A stretch of DNA of 64,000 nt, from IMG/VR virus record IMGVR_UViG_3300021138_000017, positions 1 through 64,000 of that record. One strand, 5' to 3'. Source of the stretch: a virus. Position numbers and translations under genes: made by a program. The notes below the pieces were generated by a model. It searched no databases, was not told where the DNA came from, and worked only from the letters and a program-made list of their open reading frames with translations. Positions 1 through 64,000 of this stretch are shown piece after piece (position 1 is the stretch's first letter; every line of letters begins with the position of its first letter).

Positions 1-1
1 G

Positions 2-577
2 ATAGTTGTCTTTTAGATTACAGCCTCGCTTAATCCAGCCAGTAAGTTCGTTTACAGACATTTCTTTGCGATCAACTATGCGACATACTCTTACTTTTGG
101 GACTCTCATTTTTGTAAGTGTCGATTCTTTTGCTTTCTTACCATAGTTAGGATTATTACTACCAGAAAAATCTGCGTGATTATCCTTCATTTTTTGTTTT
201 TGCTTATCTGTTCGTTTAGAGCCCTTATGTTTAGTATGCCCAAACTTTTTTCGTTCTTCTGTAGAATATGTTTTACCTATGTTCCAACCGCCACCACCGT
301 TTTCTATGGTTCTATTAGCCCAAATTCTGTTACCAAAATCATCCACAGAAGTTGTAATGCGGTATAGGTTACTGTAATGCCTACCAAGAGATACCATTTC
401 ATCACGATTTTTTCCGGAATAAATAACTTGAGTAGTAATATCGTCACCGTGTTGTTTAATATGCTTTTTCCAATCAATGCCCGAGCCTTTGTATTCGTAA
501 GGATCGTAATGAGTTTGACCTAAATATTTTAGTCCTGTTTTCTTATGCGTCTTAATGTAAAGCGTGTAAATAGTCAT
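2..577 (-). CDS. GIY-YIG (Seg-like) homing endonuclease, runs off the left window edge
   Basis: Not in the ORF track. Hand translation from ATG 577 gives MTIYTLYIKTHKKTGLKYLGQT..YKGSG..WKKH.., then a basic NUMOD3-like segment (SGSNNPNYGK). No stop before position 1. Confidence 0.8.
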   Translation of the reverse strand, partial: MTIYTLYIKTHKKTGLKYLGQTHYDPYEYKGSGIDWKKHIKQHGDDITTQVIYSGKNRDEMVSLGRHYSNLYRITTSVDDFGNRIWANRTIENGGGGWNIGKTYSTEERKKFGHTKHKGSKRTDKQKQKMKDNHADFSGSNNPNYGKKAKESTLTKMRVPKVRVCRIVDRKEMSVNELTGWIKRGCNLKDNY

Positions 578-579
578 TG

Positions 580-644
580 CTGATAGTTCCTTTTTAACTG
601 TTAGAGTAGTTGGATCTGCCAGGATCGCGAACTACACTTATTTA
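580..644 (-). promoter_or_regulatory. TAAATA promoter plus double-hairpin leader of the endonuclease gene
   Basis: TAAATA on - strand at 639-644; inverted repeats GTAGTT/AACTAC and CTGATAGTT/AACTGTTAG, the second enclosing the AAGGA RBS. Confidence 0.55.
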
Positions 645-688
645 GTTCATATTCATCTTTCATTGATTTTATTAGGTTACCAAAATAG

Positions 689-717
689 TTGACAGTATGG
701 TTAAATTCTGTTACAAT
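689..717 (+). promoter_or_regulatory. sigma70-type promoter
   Basis: TTGACA-N17-TACAAT. Confidence 0.7.
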
Positions 718-737
718 AATAGTATAGAGTTAAAAGG

Positions 738-923
738 ATGAATTGTAAAATGACACCACAACAAATGATTTTGAAACTAAGAAGCGGAAGACTCGACGAA
801 CTAGATGTTTGCGGTTATGAAATCGCTAATATGATTCAGGAACTACTGGATACAATTAGAACCCTTAATAATATTAATAGAAATAGCGAAGGATTATATT
901 CGCTCGAAGATGAGAATGATTGA
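738..923 (+). CDS. hypothetical protein
   Basis: ORF downstream of promoter; overlaps next start. Confidence 0.6.
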   Translation: MNCKMTPQQMILKLRSGRLDELDVCGYEIANMIQELLDTIRTLNNINRNSEGLYSLEDEND

Positions 924-1082
924 TAACTTTAATAATGCTGTTACTAATAACGATCATCTGATAGGATACCGTTGCTATCGATGTAGCGGTGTGTTCCAAA
1001 GTATGTGGGCACCACTTGTAATAAATGTCGTGACGAAGAATCATATTATGCGGCTATGAAAAAAGGATTATTAAATGGATAA
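916..1082 (+). pseudogene. frameshifted small zinc-ribbon protein (or sequencing error)
   Basis: CYRC in frame from ATG 916. A -1 shift at TGGGC (1006-1010) gives GTTCNKCRDEE..NG*, ending in an 8-nt overlap with the next ATG. Confidence 0.55.
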
Positions 1083-1260
1083 AACCATAAAGGTTTTTAA
1101 AATTACAGTTGTTGTTTTTTTAATGATTTTATCAGTAGCGATGTTTATTATGTTAGATGATCATACTGTAAAGTATGATTGTAATATGTTGATGGGCGGA
1201 TGGCATCCTGATGTACCAGCCCAAGTACAAGAAGAATGTAGAAAAGGAACACAAACATGA
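1075..1260 (+). CDS. small membrane-anchored protein
   Basis: N-terminal hydrophobic helix, two Cys; ATGA coupling to next gene. Confidence 0.65.
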   Translation: MDKTIKVFKITVVVFLMILSVAMFIMLDDHTVKYDCNMLMGGWHPDVPAQVQEECRKGTQT

Positions 1261-1709
1261 CTTTAATAGCCAAACCTATTGTTGATAAACAGTTTTGGGT
1301 AATACAGCAAAACGAAGAAAAAGTTGGCAACGTAGAAGCCTGTGCCGGTGGGTATCAAGTAAAAATAAACAATCAAGTAATAGCACAATACAAAACTATA
1401 AAATTAGTTGAGCGTAATGTTGACATACAATTTGAACCTTCCGCCAAAATAGTAAAGAAAAAGATATCTACCAATACCGTACACGGATTTCCCACAGCAG
1501 GTAGAGCGCACAATCCTATGTGGGACGTACCACAAAAATTACCAGTGTATACTAAAACAAAAAAAAGTAAAAGTTGGCATGCCGCCGGCTGGTATACAGT
1601 TAAAAAAGGTCGTAAATGGGAAGCTATGCAAGATCCCAAATTAATTTTATTACAAAGATATCCTTATAAAGGACCATTTCATACAGAAGAAGAGGCAATA
1701 CCAAAATGA
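1257..1709 (+). CDS. hypothetical phage protein
   Basis: 150-aa ORF, AAGGA RBS, ATGA overlaps on both sides. Confidence 0.8.
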   Translation: MTLIAKPIVDKQFWVIQQNEEKVGNVEACAGGYQVKINNQVIAQYKTIKLVERNVDIQFEPSAKIVKKKISTNTVHGFPTAGRAHNPMWDVPQKLPVYTKTKKSKSWHAAGWYTVKKGRKWEAMQDPKLILLQRYPYKGPFHTEEEAIPK

Positions 1710-2074
1710 CAAATTTATTTCGTGACCAAGAAAAATTCATGCGAGCTTGCGAACAAACAGTAGACGAGGAAAACATTTCACAATATGCTATGTATTTGAA
1801 ATTAATCGATGAAGAAGTTTCCGAACTACATCAGGCTGTTGTTGCTAATGATAAGGTAGAACAGTTAGATGCCCTTGTTGATATTTTAGTTGTCACCATA
1901 GGAGCCATACATAGCGCAGGCTTTGATGGCGAAGGTGCTTGGAAAGAAGTTATGTCCACTAACTTTGCCAAAATCGATCGTCAATTAGGTAAGGTACGTC
2001 GCAGAGAAGATGGTAAAGTTTTAAAACCTGATGGATGGATACCTCCTCAATTAGAAAACTTTTTGAAGAGGTAA
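1706..2074 (+). CDS. MazG-like / all-alpha NTP pyrophosphohydrolase
   Basis: LIDEEVSEL..LDALVDILVV..EVMSTNFAK..DGKVLKP (EExxE..D metal motif). Confidence 0.85.
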   Translation: MTNLFRDQEKFMRACEQTVDEENISQYAMYLKLIDEEVSELHQAVVANDKVEQLDALVDILVVTIGAIHSAGFDGEGAWKEVMSTNFAKIDRQLGKVRRREDGKVLKPDGWIPPQLENFLKR

Positions 2075-2076
2075 CA

Positions 2077-2283
2077 GTGAGCTTACATCTACAAAAATTT
2101 ATAGAACGCATACGTGGGCACGAAGCTCGTGGTGTTAAAGATTTTGTAATGCCAATGGCGGATGCCAAAGGCATGCACGCTGATTTAACTGAATTGCTTC
2201 TTGAACTTAAACAGTATCAAGAAGCCGAGCTGTCGTCAAAAGACGAAGTCATACAGGTTCAAATCGATGGCGGAAAATTTTAA
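2077..2283 (+). CDS. hypothetical protein (likely GTG start at 2077)
   Basis: GAGG RBS before GTG, just after the previous stop. Confidence 0.65.
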   Translation: MSLHLQKFIERIRGHEARGVKDFVMPMADAKGMHADLTELLLELKQYQEAELSSKDEVIQVQIDGGKF

Positions 2284-2315
2284 TATGCGTCTATTTACTA
2301 TATAAATATAGCATT

Positions 2316-2603
2316 ATGTCACGTCCTAAACCAAAAATTTTAGCAGAAGTAACAAATAAATCTACTTACAAAAGTGAGCAGGTGCTAGCCTCTGAAGGTA
2401 TTTGGGCGGTGTATTTTTCCGATGAACCTATCAATTTAAAAACCAGCAATATGTTAGTTCAATACCCTGGACCCAAATATAAAAAAGTATCATTTAGTAA
2501 TCCAGGACATGCCATTAATCTAGCTAAAAAACTAAATCAACAATTTAAAACAGACAAATTTAGTGTAGTATTGCTAAAGCAAGGCGATAAAATTTTTCCT
2601 TAA
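2316..2603 (+). CDS. hypothetical basic phage protein
   Basis: 95-aa ORF; TATAAATA ends 7 nt before the ATG. Confidence 0.8.
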   Translation: MSRPKPKILAEVTNKSTYKSEQVLASEGIWAVYFSDEPINLKTSNMLVQYPGPKYKKVSFSNPGHAINLAKKLNQQFKTDKFSVVLLKQGDKIFP

Positions 2604-2604
2604 T

Positions 2605-3000
2605 GTGCGCGATCTTAGACAACAATTAACACACGATTTAGTAAAAAAATTAGATGTTGATTTAGGTATTACCTATAAAATTGCCATGAAAACTTGGTGG
2701 CATAATATAAGACCAGATGGCGGTATGCGACTTACTGACAAAGGTTATCAAATATTAAATCAAATGCTTAAACTGCCACAATACAAAATTGAGTTGACTG
2801 GTATCAATAAAATAAACAATAGTGTGTTGTTAGACTTAGATAGGAAAATACAGAATCCCTATTACATTATGGCCAAACATACAGTTCCATATAGACTTGT
2901 GTTATTTGGGGATAAAGAAGCTATGTTAATTACATTATATGGGGATTTAATTAAATTTTTGAACAATTATTCTGTTGATTCTGTCCAAAAAACCAGCTAA
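2605..3000 (+). CDS. hypothetical protein
   Basis: 131-aa ORF abutting previous gene. Confidence 0.7.
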   Translation: MRDLRQQLTHDLVKKLDVDLGITYKIAMKTWWHNIRPDGGMRLTDKGYQILNQMLKLPQYKIELTGINKINNSVLLDLDRKIQNPYYIMAKHTVPYRLVLFGDKEAMLITLYGDLIKFLNNYSVDSVQKTS

Positions 3001-3368
3001 AGTATAGTACTAATGTCAATAGCGAATAAATATTAGACTATGGACCAACGAAGGAAATCTATAGAAAAAAGACTACTAAAAGAAATTTTTTCTAATGATA
3101 AAATAGCGCAGTCTAAAAAAATACGAGTTCAACTACATCTAGCTTGGCACGCTCGTGGCAATCTCCCAATTGACGGCAATATAGTGAAAGGATATAATTA
3201 GTATGATGATAACTATAACCGCATTAATCATCGGGGCTGTAATTGTATATTCAATGATTGAAATCAAAGATTACATTAACAACACCCGCAACTGAATATT
3301 ATCTCTAGCAATAATGCTAGAATTAATATACGTAACAGAGATGTTACATTTTTAAAAGGAAATCAAGA

Positions 3369-3917
3369 ATGAAAAAAATTATAGCAATTTTAGTATCAAC
3401 TTTTGTAGTAGGCTCAGCTATGGCTGCGTCGGTATCTTTAGAAGACCAATTCCAAAGTGGTGACAATGGTGCGGCTGATAGCCATAACTATTCTGTAACT
3501 ATCAAAGAATCTGTTACTAAAAATATCACAGCTGACATTGCTGCAACACAGTATGTGAGTCCTACTGACAGTTTAAGTACTCGTGCTGAAGTAGGTGGTA
3601 CATATAGTCATCCAGTTGGACCAGTAGGAGTTTATACTCGTGTAGCTGTTGGCAATAAATTTACAGGCAGCACAGACTTTGGATACTATTCAGTTGAACC
3701 AGGTGTTACAGCGGCATTAGGATCTGGAGTTTCAGCTAAATTGGGATATCGCTATCGCACAGCATTTGACAACACTATCAGCGACAAGACTAACACAGTA
3801 CGTGCTACAGTTGCTTATGATTTAACTAAGAAAGATCAAATCGGTGTACGCTATGACAAGCAGTATGGTGATAGTCAATCACACACAGTGAATTTAATTT
3901 ATACACGTGGTTTCTAA
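3369..3917 (+). CDS. outer-membrane beta-barrel protein (porin/Ail-Lom-like)
   Basis: Sec signal peptide (MKKIIAIL..SAMA), alternating amphipathic strands, C-terminal YTRGF BAM-type signal, AAGGA RBS. Confidence 0.85.
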   Translation: MKKIIAILVSTFVVGSAMAASVSLEDQFQSGDNGAADSHNYSVTIKESVTKNITADIAATQYVSPTDSLSTRAEVGGTYSHPVGPVGVYTRVAVGNKFTGSTDFGYYSVEPGVTAALGSGVSAKLGYRYRTAFDNTISDKTNTVRATVAYDLTKKDQIGVRYDKQYGDSQSHTVNLIYTRGF

Positions 3918-3931
3918 TAGTAACTAGCATC

Positions 3932-3957
3932 AAAAACCCGCTTAGGCGGGTTTTTCT
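3932..3957 (+). terminator. intrinsic terminator
   Basis: AAAACCCGC-TTAG-GCGGGTTTTTT. Confidence 0.85.
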
Positions 3958-3985
3958 TGACTTTTTATTGTAAATAATATATAAT
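3957..3985 (+). promoter_or_regulatory. sigma70-type promoter of tmRNA
   Basis: TTGACT-N17-TATAAT. Confidence 0.8.
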
Positions 3986-3991
3986 GTTAGT

Positions 3992-4348
3992 ATTGTTGTA
4001 ATTCCTTTGTAGTAAAGGCATTGTGGACGTGGGTTCGATTCCCACCATCTCCACCGAAGTGTATTGTGCAACCAAATGGGAGTGCAAAGTTCGTGGGACA
4101 GTATATTTCGTTGGGGGTGACCTGGTTTCGACATGGTGAGATAGCGAAAAAGGCAACACGGGAAGGTGAAACCCGTAGGGTTGGGGAGACTCGGCCGTAG
4201 AAGCAAATCTCGTAAATGCAAAAGCATCTACTGGCGAAGTAACTGTTTCAGGTAAGAACATCAAGTTCCGCACTTTAGCAGCCAAAGGCCAATCTTTAGC
4301 AGTTTAATCACTGCTTTGCGGAGTTATCCGTCGAAACAGAAAATAACA
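3992..4348 (+). ncRNA. ssrA: circularly permuted (two-piece) tmRNA
   Basis: The T-arm and 3' acceptor strand (GGGTTCGATTCCC-AC-CATCTCC-ACC, 4031-4055) precede the 5' strand GGGGGTGACCTGGTTTCGAC (from 4113). G3:U pair present. Intervening hairpin 4055-4110. Tag frame after TAAAT at 4218-4307. Confidence 0.9.
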
Positions 4349-4375
4349 GATAGGAGCTTCGGCTCCTATTCTTTT
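4349..4375 (+). terminator. intrinsic terminator after tmRNA
   Basis: ATAGGAGC-TTCG-GCTCCTAT-TCTTTT. Confidence 0.85.
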
Positions 4376-4390
4376 GACAGCAATCTCTGG

Positions 4391-4419
4391 TTGACTTTTA
4401 TGTAAATAACAAGTATAAT
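4391..4419 (+). promoter_or_regulatory. sigma70-type promoter
   Basis: TTGACT-N17-TATAAT. Confidence 0.75.
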
Positions 4420-4446
4420 ATATAAATTACTTAAAGAAAGGCAAAT

Positions 4447-4620
4447 ATGGCTGGAACATCAAAATCAATTTACTTAACAATATACAAAAAAGGCACATTA
4501 AAAACTGAGTTTACAAAAGTATTTTTTAATGCCAAAGATTATAATGCTTATGTTAAAAAAGATGAATTCCAAGAAAAATGGCCTAAAGCTGAATTTGATA
4601 TTATAAAAGAAATTTATTAA
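4447..4620 (+). CDS. small hypothetical protein (57 aa)
   Basis: Below track cutoff; AAAGG RBS; MAGTSKSIYLTIYKK.. Confidence 0.65.
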   Translation: MAGTSKSIYLTIYKKGTLKTEFTKVFFNAKDYNAYVKKDEFQEKWPKAEFDIIKEIY

Positions 4621-4628
4621 AGGAGGGC

Positions 4629-5225
4629 ATGATGCCCAGTGTATTTTTAGTAAGTGACACACACTTTGGGCACAAAGGAGTATGCCACTTTACACGTAAC
4701 GATGGAGTAACTAAACTTCGACCCTGGGACACTCCTGAGGAGATGGACGAAGCTATGATTGCGAAATGGAACGAACGTGTTAAGCCTACGGATAAAGTTT
4801 ATCACTTAGGTGACGTTGTTATTAACCGTAGGGCTTTACCGACGCTAGCCAGATTAAACGGTGACAAAGTTTTAATTCGTGGAAACCATGACATTTTTCC
4901 AGATGACGAATATCGTCAATACTTTCGCGAATTACGTGCTTACCATGTGATGAACGGAATGATATTGAGTCATATTCCTATTCATCCAGAAAGTCTAGGA
5001 AGATTTGGAACTAACATACATGGACACTTACACGCTAGTCGTGTGATGTTATCTGGATTCAACGGTAAACAAACTGATATCGTTGATACAAGATATCACT
5101 GCGTATGCGTTGAGCAAACTGACTTCGCACCAATCTTGTTTGAAGAAGTTCTAGCACGTATCGAAGCTGAAGGTGGACAAATAGGTTTCCAAAATGGGAA
5201 TGGTACCACCCAAACCAGTATGTAA
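4629..5225 (+). CDS. calcineurin-like metallophosphoesterase
   Basis: SDTHFGH, HLGDV, RGNHD, SHIP, HGHLH motifs; GGAGG RBS. Confidence 0.92.
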   Translation: MMPSVFLVSDTHFGHKGVCHFTRNDGVTKLRPWDTPEEMDEAMIAKWNERVKPTDKVYHLGDVVINRRALPTLARLNGDKVLIRGNHDIFPDDEYRQYFRELRAYHVMNGMILSHIPIHPESLGRFGTNIHGHLHASRVMLSGFNGKQTDIVDTRYHCVCVEQTDFAPILFEEVLARIEAEGGQIGFQNGNGTTQTSM

Positions 5226-5226
5226 T

Positions 5227-5325
5227 TGCTGATCCCTCTAGTATTCAGCATCCGCCGGGGCGAAACAGGGAATGGGCTGCCGTCTGCGGGGTTTGATAGT
5301 TTTCCTGACACACAAAAAATTATCA
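5227..5325 (+). ncRNA. candidate structured RNA element
   Basis: GC-rich intergenic tract with three hairpins and a possible pseudoknot. Confidence 0.35.
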
Positions 5326-5353
5326 CTTATTCAATCAGCTAAATATTTCCATA

Positions 5354-5980
5354 ATGAATATCATATGCGGTCCTGCCGATGATCAACGTGAAATAACACT
5401 TACACTACCTAACAAAAGATCTAGAATAGGAGTTTTAGTAAGCGGTGGCATAGACAGTGCTATACTGTATTACCTGTTGCATTTAGAAAACACCGCCACA
5501 GGTAATATTCACGAAATACGCCCTATTTCAATTTTAAGAAAAGAAGGATCTAGATATTTTAGTCATTTAGTAGTAGGAGCCGTTAATCAACAATTCAATA
5601 TACCATTCATAGAACCTCAACTGTTTGGTGATAACTCATTACCTGAAGAAAAACAAATTAAGTCTTTGGTTGATCAAAGTCTTGTTTCGGGATTTAACAT
5701 AGTTTACGCTGGAGTAATAGAACAGTTGCCACAACATATGGTTGACTGGCAACCTATTCCCAGTAAAGAAACCGCAAGATTCAAAACACCATTTCAAACT
5801 ATTAATAAAAGTCACATTATAGATATAACTATTAAGTTTAAACAAGAAACTTTGTTTTATATTACTCACAGTTGTGCTAGTGCTGATTACCAAGTAGGAA
5901 GATGTAATCGCTGTAACGGTTGTAATGAAAGATCTTGGGGATTTGAAAAACTAGGATTGGTAGATCCCGGAACTATATAA
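5354..5980 (+). CDS. QueC-like PP-loop ATPase with C-terminal Zn site
   Basis: VLVSGGIDS; THSC..CNRCNGCNER. Confidence 0.75.
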   Translation: MNIICGPADDQREITLTLPNKRSRIGVLVSGGIDSAILYYLLHLENTATGNIHEIRPISILRKEGSRYFSHLVVGAVNQQFNIPFIEPQLFGDNSLPEEKQIKSLVDQSLVSGFNIVYAGVIEQLPQHMVDWQPIPSKETARFKTPFQTINKSHIIDITIKFKQETLFYITHSCASADYQVGRCNRCNGCNERSWGFEKLGLVDPGTI

Positions 5981-6559
5981 GTCTTGGATAATACTAACTA
6001 ATTCGTTATAATTTTTAGGTTTTGGAGTTTTTTTAGTGGGTGTAATAAAATTAACAAAATCTTCGTAATATAATTCTAAATTAACATCAATTTCACTACA
6101 AAGTTTATTACACTCTAACATGTGTATAATACAGTATTTAATTTCTTCCAAATTAATATTAATTATTTCTTCGGATGAAAAATCATTAATTACTCCACCT
6201 AAAGTACGATTTTTTAGAGTTGTAGTTGCTGTATAATAGGTCCAAATTTTTCTATTTCTGGCAAGATAAAAACTGGCTATTTGTTCAACTACATTTTTAC
6301 GATTAAGTTTAATTTTAAAATTGTCATTGGAAAAAATATATTTTTTAAGTGTTTCGGGATAATTAGAAATATGACTAACTATTATTTTTATGGCATGTCT
6401 ATTGTTTGATTGTTGAATAAATTCTTCTAGACAAAAATCAGGTGCTGGCTCAATATAATATTTAATATCAGTGTTTAAATTGGTAATATGGTGTAAGAGA
6501 GCATTACTGCCAGTTCTTGGACTGGCAAAAATGATTACTGGCCATTTATTAATATTCAT
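5951..6559 (-). CDS. sulfotransferase-fold protein
   Basis: ASPRTGS 5'-PSB-like loop, RKNVVEQIAS 3'-PB-like motif, YYED. Confidence 0.65.
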   Translation of the reverse strand: MNINKWPVIIFASPRTGSNALLHHITNLNTDIKYYIEPAPDFCLEEFIQQSNNRHAIKIIVSHISNYPETLKKYIFSNDNFKIKLNRKNVVEQIASFYLARNRKIWTYYTATTTLKNRTLGGVINDFSSEEIININLEEIKYCIIHMLECNKLCSEIDVNLELYYEDFVNFITPTKKTPKPKNYNELVSIIQDLYSSGIYQS

Positions 6560-6592
6560 TTAAAACAAAATCCATATTTTTCATTAAATATT

Positions 6593-7171
6593 TCATGCTA
6601 AAGCAACTCCATGTATAGGTGGTAAAATAGGGTCAACATCTATATTATCACAAGTCCAAGGCATAAGCCTAATACTAAGAGCTATTGCCGAATTGTTTCC
6701 ATCGTTACGTAGAGAATGAAAAGTTCCTATATCGCTTATGAATGGTTTATCGCACATAACAGTGTCTAATTCTAAAGCAAAAGAATCTGAAATCATTGGT
6801 ACTATTGGCCAGTTGTTGGCTTCCCCATAATAAAATACTTTTGTAGAATCAGTTACTTCATACCAAGACCATGTTAATTTGTCACAGGATTTTAAAGGTA
6901 AGAAAAGACACCTACAAGATTTTCTGGGATCTTTAGTTTCTTTAGGCTTGTCTGAATGTATGCTAAATCGAGTATTTGGAGGCAAATAAACCAACATAAT
7001 TTTAGCTGTTGTATATTCAGTGTTGTCAATTTTTAAAATATTAAAAATCTCAACTTGTTTATCTTTAGACAAGGGCACAACTTGACTAGAAGAATATTCA
7101 ACAGAACCAATGACTGAAAGTATATTGTCAGTTAAAATATTATTCCACACAACTGATTTATAGTAATTCAT
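6593..7171 (-). CDS. Fe(II)/2OG oxygenase-like cupin (start corrected to 7171)
   Basis: IHSD..FHSL facial triad; TAAATA 5 nt before ATG 7171. Confidence 0.65.
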   Translation of the reverse strand: MNYYKSVVWNNILTDNILSVIGSVEYSSSQVVPLSKDKQVEIFNILKIDNTEYTTAKIMLVYLPPNTRFSIHSDKPKETKDPRKSCRCLFLPLKSCDKLTWSWYEVTDSTKVFYYGEANNWPIVPMISDSFALELDTVMCDKPFISDIGTFHSLRNDGNNSAIALSIRLMPWTCDNIDVDPILPPIHGVALA

Positions 7172-7197
7172 GCTGATATTTAGCACTAAATAAATCC

Positions 7198-7815
7198 ATG
7201 TCAAACGATAACTTGCTATTTGCCAGCGTAAATTTACCTTTATTAAATAAAACAGAAGCTGCCAAGCAATTACTTGCTTTACCAAAAAAGTGTAGTTTTT
7301 GGGATGCCTATCGATATACTAAAATGATTCCGCTTATGAGCAAAGGTGGATTAGTGGCGTCAAACAATTTATCCGGAGAATTTAAATGGAATAATTATAC
7401 ACCCGATATTATCAGAGATTGGTTTGATAATATAGTGTTTCCTTGGATGGGGATGAAGTCTAGAGTAATGGCTTTGATTACACAACCCGGAATAGCTAAT
7501 TATGAACATATAGATTGCGACCCGCATGAACTTAATAGTAAACAACATAAGTTTAGAATTGTTTTACAGGGAGATACTAGCACATTATATTTTATTACCG
7601 ATAAAGGAAATATCCATGTGCCTAATCTTGATAAATGTTTTATTATGGACGGCGGCTGGCCGCATGGAATGATTAATAATACCGATGATGTTAAAGTAAC
7701 ATTAGCCGTTGGGGCTCCGTGGACCGGTAATAATAATTATGACAACATTGAATTAATTATGAATCGTAACGAATATTCTATGCCTGTTGACCTTATTCCT
7801 TATTGGAAAAAATGA
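7198..7815 (+). CDS. Fe(II)/2OG oxygenase (Asp/Asn beta-hydroxylase-like)
   Basis: EHID..FRIVL..PHGMIN. Confidence 0.7.
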   Translation: MSNDNLLFASVNLPLLNKTEAAKQLLALPKKCSFWDAYRYTKMIPLMSKGGLVASNNLSGEFKWNNYTPDIIRDWFDNIVFPWMGMKSRVMALITQPGIANYEHIDCDPHELNSKQHKFRIVLQGDTSTLYFITDKGNIHVPNLDKCFIMDGGWPHGMINNTDDVKVTLAVGAPWTGNNNYDNIELIMNRNEYSMPVDLIPYWKK

Positions 7816-8459
7816 ACGATTTTTATTACAAAACAAAATTTAATTTTTCCAATGATGCTAGTAACTGGATAATTGATAGGTATACTGACTGTTTTAATTC
7901 TAAATTTTTTCATGATTTAGATATTACACAACATAACAGACAGTGCCAAACAGAGTGGCAAAATAGTAAAGCCGGAAAAGAATTAATAGACTTTTTATCC
8001 CTATATCACTGCGATATAAACTACTATGGTATTGGGGTATTCATTAGTAATTCAGATATCACTGTTAAAACAAATCCTCATATAGATGCTAAGTTTTTCC
8101 AAGGCTCTAGTTATCGTATTAAATCTAGATTCAATGTAATGGTTTTAGGAAATCCAGAAGATAAAATGATTTGGTGGGACCATATTGAGTATAACGACAG
8201 ACGGTTAATTGAATCAAAATTCAATACTATTACTGGGCAGGAGTATAGTAGTAAAGCAATACCTGGAAATAATTCTATAGACAGATGGAACTATCTTGGT
8301 AATCCAACTGTTCAAGTGGCTAATTTATTAACTCCTAGTGCTTTTGTTCGAACTGATTGTGCTCATGGGTTGATACTAAGCCCTGTACCTAGATTAATTG
8401 TCACTGTAGCCTTGGACAAATCTTTGTCTGAAATTAATAAAATACTTGACTTTCAATAA
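7812..8459 (+). CDS. Fe(II)/2OG oxygenase-like cupin
   Basis: PHID..AHGL..PRLIVTV; ATGA overlap at 7812. Confidence 0.6.
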   Translation: MNDFYYKTKFNFSNDASNWIIDRYTDCFNSKFFHDLDITQHNRQCQTEWQNSKAGKELIDFLSLYHCDINYYGIGVFISNSDITVKTNPHIDAKFFQGSSYRIKSRFNVMVLGNPEDKMIWWDHIEYNDRRLIESKFNTITGQEYSSKAIPGNNSIDRWNYLGNPTVQVANLLTPSAFVRTDCAHGLILSPVPRLIVTVALDKSLSEINKILDFQ

Positions 8460-8474
8460 AGTTCAGTATATAAT
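8446..8474 (+). promoter_or_regulatory. sigma70-type promoter
   Basis: TTGACT-N17-TATAAT. Confidence 0.75.
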
Positions 8475-8497
8475 ATACTATAACTTAAGGAGTTAAT

Positions 8498-8668
8498 ATG
8501 GCAAAACAACAAAAACAGCAATCGTCTTCGGAACTGAGCAAAACTCTAGCAGGACAATTATCAAAAACAGAAAAACGTATATTAATAGCTCGTGAAATAA
8601 GAAAAGACAAAGAAAAAACTTTTCAAATTATGAAAAAATTTAAAAACACTCAATTTTTATCTAAATAA
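8498..8668 (+). CDS. small basic protein (56 aa)
   Basis: AAGGAG RBS; Lys-rich ORF below track cutoff. Confidence 0.65.
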   Translation: MAKQQKQQSSSELSKTLAGQLSKTEKRILIAREIRKDKEKTFQIMKKFKNTQFLSK

Positions 8669-8677
8669 GGAAACACA

Positions 8678-8974
8678 ATGAAATTAATTCAACAAGAATT
8701 ACCAGATGGAAAAATTATTCCAAGGTTAGAACAATCAAGATATGATCCATCTGATATTGTTGGCCGCACAAGTCAAGCGGCAGCTGATAAAGTTGGGCGT
8801 TATGAATTAATAATGATAGGAGCTACACGAGCTCGAGAATTAAAGGCAGGTCATGCCAAAAAAGTTAATTCTATACACGGTACTTTAGTTACTGCTATGT
8901 TGGAAATTGAAGCAGGGCTTATTGATCGCGATGAGTATATAATTAAAGCAATGGCCCCACAAAAACAAAGGTAA
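8678..8974 (+). CDS. rpoZ: RNA polymerase omega subunit homolog
   Basis: AADKVGRYELIMIGATRAREL..LVTAMLEIEAGLI matches the omega pattern ([33 protein letters not shown]). Confidence 0.8.
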   Translation: MKLIQQELPDGKIIPRLEQSRYDPSDIVGRTSQAAADKVGRYELIMIGATRARELKAGHAKKVNSIHGTLVTAMLEIEAGLIDRDEYIIKAMAPQKQR

Positions 8975-8986
8975 AGTTATGAATAA

Positions 8987-9079
8987 GGAGAGCTGGCCGA
9001 GCGGTCGAAGGCACCCGCCTACTAAGCGGGCATGGGCCTAAACAGTCCATCTAGGGTTCGAATCCCTAGCTCTCCGCCA
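8987..9079 (+). tRNA. tRNA-Ser, anticodon ACU
   Basis: GGAGAGC/GCTCTCC acceptor, G73, encoded CCA, long variable arm, CCCGC-CT-ACT-AA-GCGGG anticodon arm, GGTTCGAATCC T-arm. Confidence 0.92.
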
Positions 9080-9132
9080 AAAATTTCTAACTGACTTCTA
9101 GTCAGTGCTAAGTAAAATAGCAAAGGAGATAT

Positions 9133-9336
9133 ATGGCATCTAAATCACGCAAAACTTCGTTAACAACCAAAACTGGTAAAACACTATTGGGCCCACTTAA
9201 CTTAAAACAGTTAACTGACTTGATGAATAAAACATCTAGACCTAAAGAAAAATCTAAGATTCAAAATCGTATCAAGTTGTTTATTAAAAATCAAAAGAAT
9301 CCTAAAAAGGACACAGTAGTAGAAGTAGCAGAGTAA
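9133..9336 (+). CDS. small basic protein
   Basis: AAGGAG RBS; Lys-rich, 67 aa. Confidence 0.75.
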   Translation: MASKSRKTSLTTKTGKTLLGPLNLKQLTDLMNKTSRPKEKSKIQNRIKLFIKNQKNPKKDTVVEVAE

Positions 9337-9343
9337 AAATTAT

Positions 9344-9419
9344 TGGCTTATAGCTCAGTCGGTAGAGCGTTTGACTGTTAATCAAAATGTCCCTGGTTCG
9401 AGCCCAGGTAAGCCAGCCA
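9344..9419 (+). tRNA. tRNA-Asn, anticodon GUU
   Basis: 76-nt cloverleaf, TTTGA-CT-GTT-AA-TCAAA, G73, CCA. Confidence 0.95.
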
Positions 9420-9435
9420 AACACAAGGAAACACA

Positions 9436-9600
9436 ATGAGTAAATTAAGTGACACAATAAAAGCGGCATTAGAAAAGAAAAAAGGCATACACCATATAGA
9501 AGGTGATGATGCTCCTGCCGTAGAAAAAAAGATTAAAAAAGCCACCACTCCTACCCCAAATAAAAAACCGCCTACAAGATCAGCTGGCAGAGGACGTTAG
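9436..9600 (+). CDS. small basic protein (54 aa)
   Basis: AAGGAAACACAATG start context identical to that of the rpoZ-like gene; ends RSAGRGR. Confidence 0.65.
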   Translation: MSKLSDTIKAALEKKKGIHHIEGDDAPAVEKKIKKATTPTPNKKPPTRSAGRGR

Positions 9601-10200
9601 TTATAAATTGAATAACAGTTTTTTGGCATCATCAAAATAAAATGTTCCAGAATTTTGCGGGCGTAGTGTTAGGATTTTTCTGTAATTTTTAGAATTAAGA
9701 TTACTCCAACTATGATATATATCGGTATTAAATAGAATCATTTCATTTGGTTGCGCTACCATTGTTTTTATAGATTGAAATTTATTCATTGTTTTATAAT
9801 CTGGGTATACATTTCTTGTATAATTTGTATCCCCTACCAAAGTTAAATTTTCAAATAATTTATCCTCATACCAATAAGTTGTACATTTATCGTCTAGTAT
9901 ATGTAGATGTAAATTTATGCTTAGTCTATTGTTAAGACCATCTTTGTGTATGCCTGATCCTCCGCCTGGCATAGTGGTAAAAATAGCCACTCTATCCTTT
10001 TTAAAATCAATTTGTGTAGACATTGGCAACATAGAAATAATTTGTTCAGATGTTTTGATATCCAAAGTATCATGACTATAACCTAAATAGTTTTTTATGT
10101 TAATTGGAACTTGGTTTGAAACAAAATTTAATACATGGTTCAAACCTGTAAATGTAAATCTTATGTAATAAGGACTAGAGTCTTCGATGATAGTGTACAC
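9601..10200 (-). CDS. Fe(II)/2OG oxygenase-like cupin
   Basis: IHKD..YHSW..RKILTLR. Confidence 0.7.
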   Translation of the reverse strand: MYTIIEDSSPYYIRFTFTGLNHVLNFVSNQVPINIKNYLGYSHDTLDIKTSEQIISMLPMSTQIDFKKDRVAIFTTMPGGGSGIHKDGLNNRLSINLHLHILDDKCTTYWYEDKLFENLTLVGDTNYTRNVYPDYKTMNKFQSIKTMVAQPNEMILFNTDIYHSWSNLNSKNYRKILTLRPQNSGTFYFDDAKKLLFNL

Positions 10201-10219
10201 TCGAATATTTAGTAAACAC

Positions 10220-10248
10220 TTGACTTATTATTCATATTCTTGTATAAT
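10220..10248 (+). promoter_or_regulatory. sigma70-type promoter (leaderless)
   Basis: TTGACT-N17-TATAAT-N6-ATG. Confidence 0.75.
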
Positions 10249-10254
10249 AGTAGT

Positions 10255-10428
10255 ATGAATAACACAATGACCTTAGATTACGCCTGCGAAATTATTGAAA
10301 CTTTTGCAGAAGTAAACCAAATGGATGGGTTATCTGCCATCGAAGCTTTGGTAAAATATTATAGACAAATTTCACCCTTAGAGCGTAAGGCTCTGGAAGT
10401 GTTTATGGACGAAACCAAAAAAGGTTGA
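10255..10428 (+). CDS. small hypothetical protein
   Basis: ATG at the predicted +1; stop TGA lies inside the next -35 box. Confidence 0.6.
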   Translation: MNNTMTLDYACEIIETFAEVNQMDGLSAIEALVKYYRQISPLERKALEVFMDETKKG

Positions 10429-10453
10429 CTTTTTATTCTTTTAGTTGTATAAT
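10425..10453 (+). promoter_or_regulatory. sigma70-type promoter of the AAA ATPase
   Basis: TTGACT-N17-TATAAT. Confidence 0.8.
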
Positions 10454-10499
10454 AGCAGTATAGTAACATTTATTAACTCGTATATAAGGAACATAGCCC

Positions 10500-11585
10500 A
10501 TGTCAGACTCAAGACAAGTAACAACCGTACAAGCAAGACGTAGCTTGCTTAAAGCATTTAAACATCAACGCCCGTTATTTTTATGGGGTCCTCCAGGTAT
10601 TGGTAAATCCGAATTGGTTGCCAGTGTAACAGAAGAACTAGGCGGATACATGATTGACTTACGTTTGGGTCAAATGGAGCCAACAGATATTCGCGGTATT
10701 CCGTTTTACAATAAAGATTTAGGTAAAATGGATTGGGCAGAACCTATTGACTTACCTAGCGAAGAATTAGCAAGTCAGTATCCTGTTGTAGTATTATTTT
10801 TAGATGAAATGAATTCATCTGCTCCGTCAGTACAAGCGGCGGCTTATCAACTTATTTTAAATCGTCGCATTGGCAAATATAAATTGCCTAAAAATGTTGT
10901 AATGGTTGCCGCAGGTAATCGTGAATCAGACAAAGGCGTAACGTATCGTATGCCTACTCCGTTAGCTAATCGTTTCATACATCAAGAAATGAAAACAGAT
11001 TTTGCTAGTTGGCAGGATTGGGCAGTAACTCATAACATTAGTAAAGATGTTATTGGTTACCTTGGTTCTAATAAACAAGATCTATATGACTTTGATCCAA
11101 AATCTTCTAGCCGTGCGTTTGCGACTCCTCGCTCATGGAGCTTTGTATCAGAATTATTAGAAGACGAAGACCATGATGAAGATACAATTACTAATTTAAT
11201 TTCAGGTACCATTGGCGAAGGACTTGCTATTAAATTTAATGCTCATCGTAAAATTGCGGGACGTATGCCTAACCCGGAAGATATTTTATCAGGTAAGGTA
11301 ACTACTTTAGATGTTAAAGAAGTATCAGCTATGTATTCTTTAGTTATCAGTATGTGCTATGAACTTAAAGAAGCAGTAGATAAAAAAGTAGCTGACAAGG
11401 ATTTCCATACAATGGCAGACTACTTCTTTGCTTATATGATGAAGAATTTTGAAACTGAGTTAGTGGTTATGGGAGCTCGTATTGCTCTTACTGTTTATAA
11501 TTTACCATTCCAACCAACAAAGTTGAAAAACTTTGATGAGTTCCATAAAAAGTATGGTAAGTATATTCTTCAAGCATCAGTTTAA
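10500..11585 (+). CDS. MoxR-like AAA+ ATPase
   Basis: Walker A GPPGIGKS, Walker B LFLDE, AAGN sensor 1, PLANRF arginine finger, TPRSW. Confidence 0.92.
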   Translation: MSDSRQVTTVQARRSLLKAFKHQRPLFLWGPPGIGKSELVASVTEELGGYMIDLRLGQMEPTDIRGIPFYNKDLGKMDWAEPIDLPSEELASQYPVVVLFLDEMNSSAPSVQAAAYQLILNRRIGKYKLPKNVVMVAAGNRESDKGVTYRMPTPLANRFIHQEMKTDFASWQDWAVTHNISKDVIGYLGSNKQDLYDFDPKSSSRAFATPRSWSFVSELLEDEDHDEDTITNLISGTIGEGLAIKFNAHRKIAGRMPNPEDILSGKVTTLDVKEVSAMYSLVISMCYELKEAVDKKVADKDFHTMADYFFAYMMKNFETELVVMGARIALTVYNLPFQPTKLKNFDEFHKKYGKYILQASV

Positions 11586-11673
11586 CAACTACGGGAGGGT
11601 GGTGTAGTTTTATACACAGGGCTGTGTTCGCACCGACCTCCTACCTTTTTATGAGATACAAACAGGAAATATT

Positions 11674-11943
11674 ATGGCTAGAGATTTATATCCACATCTT
11701 GTCTTTGTTGTAGATACTGAACCATTTTATCACGATTTGATACGTCGCTATAACAGTTTGGGCACAGATTGTAATCAGGAAAGACTTGAGATCCGTAAAG
11801 AAATTGCTCAAAGATGCGAAGGTATGAGTAAATGGTTAGTTGAGCATGGCTATCAGTGTGGTAGAGATTATCAGCAGACTAGTTCGGGCTATAGATTTGC
11901 TAGTGAGCCATTGGTTACAATGTTTAAGTTGGTGTGGGGTTGA
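11674..11943 (+). CDS. small protein, FxL[KR][WYF] family
   Basis: C-terminus MFKLVWG. Confidence 0.7.
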   Translation: MARDLYPHLVFVVDTEPFYHDLIRRYNSLGTDCNQERLEIRKEIAQRCEGMSKWLVEHGYQCGRDYQQTSSGYRFASEPLVTMFKLVWG

Positions 11944-11955
11944 TGTAGAAAAACT

Positions 11956-12717
11956 ATGACTATACCAAATAAAATTGTCAATTCCATATATGGCCCTATG
12001 ATCATTAACAGTAATGATCAATATATAGGGCGTAGTATTGAACTATTGGGATCTTGGGCCAAAGACGATATTGAACTAATAGAAAGTTTTTGTAGCCATA
12101 TATTAGAACACAAACCCTCAATGACGTTTTATGATGTTGGAGCCAATATAGGAAGCCATAGTATAGCCTTGGCTAAGAAATTTGGTAATAGGATTTCTAT
12201 TAGAGCATTTGAAGCACAGCGTCAGATATACTATATGTTATGTGGTAATGTAGCAATTAATGGATTAGATAATGTTATCTGCGAATATCTAGCTGTAAGC
12301 AATAACTCTGACCAAATCATAGATATAGCACTACCTGATTATAATACTGTCAATAACTTTGGAGGAGTGGAATTAATCAAACCCCAACACAGTGATAATC
12401 AAAATATGATTAAGCCTAATACTGAATCTGTAGTAACTTGTACATTAGATAATTTTGATGAGTCAGTTGATTTTATAAAAATGGACGTTGAAGGTATGGA
12501 ACATTTGGCTTTGGCAGGTGCCGAAAATCTTTTAAAAAATCATAGACCTATTTGTTTTGTTGAAATAGCTAAAACTGATAAATCAAAAGTAAAATCTATA
12601 TTTCGAAATTTAAACTATAATGCCTACGAATATAACTCAGGAGATTGGATATTTTGTCCCGCAGAAGGCGGTTTACAAATGGAAGGCGTTGACAAGGTTG
12701 ATTTAAATGAGATATAG
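11956..12717 (+). CDS. FkbM-family methyltransferase
   Basis: YDVGANIG, AFEAQ, FIKMDVEGME, RPICFVE. Confidence 0.9.
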   Translation: MTIPNKIVNSIYGPMIINSNDQYIGRSIELLGSWAKDDIELIESFCSHILEHKPSMTFYDVGANIGSHSIALAKKFGNRISIRAFEAQRQIYYMLCGNVAINGLDNVICEYLAVSNNSDQIIDIALPDYNTVNNFGGVELIKPQHSDNQNMIKPNTESVVTCTLDNFDESVDFIKMDVEGMEHLALAGAENLLKNHRPICFVEIAKTDKSKVKSIFRNLNYNAYEYNSGDWIFCPAEGGLQMEGVDKVDLNEI

Positions 12718-12964
12718 TTTATATCTTGAACCAGAGGTAGGAAAGAAATTTAAATATATTTTAGAAATTGCTGGTATGTTAAATTTCCACAAGGCAAGGA
12801 ATTGGCTTACAGATACATATGGTCCTTGTGAACCATTGGCTCACGGCGATAAAGTTGATAACAAACATTGGACTTATCAAATAGTTTATGATCATTATGT
12901 GATACGTATATTTGATGATGAAGAATTATCATGGTTTAAACTTAAATATGGTGAACCTAATTGA
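12707..12964 (+). CDS. small protein, FxL[KR][WYF] family
   Basis: RNWLTDTYGP..WFKLKYG. Confidence 0.7.
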   Translation: MRYSLYLEPEVGKKFKYILEIAGMLNFHKARNWLTDTYGPCEPLAHGDKVDNKHWTYQIVYDHYVIRIFDDEELSWFKLKYGEPN

Positions 12965-13209
12965 ACTACTACTATGAACTAAAAGAAAATGGTACTGTAT
13001 TTGGTGAAGATTTAGGTCGTTATGTTGTCATGCCCGACTGTAGTCCAGCTAACGGCGGAGCTATGAATTATAGCCTACATGATCATTTGCTAAAATACAG
13101 CAGTCGTGTTTGGATTGAAAATGAAAACGGCGTAAGTCGTATTGATAATAGACCAGTAAATACCAAAGAATTTATTTGGATTAAATTAAAGGCCAAATCC
13201 GTCAAATGA
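12961..13209 (+). CDS. small hypothetical protein (family-related)
   Basis: coupled ORF ending EFIWIKLKA. Confidence 0.65.
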   Translation: MNYYYELKENGTVFGEDLGRYVVMPDCSPANGGAMNYSLHDHLLKYSSRVWIENENGVSRIDNRPVNTKEFIWIKLKAKSVK

Positions 13210-13442
13210 TAATGCGCTCAGACCCGTCAGCTACATTTAAACAAAATAAATTTCTATTGGCTGAAAACGGCAGTAGTCCTAGTTTAATGATTTTTGACTA
13301 CAAATGGTGGGCAGAGAACGAACGGGAAATATTAAATTGGATGGCGGAGAATTTGCCACGTGGCATAGACCATCATCAAGGTATGTTTGTGTACTTTGAT
13401 ACAAATCAAGAACGATTACATTTTTTACTAAGATGGTCATAA
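13206..13442 (+). CDS. small protein, FxL[KR][WYF] family
   Basis: LNWMAEN..HFLLRWS. Confidence 0.7.
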   Translation: MIMRSDPSATFKQNKFLLAENGSSPSLMIFDYKWWAENEREILNWMAENLPRGIDHHQGMFVYFDTNQERLHFLLRWS

Positions 13443-13711
13443 TGAGTAAAGATGAATATTATGCCAACACTAGTTCTAGAATAGATACCATTACTAGTAA
13501 CGATACGTGGGTTAAAATTGTTCGAGCTAAAGAAGAATTCAATGCTATACCCGAACATAACAGTTTTGATATCGATGGATTTGGTTCTTGGTTAACAAAT
13601 ACTTACGGGGTAAAATTAAATTATACCCATGACGGTATGATGTCATTAGATAATACTATATTAGATGAAAAAAAGTACCTTGTGTTTTTACTAAAATTTG
13701 GAGAAAAATGA
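13442..13711 (+). CDS. small protein, FxL[KR][WYF] family
   Basis: TAATG coupling; SWLTNTYG..VFLLKFG. Confidence 0.7.
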   Translation: MSKDEYYANTSSRIDTITSNDTWVKIVRAKEEFNAIPEHNSFDIDGFGSWLTNTYGVKLNYTHDGMMSLDNTILDEKKYLVFLLKFGEK

Positions 13712-14001
13712 AAGTAGAAATTAAACACAACTTAATTATCTTTGATGACCCACGAGAATGGGAGTCAATTAGTTTTGAAATAGTACGTGAGTATGGTGCT
13801 AGTATGCTTATATCTTGGAAATGTCGGCGAGAGTTAGGATTCTCAGTAAGACGCCATAAAGGACTCAAACCATATAATGGCGAAGATGACGGGCTGATTT
13901 TGCCTGGCAGATTTTACTATTCAGAACAAATACACTTAGATTTTTTCAACGAAGCCGCTCAAAGCTGGTTTGTATTAAAATACATAAAAGCGGAAGGTTG
14001 A
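13708..14001 (+). CDS. small protein, FxL[KR][WYF] family
   Basis: WFVLKY; stop codon inside the next -35 box. Confidence 0.7.
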   Translation: MKVEIKHNLIIFDDPREWESISFEIVREYGASMLISWKCRRELGFSVRRHKGLKPYNGEDDGLILPGRFYYSEQIHLDFFNEAAQSWFVLKYIKAEG

Positions 14002-14026
14002 CTTTTTATTGTTTTGGTGCTATAAT
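13998..14026 (+). promoter_or_regulatory. sigma70-type promoter (leaderless)
   Basis: TTGACT-N17-TATAAT-N6-ATG. Confidence 0.8.
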
Positions 14027-14032
14027 AGTATT

Positions 14033-14299
14033 ATGAAATATAAAATTACCAAATTAGATCGTAGGCACAATGGATTTGGATCTTTTAAGTATTCCATTAG
14101 TCCTATTTCATACTCTAATCGAGTAGACGACTTAATTGAACTTAGAAATTGGTGCTGGATGACTTATGGTCCAGGAACAGAGTTAAAATATTTTTCAGTG
14201 GGAAATACATGGGCTTGGAATACAGAATTTAATCATTTAAAAATCTATCTAAGATCAGACGAAGAAATGGTAGTTTTTAAACTTAAATACTATGGTTGA
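14033..14299 (+). CDS. small protein, FxL[KR][WYF] family
   Basis: RNWCWMTYGP..VFKLKYYG. Confidence 0.7.
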   Translation: MKYKITKLDRRHNGFGSFKYSISPISYSNRVDDLIELRNWCWMTYGPGTELKYFSVGNTWAWNTEFNHLKIYLRSDEEMVVFKLKYYG

Positions 14300-14324
14300 C
14301 TTTTTATTCAATAGACACTATAAT
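14296..14324 (+). promoter_or_regulatory. sigma70-type promoter of the vWA gene
   Basis: TTGACT-N17-TATAAT. Confidence 0.8.
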
Positions 14325-14353
14325 AGTAGTATAGTTAATAACAAGGAAGAATT

Positions 14354-15628
14354 ATGACCGCTAAAGGCACAACAGCAGATACTAAAGATTCTAGCAAATT
14401 CAAAGACTTACTGGGTCCTACAGATCCTAAACTAGACGCACAAGTACGTGAAAAACTTATTACTGCCAGAGTAGGCTTACTGCTACGTGCTAGTTTTTTT
14501 GGTAATTTGGCCACTCGTTTAACACTTGTAAATGCCGATGAGTGGTGTGGTACAGCGGCAACAGATGGACGTAGATTTTATTATAACAGTCGTTTTATTG
14601 ATATGCTACGCCCAAAAGAAATTGAATTTTTGTTTGGACATGAAGTTCTACATTGTGTGTACGATCATATGGGCAGGAGACAAGATAGAAATCCTAAACT
14701 TTGGAACATTGCCGATGACTATTGTGTAAATGCTGATTTAATCAAACACCGTGTAGGTGAGAAAATTACCACAGTGCCTTGTTTATATGATCCAAAATAT
14801 GAAAATATGTGCGCCGAAGAAGTATACGACATACTTTATGAAAACGCTGAAAAAATTGACATCAACGATTTGATTGAAAAATTATTAGATGATCACTTAG
14901 ACGACGGAGGTGGCGACGGCAGTGACGAAGATGAAGGCAGTGGTCGTCCTAAACTAAGCCAAGCAGAAAAAGACGCTATACGTGATGAAATTAAAGAAGC
15001 AGTACTAGCGGCTGCCGCGGCTTCAGACAATGCTGGTAATATACCCGCTGGCATTAAACGTCTTATTCAAGATATGACCGCTCCTAAAATGAATTGGCGC
15101 GAGCTATTACGTATGCAACTTGAATCAACTATTAAATCTGATTTCACTTGGATGAGATCAAGTCGCAGAAGTTGGCATATGGACGCAATTATGCCAGGCT
15201 TGAAACCCGAAGAAATGATTGATATTGCTATTGCCATAGACACATCTGGATCTATCGACGGTGACATGCTTAAAGATTTCTTAAGCGAGATACAAGGTAT
15301 TATGGAACAATTTGCCGCTTATAAAATACACTTGTTTACATTTGATACCAATGTACATAATCCACGGCAATATGACAGCGAGAATTTAGACAGTATCGCT
15401 GATTATGAACCTCAAGGTGGCGGCGGAACTGATTTTACTGCTATATACAGCTACTTAAAAGAAGAACAAATTGAACCTAAGCGTCTAGTAGTACTAACGG
15501 ACGGATATCCTTATGGTAGTTGGGGCGACGAACACTACTGTGATACAGTTTGGATAATACATGGCAGTAGCACTATAGTACCACCTTGGGGACAATATGC
15601 GTACTATGAAGAAGAAGTAACTCACTAA
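14354..15628 (+). CDS. HExxH metallopeptidase-like + vWA domain protein (DUF2201-type MoxR partner)
   Basis: TAATDG, HEVLH, acidic linker, MIDAS DTSGS..GGGGTDF..LTDGY. Confidence 0.9.
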   Translation: MTAKGTTADTKDSSKFKDLLGPTDPKLDAQVREKLITARVGLLLRASFFGNLATRLTLVNADEWCGTAATDGRRFYYNSRFIDMLRPKEIEFLFGHEVLHCVYDHMGRRQDRNPKLWNIADDYCVNADLIKHRVGEKITTVPCLYDPKYENMCAEEVYDILYENAEKIDINDLIEKLLDDHLDDGGGDGSDEDEGSGRPKLSQAEKDAIRDEIKEAVLAAAAASDNAGNIPAGIKRLIQDMTAPKMNWRELLRMQLESTIKSDFTWMRSSRRSWHMDAIMPGLKPEEMIDIAIAIDTSGSIDGDMLKDFLSEIQGIMEQFAAYKIHLFTFDTNVHNPRQYDSENLDSIADYEPQGGGGTDFTAIYSYLKEEQIEPKRLVVLTDGYPYGSWGDEHYCDTVWIIHGSSTIVPPWGQYAYYEEEVTH

Positions 15629-15636
15629 AGGATTAT

Positions 15637-15798
15637 ATGGACAAATTTAGATTGTGGTATTTTAAAAATCGCACCGAAATTACTTGGTTTCTGATGGGTT
15701 GGTTAACACTATCTGGGCTAGAAGATTTAAGTAATGGCAATTACGTTGGAGCTACAATGTCCTTAGTTTTAGCTTACATTAACTATAAACTCAAATAA
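15637..15798 (+). CDS. small membrane protein (53 aa)
   Basis: AAGGA RBS, two hydrophobic segments. Confidence 0.55.
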   Translation: MDKFRLWYFKNRTEITWFLMGWLTLSGLEDLSNGNYVGATMSLVLAYINYKLK

Positions 15799-15815
15799 TC
15801 TAAATTAATTTAACC

Positions 15816-15846
15816 AAAATGCCCCGTAAAAGGGGCATTTTATTTT
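15816..15846 (+). terminator. intrinsic (possibly bidirectional) terminator
   Basis: AAAATGCCCC-GTAAAA-GGGGCATTTT. Confidence 0.8.
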
Positions 15847-15877
15847 ATCGTAATATAAAATTCAGTTAAATATTATT

Positions 15878-16135
15878 ATGGAAAACATTACTCAAATCAC
15901 TTTATCGGATCTTGAAGCTTTAAGAGCTATCGTAGATCTCGCGGCATCTCGCGGAGCATTTCGCGGTGCCGAATTAACACAAGTTGGTGTTGTTTATGAC
16001 AAACTCACAACTTTTCTAAAAGCCGTAGTGGAGCAAGCACAAGCTGAAGCAAGTGCTACAGGCACTGTAGCTGATGGAGAAACTGATACAACTGATACAG
16101 TTAGTACGCCAATTGATTCAGCACAAGGAGGCTAA
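15878..16135 (+). CDS. hypothetical protein
   Basis: TAAATA-N5-ATG; ASRGAFRGAEL motif. Confidence 0.75.
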   Translation: MENITQITLSDLEALRAIVDLAASRGAFRGAELTQVGVVYDKLTTFLKAVVEQAQAEASATGTVADGETDTTDTVSTPIDSAQGG

Positions 16136-16136
16136 C

Positions 16137-16892
16137 ATGGCACAACAAATTAAACACGTAGGAAAAATAGGCGATAGAAAAATATTGGTACTATTTAGAG
16201 AAGTTCCGGGCGATACTCATATGTGCCTTGTTGTATATCCAGAAGTACTTAATGCGTCATGGCAAGATGCTATTCAGCGTGTGGTAGAAAGCGATATTGG
16301 ACAACAAGCTAATCAGTTAGCCGATGCTTTACATCGTTCCTTACTGCCAGATGGAAGACCAATACTTGAAACATTACATCAAGAACGTATGATTAAAAAA
16401 GTTCGTTGTGCTGATGTAATTATGACTCCAACTACTAATGCTAACATTCGTTTAGATGAACTTAATAAATTAATTAACGAAATGAATCAAGGCGAAGAAG
16501 CACGTAAGAAAATGGAAGAAAATGATGCCGCTCGCGGTATGGTTGATCCACAAGTTAAACGTGCTGCCGAGGCAAAATACAGAGAAGAACAATTGGCTAG
16601 ACAACAAGAATCTGAAAGTCGTTTTCAAATTCCCGATACACTTACAGCACCTACAGATGGTGTACTAAGCGATCGTGCTATTGCTGCCAATATGTTAGCA
16701 CAGGCAAAGCGTATGGAACAAGAAGCAAATTCCATGATAGCCGAAGCAGCTCGTATGAAGAAAGATGCTGAGCGTATGGTACCAGGTGTTAATCCATCAG
16801 AAGCTACATGGACCCCTCCTGTAGCGGAAGCTCCGAAGCGTCGTGGTCGTCCATCTAAAGCAACTGCCGCGGTGAACGATGCTGCCAATTGA
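16137..16892 (+). CDS. coiled-coil protein with C-terminal AT-hook (start corrected to 16137)
   Basis: GGAGG RBS before MAQQIKH; KRRGRPSK near the C-terminus. Confidence 0.75.
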   Translation: MAQQIKHVGKIGDRKILVLFREVPGDTHMCLVVYPEVLNASWQDAIQRVVESDIGQQANQLADALHRSLLPDGRPILETLHQERMIKKVRCADVIMTPTTNANIRLDELNKLINEMNQGEEARKKMEENDAARGMVDPQVKRAAEAKYREEQLARQQESESRFQIPDTLTAPTDGVLSDRAIAANMLAQAKRMEQEANSMIAEAARMKKDAERMVPGVNPSEATWTPPVAEAPKRRGRPSKATAAVNDAAN

Positions 16893-17181
16893 TGATGTAT
16901 TAGAACAGTGGGAGATTATTGTTTCGGAAGTAAACAAAACAGATGTCCCACTAGAATGTATTAAAAAAATTATTTTTAAATTAGACGATAAAAAACAACG
17001 TACTGTAAACTTACATACATTGGCAAAACAGGGTTTATCAATAGAAGACATTGAAGAAATTATTTCAAGAATGTTTGCCGAGTTAGAAGACAGAATTCGT
17101 GATGTAGATTTTATTGTTGATATTAAAAGTGTAGCGGCATTAGTTCAGCCGGAAACTGATAGACTGTTAGGAAATCTTTGA
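16879..17181 (+). CDS. hypothetical protein
   Basis: coupled 100-aa ORF. Confidence 0.7.
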   Translation: MLPIDDVLEQWEIIVSEVNKTDVPLECIKKIIFKLDDKKQRTVNLHTLAKQGLSIEDIEEIISRMFAELEDRIRDVDFIVDIKSVAALVQPETDRLLGNL

Positions 17182-17846
17182 AAGTATCATTAGTATCATC
17201 AAGTCAACCTAGTAAAGAATTAGCGGACCAAGGTATTGTAAATGCCCAAGAGTTAGTGGCGTATTGTGCTAGAGTAAGTAATCCCTCAAATCAGTTCAAT
17301 ACAGAAACCAGCGAAAAATTAATAAGATATCTTGTTAAACATCAACACTGGAGCCCGTTAGAAACTGTTAATGCCTGTTTAGAAATAGAAACTACTCGTG
17401 ATATCGCAAGACAAATACTTAGACATAGAAGTTTCAGCTTTCAAGAATTTTCTCAACGATACGCAGACCCTACTCGCGACCTTAAATTTACCACAAGAGA
17501 AGCCAGACTTCAAGATACCAAAAACAGACAGAACAGCGTCGAAGTTGATGATCAACTATTACAAAATGATTGGTATCGAGCTCAACAACGAGCCATCTAT
17601 GCCGCTCAAAGAGAATATGAGTGGGCTATTAATCAGGGCATAGCCAAAGAACAAGCTCGTGCTGTACTGCCCGAAGGTCTTATTGAAAGTAGGATATACA
17701 TGAATGGCACTTTGCGTTCATGGTTGCACTATGTTGAATTACGCAGTGGTCCAGAAACACAAAAAGAACACAGAGAAATTGCCATAGCCTGTGCTGGTGT
17801 ATTAGAATCAATCTTTCCAATGGCTTCGGAATTTGTTGTAAAATAA
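17178..17846 (+). CDS. thyX: flavin-dependent thymidylate synthase
   Basis: HWSPLE, RQILRHRSFSFQEFSQRY ThyX signature, EQARAVLP. Confidence 0.95.
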   Translation: MKVSLVSSSQPSKELADQGIVNAQELVAYCARVSNPSNQFNTETSEKLIRYLVKHQHWSPLETVNACLEIETTRDIARQILRHRSFSFQEFSQRYADPTRDLKFTTREARLQDTKNRQNSVEVDDQLLQNDWYRAQQRAIYAAQREYEWAINQGIAKEQARAVLPEGLIESRIYMNGTLRSWLHYVELRSGPETQKEHREIAIACAGVLESIFPMASEFVVK

Positions 17847-17870
17847 CAATTTATCTGCTATAATAGTAGT

Positions 17871-18116
17871 ATGCGTACTATTAATTTCCACAGTTTTACT
17901 ATGTCAGATGTAGAAGATCCTGAACTATATGCCGCGGTACCTTTAAGTAAATTTATGGATACTGATTTAGGTAAATGGATCAAAGCTAACTGCTTAGATC
18001 CTAGATATAGTGTTCGTCCTGATGTAAATTCCTATGGATATCGTGTGATTGTGTATGGCGAGGTTGAAGATATCTCTGCTACAGAATTTTATTTAAAGTT
18101 TCATAATGTTCAATAA
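17871..18116 (+). CDS. small protein, FxL[KR][WYF] family, leaderless
   Basis: TGcTATAAT-N6-ATG; GKWIKAN..EFYLKF. Confidence 0.7.
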   Translation: MRTINFHSFTMSDVEDPELYAAVPLSKFMDTDLGKWIKANCLDPRYSVRPDVNSYGYRVIVYGEVEDISATEFYLKFHNVQ

Positions 18117-18327
18117 ACCCTTAGACTTTTATTTAAAATGGTCAGCTAGTTTTGTAGCGTTACTACACGTTTATTTGGTAGCACACGACGTAACTCCATA
18201 TTATAAATTTTCCGGATTAACTGCCGCAATACTATGGGTATGGATCAGCATTTTATGGCGAGAACCCAGTTTAATATTATTAAATTTAATAATGATTGGC
18301 ATTTATATTAAAGGCTTACTGTTTTGA
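18106..18327 (+). CDS. small integral membrane protein
   Basis: three hydrophobic helices. Confidence 0.7.
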   Translation: MFNKPLDFYLKWSASFVALLHVYLVAHDVTPYYKFSGLTAAILWVWISILWREPSLILLNLIMIGIYIKGLLF

Positions 18328-19277
18328 AAATATTAGTTACTGGTGGATTAGGTTTCATAGGACACAATGTTGTTCGTGAGCTTGAAAATTTAAATCATAA
18401 TGTGTCTATAATAGATAACAAAACAGACTACGGGTTTATATCAAAGCAGGAATTAGATTACATAATGTTTGAACGCTTTTGTAGAATAAAAACCCGTGAT
18501 ATAAATTACAATGACATAGAAAAATTACACGTTGATTATATGTTTAAAAATGTTGACGTAGTTGTACATTTAGCCAGCTTTCCCAGACAAAGTATAGTCA
18601 ATCAAAATCCTATGGCAGGTAGTAGAGTAATGAGTGAAGGGCTATTACGGTTGTTAGAATTATCTGTAAAAAATAATGTTAAAAAGTTTGTGTATGTTAG
18701 TAGCAGTATGGTATATGGTAATTTCATCTCTACTGAAATAGATGGTATTAATGAAGACACCGATTGTTATCCTATCGGACCATATGCTATTATGAAATTA
18801 ACAGGAGAATGGTTAGTTAAAGATTACACACGTAGATTTGGCATTACTCACACAATTATACGTCCAAGTGCTGTGTATGGTCCGTATGATATCGAAAATA
18901 GAGTTGTAAGTAAATTCTTAAGTAATGCTATGCGAGGAAACGAACTTGTTGTTAAAGGTATCAATGATGAACTTGATTTTACATTTGTAGATGATGCAGC
19001 TATGGGTATTGCTTTAGCTGCCACAAGCAATAATACTGACAATACCATATACAACATTACAAAATGTCAAAGTCGAACACTTCTAGAAGCCGCAGAATTA
19101 GCAATTAAAATAGCAGGCAAAGGTTCAATACGTGTAGAATCAAGGGACGATAATTTTCCTCGTCGAGGGCAATTAAATATTGTTCGTGCCAGGAAGGATT
19201 TTGGATATCATCCTACTGTAACAATAGAGGAAGGATTTCAAACATACTATGACTGGCTTAAGAAAATCAATCACTGA
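18324..19277 (+). CDS. NAD-dependent sugar epimerase/dehydratase
   Basis: TGGLGFIG, SSSMVYG, YAIMK (YxxxK), VYGP. Confidence 0.92.
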   Translation: MKILVTGGLGFIGHNVVRELENLNHNVSIIDNKTDYGFISKQELDYIMFERFCRIKTRDINYNDIEKLHVDYMFKNVDVVVHLASFPRQSIVNQNPMAGSRVMSEGLLRLLELSVKNNVKKFVYVSSSMVYGNFISTEIDGINEDTDCYPIGPYAIMKLTGEWLVKDYTRRFGITHTIIRPSAVYGPYDIENRVVSKFLSNAMRGNELVVKGINDELDFTFVDDAAMGIALAATSNNTDNTIYNITKCQSRTLLEAAELAIKIAGKGSIRVESRDDNFPRRGQLNIVRARKDFGYHPTVTIEEGFQTYYDWLKKINH

Positions 19278-20445
19278 TAAAATACATTATATTCCAACAG
19301 AGGAAGTAGAAAAAATAGTATGGAATGGCGATAGTGTTGAATATGATACAGCATTGTATGAATTAGGAAAAAACTACGATGAATTTATTGTTTTAAATCC
19401 AGCATTTTCCTTTTTGACACTAAAAGAAGAATTGCCTATCACTGCAGTAGTGGATAGTTGTATTACTTGGAAATATCAGGATTCATGGGTAGGAAAATAT
19501 TTTACAAAAAACTGGATCAACGAAAAACAATACCACGAAGTAAATCTAAATCTTATATGTAAAAAAAATGCCGCTTTTAAAAATATAAAGTTTAATGACA
19601 TTGCTGTTACTGATTTATATAATTTAAAATATCAAATGGTGTGGTACTTAGACAACAAATTTACAGAAGAAAAAATTTGGGTATACAAGTGCTATTTAGA
19701 AAATATAGAAACAAAAGGAACTAAATACATGGGATCCATAAGTCCTATAGACAGGTCAGCAAAAACCCCGGATGTTGTTTTTATCAGTTACAATGAAGTA
19801 AACGCCGAAGAGAATTGGCTACGTGTTTTAACTAAAGCACCCAATGCTAAACGTGTAAATGGTATCAAAGGTATTGTAAATGCCCATAAACAAGCTGCTG
19901 AACTATCTTCTACAGATATGTTTTATGTTGTCGATGGAGATGCTTACTTAACCGATGACTTCAATTTTGATTTTCAACCTGATATATTTAATAGAGAATG
20001 TGTTTATGTTTGGACTAGTCAAAATCCCATTAACAATTTAACCTATGGGTACGGCGGGGTAAAACTATTACCAAAAGATTTAGTACTTAAAGTAAACCAG
20101 TCTACAATAGACATGACTACAAATATAAGTCGCAAGTTTAAAATTTTTAATCAAGTAAGTAACATTACTAGATTTAACACAGATGAATTTAACACATTTC
20201 GTAGTGCGTTTAGAGAGTGTGCTAAGTTATCTTCTAGAATATTTTTACAAGAAGACTATTTAAAAAATAAAGAAAGATTAACAGTTTGGTGTACAGAAGG
20301 TTTTGATAAACCCTATGGTGAATGGGCTATCAAAGGAGCTTTAGCTGGCAAAAAATACGGTGAAGAAAATATCAATAATCCCGACAGTATTAGACTAATT
20401 AATAGTTTAGAATTTATAAAATTAAAATTTGAAGAGTTAATGTGA
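19249..20445 (+). CDS. glycosyltransferase-like (GT-A C-terminal domain)
   Basis: FISYNE..AHK.AA..VVDGD..YGYGG; paralog of 34259-35194. Confidence 0.7.
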   Translation: MTGLRKSITDKIHYIPTEEVEKIVWNGDSVEYDTALYELGKNYDEFIVLNPAFSFLTLKEELPITAVVDSCITWKYQDSWVGKYFTKNWINEKQYHEVNLNLICKKNAAFKNIKFNDIAVTDLYNLKYQMVWYLDNKFTEEKIWVYKCYLENIETKGTKYMGSISPIDRSAKTPDVVFISYNEVNAEENWLRVLTKAPNAKRVNGIKGIVNAHKQAAELSSTDMFYVVDGDAYLTDDFNFDFQPDIFNRECVYVWTSQNPINNLTYGYGGVKLLPKDLVLKVNQSTIDMTTNISRKFKIFNQVSNITRFNTDEFNTFRSAFRECAKLSSRIFLQEDYLKNKERLTVWCTEGFDKPYGEWAIKGALAGKKYGEENINNPDSIRLINSLEFIKLKFEELM

Positions 20446-21317
20446 TTAAAAAAATTATATACATCCTAGCATTTATTTTACCTTCGCTTACTTTAGCAGA
20501 AAATATAACAATTATTGTTCCGTTTTCTGCTGGGGGAGCGTTTGATATTATGGCAAGAAAAGTTGACTCTTTTCTACATAAGTTAAATTACGAAACAGTT
20601 GTAGTAGATATACCCGGAGCAGGTGGAGCTGTGGGTGTTACTAAATTACTTAATAGTCCGCCAAATACTTTGATGTTAACTAGCCCTTCAATTTATGTTG
20701 TAATGATTGAAAAAAATTTAGCATTGGATAATTTTAAAATAATATCAATTATGGGAGAAGTTCCGCAAATTTTAGCTGTACGCAAAGATCGCAATTTAAC
20801 TTGCGAAAAATTAAAAAACGATGATAAGACTTATTTTTTAGGGTCAGCTGGCAAGGATAGTCAAACATCTGTTCCTGTTTATTTTATCACAGAAAAGTAT
20901 AAACACTTTATCGAAGTTCCATATAAAGGAGCTAATCTTGCTTTATTGGATGTATTATCTGGACAAATAGATGGTGTTTTTCTTAATGGATATAGTAATC
21001 AATATAAAGAAATTGAATTTATAGCAAATAGTTCTCAAAAAGAATTTGATGGCATACCTTCACTGGAAAAATGTTTTGGAATTAAAAAATCTTTTGTAGG
21101 AGAATACCTACTGATAGCTAGTCCTAACAGCGATGAAAAGTTTATCAAAAACATGAATCAAATGATGATAAACTTTGCTAATAGCGATGAAGGTCAAACC
21201 TACTATAAACAAGTAGGAATAAAAAATACAGTTTCAGATTTAGCATCTACAACCAAAACTTTTAAAAATTCATATAATCTATGGAAACAAATTTTAAAAA
21301 ACAGGTACGAAAAATGA
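20442..21317 (+). CDS. Bug/TctC tripartite tricarboxylate transporter substrate-binding protein
   Basis: signal peptide; IIVPFSAGGAFD, PGAGG, VPYKG, DVLSGQID. Confidence 0.88.
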   Translation: MIKKIIYILAFILPSLTLAENITIIVPFSAGGAFDIMARKVDSFLHKLNYETVVVDIPGAGGAVGVTKLLNSPPNTLMLTSPSIYVVMIEKNLALDNFKIISIMGEVPQILAVRKDRNLTCEKLKNDDKTYFLGSAGKDSQTSVPVYFITEKYKHFIEVPYKGANLALLDVLSGQIDGVFLNGYSNQYKEIEFIANSSQKEFDGIPSLEKCFGIKKSFVGEYLLIASPNSDEKFIKNMNQMMINFANSDEGQTYYKQVGIKNTVSDLASTTKTFKNSYNLWKQILKNRYEK

Positions 21318-21376
21318 ATTTAAAGTATAAGACTAACTAGATCATACTAAATATTACATTATAGGAGAATAGCAAA

Positions 21377-21685
21377 ATGCCAGTTAAAGCAACCATAACA
21401 TCAGTTAAACCTTCAGGAGCACAATGGTTTTCAGACGTATCTGCCGAAAATGCCGCAATAGGAAAAAGTAATGTAGACTGGTCAAAAGAACAACCAGGAT
21501 TTATCAGCGTAACAACCACAAATCCTGATGAGAATACAAGAATTATAGAATATACGTTTGATACTGTAGAAAATTATACAGCATGGTTACAGGCAAGAAG
21601 TAATTTATCATCTTTTAAAACAGTTGCCGAATACCACACTAATAATAATTTTGTTACTGTTAGACACGAAACAATTAATCAATAA
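21377..21685 (+). CDS. small protein, possible dimeric alpha-beta barrel (ABM-like)
   Basis: TAAATA promoter and AGGAG RBS; QPGFIS..FDTVENYTAW pattern. Confidence 0.6.
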   Translation: MPVKATITSVKPSGAQWFSDVSAENAAIGKSNVDWSKEQPGFISVTTTNPDENTRIIEYTFDTVENYTAWLQARSNLSSFKTVAEYHTNNNFVTVRHETINQ

Positions 21686-21746
21686 ATCTATTGTATAGCC
21701 CTAAGTAAATTATAAATATGAACATGATTACCAGGTTCATAAAATA

Positions 21747-22988
21747 ATGTTTTTTTCTGAAGATCCAGAATTCACTAAACACGGCTACTATCAAATTAAC
21801 GATGTAAAAACTTTGAGTAAGTTTGAAGCTTATCAATTATCGGGAAAAGATTGGAGTAAAATTAAATTTATTTTCAACGATGAAATTTATGATCAATACG
21901 ATTGGACCGTTGAACCAGAAGAAGATATTTATGATTTATATTGCCAAAGAGCCCAGCAATTAAGAGAAAAATATGACTATCTTGTTTTAATGTATAGCGG
22001 AGGAGTTGATAGTCATACCGTATTAGAAACTTTTTTATTCAATAATATCAAATTAGACGAAGTATGTACTTTTTCTACGTCTGATTTTACTAAAAAATAT
22101 GACAAATTAAATCAAGAAGTTTTTAATTCGGCTATACCTTTTATCAACACATTAAATTTACATCAATTAGGTATAAATTTTAGAACGGTAGAGATAGGTC
22201 AATTAATCATAGACCAATGGGATGATGAATTCCATTTTGAAAATTTTCAATTTTACGCCAACAGTGCTCAATGGATTACTGTTTCTAGATCACATCAATT
22301 TAAATCTAAGATTAAAGAACACATGGATTTAATTGAAAAAGGAAAAACAGTTTGTTATATTTGGGGAGCAGATAAACCTAGTATACATATACAAGATAAT
22401 CAATATGTTTTTACAGTCAACGACGCTAGTATAGATTTTGGCACCAGGCAGTATGTTACTAGATCAATAATGAAAGATAATTTCTTTAATTTTTATGATG
22501 AAGCATTTTATATATCAAAAGATGCTCCAAAAATTTCTATTAAACAATCTCATTTATTAGTAAAATTAATGAAAACTATTCCTATAAGTGATTCTAGATT
22601 ACGGAAAAAAACAGAATTATCAAGTACAGGACCATTTGTTATTCATCACAAAATACAAAACATTCCTATTTATCTAAGTAAAAAGACAGTAGATGGTGCT
22701 ATATATCCAAAAGCAATATTGAGTAACTTTGGAGATGATAAATTATATAACTCTAGTTTAATACTTTCTCCCAAAGATAATTGGTTTTCTTTATCTAATC
22801 ACTCCAATCGTTGGAAATTTGAACAAAAAGTAAAAAATTTAATAAATGAAAATAGAAATTATTACAAATACGATCATTACGCTCCTAATTATAGACTTTT
22901 TAAACAGGAAGAATATAAAAATATTATTCCAAATCATGCCATGTATTTTTTTAGCAAATACCATGTGATTGGAGATATTGTACAGTAA
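21747..22988 (+). CDS. PP-loop (asparagine-synthase-like) ATP pyrophosphatase, subfamily A
   Basis: LMYSGGVDS; paralog of 25914-27122. Confidence 0.75.
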   Translation: MFFSEDPEFTKHGYYQINDVKTLSKFEAYQLSGKDWSKIKFIFNDEIYDQYDWTVEPEEDIYDLYCQRAQQLREKYDYLVLMYSGGVDSHTVLETFLFNNIKLDEVCTFSTSDFTKKYDKLNQEVFNSAIPFINTLNLHQLGINFRTVEIGQLIIDQWDDEFHFENFQFYANSAQWITVSRSHQFKSKIKEHMDLIEKGKTVCYIWGADKPSIHIQDNQYVFTVNDASIDFGTRQYVTRSIMKDNFFNFYDEAFYISKDAPKISIKQSHLLVKLMKTIPISDSRLRKKTELSSTGPFVIHHKIQNIPIYLSKKTVDGAIYPKAILSNFGDDKLYNSSLILSPKDNWFSLSNHSNRWKFEQKVKNLINENRNYYKYDHYAPNYRLFKQEEYKNIIPNHAMYFFSKYHVIGDIVQ

Positions 22989-24088
22989 TGAATATAGTTA
23001 TTTTAGATCCCCAAACTACTCATACCGATTTTATAGCTCAAAGTTTAGCAAAATATCATACTGTGTTTACTGAAATAGAAAACATAAACGTTAAAACTGA
23101 TCTTGTAATTCCCTTATTACACAACTACCAAATGCGTTTAAAATTTAGAGCTTGGATCAATAAATTGAAAATTCCTTGCTTAATGCCAAGTCTTGAAAAT
23201 TCTTATCTTGAATGGAGTAAAATTAAATCTAAACAACTTTTACTAGAATTGGGAATACCAACTCCTTCTTATAAAATATATACCACAGAAGATCTTTTAG
23301 TAAATTTTTATAATATTCCTAGACCGTTTGTATTAAAGTATGAACAAGATTTTAGGTTTGGGCTACAAACTATTATTATTACTGATGAAAACTATAAAGA
23401 AGAATATGAAAAATTAATAGCTAATGGATTAGAAAGAATAGAAATAATGAAATACAAAGGTCCATTTGTTAATTTGTTTATTGTAGAAGAATATATAAAT
23501 GGTGAAGAGGAAATATCATACCATGCTCTTTGTAATGAACATCAGTGGTCTTATTTAGGCTCTGCTAGAGATTACAAACGTAGATATGAAAATGATATAG
23601 GATACAACACAGACGGTATGGGGTCATATTCTATAGGAAATAATTATCCAATCATTGACCAATATGCCAATTCTATTATACAACACTTGAAATCACAAGG
23701 CAACCCGTATATGGGATTTTTTTATCTAGGAATAATTATTTCAAATGGTGTTCCATTTGTATTAGAGATAAATACAAGACCCGGCTGTCCAGAAATACAA
23801 TCTATTCTTCCAACTATAGATAACGAATTAGGAGATTTATTTTTATCGGTAGCAACCAATAAACCATTTGATATAAAGTTTAATGATAAAAAAGCAGTAA
23901 CAGTCCTTGTTCAAGGAAAATTAAAAAACAAACCAATAGATTTAATTTGTGGTTGTTCAAAAACTAGAGACGAGTTTACACTAACCGCTATAGACACTAC
24001 GATAACAAATGCTAGCGACAAAATTTACAATTATTTAAAATTGCTTGATAACTGCGAGTATAGAAAAGATATAGGATACCTTAAATAA
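22988..24088 (+). CDS. ATP-grasp ligase, diverged PurD/GAR-synthetase-like
   Basis: LEWSK..SK..L..LGIPT, IVEEYING, RDYKR..GYNTDGMG, LEINTRPGCPEIQ, YRKDIG. Confidence 0.8.
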   Translation: MNIVILDPQTTHTDFIAQSLAKYHTVFTEIENINVKTDLVIPLLHNYQMRLKFRAWINKLKIPCLMPSLENSYLEWSKIKSKQLLLELGIPTPSYKIYTTEDLLVNFYNIPRPFVLKYEQDFRFGLQTIIITDENYKEEYEKLIANGLERIEIMKYKGPFVNLFIVEEYINGEEEISYHALCNEHQWSYLGSARDYKRRYENDIGYNTDGMGSYSIGNNYPIIDQYANSIIQHLKSQGNPYMGFFYLGIIISNGVPFVLEINTRPGCPEIQSILPTIDNELGDLFLSVATNKPFDIKFNDKKAVTVLVQGKLKNKPIDLICGCSKTRDEFTLTAIDTTITNASDKIYNYLKLLDNCEYRKDIGYLK

Positions 24089-24149
24089 AAACTAACTACT
24101 ATATGAATCAAGTTATAACTTATTTGAAATTAACGGAATTATTTTAAAA

Positions 24150-24992
24150 ATGATTTTTAAAAACTATGCTGAAATTTTAGCCCACTATACTTCGGTAAAA
24201 AAAGGAAATTATGTTACTCCTGATTATATACTGAATAAACACAGCGATGGTATAAATTTATTTCGTAGATATTGTCCACATAGAATGTATCCTTTGGCCG
24301 ATGTAGGCAATACAGTAGAAAATATTGTGTGTAAATTCCACGGATTTGAGTGGGACAAAAATGGATCTCCGGTTAACAATGATCGTAAGATAAGTTGCGG
24401 TAAAGCAAAAATTGGAAAATCTGGATTAATATTTAAAAATTTTGTTGAACCAGATCACTACTGGGTAGATGATTTAGCAAAAGAAACTAATTTAGAGTAT
24501 AGCCATATTGAAACAGGTAAAAGTAACGGAAGTTGGCTATGGGCAATGGATATACAATCTGACCTGTTACATATTCGCAAAGGTGATGATGTTGTTCACC
24601 CAGGATTGTCTGCTGTTACTAATTTAGACGAATGCGAAATGGAACAAGGAGAAGGATGGATATTACAAACTTGTTCTACCGGCTGGTGGCTTTTTATATA
24701 TCCATATGCTTACGTTGAATGGAGTCCAGGCTGTTTAGCAATTAATAATCTCATACCAGATAATCCAGCAAGCGAATTTAAATTTGAATGGATAACACAG
24801 TATTATTATGACCCATCTGTGTCTTTGGAAAAACGCAAAGAATTTGAAACTTTAGAAGATGTGTTTAAAGAAGACATAGCTACCATTGAGTTACAAAAAG
24901 GTAAATATTTTCCTTTAGCCAAATCTACATGTAGATTAGAAGAACACTCTGTTTACTTTGGCGAGTGGGTAACTAAAAATCGCAGGGATTAA
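24150..24992 (+). CDS. Rieske non-heme iron oxygenase (alpha-subunit-like)
   Basis: CPHR..CKFHG Rieske motif; DLLH..VHP and ED..IE..Q mononuclear-iron motifs. Confidence 0.8.
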   Translation: MIFKNYAEILAHYTSVKKGNYVTPDYILNKHSDGINLFRRYCPHRMYPLADVGNTVENIVCKFHGFEWDKNGSPVNNDRKISCGKAKIGKSGLIFKNFVEPDHYWVDDLAKETNLEYSHIETGKSNGSWLWAMDIQSDLLHIRKGDDVVHPGLSAVTNLDECEMEQGEGWILQTCSTGWWLFIYPYAYVEWSPGCLAINNLIPDNPASEFKFEWITQYYYDPSVSLEKRKEFETLEDVFKEDIATIELQKGKYFPLAKSTCRLEEHSVYFGEWVTKNRRD

Positions 24993-24995
24993 ATT

Positions 24996-25910
24996 ATGAT
25001 AAGACACAATAATTGGATGTCATATAGCTTTGATGATGGATCAATAAATGGGGCCAAACCTAATATGTATTCAACATTCAAACTTCATTTCAAAAAGGGA
25101 CTAAAATATAAAACTATGTCTTACTATGATGCTTTATACTATAATGCTAGTGTAATGCGTGATGAGTTTTCGGAACCTTTTGATGTATTGCTATCAGGCG
25201 GAATTGATAGTGAAGTTGTTGTGAGAGTTTTTAAAGATTTAGGCATTAAACAAAATGTTTTTACTATTAGATTTGAAAATGATCATAATATACAAGATGT
25301 AGAAGCTGCCAAGAAAATTTGCGATAATATAGGTGTTGACTTAAAAATCATTGACTGGAATCTACAAAAGTTTTTTGAAAATGATGTTCAGGTAATGTTT
25401 GATAAAACATTTTGCCCTTATGTTGGAAGAATGTTACGGCATGCTTGGTTTGATTTACTTGACAATATTCCAGTTATGGCCGAGGGAGAACCGTATTGGA
25501 GACGAGAGCTACTTGAAGATTATACACAAAAGTCTGAATGGAAACTATGGTGGAGAGAAGATTATTTTACTGCCTCTATATACGGCAATACTGTAGGCAG
25601 AACCGTTATCACTGAATGGTACAATTATACTCCTGAAATAGTAATGAATTATCATCATTTACCTTTAGCCAAACAGTTGCTCAATGATGAATTTAAAGGA
25701 AAAATTAGTTGTTGGAGTAGTAGAATACCTATACATCAACACTTATGGCCTGATATATTACAAAGACCTAAAATGTACGGGTACGAAGGACCAAATCAAC
25801 CTGGGTACTGGCCCGAGTTTATTAGAACATTTGCCAATAATGTGTCACTCAAAGCATCTAACGAACTGTATAAATTTTCTGTATCTGAATTAGAAAACAT
25901 CTTTAACTAA
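24996..25910 (+). CDS. PP-loop ATP pyrophosphatase, subfamily B
   Basis: LLSGGIDSE; EWYNYTPE; paralog of 28541-29467. Confidence 0.75.
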   Translation: MIRHNNWMSYSFDDGSINGAKPNMYSTFKLHFKKGLKYKTMSYYDALYYNASVMRDEFSEPFDVLLSGGIDSEVVVRVFKDLGIKQNVFTIRFENDHNIQDVEAAKKICDNIGVDLKIIDWNLQKFFENDVQVMFDKTFCPYVGRMLRHAWFDLLDNIPVMAEGEPYWRRELLEDYTQKSEWKLWWREDYFTASIYGNTVGRTVITEWYNYTPEIVMNYHHLPLAKQLLNDEFKGKISCWSSRIPIHQHLWPDILQRPKMYGYEGPNQPGYWPEFIRTFANNVSLKASNELYKFSVSELENIFN

Positions 25911-25913
25911 ATT

Positions 25914-27122
25914 ATGTTTTTTGAAAACGATATTGACTTTGTCAAATTTGGATACTATCAAGTTGATAATATAAAAACTTTTAGCAAGTTTGAAGCTTAT
26001 CAATTTGCTAAAGGAGACATGAGTAAAATTCAATTTATATTTAATGACGATATTATGTCTCAATATGATTGGACGATAGAGCCCGAAAAAGATATTTACG
26101 AACTGTACGCTGAAAGGGCTAGACAAATACGTAACAAATATGACTATCTAGTATTATTGTACAGCGGCGGTATAGATAGCCACACAGTATTAAAATCATT
26201 TTTAGACAATAATATACACCTAGATGAAATTTTTACATTTACTAATGCCAAAGTAGAATCAACAACAGGTAAATTTAATCAAGAAGTTTTTAATGCCGCT
26301 ATTCCATTTGTAAGTTCTCTTAATCTTGTCAAACTGGGAACCAAGTTTAGACTATTTGATATTAGCGATTTAATTATTAATATGTATCAAGACGATTTTG
26401 TCGTTGAAAATTATCATTTGTATAATCAAGGTCCTGCCAATAACTGGACTAGCGCCATAAGATCTCATGTACTTAAATCTAAAGTAGAAGATCATTTAAA
26501 ATTAACAGAACAAGGCAAAACTGTTTGTTATATATGGGGTTTTGATAAACCCTTTTTACGATTCGATAATAATAAATATTCTATTTCTTTTATAGATGCT
26601 TGTATTGATTTAAATATGAGACAATTTATAAACAAAAAAACGTTTATATCTAAATTCGCAAACTTTTTCGATGAAGCATTTTACACCTGCCGAGAATTTC
26701 CAGAAATATCTATTAAACAAGGTCATTTGCTATTGAAATTAATTAAAACCATCAAACCTACTGATAAAATATTACGATTTAAAGAAGAAATTCCAACTAT
26801 TGGACCATTTGTAATACATCATTACAAAGAACAGTATAAATTTTTACCAAAAAATCTAGTCGATGCCGCAATTTATCCAGAGGCAAATTTACTACAATTT
26901 GGCGATGATAAAACTAAAGGTAGTATTATTATTCCGCAAAAAGATAAATGGTTCACTAGTTCTAATCATGATAATCAAAAAAGATGGTTTCAAAATTTTA
27001 ATAATTTAATAAAACAAAATAAAAACTTTTATGTATTTCGAAACAATGAAGTTATGAATATAAAGAGCATTTTTAGTAAACAGTATTGTATAGGTGAATA
27101 CAATCCTTTTGAGAATACCTAA
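25914..27122 (+). CDS. PP-loop ATP pyrophosphatase, subfamily A
   Basis: LLYSGGIDS; collinear with 21747-22988. Confidence 0.75.
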   Translation: MFFENDIDFVKFGYYQVDNIKTFSKFEAYQFAKGDMSKIQFIFNDDIMSQYDWTIEPEKDIYELYAERARQIRNKYDYLVLLYSGGIDSHTVLKSFLDNNIHLDEIFTFTNAKVESTTGKFNQEVFNAAIPFVSSLNLVKLGTKFRLFDISDLIINMYQDDFVVENYHLYNQGPANNWTSAIRSHVLKSKVEDHLKLTEQGKTVCYIWGFDKPFLRFDNNKYSISFIDACIDLNMRQFINKKTFISKFANFFDEAFYTCREFPEISIKQGHLLLKLIKTIKPTDKILRFKEEIPTIGPFVIHHYKEQYKFLPKNLVDAAIYPEANLLQFGDDKTKGSIIIPQKDKWFTSSNHDNQKRWFQNFNNLIKQNKNFYVFRNNEVMNIKSIFSKQYCIGEYNPFENT

Positions 27123-27124
27123 GA

Positions 27125-27703
27125 TTATTCAATAAGCATAAAACTTTTCATATTGCTTTTCCACACTGACTCACCTTTATTAGTTAAGTAATGCGTCATT
27201 ACCAATTGCTTACAACTCTCGGGTACAGGATATAATGACCCGCAGACATTATATCTAGTTGACTCCATAGCAAAGTCTGTGTTAGTATTAATTTTAATTA
27301 ACTTTAGGTACTCTGTAAAGCCTCGCAAATTATATTCTCTGCTGATAAACACACAATCTAACTTTTTTATTTTTGCCATAGCCAACTGAAATGGTAAACA
27401 GTATGTAGTGTTTAAAAATTTATCTCCTCCACTAAACTTACCAGAATGGCGATAGTCTGGATGTATCCACATTCTAGTACTACATCTACCGATACCTTTT
27501 CCCCATCGTTCTTCGTTTATTTCCAAGGCACTGAAGCAGACAATTTTGTCATCAATAGTTACCACTGGAAAAGATGCGTAGTTTCTAGGGTTTAGATTGA
27601 TGTAATTGTTTTTTAATTTATCTTTAGAATTTTCAATGTAGTCTTGACAATTATTCCATAAATCTTGGTCGAAACTACTAGCATAATCAACTATTTTAAT
27701 CAT
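27125..27703 (-). CDS. GNAT-fold acyltransferase-like (start corrected to 27703)
   Basis: IVCFSA..RMWIHPDYRH motif A-like; TAAATA-N7-ATG. Confidence 0.6.
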   Translation of the reverse strand: MIKIVDYASSFDQDLWNNCQDYIENSKDKLKNNYINLNPRNYASFPVVTIDDKIVCFSALEINEERWGKGIGRCSTRMWIHPDYRHSGKFSGGDKFLNTTYCLPFQLAMAKIKKLDCVFISREYNLRGFTEYLKLIKINTNTDFAMESTRYNVCGSLYPVPESCKQLVMTHYLTNKGESVWKSNMKSFMLIE

Positions 27704-27729
27704 TGTTTGATATTTACTTAAATATTTAA

Positions 27730-28560
27730 ATGCAAAAAATAAATTCATTCCTTTACTACATACTGTATCCTGTCCATCTAATTGCGTGGATAGGATTAGC
27801 AGTTTATCTCACATTTTTTAATTTTACATTTATAAACTTAATAGAACTAACAATTGGTTGGATTTTAATCGAAGGATTAGGAGTAGCGGTTATACTACAT
27901 CGTTATGTAAGCCATCGATCAGTAGAAATAAAACCCATACTCAAACCTGTGTTATTATGGTTAAGTTGTTTAAGCCTACAAGGCAGTCCGCTAGGTTGGG
28001 CGGCAGTACATAGAGGAAGTCATCATAGATACAGCGATACTGAAAAAGACGCACATTCTCCATCTAAAGGAAAATTGTATGCTTGGCATACATGGCTACA
28101 TGATTGGGATAGATATTTCAATCCAAAATATGTCATTGACTTAATTAAAGATCCTATTCATTTATGGTTTGCTAAACACTATAACTGGGTGATATTTTTC
28201 ACTTATGCTGTAGTTGGTGTAATTTCTTGGCAGTTACTTTTATTTGGGTTTATAATTCCGGCAGCTATCAGTTTGTATATGGAAAGTAATATTAATGTTT
28301 TTTGTCATACCCCAGGACAAGGATACAGAAATTTTGATACTAAAGATAATAGTCAAAATGTTCCATTGCTTGCTTGGATTACCTGGGGACAGGGGTGGCA
28401 CAATAATCATCATGCTAAAGCTAGTTCATACGATTTTGGAACTTCAGTTAGTGGCAAACCATACGAATGGGATTTTAGTTTAATATTTTTACCATTAATT
28501 GCTACAAAAGAAAGTAGACAAGCCATTTTAAACAATAGAAATGCTGTTCACTCACAATAA
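27730..28560 (+). CDS. membrane fatty-acid (delta-9-like) desaturase
   Basis: His boxes HRYVSH, HRGSHH, HNNHH; DAHSP; TM helices. Confidence 0.92.
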   Translation: MQKINSFLYYILYPVHLIAWIGLAVYLTFFNFTFINLIELTIGWILIEGLGVAVILHRYVSHRSVEIKPILKPVLLWLSCLSLQGSPLGWAAVHRGSHHRYSDTEKDAHSPSKGKLYAWHTWLHDWDRYFNPKYVIDLIKDPIHLWFAKHYNWVIFFTYAVVGVISWQLLLFGFIIPAAISLYMESNINVFCHTPGQGYRNFDTKDNSQNVPLLAWITWGQGWHNNHHAKASSYDFGTSVSGKPYEWDFSLIFLPLIATKESRQAILNNRNAVHSQ

Positions 28561-29467
28561 TCATTTAACCTATAGCGTAGGAAACAAAGAATATGGCTAT
28601 AGAGATAATTCTGTTGAACGGTATTCTGTAAATTTAGGGCAAGTTGATTTAGATAGATATTCTAAAAGCTCTTATGCAAATGAATTACATAGAACAGCAA
28701 AATTAGTAAATCAAGATTTAGGAAATGATCTAGTGCTGTTTTTATCAGGCGGAACTGACAGTGAAATAGTTTTACGTAATTTTGTTCATAATGGTTTCAA
28801 ACCCAGATGTATTGTTCTCAAGTTTGAAAATAACTACAATATAACCGAAGTTAAAGAAGCACATGAAATCGCGCAGGCGCTTGACGTAAAATTAGAAACT
28901 GTTGACTTTAATGTACATGAATTTTTTTATTCAGGAGAAGCTATAGAGTTCGGGGAACAAATACAGTGTACTCAACTTACGTATCTTATGATTTATAATA
29001 GTATTTTAAAATTAGGTACTCCTGCGGTTATGGGAGGAGAAGCCTTATTAACACGCTATGTTAATCAGACTGATAGCTATTGGTATTATACGTTTAGAGA
29101 AAACGAGGATGCCAGTGCCATACGTTTTTCTAATAAATTTAATATACCGTTAGTTAATGAGTGGTTCAGTTACACTCCTGAACTCTTACTATATTATTTA
29201 GAACATCCTAGTATAAAAAGACTAGTTTCAGAAAAATATAATTACAAAATAACTTCTGTTAGCAGTAAAAACTCTATACTAAATGAATTGTATCCTGGTA
29301 CTAGAACAAAAAATAAAAAACACGGATTTGAAAGTTTATTGGCATTTAATAATCTAGCTTACGAAGATATTGGTAAAAATCAAATACCACGATTAGAATT
29401 TAGCTTGGATGGAATACCCTATAGTCAAGCAATACTAAACTTAAAAGGTTTCTATGAAAGTTGTTGA
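28541..29467 (+). CDS. PP-loop ATP pyrophosphatase, subfamily B
   Basis: FLSGGTDSE; EWFSYTPE; KHGFE. Confidence 0.75.
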   Translation: MLFTHNNHLTYSVGNKEYGYRDNSVERYSVNLGQVDLDRYSKSSYANELHRTAKLVNQDLGNDLVLFLSGGTDSEIVLRNFVHNGFKPRCIVLKFENNYNITEVKEAHEIAQALDVKLETVDFNVHEFFYSGEAIEFGEQIQCTQLTYLMIYNSILKLGTPAVMGGEALLTRYVNQTDSYWYYTFRENEDASAIRFSNKFNIPLVNEWFSYTPELLLYYLEHPSIKRLVSEKYNYKITSVSSKNSILNELYPGTRTKNKKHGFESLLAFNNLAYEDIGKNQIPRLEFSLDGIPYSQAILNLKGFYESC

Positions 29468-30023
29468 ACTAACTAACGAACACGAGGTTTCTATTAGACA
29501 CTTGTTTAACAAAAATCAATCTGTATTCGATGATCAAAACAGTGCTGAATTTTTAGAATACAAAATATTTTTAGAAACATATTTGTCAAATTTATCTAGA
29601 TATAAAGCATTTGGTTTAGAAGATAGCAGTGGTATGCTATTAGGTTTGATATCTTTTTATATTAGCCATAACGAACCAGTTTGGTATATTACTACACTTC
29701 GTTCAACAAATAATAAAATCATTGGACCTATCTTAATAGAAGCTGTTATAAAATATAATGAAGAATACGGTAGGTATAGATTTTATACATTGTTGCCAAC
29801 AAAATACAGTAAATTTTTAAGAAAATTTGTATTCAGCAAAAATATCAAAGAAAGATATGAGTACATTGATGAATGTTTAGTGCCAGCAAAAACTAAGTGT
29901 ATCTATCAAAATTTTTGGAATATACTTTTCAACAGAACGTTGTCTCTTGAAGACAATATAGTTAGATGTACATATCTAAAACAAGAATATAGAAAAAATA
30001 TACCTATTGGTGGGAATTTATAA
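29454..30023 (+). CDS. GNAT-fold protein
   Basis: LLGLISF..WYIT..IGPILIEAVIKY pattern. Confidence 0.5.
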   Translation: MKVVELTNEHEVSIRHLFNKNQSVFDDQNSAEFLEYKIFLETYLSNLSRYKAFGLEDSSGMLLGLISFYISHNEPVWYITTLRSTNNKIIGPILIEAVIKYNEEYGRYRFYTLLPTKYSKFLRKFVFSKNIKERYEYIDECLVPAKTKCIYQNFWNILFNRTLSLEDNIVRCTYLKQEYRKNIPIGGNL

Positions 30024-30625
30024 TGATGGTAAGCCCGTACAAATTATTTGAATCTACGTTGAATTGCTATAAAATCAATAGTAATGAGGAATTAGGCAAC
30101 ACCTTACGCGAGTTTTTTAATCAACCAACAAACGACTATCTTTGGAAATTATCAACTCATAGACAAACAGTTACCCACGCCTTAAGGAATACAGAAACAA
30201 TACATTTGAGACACTTGGAACATTTTCCTAAAAACTTTGATACACTACAACTAAATCAACTTATGGAAGTAAAACAATCTCTACTAGCGGAAATAGCTGT
30301 ATTTAAAAAAGCTGTAAATTGGTTTGAAGAAGTTTTAATGAACACAGGCGCAAACACAGTAGAATTAGGTAGGATTTTTATTAGCAAGTTGTCTCCAAAT
30401 TCTAAAGTTGATCTTCATACGGATGAAGGAAATTATTTTAGCTATTATGACAGATTTCATTTTACAGTTACTGCCGCTGTAGATAATATATTTTCTATAC
30501 AAGACAAAAACTATACTTTAGAACAAGACTCTTTATACTGGGTTAACAATCATGTTCCGCATTGGTTAGAAAATAAAAGTAAATTTGGTAGAATAAATTT
30601 TATTGTAGACGCTAGACTATCATGA
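30023..30625 (+). CDS. Asp/Asn beta-hydroxylase-like Fe/2OG oxygenase
   Basis: LHTDEG..RFH..VNNHVPH..N..RINFIVD. Confidence 0.8.
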   Translation: MMVSPYKLFESTLNCYKINSNEELGNTLREFFNQPTNDYLWKLSTHRQTVTHALRNTETIHLRHLEHFPKNFDTLQLNQLMEVKQSLLAEIAVFKKAVNWFEEVLMNTGANTVELGRIFISKLSPNSKVDLHTDEGNYFSYYDRFHFTVTAAVDNIFSIQDKNYTLEQDSLYWVNNHVPHWLENKSKFGRINFIVDARLS

Positions 30626-31506
30626 ACATTGAAAATATATATGATACATGGGGATCTATAATTTATTTAGATTCGCCAGAAGAATTTTTTACTATGGACA
30701 AAGATTATTGGAGAAATTTAATATATGCCCGTAAACTTATAATTTTTAAAAAAGTAAACTTTACAAAAACACAATACGCTGAATTTAGTTTTCACTTTGG
30801 AAGTCCTTGGAAAATAGAAGACTATCGATATTCTAAAGAATGGGCAGAAATTGTAAACACCAAATATGGTAATCAAATTATCAGTCCTTTCAGTAACGAA
30901 CTTATTAAAAAAATACCTCCAGAGTTTATGCCTTGGCATGCTGATATACCAAATAGACAGTTCAACCCTTTTCCTTTTAGAAGTTTATGGATAACCAGTA
31001 ATCCAAATCCTGACAATTCAGGTCAAACTATATGGATGAATTTAGAAGAATCATTTGACTATCTTACAGATGAAATGAAGGAACTAATACCTAAAGTTAC
31101 AGTAGTACAGCAAAGTTGGTATGAGCCAGGAAAAGATATACAAGAATTTCCTTTAATAAAAATTCATCCTATTACCAAAACAAAATCTTTACGATTAAAT
31201 CATTATAATTGGGGGTTAAACAAATCTGCTTGGATAATTGATGTAAAGATAAACAATGTTTCTCAAAAAAATTGTGCTCTTATTAAAGAGTATCTAGACT
31301 ACCTGGAAAGAATAAACAAATTAAAATACCAACATCGTTGGGATTTATATGACATAGCACTGTATGATAATTATTCGTTCGTTCACGCTAGAACTGCTTT
31401 AAACTTTGACAACAATAATAGCATAAGACATTTTTATAGAATCAATATAGATCATCTCGATGATAAAGAATGGCATAATCATAAAACCCAATATTTTAAT
31501 TTATAA
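30622..31506 (+). CDS. TauD/clavaminate-synthase-family dioxygenase
   Basis: WHAD, GQT, HPITK, HRW..DIALYDN..VHAR..R. Confidence 0.85.
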   Translation: MNIENIYDTWGSIIYLDSPEEFFTMDKDYWRNLIYARKLIIFKKVNFTKTQYAEFSFHFGSPWKIEDYRYSKEWAEIVNTKYGNQIISPFSNELIKKIPPEFMPWHADIPNRQFNPFPFRSLWITSNPNPDNSGQTIWMNLEESFDYLTDEMKELIPKVTVVQQSWYEPGKDIQEFPLIKIHPITKTKSLRLNHYNWGLNKSAWIIDVKINNVSQKNCALIKEYLDYLERINKLKYQHRWDLYDIALYDNYSFVHARTALNFDNNNSIRHFYRINIDHLDDKEWHNHKTQYFNL

Positions 31507-31508
31507 AT

Positions 31509-32762
31509 ATGTCTATGCTAAAAAAAGTAATACCAATTAGTTCTACCGTCTGTGCTGTTCCTTGGATGCATCTTAATTTTGAACCTAGTGGTAAAGTAAT
31601 TACTTGTTGTCTCACTAGTAGTTTTCAAGCACACTTGGGCGACTTAAAGTCGCAGTCAATTGAAGAAATTTGGAATAGTGATAAACAAAAATCTATACGC
31701 AAGGATATGATAGAAGGTAAGGAACCTGGAGTATGTTCTAAGTGCTTTGACAGAGAACGAGTCACAGGAGAAAGTGGTAGGGTTTATCATAACAGAGATT
31801 TTCCTGAAGTAATAGAGTCTATACCCGATATTACCTTAGAAGATGGTACGTGTACAACAATGGATTTAAAATACTGGGATTTTAGATTTAGTAATATTTG
31901 TAACTTCAAATGCCGTAGTTGTGGTCCAAGATACAGTAGTGCTTGGGTACCTGATGCTAAAAAATTAGGATATACTGATCAAGAAAAAGTTTGGACAATA
32001 GATAATATTGATGATAAAACTAACTATGATTTTCTCGAAGATCAAATTGACACAGTAAAAAGAATTTATTTTGCCGGAGGCGAACCGTTACTAATGCCTG
32101 AACATTGGCAAATACTAGATATGCTCGTTGAAAAGAAAAGATTTGATGTTAAACTTTCTTACAACACTAATTGTTCGGTGTTAGAATATAATAAAAAAAA
32201 TATCATTGATTATTGGAGCCAGTGGCAATCTGGTAAGTTAGAAATTTGGCCCAGTATTGACGAAATTGGAGAAAGAGCAGAACTCATTCGTTCTGGAACA
32301 GTATGGTCTACTGTAGATAGCAATCTTAAAAAATTAGTTCTTATAGAAAAAGCTCTTATACGTCCTCATATTACAGTAGCGGCATGGAATGTTCATAGAC
32401 TTCCTGAAATTATTGAGTATTTTATTAGTGTAGGTGTCATAAGCGAAAAATGGCGTTATCAAAATTTTTACTTAAATTTACTAGAATATCCACAATATTA
32501 TAATGTGCAAATACTATCAGACGAATTTAAAAAAGCTACTATAACTAAACTACAGTCCTTTATTGAAGATTATAATAAAAAATATAATGTTGACATAAAC
32601 TATTTGTTTAAATATACTCTACATGAATTAGAAAAACCACACAATGAATCTCTAGCTAGAAAATTCCTAAGTATGACAAACAGTATAGACATTGTAAGAA
32701 ACGAAAAATTACTCGATGTAGTAACAGAATTACAACACTTAAAAGACCAATATGAAAATTAA
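31509..32762 (+). CDS. radical SAM enzyme with N-terminal SPASM/twitch domain
   Basis: CAVPW..CC..IWNS..CSKC; CNFKCRSC; FAGGEP. True start may be 31515. Confidence 0.9.
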   Translation: MSMLKKVIPISSTVCAVPWMHLNFEPSGKVITCCLTSSFQAHLGDLKSQSIEEIWNSDKQKSIRKDMIEGKEPGVCSKCFDRERVTGESGRVYHNRDFPEVIESIPDITLEDGTCTTMDLKYWDFRFSNICNFKCRSCGPRYSSAWVPDAKKLGYTDQEKVWTIDNIDDKTNYDFLEDQIDTVKRIYFAGGEPLLMPEHWQILDMLVEKKRFDVKLSYNTNCSVLEYNKKNIIDYWSQWQSGKLEIWPSIDEIGERAELIRSGTVWSTVDSNLKKLVLIEKALIRPHITVAAWNVHRLPEIIEYFISVGVISEKWRYQNFYLNLLEYPQYYNVQILSDEFKKATITKLQSFIEDYNKKYNVDINYLFKYTLHELEKPHNESLARKFLSMTNSIDIVRNEKLLDVVTELQHLKDQYEN

Positions 32763-33723
32763 TAAAATTTTTAGAGATTTATCTAGACCCAGCTATTTTT
32801 GTGTAGACTGGATGCTACACGATCGTTGTACTTACGACTGTAGCTATTGTCCACCGAGTAACAAAAGTGGAACTGATAGTTGGCTGACTTTAGACACACT
32901 AGATGAATTTTGCGATGGATTAGATCGTCATGTTCAAACTGTCAATCCTGATATGCAAATACACATAATATTCTCAGGAGGTGAGCCCACTGTATGGCGT
33001 GATTTCAGTGAGCTAGTAGATAGAATGGCAGCTAGAAGGTGGGCTATGAGTTTGAACAGTAATGGATCAAGAAGCCTTAGATGGTGGCAGGAAAATGCTC
33101 ATAAATTTGTAAAAATATATTTAAGTTATCACACAGAACAAGTTAATGATGAAGATTTTTTAGAAAAAGTAAAAGTTTGTGAAGAACACACAGTTGTAGG
33201 AGTAAACGTAATGATGAATCCTGATCCTGAACGATTCGAACAAGCTATAAGATTTACAGAAAGATTGCGTACAGAAACTGAAAAATGCCACTATGCCCAT
33301 CACCAAATACAATATAACTTTGGTAATACTGAAATAAAAGTTCCGCAATATACAGAAGAACAAAAACTTACTATTCTTAACTTAAAACACAGATGGACTC
33401 CTAAATATAATTTATCAAAATATGACAGTAATCATATGATGGAATATGAGGATGGAACTAAAAGTCATTTCAATGGATTACAATTAATAAAAACTAATCA
33501 AGCTAATTTCCAAGGTTGGGAATGTGCAGCAGGACTAGAGGGTATTTGGATTAGTGCTAGAGGAGAAATTATGCGTGGTACTTGCCACGTTAGTGGCCTT
33601 TTAGGTAATATACTTGAACCTGACAAAATTCAATGGCCTACCGAAACTGTTACTTGTCCGTATGCGTGGTGTGGCTGTTTGCCTGACATGTTAAATACAA
33701 AAACTCGTCCTCAAAATGTTTAA
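32752..33723 (+). CDS. radical SAM enzyme with C-terminal Cys cluster
   Basis: CTYDCSYC, SGGEPT, CAAG..C..CPYAWCGC. Confidence 0.9.
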   Translation: MKINKIFRDLSRPSYFCVDWMLHDRCTYDCSYCPPSNKSGTDSWLTLDTLDEFCDGLDRHVQTVNPDMQIHIIFSGGEPTVWRDFSELVDRMAARRWAMSLNSNGSRSLRWWQENAHKFVKIYLSYHTEQVNDEDFLEKVKVCEEHTVVGVNVMMNPDPERFEQAIRFTERLRTETEKCHYAHHQIQYNFGNTEIKVPQYTEEQKLTILNLKHRWTPKYNLSKYDSNHMMEYEDGTKSHFNGLQLIKTNQANFQGWECAAGLEGIWISARGEIMRGTCHVSGLLGNILEPDKIQWPTETVTCPYAWCGCLPDMLNTKTRPQNV

Positions 33724-34258
33724 CCAAGACGCTTTCAGCAATGGACAAATAGACAGTAAACTATGGTTATGTAGAGAATTAGAATCCTTAGAATGGTCTA
33801 GTGATTATACTCAAATATATGGCGGATGGTATGGGGTTCTTGCTTTTTTACTACTAAGTCGAGAAAAATTTTGTGTAGGTCGTATTGAAAGTTTTGATAT
33901 AGACCCTACTTGTGAACATATAGCCGACATGATTAATGAAAACTGGGTAATAAAGGAATGGCGATTTAAAGCGTTTACTTTAGACTGTAGTAAAGGTGTT
34001 AGAGGTAATCCTGACTTAATAATTAATACCAGTAGCGAACATTTTAACAATACAGAATGGTTTGATAATATTAGACCAGGAACTCGTGTTATTATACAAG
34101 GAAACAATATGCCGCACGAGGATCATTTTGTACATACCAATACTCTGGAAGATTTTGTTAGGCAGTATCCTTTGTCAGAAATAGCGTATAAAGGATCTTT
34201 AGAATTTAAATACCCTGATTGGATTTTTACAAGATTTATGCTGATTGGTACAAAATAA
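33716..34258 (+). CDS. class I SAM-dependent methyltransferase-like
   Basis: IYGGWYG, FDIDP, INTSSEH. Confidence 0.65.
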   Translation: MFNQDAFSNGQIDSKLWLCRELESLEWSSDYTQIYGGWYGVLAFLLLSREKFCVGRIESFDIDPTCEHIADMINENWVIKEWRFKAFTLDCSKGVRGNPDLIINTSSEHFNNTEWFDNIRPGTRVIIQGNNMPHEDHFVHTNTLEDFVRQYPLSEIAYKGSLEFKYPDWIFTRFMLIGTK

Positions 34259-35194
34259 TTACCAACCTTCTATTTCTCGTATAACATCCATTTCAGTTAC
34301 CATTACTCCTTTGTTTTTTCTATCAATCATATAATAATTTTTGAAAAACTTACTGGATTTTTCGTCTAACATAATAATAGGCAAATCAAGTTGATTGTGT
34401 AAGTCTGGACTTATTCTTCCTGCGATTATTTCTGGGTTGTGTCCATCGATAGTATCATAGATTTTCTTTAGTGCATCAAAATCTCTAACTTCTCTGTAAT
34501 CCCAAGCTGAGTTAAGCATAGTCATATACGTGCCCATTCTGGAACCCAACATTGACCAAATGCCATTTTCAACGTCACGCCCAACATTATGCCAAATACT
34601 TAGATTATCTAAATTCCTTTTGTGTGCTTGCTCTTTAAAACTTGCTACAGATGGCTTCACACCTCGATTCAAACACATTTTTACGCCTTCTCTAAATCCT
34701 GCACGCCAGGCTTGAAATGGACTGGCATTTATGTAAGTAGTAGAATAACAGTCGTACATGGCAATGTATTTAGGATCAAAACAAAATTCAACAGTGGTTT
34801 CGTCATCACCAGCAGAAGATTCGTGTGTTCGCATGTTATAAACAAATTCTTTGGTCCAGCAACTTAGACCGCCGTTTCCATATAGTAAACCATTTGTATT
34901 ATTACGTGCTTTCCAACGAAATACATGAGTAGAATTTAAGTCATTTAATATTAATTGTTTATTAAAAAAATCTTCATCAGGAATATTATCTCCGTCAATT
35001 AAAATAAATCTATCAGTATCACTAGCGTCTGCGGCTGCTTTGTGCGCGGCGTCTGATCCTTTAACTCCGTCAACCCTAGTAGCCCAAGGTATCATGTTAT
35101 GTATTTTTACCCAATTCTCTTCTTTGTTTGGTTCGTCGTAACTCAAGTATATTACGTCTAATGTATCTATATCTATAATTGTTTGATTATTCAT
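34259..35194 (-). CDS. glycosyltransferase-like (GT-A)
   Basis: YLSYDE..AHKAAA..LIDGD..YGNGG. Confidence 0.7.
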   Translation of the reverse strand: MNNQTIIDIDTLDVIYLSYDEPNKEENWVKIHNMIPWATRVDGVKGSDAAHKAAADASDTDRFILIDGDNIPDEDFFNKQLILNDLNSTHVFRWKARNNTNGLLYGNGGLSCWTKEFVYNMRTHESSAGDDETTVEFCFDPKYIAMYDCYSTTYINASPFQAWRAGFREGVKMCLNRGVKPSVASFKEQAHKRNLDNLSIWHNVGRDVENGIWSMLGSRMGTYMTMLNSAWDYREVRDFDALKKIYDTIDGHNPEIIAGRISPDLHNQLDLPIIMLDEKSSKFFKNYYMIDRKNKGVMVTEMDVIREIEGW

Positions 35195-35507
35195 GTAAAT
35201 TCCATTTAGTATGTGGCACTAATTCACTTACAACAACACTGACGTCATCAGGATGGCAAGGTGTCCCAGTATTTCTTGGTGATAATTTTTTTATAAAAAC
35301 AGTATTTATAATTTTTAAAGTTTTATCGACAACTTTAGCGTGTGTAGGTGGATTTAAATATATTTCTCTACTAATGTCTATATAATTACCTGGTAAATCT
35401 TCCTGACTATAAAAAAGAGGAGAACCTTGATCATCATAATACAATCTATACAGTATAGGGTTTATTTTTTTAGGCTGTAATGCCGCCCAAAATTCCTGTT
35501 CATTCAT
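35187..35507 (-). CDS. hypothetical protein
   Basis: coupled ORF in operon. Confidence 0.7.
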   Translation of the reverse strand: MNEQEFWAALQPKKINPILYRLYYDDQGSPLFYSQEDLPGNYIDISREIYLNPPTHAKVVDKTLKIINTVFIKKLSPRNTGTPCHPDDVSVVVSELVPHTKWNLHE

Positions 35508-35745
35508 CAGTTGACCTTAATTCAGATCGTTTTTCCTGTATGGTTTTTTCTTTGAAAAATTTACGAGGATTGCCACACATAGCACAGTTAGGATCTCCGC
35601 AGGTAGTGGCATGTAATTTTGCTAATTGATGCTCAGGTTCTGTAGGAAACCCGTGAGCTTTAGCAATAGCTTTTTGTTTTTCAATAGCTGTTTGATCTTT
35701 GTGTAATCTTTTACTGTGTTTAAGTTTATCTGCGTCTTTACTCAT
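35500..35745 (-). CDS. small basic Zn-finger-like protein
   Basis: H..CGDPNCAMCGNPR. Confidence 0.7.
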   Translation of the reverse strand: MSKDADKLKHSKRLHKDQTAIEKQKAIAKAHGFPTEPEHQLAKLHATTCGDPNCAMCGNPRKFFKEKTIQEKRSELRSTDE

Positions 35746-36469
35746 TTGCTAGATCCTTTATGTGATAATGCACTAACCCCCACTGTGCTACTGTATTGAT
35801 TCTAACTCCTGGGTTAGTATGCTCTAGTATTAACTCATCGTGCCAGTTATCTGAAATAGTGGGGATAATATGTTTTTTCATATGTACTATTGTTGGCGCT
35901 AATCCTTTGGGTAATGTAACAGTTTCAATTCCCATTACAATTGCCGCAATACTATAAACAACATCAGTAGTAGGCAAATCATCTGGAAATTTTAATAATA
36001 ATTTATATTGATCCCAATTTTCAAAAATATTACGAACTATTTCAAAAAAATCCTTTGCTGTATTACTTATTTGCCAGTAAGTTATGGCATTATATAAATC
36101 AGGAAGATTATTGTTATCAAATATTTTGCGATAATATCTAGATATGCTTGTTTGATTATAAAAATCTCTACAGCCTTGACTGATAACTACGTCCCGATTA
36201 CTAAACAAATCCCACCAATGATCAATGGGACCGGCACACCACATATCTGCTTCTAATTTGATTGTTTTTTCATAAGGACTAGCTTCATAACATTGCCAAT
36301 CATTAGCTAAACCACCTTGATTTCCGTAAGGCAACATGTCTTCAGTTAATATTGTAATGTCAGCATCAGGATGCCAATGTAATATTGTTTCAGCTAATCG
36401 CTCGGCACATTTTACATATACGTCTCCTATAGCCGGAATTAAATATCCGTATTCAATTAGATTTTTCAA
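35738..36469 (-). CDS. glycosyltransferase-like
   Basis: SPYEKTIKLEAD..HMK; paralog of the next gene. Confidence 0.65.
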   Translation of the reverse strand: MKNLIEYGYLIPAIGDVYVKCAERLAETILHWHPDADITILTEDMLPYGNQGGLANDWQCYEASPYEKTIKLEADMWCAGPIDHWWDLFSNRDVVISQGCRDFYNQTSISRYYRKIFDNNNLPDLYNAITYWQISNTAKDFFEIVRNIFENWDQYKLLLKFPDDLPTTDVVYSIAAIVMGIETVTLPKGLAPTIVHMKKHIIPTISDNWHDELILEHTNPGVRINTVAQWGLVHYHIKDLANE

Positions 36470-37253
36470 CTAAGTCTCCTAAAGATTTTTTACCCATAGC
36501 ATGAAAATCTTGACAAAATGTAATGTACTTTGCTTTATTATCTGGCGTTGTAAAATCTACTCTATATTGATCAATATCTAATTGTGATAAGGTACTGTTA
36601 GCAGGCAACGATGCCAAATTCCAAGGTATACCTTTGTGTTCTAATGAATGTCCATTTACTATATTCAGTGCTATACTTAAAGCAAAATCATTGCGATAAG
36701 TATCTTTGATTATATTGTACAAATCCCTGTAGTGTTGCCAATTATTTTTTACCATGTTCATTATATTAAAAATCATTTCAGCTTCTTTAGAACGACGAAA
36801 CAACATCACAGTTGCCCACCACATGGGCATTTTATAATTTCCAAGATTATTTAATTCATCAAAATTTTCTCTGTGTAATATGTCATAGGCTGTTTTATGT
36901 GCTAAAAAATCCGCGTCTACATCTAATATTTTAGTTAGTTCATTACTGGCAACAACATAGTCGGCATCTAATACTAGAGTAGTATCCCAAGGACTTAGTT
37001 TATAAGCATCAACACGATTGCCGTTATACCAAGTAACATTTATTGTTTGATCATGAAATTTTCTAGAATACTTGCCTTCTGGTGTAGCTGAAATTACTTT
37101 TTCAAATGAATATGTTGAAGGTATAGCTAAATCCGTTACAACAGCTACGGGCAAGTTTAAATGCCTGCGGATGTTTTTTGCTGACCAATTGGCCAAAGCA
37201 AGATAGTCTATTGTTTCATTATTAAACGCAAAAATTAATACGCCCGTGGTCAT
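36453..37253 (-). CDS. glycosyltransferase-like (GT-A, DxD)
   Basis: SPWDTTLVLDADY, RNDFA, HAMGK. Confidence 0.7.
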   Translation of the reverse strand: MTTGVLIFAFNNETIDYLALANWSAKNIRRHLNLPVAVVTDLAIPSTYSFEKVISATPEGKYSRKFHDQTINVTWYNGNRVDAYKLSPWDTTLVLDADYVVASNELTKILDVDADFLAHKTAYDILHRENFDELNNLGNYKMPMWWATVMLFRRSKEAEMIFNIMNMVKNNWQHYRDLYNIIKDTYRNDFALSIALNIVNGHSLEHKGIPWNLASLPANSTLSQLDIDQYRVDFTTPDNKAKYITFCQDFHAMGKKSLGDLVEKSN

Positions 37254-37558
37254 CTGTTTTTGCTAAGTTGTTCATACTCATCATGCCAAGCTGCCATTTG
37301 TTCTTTCCAACGTTCTTGACTTAACTTCATTAGATCTCTTGTATTAATTTGTATGGGATTTTCGTAGAGGTCTGGTAAAAATGCTACTCCATCACTGCCA
37401 CAAGTGAATATCATAGTTTGTAACTCCGGACCAGCACGCCACATTCCACCATTGTAAGCAAATACCATTTTTCCTTGATATTTTTCTCGTAGTGTACGTT
37501 TGGCAGCTTCATAGGCAAAACGAGCTCGACTATGTGCTATTAAATTATCAGTATCCAT
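37250..37558 (-). CDS. hypothetical protein, leaderless
   Basis: TTGACT-N16-TATAAT-N6-ATG on - strand (37565-37592). Confidence 0.7.
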   Translation of the reverse strand: MDTDNLIAHSRARFAYEAAKRTLREKYQGKMVFAYNGGMWRAGPELQTMIFTCGSDGVAFLPDLYENPIQINTRDLMKLSQERWKEQMAAWHDEYEQLSKNR

Positions 37559-37617
37559 ACTGTTATTATACTGTTTTAAATAAAAAAGTCAACAGTTTTA
37601 AAGAATTTTGGTAATAC

Positions 37618-40600
37618 TTATCCTAAACGTCCAGAAGCAGTACCACAGTTATTGAATGTTACCGTTGAGGATCCTTTAACTAAGTAGTAGCCAGCACTGC
37701 CCCCGTATCCGGCTCCACCACCATAACCAGCACCGTTACCATTTCCGCCGCCACCGTTATTTCCAGGAGTGCCTGGACAACCTGGAGTTCCTGGGCTTCC
37801 CGGATTTCCCGGAGCTCCGGTGTTACCAAATGCTCCACCGGCACCTCCGTGTCCACCTGTACCACCGGCACCTCCTGCCCCACCTGTACCAGCGTTAGTT
37901 CCTCCAGCACTTCCAGCCGATCCAGCACTTCCTGCGCTTCCACTTGATCCAGAACCTGCTGATTGATTATATCCTTGTCCTACACCACCGGCTCCGCCAG
38001 CTCCACCACCGCCACCTGCACCACCTGCTCCTCCGCATGTATAAACGGTACTGTTTTGGTATTGTCCAATAGAATAACAACCGCAGTTATGAGTTCCGGT
38101 TTCTAAAGCACCGGTTTGATAAGTTTTTCCATCATAAGGGGAAACTACAGTTGTACCAGGTCCTGGTATTAAACCAGCGCCACAACTATATACAACTAAG
38201 CAATTCCAAATCCAAGTATTGTGGTACCTATAATCTCCACAGCAATAGCAAAGATATTGTGATACTACAGAAACAGGGGGATACTGGCTATACTGAAAAT
38301 TGTACCCCGAACTGCCGTAATATCCGCCACCACCTGCCCCACCTGGTCCACCACATCCACCAACTCCACCTGCTCCTCCACCGCCACCACCTGCTGATAC
38401 AGATCCATAATTATTAATTATAGTAGAAGTAGTTGTTTGAGCGCAGATAGCGTTTCCACCTGTACCACCCGGAGCTGATCCACCATATCCTTGTATACTA
38501 CCATAATTGTTAAGTGTCATGGTACTACCTGATGGAAATGAACCAATAGTTAATGCGTTATTGCCAGGAGTTCCGCCAACTGTTACTCCATTATTAATTG
38601 TAACAGTATAAGCGGCTTGTGGCTTAGGACTAAACAAACTAGATAAATTTAAATTAGTAACAGGCGATGCTACTGTATACGATTTAGATTGTAAATATCC
38701 CAGTGTTCCCGGAGAAGTAAATTTGTGTATAATTTTTCCTCCAGAAGATGTTATTGTTCCACCAGCAAATTTTTGCGGAGCAGGATAAGAAATAATTACG
38801 ACACCAGATCCGCCTAATCCAGCATATAGACTTGGATAACAACCACCATCGTACCCACCGGCACCACCACCACCAGATCCTGTTCCTGCTGCTCCAGGGT
38901 TAGCATTATTATATCTAGATCCGCCAGCACCACCGATGCCACAGGTGTTGCCACCCGGATTTCCACCACATCCAGAACTGTTGCCACCACCACCACCGGC
39001 CGCATAACGTAGAGTAGAACCAGTTATATCGCTGGCCACTCCTGCTCCACCGGCACCACCATTTATTCCACTTGGGCAGGCGTTAGCACCAGCACCACCA
39101 GCACCACCACCACCACCACCACCTCCAGGATGGCCACCGTATCCTCCAGGATTGCCCTGTCCAGGTGTTCCACTTCCTCCAGCACAACCAGGTGCCCCAT
39201 AAGTTCCGCCCCCAGATCCTCCAGCAGTTCCAGCAGGCGAATTACCGCTACCACCACCGTAGGCGGTCATACCATTAAATGAAGAATCAGACCCTGGTAA
39301 ATTGCCTCCAGTAGCTCCAGCTCCTACTACCACAGGATACGCATTAAGACTACACAATGGTGTTGTTCCAGTTAGCAAACCACCAGCGCCACCGCCACCG
39401 CCACCAGTTTCAATACTGCCACTTAAATTTTGACCGCCACCACCGCCTCCTACTATAAGATATCTTACAGTAACAGATGATGGTGGTTTACTTCCATAAA
39501 CTCTACTAACACAATTACAGGTCCAATATACATAAACAGAACCTGGCGCACTTATAGCTGCTCCAGCACTTCCATAATTGCTAACATAGCCGTTATCTCC
39601 ACCGGATGCTCCCCAACCGCCGCCGCCACCGGCATTGCCACCGTTACCATTACCTTCTCCACCTCTTTGTCCGGCTCCGCCACCGCTACTCTGTGCGGGA
39701 CCAAAACGGTTACCTTGACCTGCTCCGGCACCACCTGCTGATCCGCCAATTCCTATATAACAAGATGAAGCTATTGGGCTTCCCGGTAATACTCTTCCAC
39801 CACCTCCACCGCCGTATCCTCCACAGCAAGGACAAGAACCACCGTTTCCTCCTGGTTGTCCAATATTACCTCCGCAGCCTCCATAAGGAGCCCCACCTGC
39901 TCCACCACCGGCACCACCACCACCGCCAGCATTGCCGTAATAACCGCCGCCGCCTCCACCACCGCCACCTGCGATATATCCAGTAGGACTTGTATTATTA
40001 ATTGTTATTGGATAACTTATACTTAAGGCTGGTCCTCCAGGTTGACCGGAGCCTCCACAATTACCACCATGTCCACCTTGTCCTATAATATATCCGCGAT
40101 TTATTAAATTAAAAGTGTCCCCAGTTGTTCCACCATTAATTGTCAATCCAGCATTACTAATAGCGGTAGCATATAAGTAAACTCCGCTGTTAACTGTAAT
40201 AGTTACCGTAGTAGATCCGGCGGTATATCCAGGTAAAGAGGGTACATTTAACACCGCGTTAGCTCGAGGACTACTATATGTATAATTTACTACGCCAGGT
40301 GTAACCACTTCAATTTCAACTACTCCTGGAGAACCGTTACCTCCCTTACGAGCAGGATATCCATAACAGGTAATATGTGCTCCGCTTCCTCCGTTGCCAT
40401 ATCCAGTAGCATTATTACCGCAATTATTGCCACATACACCAGCACCTGCTGAGCCACAACCATAACTATAACCCGCTGACCCACCTGGTCCAGAACTTGT
40501 ACATCTACCGCCAGGACTGCCGGCTGAACCGCTGGCACCCGAATGTGGTGAAATAGCTGTTGTAAAAGTGCCTCCGCCTCCAGACGCTGTGGGACCTACT

Positions 40601-43497
40601 GTTCCAGTTTTACTAGCTCCGCCGCCACCGCCAGTGGCTGTAACATAACTACCAAAACTGCTAGTTCCACCAGAAGCGCCTGCTCCTTCGGGGTATGCTC
40701 CTGCTCCACCACTGCCAACTCCGATATTAGTAAACAGCGAAATACAATTACTACAAACTACGATATATCCGCCACCAGCTCCGCCGCCACCAGCGCCATT
40801 ATAACAGTCTTGATAACAACCAGTTCGAGCACCACCACCACCGCCACCGCCACCTATAACTCTAACCAATAATTGAGTATTAGTTGTGGGCTTAATAAAT
40901 AGGCCCGGACTTGTGTATGTAACAGGTAATGGTGTAGGAGCATTAGTAAAAATACCTGGACTTGTGTATGTGTGTATTGTATTACAACCAGATGATGTAA
41001 CAGTACCACCTGCAAATTGTACGTTGCCAGGATAAGATATAATCACTATACCTTGATATCCATTACCTCCAGGATAGTTGGTATGGCTACCCCCACAATA
41101 GCTTCCTCCACCGCCTCCTGCTCCATAGACTGTACCAGGATATCCTGGGGCATGACTGGGGCCGCCGCCGTGACCACCGCCACCAGAACCCCCGTTAGCG
41201 CCACCATTTCCAGCGGTTATGTATCCAGCTCCACCGCCACCACCGGCATAAGTAACACTTGATCCTGAAATATTACTCGACGAACCACATCCACCTGCCT
41301 CGGCACCACCTCCATTTGTGTACCCTGAACGTCCAGCACCACCGCCACCACCTGTGGCATAGTAAACACCTGATCCTACTGACCCGGGATAACCTTGGCC
41401 TGGAACGCCTGTTCCTGCTGTTGATCCTATTCGAGCGCCACCACCAGATGCCCCTGGAGAAGCTGGATTAGGAACACATTGTCCACCGCGAGAAGTCAAT
41501 GTACCTGGACTATAGAAATAATGATAAACAACTCCACCAGAACTGGTTACACATCCACCACACCATACTTGACTTCCTGAATAGGCTACAACTACAATGC
41601 CAGGACCGCCATTACCGCCAGCTCTATACCAAAATCCACCACCGCCACCACCGCCAGTAGCATAAGCGCCACATATAGACAAACATGGGTTACAGTAAGG
41701 ATCTCCGCCATTAGCATGTCCGCCACCGTCTGAACTGGATCCGTAATATCCCGATCCACCGCCTGCGTAATAATTTCCTGTTATATTGCTTTTTCTACCA
41801 GCTCCACCATAAGAGGGACCTGCGTCATAATTGCTAGCACTGCCACCAGAACCACCTGCTCCGCCGCCACCTGCTGATGCGTATACACCGGTATTAGCGG
41901 ATCCATTTCCTCCAGGATAGCCTTGACCGCATACTCCTGAACCAGCCCCTCCGCCGTTAGTTCCTTGTCCAGCACCACCTCCCGATCCTCCAGGATTACC
42001 CCCAGCCAGTGCGCCACCACCTCCGCCACCGCCGTAAGCTCGAAAACCCGCAAATACACTGTCTCCGCCATTACATCCTGTTCCGTAGTTTTGTGCTATG
42101 GCAGCCCCTGCTCCACCACCACCAACACAAACTGAATAGTTACAGCTTCCGTTGAGAGTAGTACTAGAACAAATCATACCACCCGCTCCTCCGCCGCCAC
42201 CTTTAGAATTACCACCTGATCCGCCACCACCTCCTCCGCCAACAAGAAGGAAATTCACTGTTTTAATGCCAAAAGGTGTAAATGTTGGACTGGTACCACC
42301 TCCTCCACCACCGCAGGCTTTAGCAATACAAGTTGGGCCTGATGATATTTTACTGAGAGAGCCAGCACTTCCTACATTTTTTCCAGATCCACCTCCGCCC
42401 CCACATCCTACGGTTATACTATAATTAATTGGAGTACCTGGCGGAACTGCTATACATCCTGGAACAAATCCACCAGCTCCACCACCAGAACCTAATCCGC
42501 CACCGCCACCGCCACCTCCACCTATTACAAGATATTTTACAGGTAAATATGCCGGAGCGTCATTGGTAACACTAACAGAAGAATTTATAGTGGGAGTTCC
42601 CCAAGTATTAGTCAAATATGTGGTTTCTGGCGCAATATAAGTTACGACTGTTGTAGGTGCTGTACCAAATGATACGCCTGAAGTTGCTGTTCCTCCACTT
42701 ATAACATCAGTAGTGGTACTAGCCCAAGTAGTCGAAATAGTAATTGTACTAGATCCATCATAAGATGCTAATACTCTTACTTGATTGCTTGAATATGAAG
42801 GAGAAGTATCATGCTGTATATATAATATAGTCGGAGTAGAAGTTAATTGAGCAAAACCTTTTGAAGTAGCTAAAGTTGTTGGTGTTCCTGTGCCACCAAT
42901 TTTAGTAGTTCCGGTATATGTTTGCCCATTAATTGTTTTACTAGCACCTGTACTGGACAAATAAATTGTTCCACATACATTATTAATAAAATTATTCCAC
43001 TCAGTATCTCCAGGTTGCCCTGTTGAAGTTTTACTTAATTGTATTTTAACTAACCCGCCGGAATTAAAAAAATGATTAGCAGATGCCGCATTAGCAAAAG
43101 TTATAGTATCTGTATATGTAATTGACCAAGTGCCACCAATACCTGCCCCCGAAGTAGCACTAGCTGTACCTGTCCATGTAGTATACTGAGCGCCTGATGA
43201 GTTGGCATTAAATTTATGACTGTTTATACTGGAAATATCATTAGCTACATTAGAAAGTATGGTTATTAATTGCCCTTTTGAAGGATCAATTCTTGATGTA
43301 ATTGCGGTACCTTGATGAGCGGCGGCATTGGCAATAGCATCGTTTAATGACGCCCATTCTGATGCCTGAACCTTTGCGTATTGATTAACACTTGTTACAG
43401 CAGTTTGACCATAAGCTGTATTCCAAACCGCGTTAGTGTTGCCGGCAAAAGTGTTAAAATCTGACGCTTGTATTAATCCGCCAGTTACGTAGGTCAT
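37618..43497 (-). CDS. glycine-rich, Cys-studded tail fibre / multi-adhesin
   Basis: N-terminal ~310 aa paralogous to 43517-44464, then about six poly-Gly modules, two resembling the T-even gp38 adhesin (INN..GYIAGGGGGGG). Confidence 0.8.
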   Translation of the reverse strand: MTYVTGGLIQASDFNTFAGNTNAVWNTAYGQTAVTSVNQYAKVQASEWASLNDAIANAAAHQGTAITSRIDPSKGQLITILSNVANDISSINSHKFNANSSGAQYTTWTGTASATSGAGIGGTWSITYTDTITFANAASANHFFNSGGLVKIQLSKTSTGQPGDTEWNNFINNVCGTIYLSSTGASKTINGQTYTGTTKIGGTGTPTTLATSKGFAQLTSTPTILYIQHDTSPSYSSNQVRVLASYDGSSTITISTTWASTTTDVISGGTATSGVSFGTAPTTVVTYIAPETTYLTNTWGTPTINSSVSVTNDAPAYLPVKYLVIGGGGGGGGGLGSGGGAGGFVPGCIAVPPGTPINYSITVGCGGGGGSGKNVGSAGSLSKISSGPTCIAKACGGGGGGTSPTFTPFGIKTVNFLLVGGGGGGGSGGNSKGGGGGAGGMICSSTTLNGSCNYSVCVGGGGAGAAIAQNYGTGCNGGDSVFAGFRAYGGGGGGGALAGGNPGGSGGGAGQGTNGGGAGSGVCGQGYPGGNGSANTGVYASAGGGGAGGSGGSASNYDAGPSYGGAGRKSNITGNYYAGGGSGYYGSSSDGGGHANGGDPYCNPCLSICGAYATGGGGGGGFWYRAGGNGGPGIVVVAYSGSQVWCGGCVTSSGGVVYHYFYSPGTLTSRGGQCVPNPASPGASGGGARIGSTAGTGVPGQGYPGSVGSGVYYATGGGGGAGRSGYTNGGGAEAGGCGSSSNISGSSVTYAGGGGGAGYITAGNGGANGGSGGGGHGGGPSHAPGYPGTVYGAGGGGGSYCGGSHTNYPGGNGYQGIVIISYPGNVQFAGGTVTSSGCNTIHTYTSPGIFTNAPTPLPVTYTSPGLFIKPTTNTQLLVRVIGGGGGGGGARTGCYQDCYNGAGGGGAGGGYIVVCSNCISLFTNIGVGSGGAGAYPEGAGASGGTSSFGSYVTATGGGGGASKTGTVGPTASGGGGTFTTAISPHSGASGSAGSPGGRCTSSGPGGSAGYSYGCGSAGAGVCGNNCGNNATGYGNGGSGAHITCYGYPARKGGNGSPGVVEIEVVTPGVVNYTYSSPRANAVLNVPSLPGYTAGSTTVTITVNSGVYLYATAISNAGLTINGGTTGDTFNLINRGYIIGQGGHGGNCGGSGQPGGPALSISYPITINNTSPTGYIAGGGGGGGGGYYGNAGGGGGAGGGAGGAPYGGCGGNIGQPGGNGGSCPCCGGYGGGGGGRVLPGSPIASSCYIGIGGSAGGAGAGQGNRFGPAQSSGGGAGQRGGEGNGNGGNAGGGGGWGASGGDNGYVSNYGSAGAAISAPGSVYVYWTCNCVSRVYGSKPPSSVTVRYLIVGGGGGGQNLSGSIETGGGGGGAGGLLTGTTPLCSLNAYPVVVGAGATGGNLPGSDSSFNGMTAYGGGSGNSPAGTAGGSGGGTYGAPGCAGGSGTPGQGNPGGYGGHPGGGGGGGGAGGAGANACPSGINGGAGGAGVASDITGSTLRYAAGGGGGNSSGCGGNPGGNTCGIGGAGGSRYNNANPGAAGTGSGGGGAGGYDGGCYPSLYAGLGGSGVVIISYPAPQKFAGGTITSSGGKIIHKFTSPGTLGYLQSKSYTVASPVTNLNLSSLFSPKPQAAYTVTINNGVTVGGTPGNNALTIGSFPSGSTMTLNNYGSIQGYGGSAPGGTGGNAICAQTTTSTIINNYGSVSAGGGGGGAGGVGGCGGPGGAGGGGYYGSSGYNFQYSQYPPVSVVSQYLCYCCGDYRYHNTWIWNCLVVYSCGAGLIPGPGTTVVSPYDGKTYQTGALETGTHNCGCYSIGQYQNSTVYTCGGAGGAGGGGGAGGAGGVGQGYNQSAGSGSSGSAGSAGSAGSAGGTNAGTGGAGGAGGTGGHGGAGGAFGNTGAPGNPGSPGTPGCPGTPGNNGGGGNGNGAGYGGGAGYGGSAGYYLVKGSSTVTFNNCGTASGRLG

Positions 43498-43516
43498 TGC
43501 TTTTTCCTGTTGTTAT

Positions 43517-44464
43517 TTAACTGTTAGTTACCGAAACAGAAGAAGCTACTGTCGGAGTGCCCCAAGTATTGGTTAAGTGTGTAGTTTCCGGCGCATAGTA
43601 AGTTACAACTGTTGTAGGAGCAGTGCCAAAGACTATACCTGTGGTTGCTGTACCACCACTTATTACCGCAGTTGGTCCAGAATTATGCCATGTTGTTACA
43701 AAAGTTAAAGTTGTACTTCCGTTGTAGGCGGCAGATATACTTAGATTGTTAGTTGAATAACTATATCCAGTGTCGTACTGTGTATACAATACAGCCGGTG
43801 TGGAATTCAATTGAGCAAAACCTATAGTGGTATTTAAAACACTAGGAGTACCAGTGCCACCAATTTTGGTAGTTCCAGTATACGTTTGCCCATTAATCGT
43901 TTTACTAGTACCTGTGCTAGACAAATAAATTGTTCCACATACTGTTCCAATAAAACTATTCCATTCTGCGTCTCCCGCATGTCCTGTGGATGTTTTACTA
44001 AACTGTATTTTAACTGTAGCCCCAGAATTAAAAAAACTAGTGGCTGCTGTAGCGTTGGCAAATGTTACTGTATCTGTAAATGTAATTGTCCAGGGATTAG
44101 AACCAGTACCTGTAATATCAGTAACACTGGCAGTACCTGTCCATGCTGTATACTGACTTCCTTGAGAAGCGGCATTGTAAACATTTGATGTACAGCTAGT
44201 TATGTCAGTAGATAAATTTGGTAATACCGCTACTGTTTGCCCGGCAGTAGGACTAGTTCTTGATGTAATTGTAGTGCCTTGATGAGCGGCTGCGTTAGCA
44301 ATAGTACTATTTAATGATGCCCAATTTGCCGCACTAACTGTGGCACCTTGGCTAACTGTGGACACAGACGTTTGTCCATATTTGGTATTCCAAACAGCGT
44401 TGATATTACCAGCAAAAGTATTAAAGTCTGTAGCTTGTACTAATCCACCAGTCGAATAGGTCAT
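43517..44464 (-). CDS. virion tail-fibre-associated protein
   Basis: Thr/Ser-rich; near-collinear copy of the fibre N-terminus. Confidence 0.75.
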   Translation of the reverse strand: MTYSTGGLVQATDFNTFAGNINAVWNTKYGQTSVSTVSQGATVSAANWASLNSTIANAAAHQGTTITSRTSPTAGQTVAVLPNLSTDITSCTSNVYNAASQGSQYTAWTGTASVTDITGTGSNPWTITFTDTVTFANATAATSFFNSGATVKIQFSKTSTGHAGDAEWNSFIGTVCGTIYLSSTGTSKTINGQTYTGTTKIGGTGTPSVLNTTIGFAQLNSTPAVLYTQYDTGYSYSTNNLSISAAYNGSTTLTFVTTWHNSGPTAVISGGTATTGIVFGTAPTTVVTYYAPETTHLTNTWGTPTVASSVSVTNS

Positions 44465-44478
44465 TACTATGTCCTGTC

Positions 44479-45789
44479 TTATTTAATTGTAACAATAGCT
44501 TCAACTGTACCTACGCCAGAATCTAATTTAGCTACCAGTGCTCGACCAATCACATTAAATGCTGTAGCTTCTCCAGGCTTGGCAGCACGTGCCATGCCAT
44601 CTCCGGCCGAAACTAGTCTATCACCTTTTTGTATAATCCCCGTTACCTTAACTGGTACACGTCCTGTCATAGCAACAGGAGGATGAGTTGAGCTATCTCC
44701 TGCTTGACTATTCATTAAGTAAGCTGCATTTGTGCTTATTACACCAAATACATTTTCACTTAAATCTGTGTTTGATTGAGTAATTTCTGCTATGCCACCT
44801 AGTTCAACTACTGTTCCAGCTTCATATAAAGCATCAGCTTCAAAACGTTCCGCTACGTCAGCGTATACTGCTTGTACATTACGAGCAGTAACGTTACCTG
44901 TTGATCCATTAATTGACAAACAGGATGTTAATGATCCGCCAACATTGGCAAATAAAGAAATATTACCGTTAAGGTCATAATTTGTTAATGACACGTTATT
45001 ATTGGCTACATTAATACCAAAATCTGAATTAAGTCCTACTCTAAACGCACTTGTTGATCCACTAGTAGCGTTTCCGTTATTAGAAACTGATAATGTTCCA
45101 CTAGTTCCTGTATTAACATCGGAACGCATAATTTGGCTGGGCAACAATCCTTGTAAACTTTGGGCATTAGTTGTAGTGCCGTAAAAAACAGCATTTCCAC
45201 TGCTAATTGTTGTTGAAAGTTGAATCCCAGGATGGATATTGGCAAATCCAGTAATTGCTGTAGCCGGAGTAAATGTAGCATCTTGGCTGACTATACCTAC
45301 AATATTTCCACCGGTGTATAATTCAACTACAACGTGTTGACGTGCTGAATTATCAGTAATAGTTGTGGGGATAGCTCCTGTTATACCAGTAGCTGCCGTA
45401 TAAATTGGTCCAATTAACAACCACTGTGAACCAGTCCATACATTTAATTGTTGATTAGTATTGTCATACCATAAATCGCCAACACTGTTGTTACCAGTTG
45501 GGGCTGAACTTGCGTTGTTTATTACGCCCAAAGTTTTAAACACAGCACCATTATAAACACTTAGTACTGTTGTAGAAGTATTATACCATAGTTGTCCTTT
45601 TAAAACAACAGATGGAGGTGTAGAGTTGGCGGCATTTTCTAGTAAATGAACAAAATTATCGTCCAGAAATTGACCATAACCAGCATAGTTTTTACCAACC
45701 AAAGTTTGTGAGCAACTATTGGTATTGATAGTACCGTCTGGTATTGTAGTAAGAACGTTTCCGTTCGTTAAATTAATAGTGTATGACAT
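44479..45789 (-). CDS. baseplate/tail-fibre protein with C-terminal intramolecular chaperone (peptidase G2-like) domain
   Basis: LVGKNYAGYG..LLEN..GQLWY; YADVAERF..GRVPVKV..KGDRLV. Confidence 0.8.
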   Translation of the reverse strand: MSYTINLTNGNVLTTIPDGTINTNSCSQTLVGKNYAGYGQFLDDNFVHLLENAANSTPPSVVLKGQLWYNTSTTVLSVYNGAVFKTLGVINNASSAPTGNNSVGDLWYDNTNQQLNVWTGSQWLLIGPIYTAATGITGAIPTTITDNSARQHVVVELYTGGNIVGIVSQDATFTPATAITGFANIHPGIQLSTTISSGNAVFYGTTTNAQSLQGLLPSQIMRSDVNTGTSGTLSVSNNGNATSGSTSAFRVGLNSDFGINVANNNVSLTNYDLNGNISLFANVGGSLTSCLSINGSTGNVTARNVQAVYADVAERFEADALYEAGTVVELGGIAEITQSNTDLSENVFGVISTNAAYLMNSQAGDSSTHPPVAMTGRVPVKVTGIIQKGDRLVSAGDGMARAAKPGEATAFNVIGRALVAKLDSGVGTVEAIVTIK

Positions 45790-45836
45790 TTATTTGACTC
45801 CGTCTTTATATTTAGTTTGGTATAATATACTCATAT

Positions 45837-46448
45837 TTATGCGGCGCTCAAGTTCGTTAGTGTTTGAATTCTTAAAGTATAATCAATTTGAATTTGTCTG
45901 TTAAGCGACTTTTGAACCGGATGAAAAATTACATGGGTTATTAAGTATAAATCAGTAGCGGATCCATTCCAACATTGTAATCCTAACTCATCAAAAACAT
46001 AATCACCATTAAAATTAGTACTGTTATCAAATGCCTGTTGTCCTGGGGGTTCCCCGTAATCTAATAAACAAGTTACTAAAATATCTGTATAAACATTACC
46101 AGATGTGTGTAAAACCGTCATATTATTATTAGTTGGGTCTAAATTTGAAGCAGAATTTTGATCAACTACTTTGGCATAAGTTTCGTTGTACAACGAAGCA
46201 TTTTGTCCTATTACATTTGGCGGCAAATAAGTTATTACACCTGTAGGATCTACTGCACTTCCCCCGTTTCCAAAAGCCATAGTATAAATCCAACCTGTAT
46301 TAAGTTGGTTACTAAGCGTATTAGCCATAGCTATAGAAATATTTTCATAATTAATAGCATTAGATTTATCTACTAATACTTCTCCGGTATTACGGTCTGT
46401 TATTTTTAAAAAACCCTGAATAATAGGGGTTATAGTTTGATTAGGCAT
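45837..46448 (-). CDS. virion structural (baseplate-associated) protein
   Basis: start MPNQ at 46448; FDELGL, THVIFHPVQKS, within the structural operon. Confidence 0.75.
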   Translation of the reverse strand: MPNQTITPIIQGFLKITDRNTGEVLVDKSNAINYENISIAMANTLSNQLNTGWIYTMAFGNGGSAVDPTGVITYLPPNVIGQNASLYNETYAKVVDQNSASNLDPTNNNMTVLHTSGNVYTDILVTCLLDYGEPPGQQAFDNSTNFNGDYVFDELGLQCWNGSATDLYLITHVIFHPVQKSLNRQIQIDYTLRIQTLTNLSAA

Positions 46449-46584
46449 CTTTTTGCTCCACAAATACTTTACGAGTTTTTGGGTCATAAATTTTTAAAAA
46501 TCCAGCAACATTAACGGTGCCAGTCTCATTAGGCTGTTTTTCCGGAACTGTTGGTTTTTGTTGAATAGGTGTGTTATTTTCCAT
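46441..46584 (-). CDS. 47-aa protein similar to the N-terminus of the downstream structural protein
   Basis: TAAATA-N6-ATG; GFLKIYDPKTRKVFV. Confidence 0.65.
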   Translation of the reverse strand: MENNTPIQQKPTVPEKQPNETGTVNVAGFLKIYDPKTRKVFVEQKDA

Positions 46585-46620
46585 ATAATCTATTTATTCT
46601 AATTTCAAAGTCGAAAAACC

Positions 46621-49600
46621 TTATGTTAACCCTCGCAAAAATCTAGCAGGTGGGGTATTAGTTTCCTGTAAAGGAACACCGTCGCTAGCTGAATAAAACC
46701 CTTGATTATACCATGTGACCCCACGTTTTACTAAAATAGTAACTTCTGATCCATTTGCCGGAGCTGTTGTAAACACTACTGTTACAGGAGTCAAAGTAGT
46801 AATTGTATAATTGCCTATTTGCTTAATTCCGCCGACATAAACTTCAACTGATTCAAGCGGATCTACGTATGAATAATCATATGTGAACGGTTCTAAATTG
46901 ATAGGTCCTTCATCAAATAAAACAGTATCAAATCCCTGAATTATAGTTTCTATGTTAATATTTGTAGCTATGTAAGTTGTTGTAGTTCCGTCTCCTACAA
47001 AATTATTACTTACAACATAGTCTTGGAACTCTTTTGGTAGTAAATTTCCTCGTCCCATATCGTAAACAATAGAGCCATTACTGTGACTAGCGGCAGCTGT
47101 ACCAGCTGTGCCGCGCAATAGACTACTTATAGTATTGGCGTTTGTATCAATTTCTCTATACATTATACGTTCGCCGTTAATAGTTACTACTCCCCAGATA
47201 TTTGCCGAAAAGTTTGGTATAGTAAGTGCTGAAGCATTATTAACATATATGATATCAGCTGTAGCAGAAACTGATGCGGTTAACGATGTAGTTGTTTGCG
47301 GGGTCATACGATAGGTTGCTTGTACACCACGCATGTCTTGGAAAATTCTAAATTCCATTGCTTCTGGCACTATAGAATCTGTAACAGATGTTATTATAAC
47401 TACATCAGTTGACTGTAATGTATTGGGTAAAATTAACATTGTACCAGAGACAGTATAATCTACTATTGGCATTAATATTTGTCCATTTAATGACACACGC
47501 AAACGATCAACGTTAGTAATTAATCTTCCTAAATCTAAATTATTTGATGTAATTGTAGTGCCAATACTATAACTGTAGCTTCCTGGTTCTCCTGTAATGT
47601 TGCCTTGATCAAATTCGGTATCATCAAAACCTTCTGATATTGTTACTCCTTCGGTTATAGGCCCAACAAAAACTTGTGTTTCTAGTCTTTGTTCACGAGT
47701 GTCATGCCAAGTAGTGATAGTAATTGTCTCTCCTGCGCTAATTGTAACGTTTCTAAAGGTTATTTGATGATTTAAAGGATCAATAACGGCTTGAGACCCA
47801 GTTGTAACAGCAATATAAATTCTTGTACCTAATAGAGGAGCTGATGCAAAAGTCACTGTAGTTCCCAATGTTTGTGGATTTACAGTATATCCTGATACTT
47901 GCGGTATATCATTAAAATAAACCAGCACATCGCTGTCAACTATGGTACTTTGATCAAATCCTAATCTTTGAGCAACTTCAAATGTAGTAGTTACCCCGTC
48001 TCCTATATAACTTATACCACCAGCTACAACTAATTGATTACCAGCAAGTGTTACAACCGCATTTACTGGATTGGTATATTGTAAACTAATAGTAGGATCT
48101 AAGTTGTAAGTATATACTCCATTTGTTGAAGATATTGTTTGAACAATAGGCACACTCCAACTATAATGTACTGTAGTATTATTAATAGTAGTTGGACCAA
48201 TAGCAACTAAACTTATAAAATCCGTTGAAGTATAAGCGTTATTAAATGTAATAGCGGTAGTGCCGTATGTTGTTCCAGAAGTATAAGTATACTCAGTATT
48301 ATTTAAATATGCGCCATTAACAAATATAGCAAATTCTTGTATTAATGCGTATTGAACGGGCACAATAATAGGATTTACTATAGCTGACCCAGTATATGTT
48401 TGTTTATAAAGTTGGTTTCCACCACCTAATTCATAAACATTAACACCTATTTGATCTCCTTGTACTACTCTACTAGACGATGTATTAATGATAACAGTTT
48501 GTATTGTCCAATTAACTGTATAATCAACTCCTACTAATAAATTGTATCCTTGGGTATAATCAACAACTTCAATCAATACTGGATAAGGTTCTAATCCACC
48601 AAATCTTATAGTAGGGTTGCTTGATCTATATATTGAATTGTAAGTAGCTAAAGGAAACCCGTGTCCTACTCCTGCCCAATCAGCACCAGGTGTAGTATAA
48701 ACTCTAAAATCCATAGTATCAAATTCAATACCTGGAACTAATTCTTCAGGCGCATGACTTTCATAAGTGTCTACATAAGCTCCACCGTTGATATTAATAT
48801 CTGAGGGACGTGTTCCTAAATAAGGATCAAGATAAGAACTAGCAAAAATTGTATCTAATATTCCTAAATCATAAGTAGGCTGTCCATTGGCATCAATACT
48901 TAAATTGTCCCAAGGATTAAAATCAAAATTTCCTCTATCAAATCCTGTATCTTGATTAAAAGATAATCCGCTTACTTGTACACCTGGATAATCTATTCCA
49001 TCTATTAATAAAGGCAGAGACAAACCTGGTGTACTAGGAGTTGACACATAATAACCCATAGTTCTATTGACACCACTTAGTGTTTTAGCTTTTACTAATG
49101 TCCAATCGCTAGGAATAAATTGTTGGTAAAAATATAAAGTATATTGAAGTGAGGGACTAGTATTTAAAACCAAAGCTGACAATGTAATTGTATTTCCGCT
49201 TATATTTAACACCGTTGTATTGTTAGCTATTCCAGGACCATCGACTATTTGTCCAACAATAATTCCGCTAGCGTCAGTAACAAATATTCTATTTGATCCT
49301 GTTGTTAATGTAGCTGTAGTAACGAAAGTAGTATTGGTAATATTGATATTTGCTTGATATACAATATTTTTGTATCTAACTTGTGTTCCTTCGGTATATG
49401 TACCTCCGGGCATCCATTCTACTATACTTGTATTGTATTCATAACGATCATATTTTACTATAACTCGAAAGGATCTTACCAATGAGTTATTCATAATAGG
49501 ATAAGCAATCGCGCCTGTTCCATTTCCACCGCTGAATGTTATTGTGGCAGTATTAATATAACCTGATCCAACGTTTGTCATTACAACTTGTGTCACTTGC

Positions 49601-52600
49601 CCATTAGAATTAATCAAAGCATATCCTGTGGCCAATATCCCGCCAGACATTGGAGAACTAAATGTAACAGTAGGTTGCGTTGTATAGCCACTTCCTCCAT
49701 TTTCTATAATTACACCGTCAATACTCAATAAGAAGTTATTGTACCACTGACTGTAAGTGCTTGGCTCTAACCACAACTGTGCGTTTGGAGCGGCGTCACT
49801 CACAGTTGAATAATGAGTTGTTTGAGCTATAGTATATGGTAAACCAGACATATTGTAATTGATTACAGGACTTACAAACTGAGGTACTTGTAAAGTTGAA
49901 TTCCATATAGCTGGCAAATCAAAGTCTGTTAAATCTCCACCAAAAGTATCTTTTCCATCATAAATTAAATTAAATTGTTTTACTTGTACATGATAAGGCT
50001 TTACTTCTTGAAAATAATCAATAACAAATTCTTGATTATCAGGCAAATAAGTTTGATAAGGTAATAAATTCCTAATAGTATGGTCAACATCAACGTAACT
50101 GGTTTTTATTAACCACGATGGGTCAGTAAATTCACTGTATACATAGTTAAACATTAAAATTAAACTGCTATTACGTTCATATAATAAATCATTAATATAA
50201 ATTTGCTCGTTTAAGGCTTGAATTATATAACGTGTTTCTGTTTGTGGTGTTTCGTCAAAATATTGACTGTCAAAAACTTGAGAATCAAATCCAAAATTTC
50301 CAACTGTGTAATTCCACAAATCTTCGGCAAATTGTATAGTACCATCTTCTAATCCAACACGCTGCCAATCATTAACAGGATCAACACCAGTACGTAGCCA
50401 AATTTCATATTTTCCGGCACCATTATTAATAACTCTTACACTTGACCCAACAGGAGCAGTGGAATAACTTAATGAACCTAGTTGTCCATAATTTTGTACT
50501 GCGGCAACTGGTGCTTGAGTATAATTATATCCTGGCAAGTACCAATTAATGTAATACCAATATTCTGGTGTATTATAATGTTGTATTTGTACTAAACTTA
50601 ACTGCAAATCTGACTCTACTTCATATATGGTCCAACGTCCGCTTTGTGTACTGTCGTTGTCAACAAGATATCTGTAACCTACAGGAACTAGAGATAAATT
50701 TTGATAACCTAATACTTCTAAGTTAGGCACTTCGAAATTCCAAAATAAAGTATTTGCTGTACCAGTACCAGAACCAACACCGGTAGCCACAAAACTTAAT
50801 CCAATAGTGTTATTTGCAGCGCCTATTGTTGTAAAATTTGTGTTTCCTAAAGTTGATATTGTATATGTTTTTCCAATAACAAAACTTCCAGCAGTTATTG
50901 TAATAATTTGAGGTGGCAAAGGTTCAGAAGAATCAAGCAAGGTAAAACTACGTGTTTCTGAAATAGGATATTGAGCTAAAATTGTATTTGCTCTAGTTAA
51001 ATAATTTTTTAATGCTAAAAATCTATCGGCAAACATACTTTGACGTGGTCTAAATTCTACCCCGTATTTCATGCCAGGACTCAACAATGGGTCAGGAACA
51101 AGATTTCCAATTCTATCTACCCCGCATAAACTATCTTGAAATTTTCTATACAGTTGAGTATTTAAAAACGAATCAGAGATGCCATCTTTAATAATTTGAT
51201 ATTCTTGATGAATTATAGCATCATTAAGTTGTTGATCAAATCCAATGCTTAAAATTGTGTTGTTGCTTGATAATATATTTTTTGCGTTATATATGGCTAT
51301 GGTTGAAGAATTCAATCCTGCTATATAAGGTAATCCACTACTGCGAGGATCATAGATATAACTTGCTACACCGTTGGCACTGAGAGTTTTTCCAGCACCT
51401 TGTTGTATTGTTGTTATTCCTTTTACCCAATAATAGTATAATGTTGTAAAAATATTATTTTTTCCAAGTTGTGACGATATTGAATAAGATATTGTACTTA
51501 AAACAGTGCCTTGTCCAGTATAACTTACGGGAGGCGAAGTACTTTCTATCCATTGATATACATCTACACTACTGCCAGGAAAAGTTTGTCCCCATCTACG
51601 ACTAGCATATACTATGTCATCCTGGTTAGGATCAATAAATCTTACTGTATTAGTATCCCACCACATTTCACCTAAATGTTCTGGACCCCAATAATTACCA
51701 TTATTATGTACTGAGCCTGTATTGTATTGTGCTGGATCAACTGCCCCAATGTAATTAATATTTTGTCTAGCCAAACCTAAAATTTTACCCTGTAATGGGT
51801 CAAAGAAATCAAAGTAAGTTTGTGTTGCTCCGTTAATAGTGCTGTTAACTCCTATTTCTTGATTGCCATTGTAGGCAAAAACACTATTAATAGAGTATAC
51901 ATCTACAACTGGTTGTTGAGTACGTATAGCTTTCCACGCAGGAGAATTTGTAGGATTATCAAATACTACAATATATCCGTAATTTGCGGTATTAGTAATT
52001 GGACCGCCAGTTGCGCCAACAACCAATTTACCTGTAACATAACTAGATGAAGTTCCAAATGCGTCACCTGTTTGTACATTACTATTGTATATTTGTTGAC
52101 CAAAAGCAAATTGTCCTGGATTTGACGGAGAATTATTACTGCTAGGGAAATAATCATATGTATATGCTACTCCGCCATTAATTATTGGATTAAAGAATGT
52201 GGTACTGTGTTCATCAAAATAAGTTTTTCCGCTATCAAATGTAGTTGGTTCATATACGTTGCCATTAGGACTGCCTACTATTAAATTGACAGCACTTGAA
52301 TCAATACTTAAAGATGCTCCAAATTGTCCATAAACAACAGGAAGAGGGCTTAAAATTTGTTGTGTAAATATAAATGTTTCAAATTCCAATAAATCAAATA
52401 CCGAATTTACAACTCCAGGTAGCACTGTAAGTAAATTTCCTGCGGTTGCGGCTGCCGAATTTAGTACTCCTATGGTTAATCTTCCTGAAACAACAGTAAC
52501 GGTATTTCCGGCAGCAGGCGGTGTTACAAAATATATACTTTTTGTTGATGGATCATAAGAATAATCAGCACTTCCTTGTATTATTGCGTTGACGTAAACA

Positions 52601-55600
52601 ACAGTAGTATAGTTGTTAGCTGTTTCGTATAAATTACCTATATAAAATACTGAAGTAGAGCCATCACATGAAAATTGTAAATCAGGAGTAGCCGAAGCAA
52701 ATATATTAGGAACATTACTGGCATTTATTGCTGCCGCAAATCCTGTCACTGTATTATTTGGAGAGGCTGGTACAGTAACTATACTATTGTTTATACGTAA
52801 TGTTCCGCCAGGAATTAAAATTGGGTTAGCAAAAGTAGAAGTTGTTGTACCGTAAACTCTAGATTGATTTACTTGATGATCTACAGACCCAGCTTGTACT
52901 ACATAAGTGCTGTCAAAAGGAGCACCTACATAAACACTACAATTAAGCGGACAAGCAGCAGTAACTGATCCATACATAGCTACTTCATTAGCAGTAGATG
53001 ACGTAAGTTGTTGTATTTGCTGTATTTGATTAGTTTCAATTTCAATGATATCACCTACAGTAAATTCAATATTAGTAAAAGTAACAGTATTTCCATTTAC
53101 ACTATACTGACCTGAATAAGATTGGGCTGTTGTAAGTAAGAATATATTGTTAACACTAACAGCCAACGGATATGTTACATTTCCAGGAACTGTATAAGTC
53201 ATTTGACTTGTATTACTAACAATATAACGTATTACACTACGATCAAAAATGTAAACAACACCAGCTTCGGTTAAATCGTTGACAGAAGCATTTGGGGCTC
53301 CAACCATTATTTGTCTACCATCTGTAGTAGTTGACACAGAAATTCCAAAATTGTCACCGTTAAGTGATTGGTTTGACGAAATGTAAGTAACATACTGCCA
53401 ATAAGTATCAGTTATTACGATTATTTTCGCACCCAAGGCTGGTACAGATCCGCTGGCAAATGTCAGCACAGTTGTTGCGGAATTAAATGTATAATCTAAA
53501 TATGGTCGTTGTAATTGTCCGTTGACAGTTACAGAAAAATTATAGTAATTTGTGGCATTGTATAGCAGTGAGTTAAGAGCAAATGATGTATTACTGTAAT
53601 TTCCTGTTCCAGAAATTGTAAACCCAGTTAAAATACTGTTAACTGTGTTTGTTACTGTTAATGTAATATTATTAGCAGGAGTGGCACCGCCTACTAGATT
53701 TCCATTAATGACTATAGTGTCACCAATTTCATATCCTAACCCACCGTTAATTATAGTAATAGAATATAAACCACGAACTACATTAACTGTAAAGATAGCG
53801 CCTACGCCAAATCCAGAAGTACTGGACTGTTGAATATCATAATAATTGTAATCATCTAACTGAGCCTGTTGATTTCTTGTAATTTTAATAATTTGATTGG
53901 CACTAGGAGGATTAGTGAATATCACAGATGTTGCGCTAACTGTATAATCAATATTCAATATTGCTGTATAACTGTCATTAAAAGTAACAGTCAACTGTCC
54001 AGGGTGTGTTGAGCCATTTATTTGTAAACTATTAGAATAATTAAAAGTAGATGTAAATCCATCTGATGTATATGTAACCGATTGTGTTTCTACATCAATA
54101 CGTTCATAAGCATACACAATATTTTTTGCTGGCGCAGAAATATACATCCATCTTTCGTCAGCACTTATAGTACCTGCCGTACCAAAATTTATAGAACTAA
54201 AATCAAGATCTGGTGCTACTAAAAGCTGTGTAATAGAATACTGAGCAGTATTAGGATTACGATACACCACTGCAGCGTATCCTGCCCCAGAATTACTATT
54301 TTTTGCTCCCACTACTGCCCATATTGCTGAACCAAATGATACAAAATTTCCAAAAGTTTGTGTAGCTGTAGCTGTTAATTTTAATAAATTACTGTATTCA
54401 TAATCTGTTGTACTATTATGAAAATAACAGTACACACCCCCTTGATTGGTATTTAAATTTGGAGCACCAACTAGTAAACCTACATTATTATATGCCTGTG
54501 CTACGCTAGTCGCATATTGTGCCGATGATCGTAAGTCTTGTGAGATAGTTGAATTAGTTACAAATGGACTTTGTTTTTCTAAAGTTTCCCAATGTCCATT
54601 TCCATCGTTGTCTACCCAGGCTTTAGATCCAGGCACTAAACTGTTTACATAAGGCAACGTTGAAATATCACTAGCTTGACTTACTCTAGCATTTTGTAAA
54701 TGGAAAATTAATCCTGTGCCTGTAACAAAAGTTACATTTGTATTTGTAAATGTAAAGGAAATTGTAAATGTTGTCGGCGAGGGAACTCCTAAAATTCTAT
54801 ACACACCATCAACACCAGAATTGAAATATTTTATTATTATTAAATCAGATACTGCTAAACCATGTGGTTGATTAAATTGTGCTGTGCTTGTGCCATTAAG
54901 ATTGTCAGATAATCTTGTCATTTGACCAAAAATATCATTAACTCTGTAAACTCCCCAATCATAACTATTAACTTTAGCAATCCATATATAAGTTCCTATA
55001 CCAATAGTAGAAAGATTAGTATCAATAGAAGTTGGATTAGCGATGTCAAACACTGTTATATCAATATCATCTAAGCACACATAGCCAGCAGAAGGCAAAG
55101 CTGATGGCAAACTACTGTTTTCATAAGTTGTAGGTAATATATTTGTAGAAGTTATAGCATAACTTTCTTTCCACAAATTATTTAGATAAAGTGTTTGATT
55201 GGCTTGACTAGCTTCGCCAGGATTTATAACTTGTATTGTAGAAGGATTATAATTTAATAATGCTTGATTTAATTGTATTTCAAAAAAACTTCTATTAGCT
55301 TGGGCACCATATGTTCCTGATAAAATAGCCCAATTTTCATAAATTTTATACTGTCCAGATTCTTTTCCGAGATTAGCCGCGTTAAATATTTCGGCTGCTT
55401 GTAAAGTACCTTTGGTTCCAATAAATTGTTGATAAAGTTGCACTTGACTGACACCGTTAAGATTCATATTCGTCATATATTGACGTGGTCTAAATCCTAT
55501 AAGCCCAAAGGCAAATAAATTATTATCACTAGTTAAGTTTGCTTCGTAAACGTTGTAAGCATTGGCTAGCTGATTGGCTTTGTTGGCTAAATTTGGTAAA

Positions 55601-58600
55601 AGTCCGTTATCAATAGCTTGATAATCACTCTTTACCCATTCACTATAATTAAATGTTTTTTGTGGTTCGCTTATAACCAATGCTTGCCAATAAGTATTTT
55701 TATATAAAACAATAACACCTTTGGTATACTTTGTATATGAATTCCATTGTTCAATATTATTTAAATTAAGTATAAATCCTTGAGCATTGAGTTGCCCATC
55801 CCACTGTGTGGTTGTAGCAGCAGTTAATTTTAAACGTATTTGTCTGGCAGCGGTTATTGGATCATATATTAAGTCATTAAATTGGCTTGTATTATTCAAT
55901 ACTATCATATCTTCATAATTTGTATATTGAAGAGTCAAGTAATTTATAGTTTGATTATTGGTTGTTGTTAATGTAAAGGTATTATTGTCTCTATTAACAA
56001 TCATTGTTCTTACATCTAATACTTTAAAATTTTGATCCAATAACATATTTTCCGGAGTTACACTGGCAATAGTATCAACTATAGATATTGGTTGAGTAGA
56101 TGTTATAGATGTAGCACAAGGATTAAGATTAATAATTGTACCAACCGTCCAATTTTGAGTGGCAAAATTTAAAAATTCAGTGGCCATCTGGAACCAGTTC
56201 AGTGTATACCCATTTTCTATATTAGCAAACGTCAAGCCTTGACTTTCTAAGTATGTTCCGTAGCCCAATAAAAAGTCGCATACACCAGCGGTATTGGTAA
56301 ATGTATAACCGTAAGGTATTTGTTTTACATTCTGTGTATACTGCGAAGGAACTTGAACTGTTTGATCCCCGGCAGTAATTGTTTTGTATAAACCAACTGG
56401 ATTACTAATTTGTACATTAAAATAAGGTTGAATATTACTATATCCATACACAGTATATCCAATTCCTCCAGACCCTAATTGAGCAATTTCAACAATCACA
56501 GAACTATATGTTATACTGTTAAAGGGTTGATTTTTATAAAATAATACATTATAACTAGATGGTGTAATTTCTAAATTGTTATTAGTAGATTCAGGGCCAG
56601 CACGTTCTGTGAATATTTGAATATACATAGGATCACTAAAGGAGGCCATACGATAACATAAACGAACATCTAAGTTAGACAAAGCATTAGTTAAATCTGT
56701 AGTACTATTAACGCCTGTTTGTTGATTATAATCTACTATCCAATTAATATAAGAAGCTTTGCTTGTGCCATTGCCATAAATTTCTACACCAGAAGCATTT
56801 AATCTATAACGTTTGTTATACAAATACTGACCTAAAGTTGTGTCATAACGATATAAATCTCTGTCAGCAAATAAAGAGAAGAACTGAGCAGGCTTTGTAA
56901 GAGCTAACATACGCATTATAGCAAACGGATACGAAGAAGAATTCCACCAAGATGCTTGTGCTGGGCCACCATCTCCTGCTATCCAAGATTTTTGATAAGA
57001 TAACGGATCTGTCAACCCAACTATAGATTCATTTGGTGGTAAAAGTTCGCCTTCTGTACCTGATGGTATGATTTTTGTAAGTCCTGGTCTGGCGTATTCG
57101 GGTAAAATATAAGGTCCTGCTGGGTTGGCAACAAGTCCTGCTTCTAAATCATCCCATAAAACTGTATTGCCAGAAGTATAAGGTGCTGGGCCATATCTTA
57201 AAGTCCACCAGGCTGGTTCTTCCGAAAACCCTAACATTTCCCAAGGAGTAGTATTTGGTGTTTCTGTATCATAGAAATAAAGATACAATCCTCTCCAGTT
57301 GCCCTGTAGTAATTGTTGTTGATTTATACGATTAGCTGATTGACTATAATTCCAAGTAAAAGGATTGCTGGCAATATAATCTTGTTCAGTATAATTTACT
57401 CTATTTTGCCCTACCCAAGACAAAAACGATTCGCTCATTATCTGATTAATTTCAGCGTATGTATAAGGTGTGGTACGGAAAAATCCTGGCAATAGAGCTG
57501 TTGTTTGTTCGGGATAAAATGTTGGATCAACACTGTCAGTTGATAAAGGTATAGGATTATCGTCTACTTTAATATTGTCATAAATTCTTTTTTCAAATTC
57601 AATTAAAACTTCATCACGTATATCACCAAAAGCAATAGTTTTACTGCCATCATGACCTTGAATTACTAAAGTAGGTTCAGAATATGTATAATCAAGATAT
57701 AAACTAGGAGTATATTTAGGATATAAACCCATTTTACTAGGTGTGTTTGGACACCAACTTGCTACAGTTGTAGGGTATTCGTTAATAGTGACTACATCAC
57801 CAACATTTAAAGGTATTAAAATTGTTAATTTAGGGGCGTCTGTTGATACTGTATATTGACTACCACGCAATAACAATACTCCATTTACATAAACCAATAA
57901 TCCAAGATAGTTACCTGATGTGAAATTATAAGTTTGTATAGTATTAAAAGTTTGTCTTGTTATTGGGTTAACAGTTGTTGAATTAGAAGTGTAGTTTGAA
58001 CCAACCGGTAACATATCACTCCAATAAAAAGGACTATTACTGTTGTTATTTTTAGTGATATAAGTTATAGCAGTATCAAGTATACTGCTTACTGATTGTC
58101 CAACTCCGATATCTAATTGAGTTACTGCGTTTAATAACTTATTTTTGTATTTTACATATTCTCTACTATTAAATTCAATTGCAGCAAAAACATTATAGTT
58201 TAGTGAACGTAAAAAATAACCAGCCAATGTTAAGGGCGAAGACTGTTGTAATATTTGTTGTCCGTATGGTACAATGTTGCCTAAATCTCGTGAATTATTT
58301 GGTCCATTTATAACTCCAGTAAAATCTACTAAATTTTCACAAATGGTAGAATATTGTTGACGTATAGTTCCTAGTGTAAATTGTTTACTGTTACCGTTAA
58401 AAGGATTATTTTCTAAGTTGATAGGAATTTGATAAAATCCTTGATTACTTACCTGCTGACTATATGCTAATACTTCAATAACATCTCCTACAACATAACC
58501 AGTTCCATTTAAAGTAATTGTAGTAGTATTAACCGCAGTATCTGTTATGTAAGTGTATGTTGACGGTAATTGGTAAACATTATTAATAAAAATTTGTAAA

Positions 58601-61350
58601 GGTGGCACATTCAAACTTGTTTCCACAACAACATCTAGTTGAAGAGGCAAAGTATTATATGTAAATTGGAATTGTTGCCTTGGTAGACTTGGTATTGCGG
58701 CTGTTTGCCAACCAATTTCTAAAACAAAATCAGTTCTGTTAGCGTATTGTCTTACAAATCCACTGCTTACATCAACAGTTATACCAACACCCGATGGTGT
58801 ATATATAAAAGTGTCAGTATACAAATTGTTATCAAATAATATATCACCTATATTGTCAAGACTAAAAAATGATAAGGGAATACCTAATACAGCGTCAACT
58901 GGGTTATCAGGATTTTCTGCGTAACTTAATAATTTACAGCCTACAAAATTAGAGCTGGGATATTGACTAGTGTCACCAAAACTATAACCACTACTATTAA
59001 ACACGTCAAACAATGGAGGTTGATTAACTTGGGTTTTTTGTTGTGTTTCGTACCAGTTTGTGCTGTCATAATAAAAACTAACACCGGTTAATGTATTGCC
59101 ATTTAAACATACAGTTGTTTGATTTGCTAATACTGGGCTATAAGATACAGGAACTAAATTTATAACAGGTGTTGTTGATATTTCAGGAGCCGGAATAACA
59201 AAGTTTACTTGATAAATTTGATTTCTAACATTAGGATTACTGTCAACAGCAAATATTATTAAACTACCTTGTGCTAATTGATATCCATCGGTTCCATAAC
59301 CAGTTTGTCCATTTACATTAAGTAAAGCATCTGTTTGCGTTAAATCTATGATATTTACCGAAGGCACACCTTGCGTACCAAAATTATAAAGTTTCAACCC
59401 AGAACGGAATTCTAAAATAGGTCTATTAGCTCTGGCTACATCTATAAAAACCGGTTGTGATTTATTATATGCCGCCGATGCCGCAATAACATCTTTATGA
59501 AACCATCTATTGCTACGAGTCCATGGATTTAGATCCGGACTAGCCATACTGATTGTCATATAATCAGGCACTAATGGCTGATGAATGTTGGCATCATAGG
59601 CTGTGTAACCGTATGGGAACTTATCATAAGGAATAGATACTTGTCCTAAATAAGTTTCAGGAGTAATAAAATCACTTACAGGTATAAGTGTAATACTACT
59701 TCCTACCCCGTAGACGTAGTAACTTTTTCCCTGATAAGATGAAGGAAATACTGTTCCTTGAAATGTAACATTGAGGCCATTTGTAAATACTACCCCGTTT
59801 GGACTTGTGTAATTTTTATGACCTAAAATTTCTTCTTCTATATTAATGGAAGCAGTAGTATCTTCTTGAATCAAATTTATAACACCAAAAAATGTTGGGT
59901 CAACACTGTCTTGATAGTATACAAAAGGCAACGCAGAAGTCAATAAAGGTATTTGTTCAAAAAGCCCACTAGAATTTCTATACCATTGAGTATTGGCATA
60001 CTCTAAACCAAAATTAATTGTAAACTGTTCAGTTGATTCTGCTACAGCTTGAACAAAATTTAATTTTATTGTGTTTACTACATATTGAATTTGCCAAATT
60101 CCTGTTTGAACAGTAGTATCATTATTAGTGAATATTATAGTACGACCGTTGAGATTTGTTATACCATCAATACCGTTTGGATATGCTGTCAAGAAAACCG
60201 ATATAGGTACATTATTAATTTGATTGAAAGATAAAGTCGATGGTGCTACTAAGTTTACTGTACCAATGCTGGTCATTGAGTAGTAAAAATTTTGAGCATC
60301 AGCGGCAGGAACATCAAAAGTAACAGTTCCTAAATCAGTACCATTATTACTAACTCCTAAAACTGTGCGAGATGATATATTAGGCGAATAACTTAAAACT
60401 CCGTCGATACCTGGTTCCGTTTGTATCCAAAATTCGGGTCCTGTTCCAGTAGTAGCATCTACAATATTTAATTGACCTCGGAAATTAAATTCCACATCAT
60501 TACAATAATATAAAGTATCAGGAGCATCTTGTGGTACTGTAAATGTAACAGTACCTCTTGTAGCCCCGGAATTTGTAACTCCTTCTAACCATAAATTTGT
60601 AGTACCAAAACTTAGTTCTGTTTTTATATAAAATGCCAGGGATAAATTTTGAACTAGGTTCCAAGTATATGTATTACCGCGAACTAAGGTTAATGTAGGG
60701 TTCAATTCTTGCTCTATTGACCAGCCGCTTGTTCCACTGTTTGTCACACGATAGTTAACGGCTTCTGGAGTATTTTGAGCTACAACAAATTGATAAGCTC
60801 CTGTGCGAGCTAATGATAATGTAGGATTAACTCCATTATATCCACTGAATGTATATCCTGAACTGGTTCTAGAAACTGTAAATGTTTGTGTAGTTGGTAT
60901 AGTTGTTGCGGCAACTGTTACTGTTTGTGGTCCTTGAGGAACCCAATAATACTGAGAATAATTATTGATTTTATCAAAATCTACAAAAGGATCCCAACTA
61001 TAATATTCACTTTCAAATAGTCTGTCTGCTTGATTAGTTATACCACCCTGTGTGTTAATAGCATCAAGTATGCCAGGGTATGTTATAGCATCAGTAATTT
61101 TTGCTGTTACTGGGTCTACAGATATAACACCTGGTTCAAGTTGATAATTTCTACGACTTGCTGTAGGTTCTATAACATAATAATCGTTTGGATTTACACC
61201 TGGACCAACTTTTTGGCCTATATAACCTTGTGTTTGTTTATATTGCGGTTCTTGAGTTAGTTGGTCTATAGTCGCATTTAAAAACTGTTTATTAACAGGC
61301 GTTTGAAATATTTCAGGTAATAGATTAACGGTACGAACTGAATTAACCAT
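46621..61350 (-). CDS. giant (4909 aa) virion structural protein, baseplate/tail
   Basis: Uninterrupted ORF, Thr/Asn/Ser-rich, NGGSGY repeats, FG-GAP-like VGAP propeller repeats, coupled to the wedge gene. Confidence 0.8.
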   Translation of the reverse strand: MVNSVRTVNLLPEIFQTPVNKQFLNATIDQLTQEPQYKQTQGYIGQKVGPGVNPNDYYVIEPTASRRNYQLEPGVISVDPVTAKITDAITYPGILDAINTQGGITNQADRLFESEYYSWDPFVDFDKINNYSQYYWVPQGPQTVTVAATTIPTTQTFTVSRTSSGYTFSGYNGVNPTLSLARTGAYQFVVAQNTPEAVNYRVTNSGTSGWSIEQELNPTLTLVRGNTYTWNLVQNLSLAFYIKTELSFGTTNLWLEGVTNSGATRGTVTFTVPQDAPDTLYYCNDVEFNFRGQLNIVDATTGTGPEFWIQTEPGIDGVLSYSPNISSRTVLGVSNNGTDLGTVTFDVPAADAQNFYYSMTSIGTVNLVAPSTLSFNQINNVPISVFLTAYPNGIDGITNLNGRTIIFTNNDTTVQTGIWQIQYVVNTIKLNFVQAVAESTEQFTINFGLEYANTQWYRNSSGLFEQIPLLTSALPFVYYQDSVDPTFFGVINLIQEDTTASINIEEEILGHKNYTSPNGVVFTNGLNVTFQGTVFPSSYQGKSYYVYGVGSSITLIPVSDFITPETYLGQVSIPYDKFPYGYTAYDANIHQPLVPDYMTISMASPDLNPWTRSNRWFHKDVIAASAAYNKSQPVFIDVARANRPILEFRSGLKLYNFGTQGVPSVNIIDLTQTDALLNVNGQTGYGTDGYQLAQGSLIIFAVDSNPNVRNQIYQVNFVIPAPEISTTPVINLVPVSYSPVLANQTTVCLNGNTLTGVSFYYDSTNWYETQQKTQVNQPPLFDVFNSSGYSFGDTSQYPSSNFVGCKLLSYAENPDNPVDAVLGIPLSFFSLDNIGDILFDNNLYTDTFIYTPSGVGITVDVSSGFVRQYANRTDFVLEIGWQTAAIPSLPRQQFQFTYNTLPLQLDVVVETSLNVPPLQIFINNVYQLPSTYTYITDTAVNTTTITLNGTGYVVGDVIEVLAYSQQVSNQGFYQIPINLENNPFNGNSKQFTLGTIRQQYSTICENLVDFTGVINGPNNSRDLGNIVPYGQQILQQSSPLTLAGYFLRSLNYNVFAAIEFNSREYVKYKNKLLNAVTQLDIGVGQSVSSILDTAITYITKNNNSNSPFYWSDMLPVGSNYTSNSTTVNPITRQTFNTIQTYNFTSGNYLGLLVYVNGVLLLRGSQYTVSTDAPKLTILIPLNVGDVVTINEYPTTVASWCPNTPSKMGLYPKYTPSLYLDYTYSEPTLVIQGHDGSKTIAFGDIRDEVLIEFEKRIYDNIKVDDNPIPLSTDSVDPTFYPEQTTALLPGFFRTTPYTYAEINQIMSESFLSWVGQNRVNYTEQDYIASNPFTWNYSQSANRINQQQLLQGNWRGLYLYFYDTETPNTTPWEMLGFSEEPAWWTLRYGPAPYTSGNTVLWDDLEAGLVANPAGPYILPEYARPGLTKIIPSGTEGELLPPNESIVGLTDPLSYQKSWIAGDGGPAQASWWNSSSYPFAIMRMLALTKPAQFFSLFADRDLYRYDTTLGQYLYNKRYRLNASGVEIYGNGTSKASYINWIVDYNQQTGVNSTTDLTNALSNLDVRLCYRMASFSDPMYIQIFTERAGPESTNNNLEITPSSYNVLFYKNQPFNSITYSSVIVEIAQLGSGGIGYTVYGYSNIQPYFNVQISNPVGLYKTITAGDQTVQVPSQYTQNVKQIPYGYTFTNTAGVCDFLLGYGTYLESQGLTFANIENGYTLNWFQMATEFLNFATQNWTVGTIINLNPCATSITSTQPISIVDTIASVTPENMLLDQNFKVLDVRTMIVNRDNNTFTLTTTNNQTINYLTLQYTNYEDMIVLNNTSQFNDLIYDPITAARQIRLKLTAATTTQWDGQLNAQGFILNLNNIEQWNSYTKYTKGVIVLYKNTYWQALVISEPQKTFNYSEWVKSDYQAIDNGLLPNLANKANQLANAYNVYEANLTSDNNLFAFGLIGFRPRQYMTNMNLNGVSQVQLYQQFIGTKGTLQAAEIFNAANLGKESGQYKIYENWAILSGTYGAQANRSFFEIQLNQALLNYNPSTIQVINPGEASQANQTLYLNNLWKESYAITSTNILPTTYENSSLPSALPSAGYVCLDDIDITVFDIANPTSIDTNLSTIGIGTYIWIAKVNSYDWGVYRVNDIFGQMTRLSDNLNGTSTAQFNQPHGLAVSDLIIIKYFNSGVDGVYRILGVPSPTTFTISFTFTNTNVTFVTGTGLIFHLQNARVSQASDISTLPYVNSLVPGSKAWVDNDGNGHWETLEKQSPFVTNSTISQDLRSSAQYATSVAQAYNNVGLLVGAPNLNTNQGGVYCYFHNSTTDYEYSNLLKLTATATQTFGNFVSFGSAIWAVVGAKNSNSGAGYAAVVYRNPNTAQYSITQLLVAPDLDFSSINFGTAGTISADERWMYISAPAKNIVYAYERIDVETQSVTYTSDGFTSTFNYSNSLQINGSTHPGQLTVTFNDSYTAILNIDYTVSATSVIFTNPPSANQIIKITRNQQAQLDDYNYYDIQQSSTSGFGVGAIFTVNVVRGLYSITIINGGLGYEIGDTIVINGNLVGGATPANNITLTVTNTVNSILTGFTISGTGNYSNTSFALNSLLYNATNYYNFSVTVNGQLQRPYLDYTFNSATTVLTFASGSVPALGAKIIVITDTYWQYVTYISSNQSLNGDNFGISVSTTTDGRQIMVGAPNASVNDLTEAGVVYIFDRSVIRYIVSNTSQMTYTVPGNVTYPLAVSVNNIFLLTTAQSYSGQYSVNGNTVTFTNIEFTVGDIIEIETNQIQQIQQLTSSTANEVAMYGSVTAACPLNCSVYVGAPFDSTYVVQAGSVDHQVNQSRVYGTTTSTFANPILIPGGTLRINNSIVTVPASPNNTVTGFAAAINASNVPNIFASATPDLQFSCDGSTSVFYIGNLYETANNYTTVVYVNAIIQGSADYSYDPSTKSIYFVTPPAAGNTVTVVSGRLTIGVLNSAAATAGNLLTVLPGVVNSVFDLLEFETFIFTQQILSPLPVVYGQFGASLSIDSSAVNLIVGSPNGNVYEPTTFDSGKTYFDEHSTTFFNPIINGGVAYTYDYFPSSNNSPSNPGQFAFGQQIYNSNVQTGDAFGTSSSYVTGKLVVGATGGPITNTANYGYIVVFDNPTNSPAWKAIRTQQPVVDVYSINSVFAYNGNQEIGVNSTINGATQTYFDFFDPLQGKILGLARQNINYIGAVDPAQYNTGSVHNNGNYWGPEHLGEMWWDTNTVRFIDPNQDDIVYASRRWGQTFPGSSVDVYQWIESTSPPVSYTGQGTVLSTISYSISSQLGKNNIFTTLYYYWVKGITTIQQGAGKTLSANGVASYIYDPRSSGLPYIAGLNSSTIAIYNAKNILSSNNTILSIGFDQQLNDAIIHQEYQIIKDGISDSFLNTQLYRKFQDSLCGVDRIGNLVPDPLLSPGMKYGVEFRPRQSMFADRFLALKNYLTRANTILAQYPISETRSFTLLDSSEPLPPQIITITAGSFVIGKTYTISTLGNTNFTTIGAANNTIGLSFVATGVGSGTGTANTLFWNFEVPNLEVLGYQNLSLVPVGYRYLVDNDSTQSGRWTIYEVESDLQLSLVQIQHYNTPEYWYYINWYLPGYNYTQAPVAAVQNYGQLGSLSYSTAPVGSSVRVINNGAGKYEIWLRTGVDPVNDWQRVGLEDGTIQFAEDLWNYTVGNFGFDSQVFDSQYFDETPQTETRYIIQALNEQIYINDLLYERNSSLILMFNYVYSEFTDPSWLIKTSYVDVDHTIRNLLPYQTYLPDNQEFVIDYFQEVKPYHVQVKQFNLIYDGKDTFGGDLTDFDLPAIWNSTLQVPQFVSPVINYNMSGLPYTIAQTTHYSTVSDAAPNAQLWLEPSTYSQWYNNFLLSIDGVIIENGGSGYTTQPTVTFSSPMSGGILATGYALINSNGQVTQVVMTNVGSGYINTATITFSGGNGTGAIAYPIMNNSLVRSFRVIVKYDRYEYNTSIVEWMPGGTYTEGTQVRYKNIVYQANINITNTTFVTTATLTTGSNRIFVTDASGIIVGQIVDGPGIANNTTVLNISGNTITLSALVLNTSPSLQYTLYFYQQFIPSDWTLVKAKTLSGVNRTMGYYVSTPSTPGLSLPLLIDGIDYPGVQVSGLSFNQDTGFDRGNFDFNPWDNLSIDANGQPTYDLGILDTIFASSYLDPYLGTRPSDININGGAYVDTYESHAPEELVPGIEFDTMDFRVYTTPGADWAGVGHGFPLATYNSIYRSSNPTIRFGGLEPYPVLIEVVDYTQGYNLLVGVDYTVNWTIQTVIINTSSSRVVQGDQIGVNVYELGGGNQLYKQTYTGSAIVNPIIVPVQYALIQEFAIFVNGAYLNNTEYTYTSGTTYGTTAITFNNAYTSTDFISLVAIGPTTINNTTVHYSWSVPIVQTISSTNGVYTYNLDPTISLQYTNPVNAVVTLAGNQLVVAGGISYIGDGVTTTFEVAQRLGFDQSTIVDSDVLVYFNDIPQVSGYTVNPQTLGTTVTFASAPLLGTRIYIAVTTGSQAVIDPLNHQITFRNVTISAGETITITTWHDTREQRLETQVFVGPITEGVTISEGFDDTEFDQGNITGEPGSYSYSIGTTITSNNLDLGRLITNVDRLRVSLNGQILMPIVDYTVSGTMLILPNTLQSTDVVIITSVTDSIVPEAMEFRIFQDMRGVQATYRMTPQTTTSLTASVSATADIIYVNNASALTIPNFSANIWGVVTINGERIMYREIDTNANTISSLLRGTAGTAAASHSNGSIVYDMGRGNLLPKEFQDYVVSNNFVGDGTTTTYIATNINIETIIQGFDTVLFDEGPINLEPFTYDYSYVDPLESVEVYVGGIKQIGNYTITTLTPVTVVFTTAPANGSEVTILVKRGVTWYNQGFYSASDGVPLQETNTPPARFLRGLT

Positions 61351-64000
61351 TAGTAAACTCCATTATTAGAAGATTGTTGTAAGTTAGTACTGGTTAATGT
61401 ATTAATTACTTCAATATCATTTACCGTTGCGCCGTTAACAAATATTTGATTAGGAGCACATTGAACTTCGTACAAATCTCCAAATGTCTGTTGACTATTA
61501 AGTGGTACTAATACTACAGATGCTATGTAAGTTCCAATCTGTGCGTGTATATAAGCAGCCAATTCACTAAAATAAAAAGTTTGACCAAATGTCCAATTAG
61601 CAATATCAAAATAAGCATTCATTGTAGAAAGTGTTAAATTTCTTAATTGGTTATTACTAGCATTAGTATTTGCCGCAGGAATAATTTTAATTATAGCGCG
61701 AAGTGCTTGGTCTGCTTTGTTACCAAATAAAGGAACAAATTGAACACTATTAAGAATCATATTGTCACTGATCATTTTATAATTTTGTAATCCCGCATAC
61801 TGTGTTGTTAACTCTTCAATGGTTGGCGGTAATGGGTTTGTTACTGTATTTGTAGTATCTTGTATCCAAGCAGTATAAGCTGTATAATATTCCAATGTTA
61901 CAATATACAAATCAATAATATTTGTACTACCTGGATCAATTAAATTAGTAAGAGCGCTATTGTGCCTGTATTGGAAATATAAATTTTGTCTACCAACCTG
62001 TGCTATCCAACCTGTAACAGCAGTTAACACTCTGGAATCCTGTAAAGTCAAAGTCAATTGATAAAAAATATTTTCTTGATAAGCATAGAATATTTGTCCG
62101 GTTACATATTGCTGTTTTACCGCTTCAATAGAATTTAGTGTTGGGTATATTCCAACAACAACACCTTCTGGTTGAAGCAAATATCTTTGTAAATTGTCAA
62201 AATCAGTAGTAAGTTGGAAATATACATAAGGTTGTGGTGTCACAGTACTATTGGGAGATACTCCTACTATTTCTTGGAAAAAATCTGGATCAGTTGGGAT
62301 ACCATTATTATTATAATCTTGATATCCAACTAATACTTGATAGTCATCTACTAATCCATCACTTAATACTGGTTGTCCAATAATTTTTAGTTTAATATCT
62401 GACAGCAACGGAGAATTGTTATAAGGTTGACTGTTTGTTTTTAATACTTTTATGTAGTCATTGATAACTGTACCACTACGGCTATCATATATTGCTTGAT
62501 TAGTTTCAAAGAAAAAACGAACTTCTATAACACTACCAAAATAATAGTCAAGACTGCGAGATGATATTGTATACTGACTTCCATCATACGTGGCTTGTAT
62601 CAACCAACTGGCATCAAGATTAGCACCTGATGTATTACCTGCGTATGTTTGACTCCAAGTAGAATTAATGCTTAAATTAGAAGCGGTAATTACATACCAA
62701 GTATAAGGAGTTCCAGTAATATTACCAGTTGGATCATATCCCAAACCAAAGTTAGCATTTAATACTATTTGATTTAGAATAGTTTGCTGGATAGTTGTAC
62801 TAAAAGTGTTTACAAACAAAGGAATAACTTCAACAGCTATCGCTTCTGTAGGAACGTAAGTGTTTAATACTATAGGACCAACTCCACTAGTTAAATTTCC
62901 TAATCCTTGATTTGTACCATCTCCAACAATAGCTGTTGGACTAGCCCAAATAATTAAATGGTCTTCATCTTTAATAGGAACACCTAGTTGTAATTCATTG
63001 TTAACATCAAAATAATATCCAGTAGGAGGAACAAATTTTATTAAACAATTTTCTACAATAAATCTAGCATTATTACTGGCAGCTATTCCTACTGGAACAG
63101 GTTGCCCATTACTATTCATAAAATAACCTGTTGTTTCATTTACAATAGTGGTACTTTCTTGCCAAATATAATTGATAGCGGCTAAATTTACTCTGGGGAA
63201 ATAAGAGTAATAAAATTGTTTTAGTGTTTCTGTAACTAAAATAGGTTGTATTTGATTAATAATAAGATTATTAATTTCGTTTGTAGTTTGCCAAGTGAAT
63301 GTAAAGGCTGGCAAAGTATTTGTATACCACAAAGCTCCGTCACTTCCAAACACATTAGTAGATGAGTACTTTCCAGTTGGATCTACTAAGTCCAAATAAC
63401 GACTTGTGCCAATTGAACTGCGATTTAATGCTGAACTTTTAATAATAGAGTTATAAGTTGTAAACGGAAAATTAGTGTAGTCTTCGCCATTAACCATGCG
63501 ATTTTGTGTATAGTATCTAGCAGGAGCACGTTCTTTAATTTGTTGTATAGTTTCACGAGGAGCTGCATTAGTTACAGGATTTGTAAGTCCACAAGTAAAA
63601 GTAATAGTTTCTATTCCACCAGTGCGACTAACATAAGAAATAGGAATTTGTATAGACTGCATTTCTTCGGGATTAATTATATACTGTAATCCGTTAGAAG
63701 CACGAACATAAGTTCTAAATTGACCTACAGGAATAGCTGAAAATACGTTATCGCCAAATACTAAAGTAATTTGATCATTTGTTCGACTAGTTACAGAAAA
63801 TACAGTGCGTAAATTTGGTGTCATTTGTTCAACGGCTGCGGCATAAACTGAGGGAACCATAGACCATTCTTGAGTTATAGTGCCAACATTATCCAACTGA
63901 TATAACCAAATATCTGTATTATTAATTCCTTCTATGTTGATATTAACTGTACGATTAGCTACTTGATCTACTAAATTAAAATCCTGATTTTGTAATGTAC
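61350..64000 (-). CDS. baseplate wedge subunit (T4 gp6-like), 5' end outside window
   Basis: Frame open to 64000; ET..IK..AP..Y..QNRMVNGEDY gp6-type motif; FGQTFYFSEL. Confidence 0.8.
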   Translation of the reverse strand, partial: TLQNQDFNLVDQVANRTVNINIEGINNTDIWLYQLDNVGTITQEWSMVPSVYAAAVEQMTPNLRTVFSVTSRTNDQITLVFGDNVFSAIPVGQFRTYVRASNGLQYIINPEEMQSIQIPISYVSRTGGIETITFTCGLTNPVTNAAPRETIQQIKERAPARYYTQNRMVNGEDYTNFPFTTYNSIIKSSALNRSSIGTSRYLDLVDPTGKYSSTNVFGSDGALWYTNTLPAFTFTWQTTNEINNLIINQIQPILVTETLKQFYYSYFPRVNLAAINYIWQESTTIVNETTGYFMNSNGQPVPVGIAASNNARFIVENCLIKFVPPTGYYFDVNNELQLGVPIKDEDHLIIWASPTAIVGDGTNQGLGNLTSGVGPIVLNTYVPTEAIAVEVIPLFVNTFSTTIQQTILNQIVLNANFGLGYDPTGNITGTPYTWYVITASNLSINSTWSQTYAGNTSGANLDASWLIQATYDGSQYTISSRSLDYYFGSVIEVRFFFETNQAIYDSRSGTVINDYIKVLKTNSQPYNNSPLLSDIKLKIIGQPVLSDGLVDDYQVLVGYQDYNNNGIPTDPDFFQEIVGVSPNSTVTPQPYVYFQLTTDFDNLQRYLLQPEGVVVGIYPTLNSIEAVKQQYVTGQIFYAYQENIFYQLTLTLQDSRVLTAVTGWIAQVGRQNLYFQYRHNSALTNLIDPGSTNIIDLYIVTLEYYTAYTAWIQDTTNTVTNPLPPTIEELTTQYAGLQNYKMISDNMILNSVQFVPLFGNKADQALRAIIKIIPAANTNASNNQLRNLTLSTMNAYFDIANWTFGQTFYFSELAAYIHAQIGTYIASVVLVPLNSQQTFGDLYEVQCAPNQIFVNGATVNDIEVINTLTSTNLQQSSNNGVY

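Follow-up and report, generated by a model that had tools for sequence, protein, structure and literature searches.

A gene island of a freshwater jumbo myophage joins an exported TctC-type binding protein to asparagine-synthetase-like enzymes and is composed of separately inherited modules

Does a long, nearly unbroken run of enzyme genes in a phage genome encode one biosynthetic pathway, as an earlier note on this DNA had proposed, or was it put together from parts with separate histories? The run occupies positions 20442-34258 of the 64,000-nt stretch analysed here (the window), which belongs to a 76.6-kb IMG/VR fragment (IMGVR_UViG_3300021138_000017) with an estimated completeness of 22%. 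In this work we have analyzed its genes and their relatives, and we report that the island is a composite of three separately inherited modules.

In the ORF listing, 16 ORFs of 102-417 aa lie back to back, 15 on the plus strand and one (27125-27748) on the minus strand, with junctions that overlap or are spaced by 2-3 nt. Real gaps occur at just three junctions (59, 61 and 61 nt), and 191 of the 13,817 bases are non-coding, in agreement with the near-gapless run described earlier. TAAATA precedes each of the three genes downstream of these gaps, at distances of 29, 34 and 68 nt; of the full T4 late motif TATAAATA the window has 4 copies versus 16.7 expected. A chimeric assembly was ruled out by read coverage, since four independent lake or freshwater runs (2012 and 2016) cover 30/30 bins of positions 17000-36999, mostly at ≥99% identity. 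Jumbo-myophage structural genes adjoin the island in the same record. The best reading of the phage is a jumbo myophage of about 350 kb, uncultured and from fresh water, that carries the island in a variable region beside baseplate and fibre genes; its host is probably betaproteobacterial, as hinted by a beta-type tmRNA (110 bits). The island is flanked by the following genes:

18324-19277, plus strand: NAD-dependent sugar epimerase/dehydratase, left flank (Epimerase, 1.8e-42)
19249-20445, plus strand: 398-aa diverged paralogue of the 34259 gene, left flank (33% over 211 aa, 2e-24)
34259-35194, minus strand: 311-aa conserved gene, right flank (invariant D67-G-D69, the DGD motif)

The 34259 protein has no Pfam or PDB match and at least 8,000 homologues (top matches 67-78% identical, contigs of up to 364 kb); its gene, probably a core gene of the clade to which this phage belongs, marks where the variable island ends. 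No glycosyltransferase family match was found for the left-flank genes (18324-20445).

The first module comprises seven genes:

20442-21317, plus strand: exported Bug/TctC-type (TTT family) solute-binding protein, 291 aa (PF03401, 27.0 bits; signal peptide)
21377-21685, plus strand: 102-aa protein of unassigned fold (TAAATA 29 nt upstream, AGGAG ribosome-binding site)
21747-22988, plus strand: A1, glutaminase-less asparagine-synthetase-like PP-loop enzyme (SGGVDS; AF2 model, pLDDT 85)
22988-24088, plus strand: PurD-like ATP-grasp ligase, 366 aa (GARS_A, 7.7e-22)
24150-24992, plus strand: Rieske non-haem-iron oxygenase of the short alpha-only type (Rieske, 5.9e-8)
24996-25910, plus strand: B1, short PP-loop enzyme, a shorter relative of A (SGGIDS; Asn_synthase, 1.8e-6)
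25914-27122, plus strand: A2, paralogue of A1 (SGGIDS; 50% identity, blastp 7e-141)

The PF03401 score of TctC lies exactly at the cut-off, and Bug/TTT binding proteins of the PDB match its residues 22-287 at 8e-14 to 6e-9. An N-terminal signal peptide is present on TctC and on all 48 of its phage homologues, unlike the A enzymes, which have none. The 102-aa protein, formerly called ABM-like, has no Pfam, NCBIfam or PHROG match that would support this call, and its homologues adjoin TctC/A only in two loci (L011 and L075).

The SGGxDS motif is found in all four PP-loop enzymes of the island, including B2 of the second module. A1 and A2 are 74% identical in DNA at their 5′ ends. A1 has no Pfam match; its model is best matched (VIA) by the synthetase domains of ASNS, beta-LS, CarA, TsnB9 and AsnB (Z 8.2-10.6 over 230-286 aa), and generic PP-loop enzymes score lower (Z 6-7). 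B1 matches Asn_synthase, QueC and NAD_synthase over the PP-loop only and is 27% identical to B2; the B profile finds NadE, NMN synthetase and TtuA in the PDB at 4e-7 to 2e-6, and A and B are related with an HH probability of 96.6. Judged from modelled fold, the PP-loop enzymes are amide-ligase-like. PP-loop enzymes also use tRNA, nucleotides and cofactors as substrates, and A may be called a carboxylate-adenylating amide synthetase by analogy only. It shares the SGGxDS PP-loop and the fold with the class-II asparagine synthetase domain (AsnB 1ct9, ASNS 9b6c, beta-lactam synthetase 1jgt, carbapenam synthetase 1q15, TsnB9 7ylz), so that the expected common chemistry would be to adenylate a carboxylate and then to form an amide or lactam. 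In contrast to these enzymes A lacks the N-terminal glutaminase domain and its Cys nucleophile, has no Pfam/NCBIfam asparagine-synthase match and no PDB sequence match, is about 400 aa long with 60 N-terminal residues of its own, and is viral and genomically tied to solute-binding proteins.

The A family is large (1,572 clusters at 50% identity, E≤1e-3) and, as far as sampled, restricted to viruses: its ESM Atlas clusters are 100% viral, its full-length BFVD matches are 'uncultured Caudovirales' proteins only, 0/300 other genomes of a Burkholderiales-type order gave a match, and the sole 'bacterial' matches are phage contigs within one MAG. No cultured phage in GenBank was found with TctC or the A enzyme, TctC having no match in 50,697 GenBank phage records, and no published description of the A-TctC module was found in the literature.

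The ATP-grasp ligase matches PDB PurD at 1e-23; assignment as the PurD equivalog was rejected (TIGR00877, 126 bits versus a cut-off of 288). The Rieske family keeps C42, H44, C61 and H64 of the cluster and D138, H141, H150 and D242 of the candidate Fe site invariant.

As the loci were sampled around A genes, the statistics of proximity to A are partly built in, namely TctC within two genes of A in 48/48 cases among 80 viral loci, TctA in 7/7 loci (with a TctC-like gene beside it in six), TRAP DctP in 11/11, ATP-grasp homologues in 4/5 and a transport component in 44/63 deduplicated loci, whereas the placement of the Rieske gene (7/7 loci) and of the desaturase gene (10/11) within two genes of a B gene is unaffected. 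Adjacent A/TctC pairs are co-directional in 41 of 44 cases, typically with an overlap of 4 nt, and this pairing is the part of the island that occurs most widely. Distances between A proteins correlate with those between TctC proteins (Mantel r 0.80), which does not establish cognate pairing, since a within-locus control stayed at chance (9/17).

TctA was not detected in this record nor in four large relatives (G000-G004 searched), so that TctC is an orphan and transport rests on a putative host partner. Orphan binding proteins sharing few TctAB permeases are the normal TTT arrangement in bacteria like the probable betaproteobacterial host (PMC5812351, PMC5994714). Because relatives place TctA or TRAP DctP at the same spot beside A, the suggestion that TctC serves as a receptor or scavenger has gained strength. 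Like the proteins of TctCBA systems (Bordetella Bug proteins, TphC, AdpC), the phage TctC is a Bug/TctC protein with a signal peptide; unlike them it is phage-encoded, has no TctA in its record and always lies beside a cytoplasmic PP-loop enzyme. Cyanophage PstS, which uses host PstCA, is a precedent for a phage binding protein working with a host permease (bioRxiv 10.1101/2021.07.20.453049), the latter being putative here. The two differ in the type of transporter (TTT or TRAP versus ABC), in the ligand (a proposed organic acid versus phosphate) and in the proposed pairing of TctC with a converting enzyme.

The second module contains six genes:

27125-27748, minus strand: GNAT-fold acyltransferase-like protein, 207 aa, the sole minus-strand gene (AF2, pLDDT 90)
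27730-28560, plus strand: delta-9-type (stearoyl-CoA-desaturase-like) membrane di-iron desaturase, 276 aa (FA_desaturase, 2.5e-14)
28541-29467, plus strand: B2, short PP-loop enzyme (SGGTDS; QueC, 1.6e-4)
29454-30023, plus strand: second GNAT-fold protein, 189 aa (ESM Atlas structure matches to GNAT clusters, TM 0.60-0.75)
30023-30625, plus strand: AspH/LpxO-family cupin 2OG oxygenase, 200 aa (PF05118, 8e-7; HTD...H motif)
30622-31506, plus strand: TauD/TfdA-family 2OG dioxygenase, 294 aa (PF02668, 2.2e-16; HAD...H motif)

Neither the 27125 nor the 29454 protein has a Pfam match, yet both have GNAT folds by structure comparison, all 141 Foldseek PDB matches of the 27125 model at E≤1e-3 being GNATs. 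The 27125 family has at least 199 members (53-76% identity, contigs of up to 338 kb). The desaturase keeps three His boxes (HRYVSH, HRGSHHRYSD and HNNHH), the TauD-like protein matches PlaO1, AtsK and TfdA of the PDB at about 2e-5, and cupins related to the AspH-like protein (c6, c30 and c78) recur near A/TctC.

The third module is a cassette of three genes:

31509-32762, plus strand: radical SAM enzyme, N-terminal twitch/SPASM domain (NF033640, 2.7e-107; CNFKCRSC motif)
32752-33723, plus strand: second radical SAM enzyme, 323 aa, with a Cys-rich C-terminus (PF04055, 5.6e-9; CTYDCSYC motif)
33716-34258, plus strand: 180-aa protein of no assigned family (travels with 19249/34259-type genes)

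The first enzyme scores 359 bits with NF033640 (cut-off 170) and its family occurs in 22/81 loci, often in multiple copies; the second resembles the STM4011 family below cut-off (3.8e-17). The 33716 protein has no family or PDB match, which leaves the methyltransferase once suggested for it unsupported; a 69% identical copy holds the same relative position in the 177-kb relative G002, and others occur in L004 and L080. All other enzyme and binding-protein classes named in the earlier note (Bug/TctC, four PP-loop enzymes, ATP-grasp, Rieske, two GNATs, desaturase, AspH-like and TauD-like dioxygenases, two radical SAM enzymes) held up, and the genes are real and intact, with catalytic motifs kept rather than degenerate.

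Such enzymes could also modify phage or host proteins in a RiPP-like manner, with AsnB-like enzymes forming side-chain amides or isopeptide rings, SPASM enzymes cross-linking Cys-rich fibre proteins and the AspH-like protein hydroxylating Asp/Asn. The AsnB-type fold of A speaks for this, lasso cyclases being AsnB homologues, as do the twitch/SPASM and AspH family members and the 1,959-aa Gly-rich fibre gene 3 kb from the island. We consider it very improbable all the same: no precursor gene was found, the sole precursor-like small gene being the 102-aa ORF, which occurs with A in three loci only; a non-coding total of just 191 nt leaves hardly any room for one; the fibre gene is missing at the syntenic site of G002 despite the enzymes retained there; and the tie to exported binding proteins and permeases would stay unexplained.

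Comparison with relatives reveals how the modules are inherited. At the syntenic site of G002 the outer genes are kept, and so is the whole middle block, the latter at 42-77% amino acid identity (first GNAT, which opens the block, 64%; desaturase 77%; B2 66%; second GNAT 42%; AspH-like 63%; TauD-like 58%), and the segment from TctC to A2 is absent, G002 having its own A-TctC pair about 10 kb away. The 321-kb relative G003 (92% complete) encodes A, TctC, B and a Rieske oxygenase and lacks the desaturase and GNAT. The close relative L011, with flanking genes at least 90% identical, carries a differing TctC (32% identity) and A (63%). TauD is found in L068 only among the 80 A-centred loci, besides the G002 site, and homologues of the second radical SAM enzyme in few loci.

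These observations weigh on the idea that all 16 genes make a single acyl-amide or pseudo-peptide product, with TctC as a receptor or precursor scavenger. The run is nearly gapless and co-directional, lake metagenomes spanning 2012-2018 contain the entire island unchanged, and amide-forming enzymes accompany many tailoring oxygenases, as in the NRPS-independent E-64 (PMC12568646) and phevamine (PMC6187163) pathways. But G002 has the second module and the radical SAM part without the first module, G003 has gene types of the first without the second, and the L011, TauD and second radical SAM distributions point the same way, so we hold one cluster to be distinctly unlikely. Assortment of the genes among relatives, on which the earlier note had made its single 14-kb pathway depend, proved intermediate: sub-modules are tightly linked and the full set is split. 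What ties the first module to the other two functionally is adjacency in this one phage, nothing more.

At the other extreme the genes might be unconnected cargo (a membrane-fluidity desaturase, 2OG oxygenases, radical SAM enzymes and a nutrient-binding protein) with no common substrate. The modules do move independently, and hypervariable regions of T4-like aquatic phages gather speH, stearoyl-CoA desaturase, AspH-like and radical SAM genes adjoining fibre genes, speH and the desaturase being carried by freshwater relatives (PMC7029224). The island resembles those of T4-like pelagi- and cyanomyophages in being variable, lying beside baseplate and fibre genes and containing sugar enzymes, radical SAM cassettes and AspH-like oxygenases (PMC7029224). 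Since several of its gene types are among the accessory genes listed there for T4-like pelagimyophages, the set is less alien than the earlier note held when it recognised no standard auxiliary set; the A/B PP-loop families and the TTT binding protein are undescribed in that paper, as judged by its text having 'asparagine' 0 times and no 'tripartite tricarboxylate'. The present phage is PA5oct/Atu_ph07-like and jumbo, in contrast to the 130-165-kb pelagimyophages. Against unconnected cargo, which appears quite improbable, stand the TctC-A, DctP-A, desaturase-B and Rieske-B pairings, far tighter than random, and the translational-coupling overlaps between linked genes.

The setting amid a sugar epimerase, a possible glycosyltransferase and fibre genes suits an envelope or host-recognition role equally well. 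Remodelling of envelope or glycan for host recognition or superinfection exclusion is an alternative that we regard as doubtful. In it, AsnB-like enzymes would amidate acidic sugars or peptidoglycan/lipid carboxylates, the AspH/LpxO-like oxygenase, desaturase and GNATs would edit lipid A or aminolipids, and the glycan would come from the flanking epimerase together with putative glycosyltransferases. WbpS/WbtH-type AsnB homologues form uronamides, LtsA-type ones amidate mDAP, and LpxO and OlsC, both members of PF05118, hydroxylate lipids, all of which counts for this alternative. So do the membrane-bound nature of the desaturase, the retention of the second module at the G002 site and the location of the island between the sugar epimerase and two paralogous DGD-motif proteins, near GT8-like-looking paralogues, baseplate and fibre genes. 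T4-like pelagimyophages show this layout in their 'host recognition cluster', with glycosyltransferases and radical SAM cassettes (PMC7029224). However, the tie of A to binding proteins and permease subunits of two uptake systems is left unexplained, the glycosyltransferase identity of 19249 and 34259 is unsupported, 34259 is a highly conserved clade gene and not island cargo, and precursor enzymes of lipid A, O-antigen or peptidoglycan were not among the families recognised.

Dapdiamide is the product of an NRPS-independent amide pathway, and two further pathways of that kind offer a chemical comparison. Those of E-64 (PMC12568646) and phevamine A (PMC6187163) join dicarboxylic or amino acids to amines, with Fe/2OG oxygenase tailoring, and share with the island an ATP-grasp ligase and a second amide synthetase. 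The island differs in having no sequence orthology to them and in genes not inherited as one cluster; E-64 nevertheless provides a precedent for an acid, an ATP-grasp enzyme, an amide synthetase and a 2OG oxygenase acting without an NRPS (PMC12568646).

Our preferred reading, tentative and given somewhat less than an even chance, is one of organic acid import by the phage, followed by activation of the acid and amide formation, with an acyl/lipid tailoring block and a variable cassette of radical SAM genes alongside. The module at 20442-27122 would serve uptake and amidation: the exported orphan TctC would capture an organic acid in the periplasm of the host and deliver it to a host TctAB permease, some relatives supplying their own TctA, or TRAP DctP as a substitute. 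In the cytoplasm A1 and A2, with the shorter B1, would adenylate the carboxylate and couple it to ammonia or an amine as an amide. A second amide would be made via an acyl-phosphate by the PurD-like ATP-grasp ligase, and hydroxylation or demethylation would fall to the Rieske oxygenase. The variable radical SAM cassette would be formed by 31509-34258, and the block at 27125-31506 would most plausibly tailor an acyl- or lipid-like carboxylate, such as a fatty acyl-amide or an envelope lipid.

The island between 20442 and 34258 comprises 16 ORFs of 102-417 aa, 15 of them on the + strand. Neighbouring ORFs overlap or are separated by 2-3 nt; the run is broken by just three gaps, each of about 60 nt, and 191 bases in total are non-coding. 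Predicted RNA folding of the three intergenic gaps was no better than that of shuffled sequences (z +0.8 to -1.0) and no Rfam match was found inside the island. The motif TATAAATA is clearly depleted in the window, with four occurrences versus an expectation of 16.7 from shuffled sequences, and these sites, two of which lie inside the island (21711 and 31502), are too few to judge late-promoter use. The IMG/VR record, whose first 64 kb form the window, is 76.6 kb long with a completeness of 22% (CheckV), which puts the genome at about 350 kb. Since every bin of 17000-36999 was covered by four independent lake/freshwater metagenome runs (2012, 2016), mostly at ≥99% identity, the island belongs stably to a real phage population and is no assembly artefact.

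The genes around the island match those of jumbo myophages: the nearby CobS-like ATPase shows 50% identity to PA5oct-group phages, and PA5oct, Atu_ph07 and Phosso contain relatives of the baseplate wedge/tail-pin protein as well as of a 4,909-aa virion protein. Three RNA genes were located upstream of the island.

RNA genes of the window
3943-4372, + strand, tmRNA (RF01850, 110 bits; RF04321, 109 bits; ARAGORN call with tag peptide)
8987-9079, + strand, tRNA-Ser with the odd anticodon ACT, 93 nt (tRNA gene call)
9344-9419, + strand, tRNA-Asn(GTT) (tRNA gene call)

The tmRNA fits the betaproteobacterial two-piece (permuted) type and, judged by this type, points to a betaproteobacterial host. 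Betaproteobacteria are the group richest in Bug proteins. A tmRNA is unusual as phage cargo.

The presence of four PP-loop proteins, called ligases in the earlier note, was confirmed, all four keeping the PP-loop SGGxDS (as SGGVDS, SGGIDS or SGGTDS). They form two pairs: A1 (21747..22988, 413 aa) and A2 (25914..27122, 402 aa), with 50% identity, and B1 (24996..25910, 304 aa) and B2 (28541..29467, 308 aa), with 27% identity; A and B are homologous to each other with an HH probability of 96.6. No match to A was found in Pfam, NCBIfam, PHROG or PDB sequences, its profile detected nothing among PDB sequences at E≤1, and the curated asparagine-synthase models PF00733 and TIGR01536 matched neither A1 nor A2. 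B1 matched PF00733 with 28.3 bits over 70 residues only and scored 31 bits with TIGR01536 versus a cut-off of 267. Foldseek with the A model (pLDDT 85) returned generic PP-loop matches only; the wide VIA search ranked human asparagine synthetase, beta-lactam synthetase, carbapenam synthetase, TsnB9 and E. coli AsnB highest, the model aligning with their synthetase domains over 230-286 residues at Z 8.2-10.6, and generic PP-loop enzymes lower (Z 6-7). The N-termini of A1 (MFFSEDPEF) and A2 (MFFENDIDF) contain no N-terminal Cys nucleophile, and neither a Gln-amidotransferase family match (family models) nor an N-terminal Ntn glutaminase domain was found. Hence A shares with asparagine synthetase B the PP-loop SGGxDS and the synthetase-domain fold, but it is devoid of the glutaminase domain and is not matched by the curated sequence models.

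Relatives of A were reached only by family-alignment search, single-sequence searches of IMG/VR and GenBank phages with A1 having given no match. The family counts 1,572 clusters at 50% identity for E≤1e-3 and 1,304 for E≤1e-10. Its Atlas clusters are 100% viral, and full-length BFVD matches are annotated only as 'uncharacterized protein, uncultured Caudovirales'; no tblastn match to A or to the TctC protein described below was found in 50,697 GenBank phage records. The A matches of an uncultured Polynucleobacter MAG were themselves T4-like phage contigs with UvsX and 47% GC, and none of 300 further genomes from this MAG's order contained A. Two such contigs of 47% GC binned in the MAG, L083/L084 (CAYVBV010000073.1, CAYVBV010000045.1), contain UvsX, A, DctP, four AspH-like genes and a B12 radical SAM gene; their binning reflects either contamination or a clue to the host.

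The first gene of the island, at 20442, encodes the Bug/TctC protein of the earlier note, and this call stands. The product matches PF03401 with 27.0 bits, exactly at the cut-off of 27, aligns with solved TTT/Bug proteins of the PDB at 8e-14 to 6e-9 over residues 22-287 (the whole mature protein) and starts with a putative Sec-type signal peptide, MIKKIIYILAFILPSLTLA/EN, which would direct it to the periplasm. Signal-peptide N-termini, likewise read off the sequence, are present in 48/48 phage TctC homologues; A and TctC are predicted to occupy different cell compartments. The phage does not appear to encode a complete TctCBA system, since neither the 76.6-kb record nor any of four large relatives gave a match to TctA (PF01970).

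To describe the genetic context of A, 80 viral loci were retrieved by A-homologue alignment, all their ORFs were clustered and recurrent neighbours were named by Pfam and HH comparisons.

Gene linkage in the viral loci
TctC within two genes of A: 48/48, per gene
TRAP DctP within two genes of A: 11/11, per locus
TctA permease within two genes of A: 7/7, per locus
TctA permease within two genes of a divergent TctC-like gene: 6/7, per locus
Desaturase within two genes of B: 10/11, per locus
Rieske within two genes of B: 7/7, per locus
ATP-grasp within two genes of A: 4/5, per locus

The counts 'near A' are partly built in, because the loci had been gathered around A; all TctC, DctP and TctA genes of the 20-kb windows adjoin A and none lies elsewhere in these windows. 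After deduplication a transport component was found no more than two genes from A in 44/63 loci, and 41 of the 44 adjacent A/TctC pairs are co-directional, mostly with a 4-nt overlap. That the island genes are unconnected cargo is therefore improbable, such pairwise linkages contradicting it. Other recurrent neighbours are AspH-like cupins, radical SAM enzymes of the N-twitch and B12 types and, at part of the loci, an AdoMet decarboxylase, and the loci lie amid T4-type replication genes (gp46/47, UvsX, RNase H). TctA genes were observed in L050 (IMGVR_UViG_3300002144_000388; three copies), L040, L043, L057, L059, L062 and L065, together with divergent TctC-like proteins (clusters c141 and c92), desaturases and an A gene. 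In L003, L005, L007, L008 and L010 the B-Rieske-desaturase module includes a small SpeH-type AdoMet-decarboxylase gene (PF02675, 3.6e-16), a hint at a polyamine link of this module; the gene is absent from the window.

Two further proposals did not gain support. Co-evolution of cognate A and TctC gave a Mantel r of 0.80, yet the within-locus control (9/17) equalled chance. NAD salvage, with nicotinate or quinolinate entering via the Bug protein followed by NadE-like amidation, is not supported: B is like NadE only over the PP-loop half, and the genes conserved upstream at T4-like loci encode Hsp20, a homing endonuclease, RNase H, gp46/47 and UvsX rather than NadV or PncB.

Comparison with relatives divides the island into parts of different history. 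The large relative phage record G002 (177 kb) has the same frame as this record, with flanking genes 60-79% identical, in the order ThyX, epimerase, island, 180-aa gene, 34259-type gene, 35187-37250 genes, 43517, 44479 and giant virion protein. Its island retains GNAT, desaturase, B2, GNAT, AspH and TauD (42-77% identity) and has a larger radical SAM section, while the counterparts of 20442-27122 (TctC, 102-aa gene, A1, ATP-grasp, Rieske, B1, A2) are missing from the syntenic site; G002 has its A-TctC pair some 10 kb further upstream, ahead of the CobS-like gene. The record G003 (321 kb, 92% complete) has TctC, several copies of A and a Rieske gene with three B genes behind it, and neither a desaturase nor a 27125-type GNAT was found in it. 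In L011, a very close relative with flanks 90-99% identical, another TctC (32% identity) and another A (63%) occupy the site. These differences split the island into three modules: (i) 20442-27122, which is mobile; (ii) 27125-31506, which remains in place; and (iii) 31509-34258, a variable radical SAM cassette. The earlier note had proposed one pathway; the joint inheritance expected of a single biosynthetic cluster does not agree with the absence of 20442-27122 from the syntenic site of G002 or of desaturase and GNAT from G003, and only sub-modules are linked. One pathway formed by all 16 genes is accordingly quite unlikely, being contradicted by modular inheritance, and the '14-kb cluster' should be read as a mosaic. 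In G003, Rieske and three tandem B genes were seen at C1:272821-275395 (L087) and A genes at four separate genome places, so the PP-loop families have expanded and dispersed in some jumbo phages.

The island is bordered by the following genes.

Genes flanking the island
19249-20445, + strand, diverged paralogue of the 34259 gene (33% identity) at the island's other edge
34259-35194, - strand, protein of 311 aa, DGD motif invariant; nothing matched in Pfam or PDB
35738-36469 and 36453-37253, - strand, two weak paralogues (27% over 147 aa), one with a phrog_1903 match and one with a DADY motif
37618-43497, - strand, 1,959-aa ORF, 49% GC versus 30-35% elsewhere in the window

The 34259 family contains at least 8,000 proteins, the closest among the matches listed being 67-78% identical and encoded on contigs of up to 364 kb; 34259 is probably a conserved gene of the phage group and not cargo. 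G002 has a version of 541 aa. Assignment of the 19249 and 34259 products as glycosyltransferases was not supported by any family model or PDB sequence up to E≤10; the 35738 and 36453 proteins may be glycosyltransferase-like. The syntenic site of G002 is devoid of the 1,959-aa gene, its 37250-type and 43517-type genes being adjacent.

The 20442-34258 run has the character of a hypervariable or host-recognition-type island of T4-like phages: baseplate and fibre genes lie beside it, structural genes extending over 37.6-64 kb, and G002 and L011 carry other content there although their flanks are 60-99% identical. Remodelling of the envelope or of glycans would suit an island placed between a sugar epimerase, DGD-motif proteins and genes for fibres, and it matches the 'host recognition cluster' of pelagimyophages, whose accessory genes include AspH, speH, stearoyl-CoA desaturase and radical SAM cassettes (PMC7029224). 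It would leave unexplained why there is a link to uptake systems of two kinds, and we consider it unlikely. Modification of proteins, or of a RiPP-type peptide, is less probable still: no precursor gene was recognised, the sole small ORF being the 102-aa gene found in three loci and the non-coding space amounting to 191 nt, and G002, whose enzymes remain, has no counterpart of the neighbouring putative fibre gene of 1,959 aa at its syntenic site.

Most of the remaining enzymes named in the earlier note retain both their family matches and their motifs. The ATP-grasp protein (22988) is PurD-like and has a clear ATP-grasp A domain (GARS_A, 78.5 bits); it is not assigned to PurD itself, since it scored 126 bits with the PurD equivalog TIGR00877 versus a cut-off of 288 and no pur genes were found in the window. 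In the Rieske protein (24150) the cluster ligands C42, H44, C61 and H64 are invariant across nine homologues, as are D138, H141, H150 and D242, a candidate 2-His-1-carboxylate iron site with an H-H spacing of 8 versus the usual 4. The desaturase (27730; PF00487, 54 bits) displays His boxes of the stearoyl-CoA-desaturase type (HRYVSH, HRGSHHRYSD, HNNHH) and, from its hydrophobic N-terminal and central segments, is predicted to be a membrane protein, probably of delta-9 type. The iron triads are kept in the AspH-like (30023; PF05118, 29.5 bits; LHTD...PHW) and TauD-like (30622; PF02668, 61 bits; WHAD...VHAR) proteins, both of which score above the family cut-off, and CxxxCxxC in both radical SAM enzymes (31509 and 32752), the former matching NF033640 (N-terminal twitch) with 359 bits versus a cut-off of 170 and carrying CNFKCRSC. 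Both GNATs were upheld by fold and had no Pfam match: all 141 Foldseek PDB matches of the 27125 protein at E≤1e-3 are GNATs, and the 29454 protein resembles GNAT clusters among Atlas structures with TM 0.60-0.75. HH comparisons did not connect 27125, 29454, c85 and c74 with one another. With the catalytic residues intact, the degeneracy that was to speak against a functional pathway did not materialise. Two names were not borne out, 'ABM-like' for 21377 (102 aa) and 'methyltransferase' for 33716 (180 aa): searches of family models and PDB sequences up to E≤10 gave no support for either.

The reading we favour, to which we give somewhat less than an even chance, combines uptake and amidation with acyl tailoring. 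TctC would capture an organic acid in the periplasm and pass it to the host TctAB; such a handover fits the habit of the TTT family, in which many orphan binding proteins share few permeases (PMC5812351, PMC5994714), and the cyanophage PstS precedent of a phage binding protein working with a host permease (bioRxiv 10.1101/2021.07.20.453049). In the cytoplasm A would activate a carboxylate by adenylation and couple it to ammonia or an amine as an amide; a further amide would come from the ATP-grasp enzyme, and the Rieske enzyme would carry out an oxidation. Pathways that join acids and amines independently of NRPS by an ATP-grasp enzyme and a second amide synthetase, plus a 2OG oxygenase, offer a chemical precedent (E-64, PMC12568646; phevamine, PMC6187163). 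Block (ii) may tailor an acyl or lipid-like acid, as the membrane delta-9-type desaturase beside B and the two GNATs suggest. More tentatively, and on balance doubtfully, aquatic giant phages in general could use virus-only glutaminase-less AsnB-like ligases together with exported TTT/TRAP binding proteins to capture specific organic acids from around the host and turn them into amides, perhaps phage-made metabolites not seen before that serve as signals, toxins, anti-defence compounds or nitrogen stores, the acyl block yielding here products of the fatty acyl-amide type.

In general, phages are already known to have variable accessory islands next to fibre genes and to encode binding proteins, and their accessory genes are known to boost phosphate uptake and redirect central metabolism. 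In the literature searched (phage TctC, N-terminal SPASM enzymes and related subjects) no description of the present arrangement was found, nor of a phage organic-acid uptake component tied to a phage-only amide-forming family. As the A family (1,572 clusters) is without a characterised member, one characterisation would annotate thousands of proteins. If the proposed chemistry is right, large freshwater phages make infected cells import and convert dissolved organic acids, which would affect the flow of carbon and nitrogen in lakes and might provide new small molecules and new ligase chemistry.

Follow-up and report, generated by a model that had tools for sequence, protein, structure and literature searches.

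Glutaminase-less AsnB-synthetase-like enzymes in separate gene cassettes of a lake jumbo phage

AsnB and human ASNS (1ct9 and 9b6c) carry an N-terminal Ntn glutaminase domain ahead of the synthetase domain. The chemistry of AS-like enzymes in general spans amidation, lactam formation, lasso cyclization, C-terminal amidation of peptides, and nitrile formation, and ammonia is accepted instead of glutamine (PMC13060819). Lasso cyclases, the C-terminal amidases TsrC and ScdTA, and the nitrile synthetase PesC are AS-like enzymes whose action requires no free aspartate and in some cases involves ammonia, and their clusters include hydroxylases (PMC13060819). In beta-lactam synthetase (1jgt), carbapenam synthetase (1q15), and the hydroxyamidotransferase TsnB9 (7ylz), the AsnB fold has been repurposed for natural-product tailoring; glutaminase chemistry is not used in the classical manner, and a full-length but inactive or altered N-terminal domain of ∼200 residues is retained. 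In the NAGGN osmolyte pathway, the amidotransferase AsnO, which has a glutaminase domain, and Ngg (GNAT/ATP-grasp) make a small N-acyl peptide amide. NAD synthetase, QueC, MnmA, TilS, TtuA/NcsA, LarE, and GMP synthetase have the PP-loop in a Rossmann-like core of ∼150 residues.

This work concerns four PP-loop enzymes encoded by a lake jumbo phage, within a window comprising positions 1 to 64,000 of its 76.6-kb record. All four genes lie on the plus strand: A1 (21747-22988; 413 aa; SGGVDS at residues 84-89), B1 (24996-25910; 304 aa; SGGIDS at residues 67-72), A2 (25914-27122; 402 aa; SGGIDS at residues 84-89), and the divergent B2 (28541-29467; 308 aa; SGGTDS at residues 69-74). A preliminary description of this DNA had read them as two paralog pairs on the basis of shared motifs, and both pairings were borne out. 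A1 and A2 contain the quoted motif string and are collinear from residue 1, with 50% identity over 412 columns (E = 4e-142); B1 and B2 share HNNxxxYS, LSGGxDSExVxRxF, and EWxxYTPE as quoted, with 27% identity over 271 columns (E = 5e-32). An A protein and a B protein resemble each other only around the PP-loop, where BLASTP aligns 36 residues (E = 0.012) and hhalign 65 columns (95% probability). The gene order A1-B1-A2-B2 is genuine: metagenome contigs from independent lake and freshwater samples (2012-2020) cover the stretch with 0 to 2 differences, no RNA run contains it, and contigs of a single 2016 run span the junctions TctC/small gene/A1/ATP-grasp, ATP-grasp/Rieske/B1, A2/g27125, and desaturase/B2.

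The four open reading frames are intact and retain all family-invariant residues, including the SGGxDS PP-loop (4/4), and none has a glutaminase domain, as first described. No match to GATase_7 was found in the whole 76.6-kb record, while 14/14 control genomes matched. Just ∼40 to 60 residues precede the helix leading into the PP-loop in the A and B proteins, compared with the ∼200-residue N-terminal domain of the natural-product enzymes. Any nitrogen must therefore be supplied as free ammonia or by an amine substrate.

Structure models were made for A1 (pLDDT 91.8) and B1 (pLDDT 93.6), and A2 and B2 were classed by homology. The B1 model matched human ASNS best (Z 16.0; 261/304 residues aligned; rmsd 3.7), followed by AsnB (Z 15.0), beta-lactam synthetase (12.7), carbapenam synthetase (12.5), and TsnB9 (11.2), with 246 to 261 of 304 residues aligned across these five AsnB-fold structures. 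Generic PP-loop enzymes reached Z ≤11.1. Foldseek placed beta-lactam synthetase first for B1, with MnmA and ASNS also on top. For A1, human ASNS again led (283 residues aligned) at Z 10.9, a value of ∼11 being only moderately over the tool's quoted background; AsnB from E. coli (10.6), beta-lactam synthetase (9.4), TsnB9 (9.0), and carbapenam synthetase (8.7) followed, with 249 to 289 residues aligned over the five and generic PP-loop enzymes at Z ∼7. A structure search of the Atlas with A retrieved viral proteins of ∼290 to 300 aa (TM 0.55/0.75), some labelled QueC or Asn_synthase, which are probably family B. Judging from these models, A and B share the fold of the AsnB-type synthetase domain. 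Comparison with AsnB, beta-lactam synthetase, and TilS, as proposed at the outset, thus pointed to a catalytic AsnB/beta-lactam-synthetase-type fold rather than a non-catalytic one. Sequence likeness to AsnB is restricted to the PP-loop region, so that active-site residues outside the loop, including the aspartate-binding residues of AsnB/ASNS, could not be mapped; nor did A or B yield an identifiable counterpart of the Glu-Tyr dyad known from AS-like enzymes.

Apart from Asn_synthase similarity limited to the PP-loop, other PP-loop ATP pyrophosphatases are the sole sequence-level matches of A and B, and both B proteins match QueC, MnmA, TilS, and TtuA weakly in Pfam, NCBIfam, and PHROG. The window also holds a QueC-like gene (5354-5980), ThyX, and tRNA genes. 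Enzymes of this kind, modifying tRNA or phage DNA bases, would fit these observations, but we judge such a role very improbable. The matches span only the 60 to 80 residues of the PP-loop region; these enzymes resemble A and B in the core only, with whole-fold Z scores for QueC, TilS, MnmA, and TtuA of 8 to 10 against 16 for the AsnB type with B1, and 4.8 to 6.9 against 10.9 with A1. The alignments of families A and B contain no invariant Cys, and hence no invariant counterpart of the catalytic or metal-binding cysteines of QueC and the sulfur-transfer enzymes (zinc site, persulfide, or Fe-S cluster), which makes sulfur transfer unlikely. No RNA-binding extension is apparent in either family, and the partner genes include those for an exported solute-binding protein and a desaturase of the membrane.

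Family A matched no Pfam, PHROG, or NCBIfam model; B1 matched Pfam Asn_synthase, QueC, and NAD_synthase in the PP-loop region only, and B2 scored beneath the Pfam gathering thresholds. Clusters at 90% identity held 255 and 263 homologues, every one named "hypothetical." At 50% identity, family A comprises 1,591 clusters; among the 150 listed, most proteins are 340 to 450 aa, with a few shorter fragments and no longer fusion. Atlas clusters are 95 to 100% viral. A (∼400 aa) and B (∼305 aa) thus appear to be two virus-restricted, uncharacterized families, the known members of A being viral; unlike AsnB/ASNS, they reside in non-housekeeping cassettes.

Divergence within the pairs is old. The A2 orthologue clade (L003, L005, L006, and L008; 60 to 73% identity) is an old lineage sister to that of A1, and one contig from another phage (L003) has orthologues of both. 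B1 and B2 are no recent pair either: on the B tree a deep split divides their clades, and the partner genes differ between the two. Because B2 is just 27% identical to B1 and lies beneath the Pfam gathering scores, one copy per pair might be taken for a decaying or non-catalytic duplicate. This reading is already contradicted, and we give it next to no credence. In addition to the intact reading frames and invariant residues, dN/dS values against orthologues, albeit with saturated dS, were 0.13 to 0.26 (A1), 0.05 to 0.12 (A2), 0.11 to 0.25 (B1), and 0.06 to 0.13 (B2), and closer B pairs gave 0.04 to 0.09. These ratios, far from the value near 1 that decay predicts, indicate purifying selection on all four copies, and the lake metagenomes contain the same sequence across years. 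Nor is the B2 lineage the weakest: it is the most widespread of the four, and its clade of 55 rows (support 99) has 49 members that adjoin a homologue of g29454.

The flanking genes, on the plus strand unless stated, place a different tailoring enzyme beside each copy, in agreement with the preliminary description. Ahead of A1 is a TctC/Bug-type solute-binding protein (20442-21317; Pfam TctC at gathering score), whose phmmer matches to solved TTT binding proteins included 7ndr (E = 8e-14), terephthalate-binding protein, BugD, and Bug27. It is predicted to be exported, with an N-terminal signal peptide present in it and in all its homologues listed. Since this protein would be periplasmic and A cytoplasmic, their connection requires a host transporter, not encoded here. 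Between the two genes lies a conserved 102-aa protein (21377-21685) with no family match, whose homologues (31 to 44% identity in loci L070-L075, L107, and L126) occur in A-less loci too, so its presence does not depend on A. After A1 come a PurD-like ATP-grasp ligase (22988-24088; Pfam GARS_A, E = 8e-22), which is not PurD itself (TIGR00877 purD, 126 bits versus a 288-bit cutoff), and a Rieske [2Fe-2S] oxygenase-like protein (24150-24992; Pfam Rieske, E = 6e-8) with weak phmmer matches to SxtT, SxtDIOX, and DdmC.

Beyond A2, a conserved 207-aa gene, g27125 (27125-27748; minus strand; no family match), is divergent from that of a membrane acyl-CoA (delta-9/SCD1-type) desaturase-like di-iron enzyme (27730-28560; Pfam FA_desaturase, E = 2.5e-14). 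The alignment of 13 homologues of g27125 has 21 invariant columns, and in L069-L075, L090, L092, L126, and L136-L139 a homologue neighbours the desaturase or B genes. The desaturase-like protein has three His boxes and phmmer matches to the stearoyl-CoA desaturases 4ymk (E = 8e-9) and 4zyo; its gene overlaps the start of B2. The end of B2 is in turn overlapped by 14 nt by g29454 (29454-30023; 189 aa), for which an Atlas search with a low-confidence model matched GNAT acetyltransferases at TM 0.60 to 0.69. Pfam gave no match and hhalign to one bacterial GNAT was negative, so a GNAT-like fold is a lead only; distant bacterial B-like genes have a GNAT 1 to 2 genes away. An Asp/Arg-hydroxylase-like cupin (30023-30625; Pfam Asp_Arg_Hydrox, E = 8e-7) and a TauD-type 2OG oxygenase (30622-31506; Pfam TauD, E = 2e-16) follow, and many loci contain both together with B2-g29454 (e.g., L069-L074, L085, L086, L136, L138, and L139). 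The island also carries a SPASM radical-SAM and a second radical-SAM, and it adjoins giant fibre-like genes (1,959 and 4,909 aa).

These associations recur in a comparison set of 136 related viral loci (56 A-seeded and 80 B-seeded). With genes labelled by BLAST from this window and related contigs included, such that the counts are not independent events, TctC-like genes directly adjoined an A gene in 26/33 cases, ATP-grasp homologues adjoined an A gene in 6/8, Rieske homologues a B1-type gene in 19/26, and g29454 homologues a B2-type gene in 51/56. The Rieske label is restricted to B1-type clades, and the B tree requires 2 changes per partner label versus ∼17 in shuffles. Partner genes that track subfamilies on the trees fit the substrate specialization suggested by the preliminary description.

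That description had also raised A/B hetero-oligomers, under which the A-B-A-B order would represent two obligate A/B complexes. B1 and A2 are separated by only 3 nt, and the co-occurrence of A and B within 10 kb (26/56 A-seeded and 34/80 B-seeded loci) is far above chance. However, one family stands alone in over half of the loci (no B within 10 kb in 30/56, no A in 46/80), which disfavors obligate partnership; an A gene directly adjoins B for just 8 of 122 A genes; and copy numbers are uneven, for instance three A genes and no B, with as many as seven PP-loop genes at a single locus. Three close relatives (L126, L138, and L139) have the B2 cassette alone and lack A1, ATP-grasp, Rieske, B1, and A2, so the A1-to-A2 genes are dispensable. 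A and B are not obligately linked, and we place very little weight on a hetero-oligomer. The interleaved order itself is real, but the interleaved pairs do not form a meaningful unit, given the deep separation of B1 from B2 and the relatives with B2 only; as each enzyme occupies its own recurring cassette, the order is incidental. Overall, the initial interpretation is partly supported.

A somewhat stronger, though still unlikely, alternative is that the AsnB-like enzymes modify either a ribosomally made peptide or a protein of the virion (fibre), with the radical-SAM/SPASM, Asp/Asn-hydroxylase-like, and TauD proteins as co-tailoring enzymes. RiPP roles are known for AS-like enzymes, and the PesC pathway couples to Asp hydroxylation (PMC13060819). 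Both radical-SAM genes, the Asp_Arg_Hydrox-like cupin, TauD, the conserved 102-aa gene directly ahead of A1, and the adjoining fibre-like genes are compatible with such a role. Unlike the lasso, amidating, and nitrile systems, however, the phage record contains no PqqD/RRE, no leader protease (including the lasso-type transglutaminase-core protease), and no demonstrable precursor peptide. The 102-aa gene is also found where A is absent, many cassettes have no nearby radical-SAM gene, and the tightest partners, a solute binder of the periplasm and an acyl desaturase of the membrane, misfit cytoplasmic peptide or virion maturation; together with the Rieske oxygenase, they set these loci apart from the known systems. 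Clavam and carbapenem pathway genes are likewise missing alongside A and B. The NAGGN trio of AS-like, GNAT, and ATP-grasp enzymes is mirrored in the island, by analogy only: B1 scores 13 bits on the AsnO model TIGR03104 (cutoff, 570), and the phage ATP-grasp is PurD-like, not Ngg-like.

We consider it reasonably probable that A and B are instead glutaminase-less AsnB-synthetase-like enzymes that couple carboxylate adenylation to amidation, each within a separate, shuffling cassette. By analogy with AsnB/ASNS and every characterized member of the fold group, each enzyme would most likely adenylate a carboxylate with ATP at the PP-loop, and nitrogen attack by free ammonia or an amine would resolve the acyl-AMP to an amide, possibly a lactam or nitrile. 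One cassette pairs the exported TctC/Bug acid-binding protein with A, often with the PurD-like ligase, and we infer that it works on small organic acids picked up in the periplasm. A second combines the Rieske oxygenase with a B1-type enzyme. The third comprises the SCD1-like desaturase, a B2-type enzyme, the GNAT-like protein, and the divergent 207-aa gene, often followed by the two 2OG/cupin hydroxylases, and its substrate may be an acyl or lipid-like molecule. Such cassettes recur and shuffle across uncultured aquatic phages of the jumbo and T4-like kinds, and the A-B-A-B order would have arisen because several of them collected one after another within a variable island next to the fibre genes.

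The four PP-loop genes, all on the + strand, fall into two families, A and B, that alternate along the island: A1 (21747-22988, 413 aa, SGGVDS), B1 (24996-25910, 304 aa, SGGIDS), A2 (25914-27122, 402 aa, SGGIDS) and B2 (28541-29467, 308 aa, SGGTDS). The open reading frames, their coordinates and the motifs quoted for them in the preliminary description were all found in the sequence. A1 and A2 are collinear (50% identity, E 4e-142) and B1 and B2 share 27% identity (E 5e-32), while sequence likeness between A and B is confined to the surroundings of the PP-loop (BLASTP E 0.012; hhalign probability 95% over 65 columns). Members of the PP-loop ATP pyrophosphatase superfamily are defined by a pyrophosphate-binding loop, SGGxDS(T), that follows the first beta-strand in a Rossmann-like fold; all four proteins have this loop, and S-G-G-x-D-S shows no variation among 36 A and 33 B sequences. 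The reported lack of a glutaminase domain is borne out: no GATase family was retrieved in Pfam scans, and GATase_7 had no match anywhere in the 76.6-kb record, whereas it matched in 14 of 14 control genomes. The four proteins (304 to 413 aa) have just ∼40 to 60 residues ahead of the PP-loop helix.

Structural evidence covers A1 and B1, for which AlphaFold models were generated from family alignments (A1, pLDDT 91.8 and pTM 0.91; B1, pLDDT 93.6 and pTM 0.91) and compared with 48,161 chains using VIA-align 2. The highest scores were obtained for human ASNS (B1, Z 16.0 with 261 of 304 residues aligned at an rmsd of 3.7; A1, Z 10.9 with 283 residues aligned) and E. coli AsnB (B1, Z 15.0; A1, Z 10.6). 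Beta-lactam synthetase (Z 12.7 and 9.4 for B1 and A1, respectively), carbapenam synthetase (12.5 and 8.7) and TsnB9 (11.2 and 9.0) also scored above generic PP-loop enzymes, which reached Z 11.1 or below for B1, with ∼150 to 180 residues aligned, and about 7 for A1. Across asparagine synthetases, 283 to 289 of the 413 residues of A1 were aligned; as such, both models reproduce the AsnB synthetase-domain fold beyond the PP-loop core, and it is this core that aligns to LarE, NAD synthetase, GMP synthetase and others. Foldseek gave beta-lactam synthetase as the best match of B1 (E 2e-6) and recognized only the core of A1. A structure search of the ESM Atlas linked A to viral proteins of ∼290 to 300 aa (TM 0.55 by query, 0.75 by target), some annotated as QueC or Asn_synthase, which are probably members of family B; A thus looks like B with insertions. 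The preliminary description had left room for a best match to a noncatalytic fold, and the fold predicted for A1 and B1 is instead of the catalytic AsnB type, not a scaffold. Judged by these models, A and B alike are related to the synthetase domain of AsnB and lack its glutaminase.

Nothing significant was found for A1 or A2 in Pfam, PHROGs or NCBIfam, and neither has any match to Asn_synthase (PF00733). For B1 and B2, matches in these collections (Asn_synthase, QueC, NAD_synthase and MnmA) are weak and limited to the PP-loop region: B1 scores 28.3 bits on PF00733 against a cutoff of 21 bits, yet this match spans just 71 of the 354 positions in the profile, B2 reaches 12.8 bits, and the TIGR01536 score is 31 bits against a cutoff of 267 bits. 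No protein therefore qualifies as AsnB by PF00733 or TIGR01536 at cutoff over the domain, and sequence and profile alignments to E. coli AsnB end after the PP-loop region. Sequence searches of solved structures returned no match at all for family A and, for family B, only the PP-loop stretches of NAD synthetase, MnmA, QueC and LarE.

Both families are large, with 255 (A) and 263 (B) homologues among 90%-identity clusters, all named “hypothetical protein” at source except for one labeled “QueC.” A complete HMMER search using the profile of family A retrieved 1,591 clusters at 50% identity, of which 1,327 had E values of 1e-10 or better, and in the ESM Atlas the A clusters are 100% viral. Among the 150 A clusters listed, most are 340 to 450 aa, with a few shorter fragments and no longer fused forms; a search for longer fused forms of B2 also found none, which is weak evidence. 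Scanning viral contigs with A1 as a single protein gave no loci, and alignment-based scans succeeded. Homologues of A are also carried by a 219-kb and a 157-kb contig. We found no description of phage AsnB-like, PP-loop, TctC or desaturase systems in the literature, where a review table merely names tctA as a phage AMG. A and B are best filed as virus-restricted variants of AS-like adenylating enzymes.

Comparison with named systems bears on this assignment. Asparagine synthetase B has an N-terminal Ntn glutaminase domain with a catalytic Cys after the initiator Met; A and B share its synthetase fold but lack this defining domain and fall short of its profile cutoffs. It also has an Asp-Arg pair that binds aspartate and a catalytic Glu-Tyr dyad. 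Beta-lactam and carbapenam synthetases are two-domain, AsnB-like enzymes that retain an inactive N-terminal domain and employ a Tyr-Glu dyad for lactam closure; they too match A and B in fold, although A and B have no N-terminal domain. The NAGGN amidotransferase AsnO serves as an analogy only: B1 scores 13.3 bits on TIGR03104 against a cutoff of 570 bits, and the adjacent ngg gene combines GNAT and ATP-grasp, whereas the ATP-grasp of the phage island is PurD-like, with a score far under the PurD cutoff.

A further alternative is that A and B modify nucleic acids, as some PP-loop enzymes do. QueC has a C-terminal zinc-binding cysteine cluster, seen in the B. subtilis structure, and the tRNA thiolases and LarE (MnmA, TtuA, NcsA, ThiI and LarE) have catalytic or Fe-S-ligating cysteines as well as tRNA-binding domains. 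Neither the family A nor the family B alignment contains an invariant Cys, which argues against sulfur-transfer or zinc-dependent PP-loop enzymes. The QueC profile is covered only at positions 3 to 67 of 210, QueC 3bl5 (Z 8.0 for B1, 6.8 for A1) ranks under the AsnB group, and the thiolases and LarE match the core alone (Z ≤11.1 for B1, ≤6.9 for A1). With AsnB favored in the whole-fold ranking, nucleic acid modification is unlikely. Far from the island, a fifth PP-loop-type gene (5354-5980, +, 208 aa) aligns with the C-terminal portion of the profile for QueC (E 2e-9), with an N terminus weakly matching Asn_synthase, and may be a genuine 7-deazaguanine-pathway gene.

Decay of one copy of each pair, which would appear as dN/dS near 1, was not seen. 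All family-invariant columns are kept in A1, A2, B1 and B2, and Nei-Gojobori estimates against the nearest orthologues gave dN/dS of 0.13 to 0.26 (A1), 0.05 to 0.12 (A2), 0.11 to 0.25 (B1) and 0.06 to 0.13 (B2), values that are approximate because dS is saturated (above 1.3) in all orthologue pairs of the window genes. Closer pairs inside family B gave 0.04 to 0.09.

Gene order was compared across viral loci collected around relatives of A (57 loci) and of B (80 loci), with ORFs labeled by BLASTP against the window genes; the resulting adjacency counts depend on this labeling and take in related contigs. TctC-like genes (here 20442-21317, +) directly adjoin an A gene in 26 of 33 cases, and ATP-grasp genes (22988-24088, +) do so in 6 of 8. 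Rieske genes (24150-24992, +) adjoin a B1-type gene in 19 of 26 cases. Homologues of g29454, a 189-aa gene downstream of B2 (29454-30023, +), adjoin a B2-type gene in 51 of 56, usually with a desaturase (27730-28560, +) before or after. In a maximum-likelihood tree of 108 B proteins, B2 belongs to a 55-member clade (support 99), 49 members of which have the g29454 partner, and the Rieske partner is restricted to B1-type clades; each partner label changes twice on the tree, against ∼17 changes in shuffles. In the tree of 102 A proteins, A1 and A2 form sister clades, and one contig (L003) has orthologues of both, so the duplication is older than these phages.

The A-B-A-B order itself does not hold as a unit; what recurs are the partner cassettes TctC-A, Rieske-B1 and B2-g29454, and in this respect the earlier observation that the copies sit beside different tailoring enzymes was well founded (TctC with A, Rieske with B1, desaturase and g29454 with B2). 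Between the epimerase and the conserved genes downstream, the three closest relatives (L126, L138 and L139; flanking genes 60 to 85% identical) have only g27125 (a 207-aa gene, 27125-27748, −), the desaturase, B2 and g29454, the hydroxylases (30023-31506, +) being variably present. This marks TctC, A1, ATP-grasp, Rieske, B1 and A2 as accessory genes. By HMMs of both families, loci contain one to seven PP-loop genes; B is missing within 10 kb in 30 of 56 A-seeded loci, as is A in 46 of 80 B-seeded loci. The proposed A/B hetero-oligomers are, in obligate form, disfavored by this gene content, though the families clearly share islands.

The richest island seen is L003 (IMGVR_UViG_3300032242_001655), where seven PP-loop genes, two of family A and five of family B, share 20 kb with two TctC-like genes, one Rieske gene and one desaturase. 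Desaturases are expanded as much as PP-loop genes in some phages, and one contig (IMGVR_UViG_3300042484_002676, loci L026 and L076) contains tandem arrays of up to five SCD1-like paralogues around a Rieske-B1 pair. Three family A genes and a TctC-like gene occur in IMGVR_UViG_GVMAG-S-1045060-49_000001 (L038), labeled a giant-virus MAG; either this bin is phage or family A extends beyond tailed phages.

The partner proteins indicate where the chemistry may take place. The TctC-like protein matches solved TTT/Bug binders (7ndr, E 8e-14; also the terephthalate-binding protein, BugD and Bug27), and it and all homologues listed carry signal peptides. The desaturase has three His boxes and resembles stearoyl-CoA desaturases of solved structure (4ymk, E 8e-9). 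Likeness of g29454 to GNAT acetyltransferases was found solely in an Atlas structure search with a low-confidence model, and hhalign was negative for both g29454 (against a real GNAT) and g27125, so that the GNAT assignment is a lead only. B has few bacterial relatives; those in Bradyrhizobium denitrificans LMG 8443 and in an alphaproteobacterial MAG (27 to 28% identity) each have a genuine GNAT gene one or two genes away, which echoes the B2/g29454 pairing. In B. denitrificans (L140, 7830-8807), the B-like gene comes after a GT4 glycosyltransferase and a glutamine-synthetase-like gene and before an unknown gene and GNAT; in the MAG (L141, 7938-8768), the genes next after the B-like one are an unknown gene and one for a GNAT-domain protein. 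Neither setting looks phage-like. A cultured strain with a family B relative could be an experimental entry point.

CheckV estimates 22% completeness for the 76.6-kb virus record, which marks it as a fragment of a jumbo phage. Window GC is ∼30 to 35%, and neighboring genes encode MoxR, a vWA-peptidase, ThyX, an NAD-dependent epimerase, tRNAs and, on the opposite strand, giant fibre-like proteins. The vWA-peptidase is 44 to 45% identical to those of the cultured jumbo phages Sinorhizobium phage Phosso and Pseudomonas phage PA5oct, while tblastn of A1, B1 and B2 against 50,697 phage records gave no matches; the lineage is therefore represented among cultured phages, and these PP-loop genes are not. 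Near-identical DNA is present in lake and freshwater metagenomes dated 2012 to 2020, where contigs over the four-gene stretch show 0 to 2 differences and contigs of a single 2016 run bridge most gene junctions; no RNA data set was listed among those containing the stretch. The T4-type late promoter TATAAATA occurs at 4 sites against ∼17 expected, and a promoter signal cannot be claimed. ARAGORN called a permuted tmRNA-like gene with a 29-residue tag peptide (3964-4398, +), a 93-nt tRNA-Ser with the unusual anticodon ACT (8987-9079) and a tRNA-Asn(GTT) (9344-9419).

A less likely reading is that the AsnB-like enzymes modify a peptide or virion protein; in its favor, the island includes radical-SAM/SPASM, Asp/Asn-hydroxylase-like and TauD genes and is adjoined by two giant fibre-like ORFs (37618-43497, −, 1,959 aa; 46621-61350, −, 4,909 aa). 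Lasso peptide cyclases (C proteins), an AsnB-like precedent for such a role, are encoded together with an RRE (PqqD-like), a transglutaminase-core leader protease and a precursor peptide. Against peptide or virion modification, searches for the RRE (PF05402) and leader protease (PF13471) found neither across the 76.6-kb record, which is estimated to represent 22% of the genome. In addition, the binder is exported and the desaturase is membrane embedded, which makes external acids and acyl or lipid substrates likelier than a cytoplasmic virion protein. The 1,959-aa ORF is glycine rich (four Gly_rich_2 matches) in a region of 49% GC, compared to ∼33% elsewhere, and the 4,909-aa ORF weakly matches DUF2460 (tail) and FG-GAP. 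Two consecutive radical-SAM genes lie at 31509-33723 (+); in the product of the first, the SPASM domain (residues 15 to 79) precedes the radical-SAM core (residues 127 to 226), and paralogues of both genes recur near cassettes in related loci.

AS-like enzymes perform aspartate amidation, beta-lactam and carbapenam ring closure, lasso cyclization, peptide C-terminal amidation and nitrile formation, and ammonia can stand in for glutamine (PMC13060819). By analogy, each A or B enzyme would adenylate a carboxylate, and the acyl-AMP would then be resolved by ammonia or an amine; substrates would be small organic acids from outside the cell for the A cassettes and an acyl or lipid-like molecule for the B2 cassette. 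Tentatively, and with a rather low expectation that it will prove correct, we read the cassettes as undescribed phage auxiliary metabolism. Phage-exported Bug/TctC binders would feed dissolved organic acids via the host TTT permease to cytoplasmic family A ligases, and the cassette of desaturase, B2 and GNAT-like protein, with LpxO/OlsC-like and TauD hydroxylases, would build or remodel an N-acyl (aminolipid-like) amide of the membrane of the infected host, the paralogues serving different acids or hosts.

In natural-product chemistry, AS-like enzymes serve as versatile tools for making amides, lactams and nitriles; to these, A and B add two large virus-restricted branches that lack the glutaminase half and whose whole proteins are uncovered by Pfam, PHROG or NCBIfam. 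Their assignment corrects annotations, in which such genes tend to be labeled as asparagine synthase or QueC. Both branches show tight linkage to genes for exported organic-acid binders, membrane desaturases and oxygenases in phages that are abundant in lakes and the ocean. If the cassettes are catalytic, enzymology would gain compact ligases dependent on ammonia or an amine, and phages would possess a modular chemistry for tailoring small molecules or lipids. Such chemistry, which none of the cultured phages searched encodes, would be relevant to viral rewiring of host dissolved-organic-carbon uptake or to cell-envelope remodeling.
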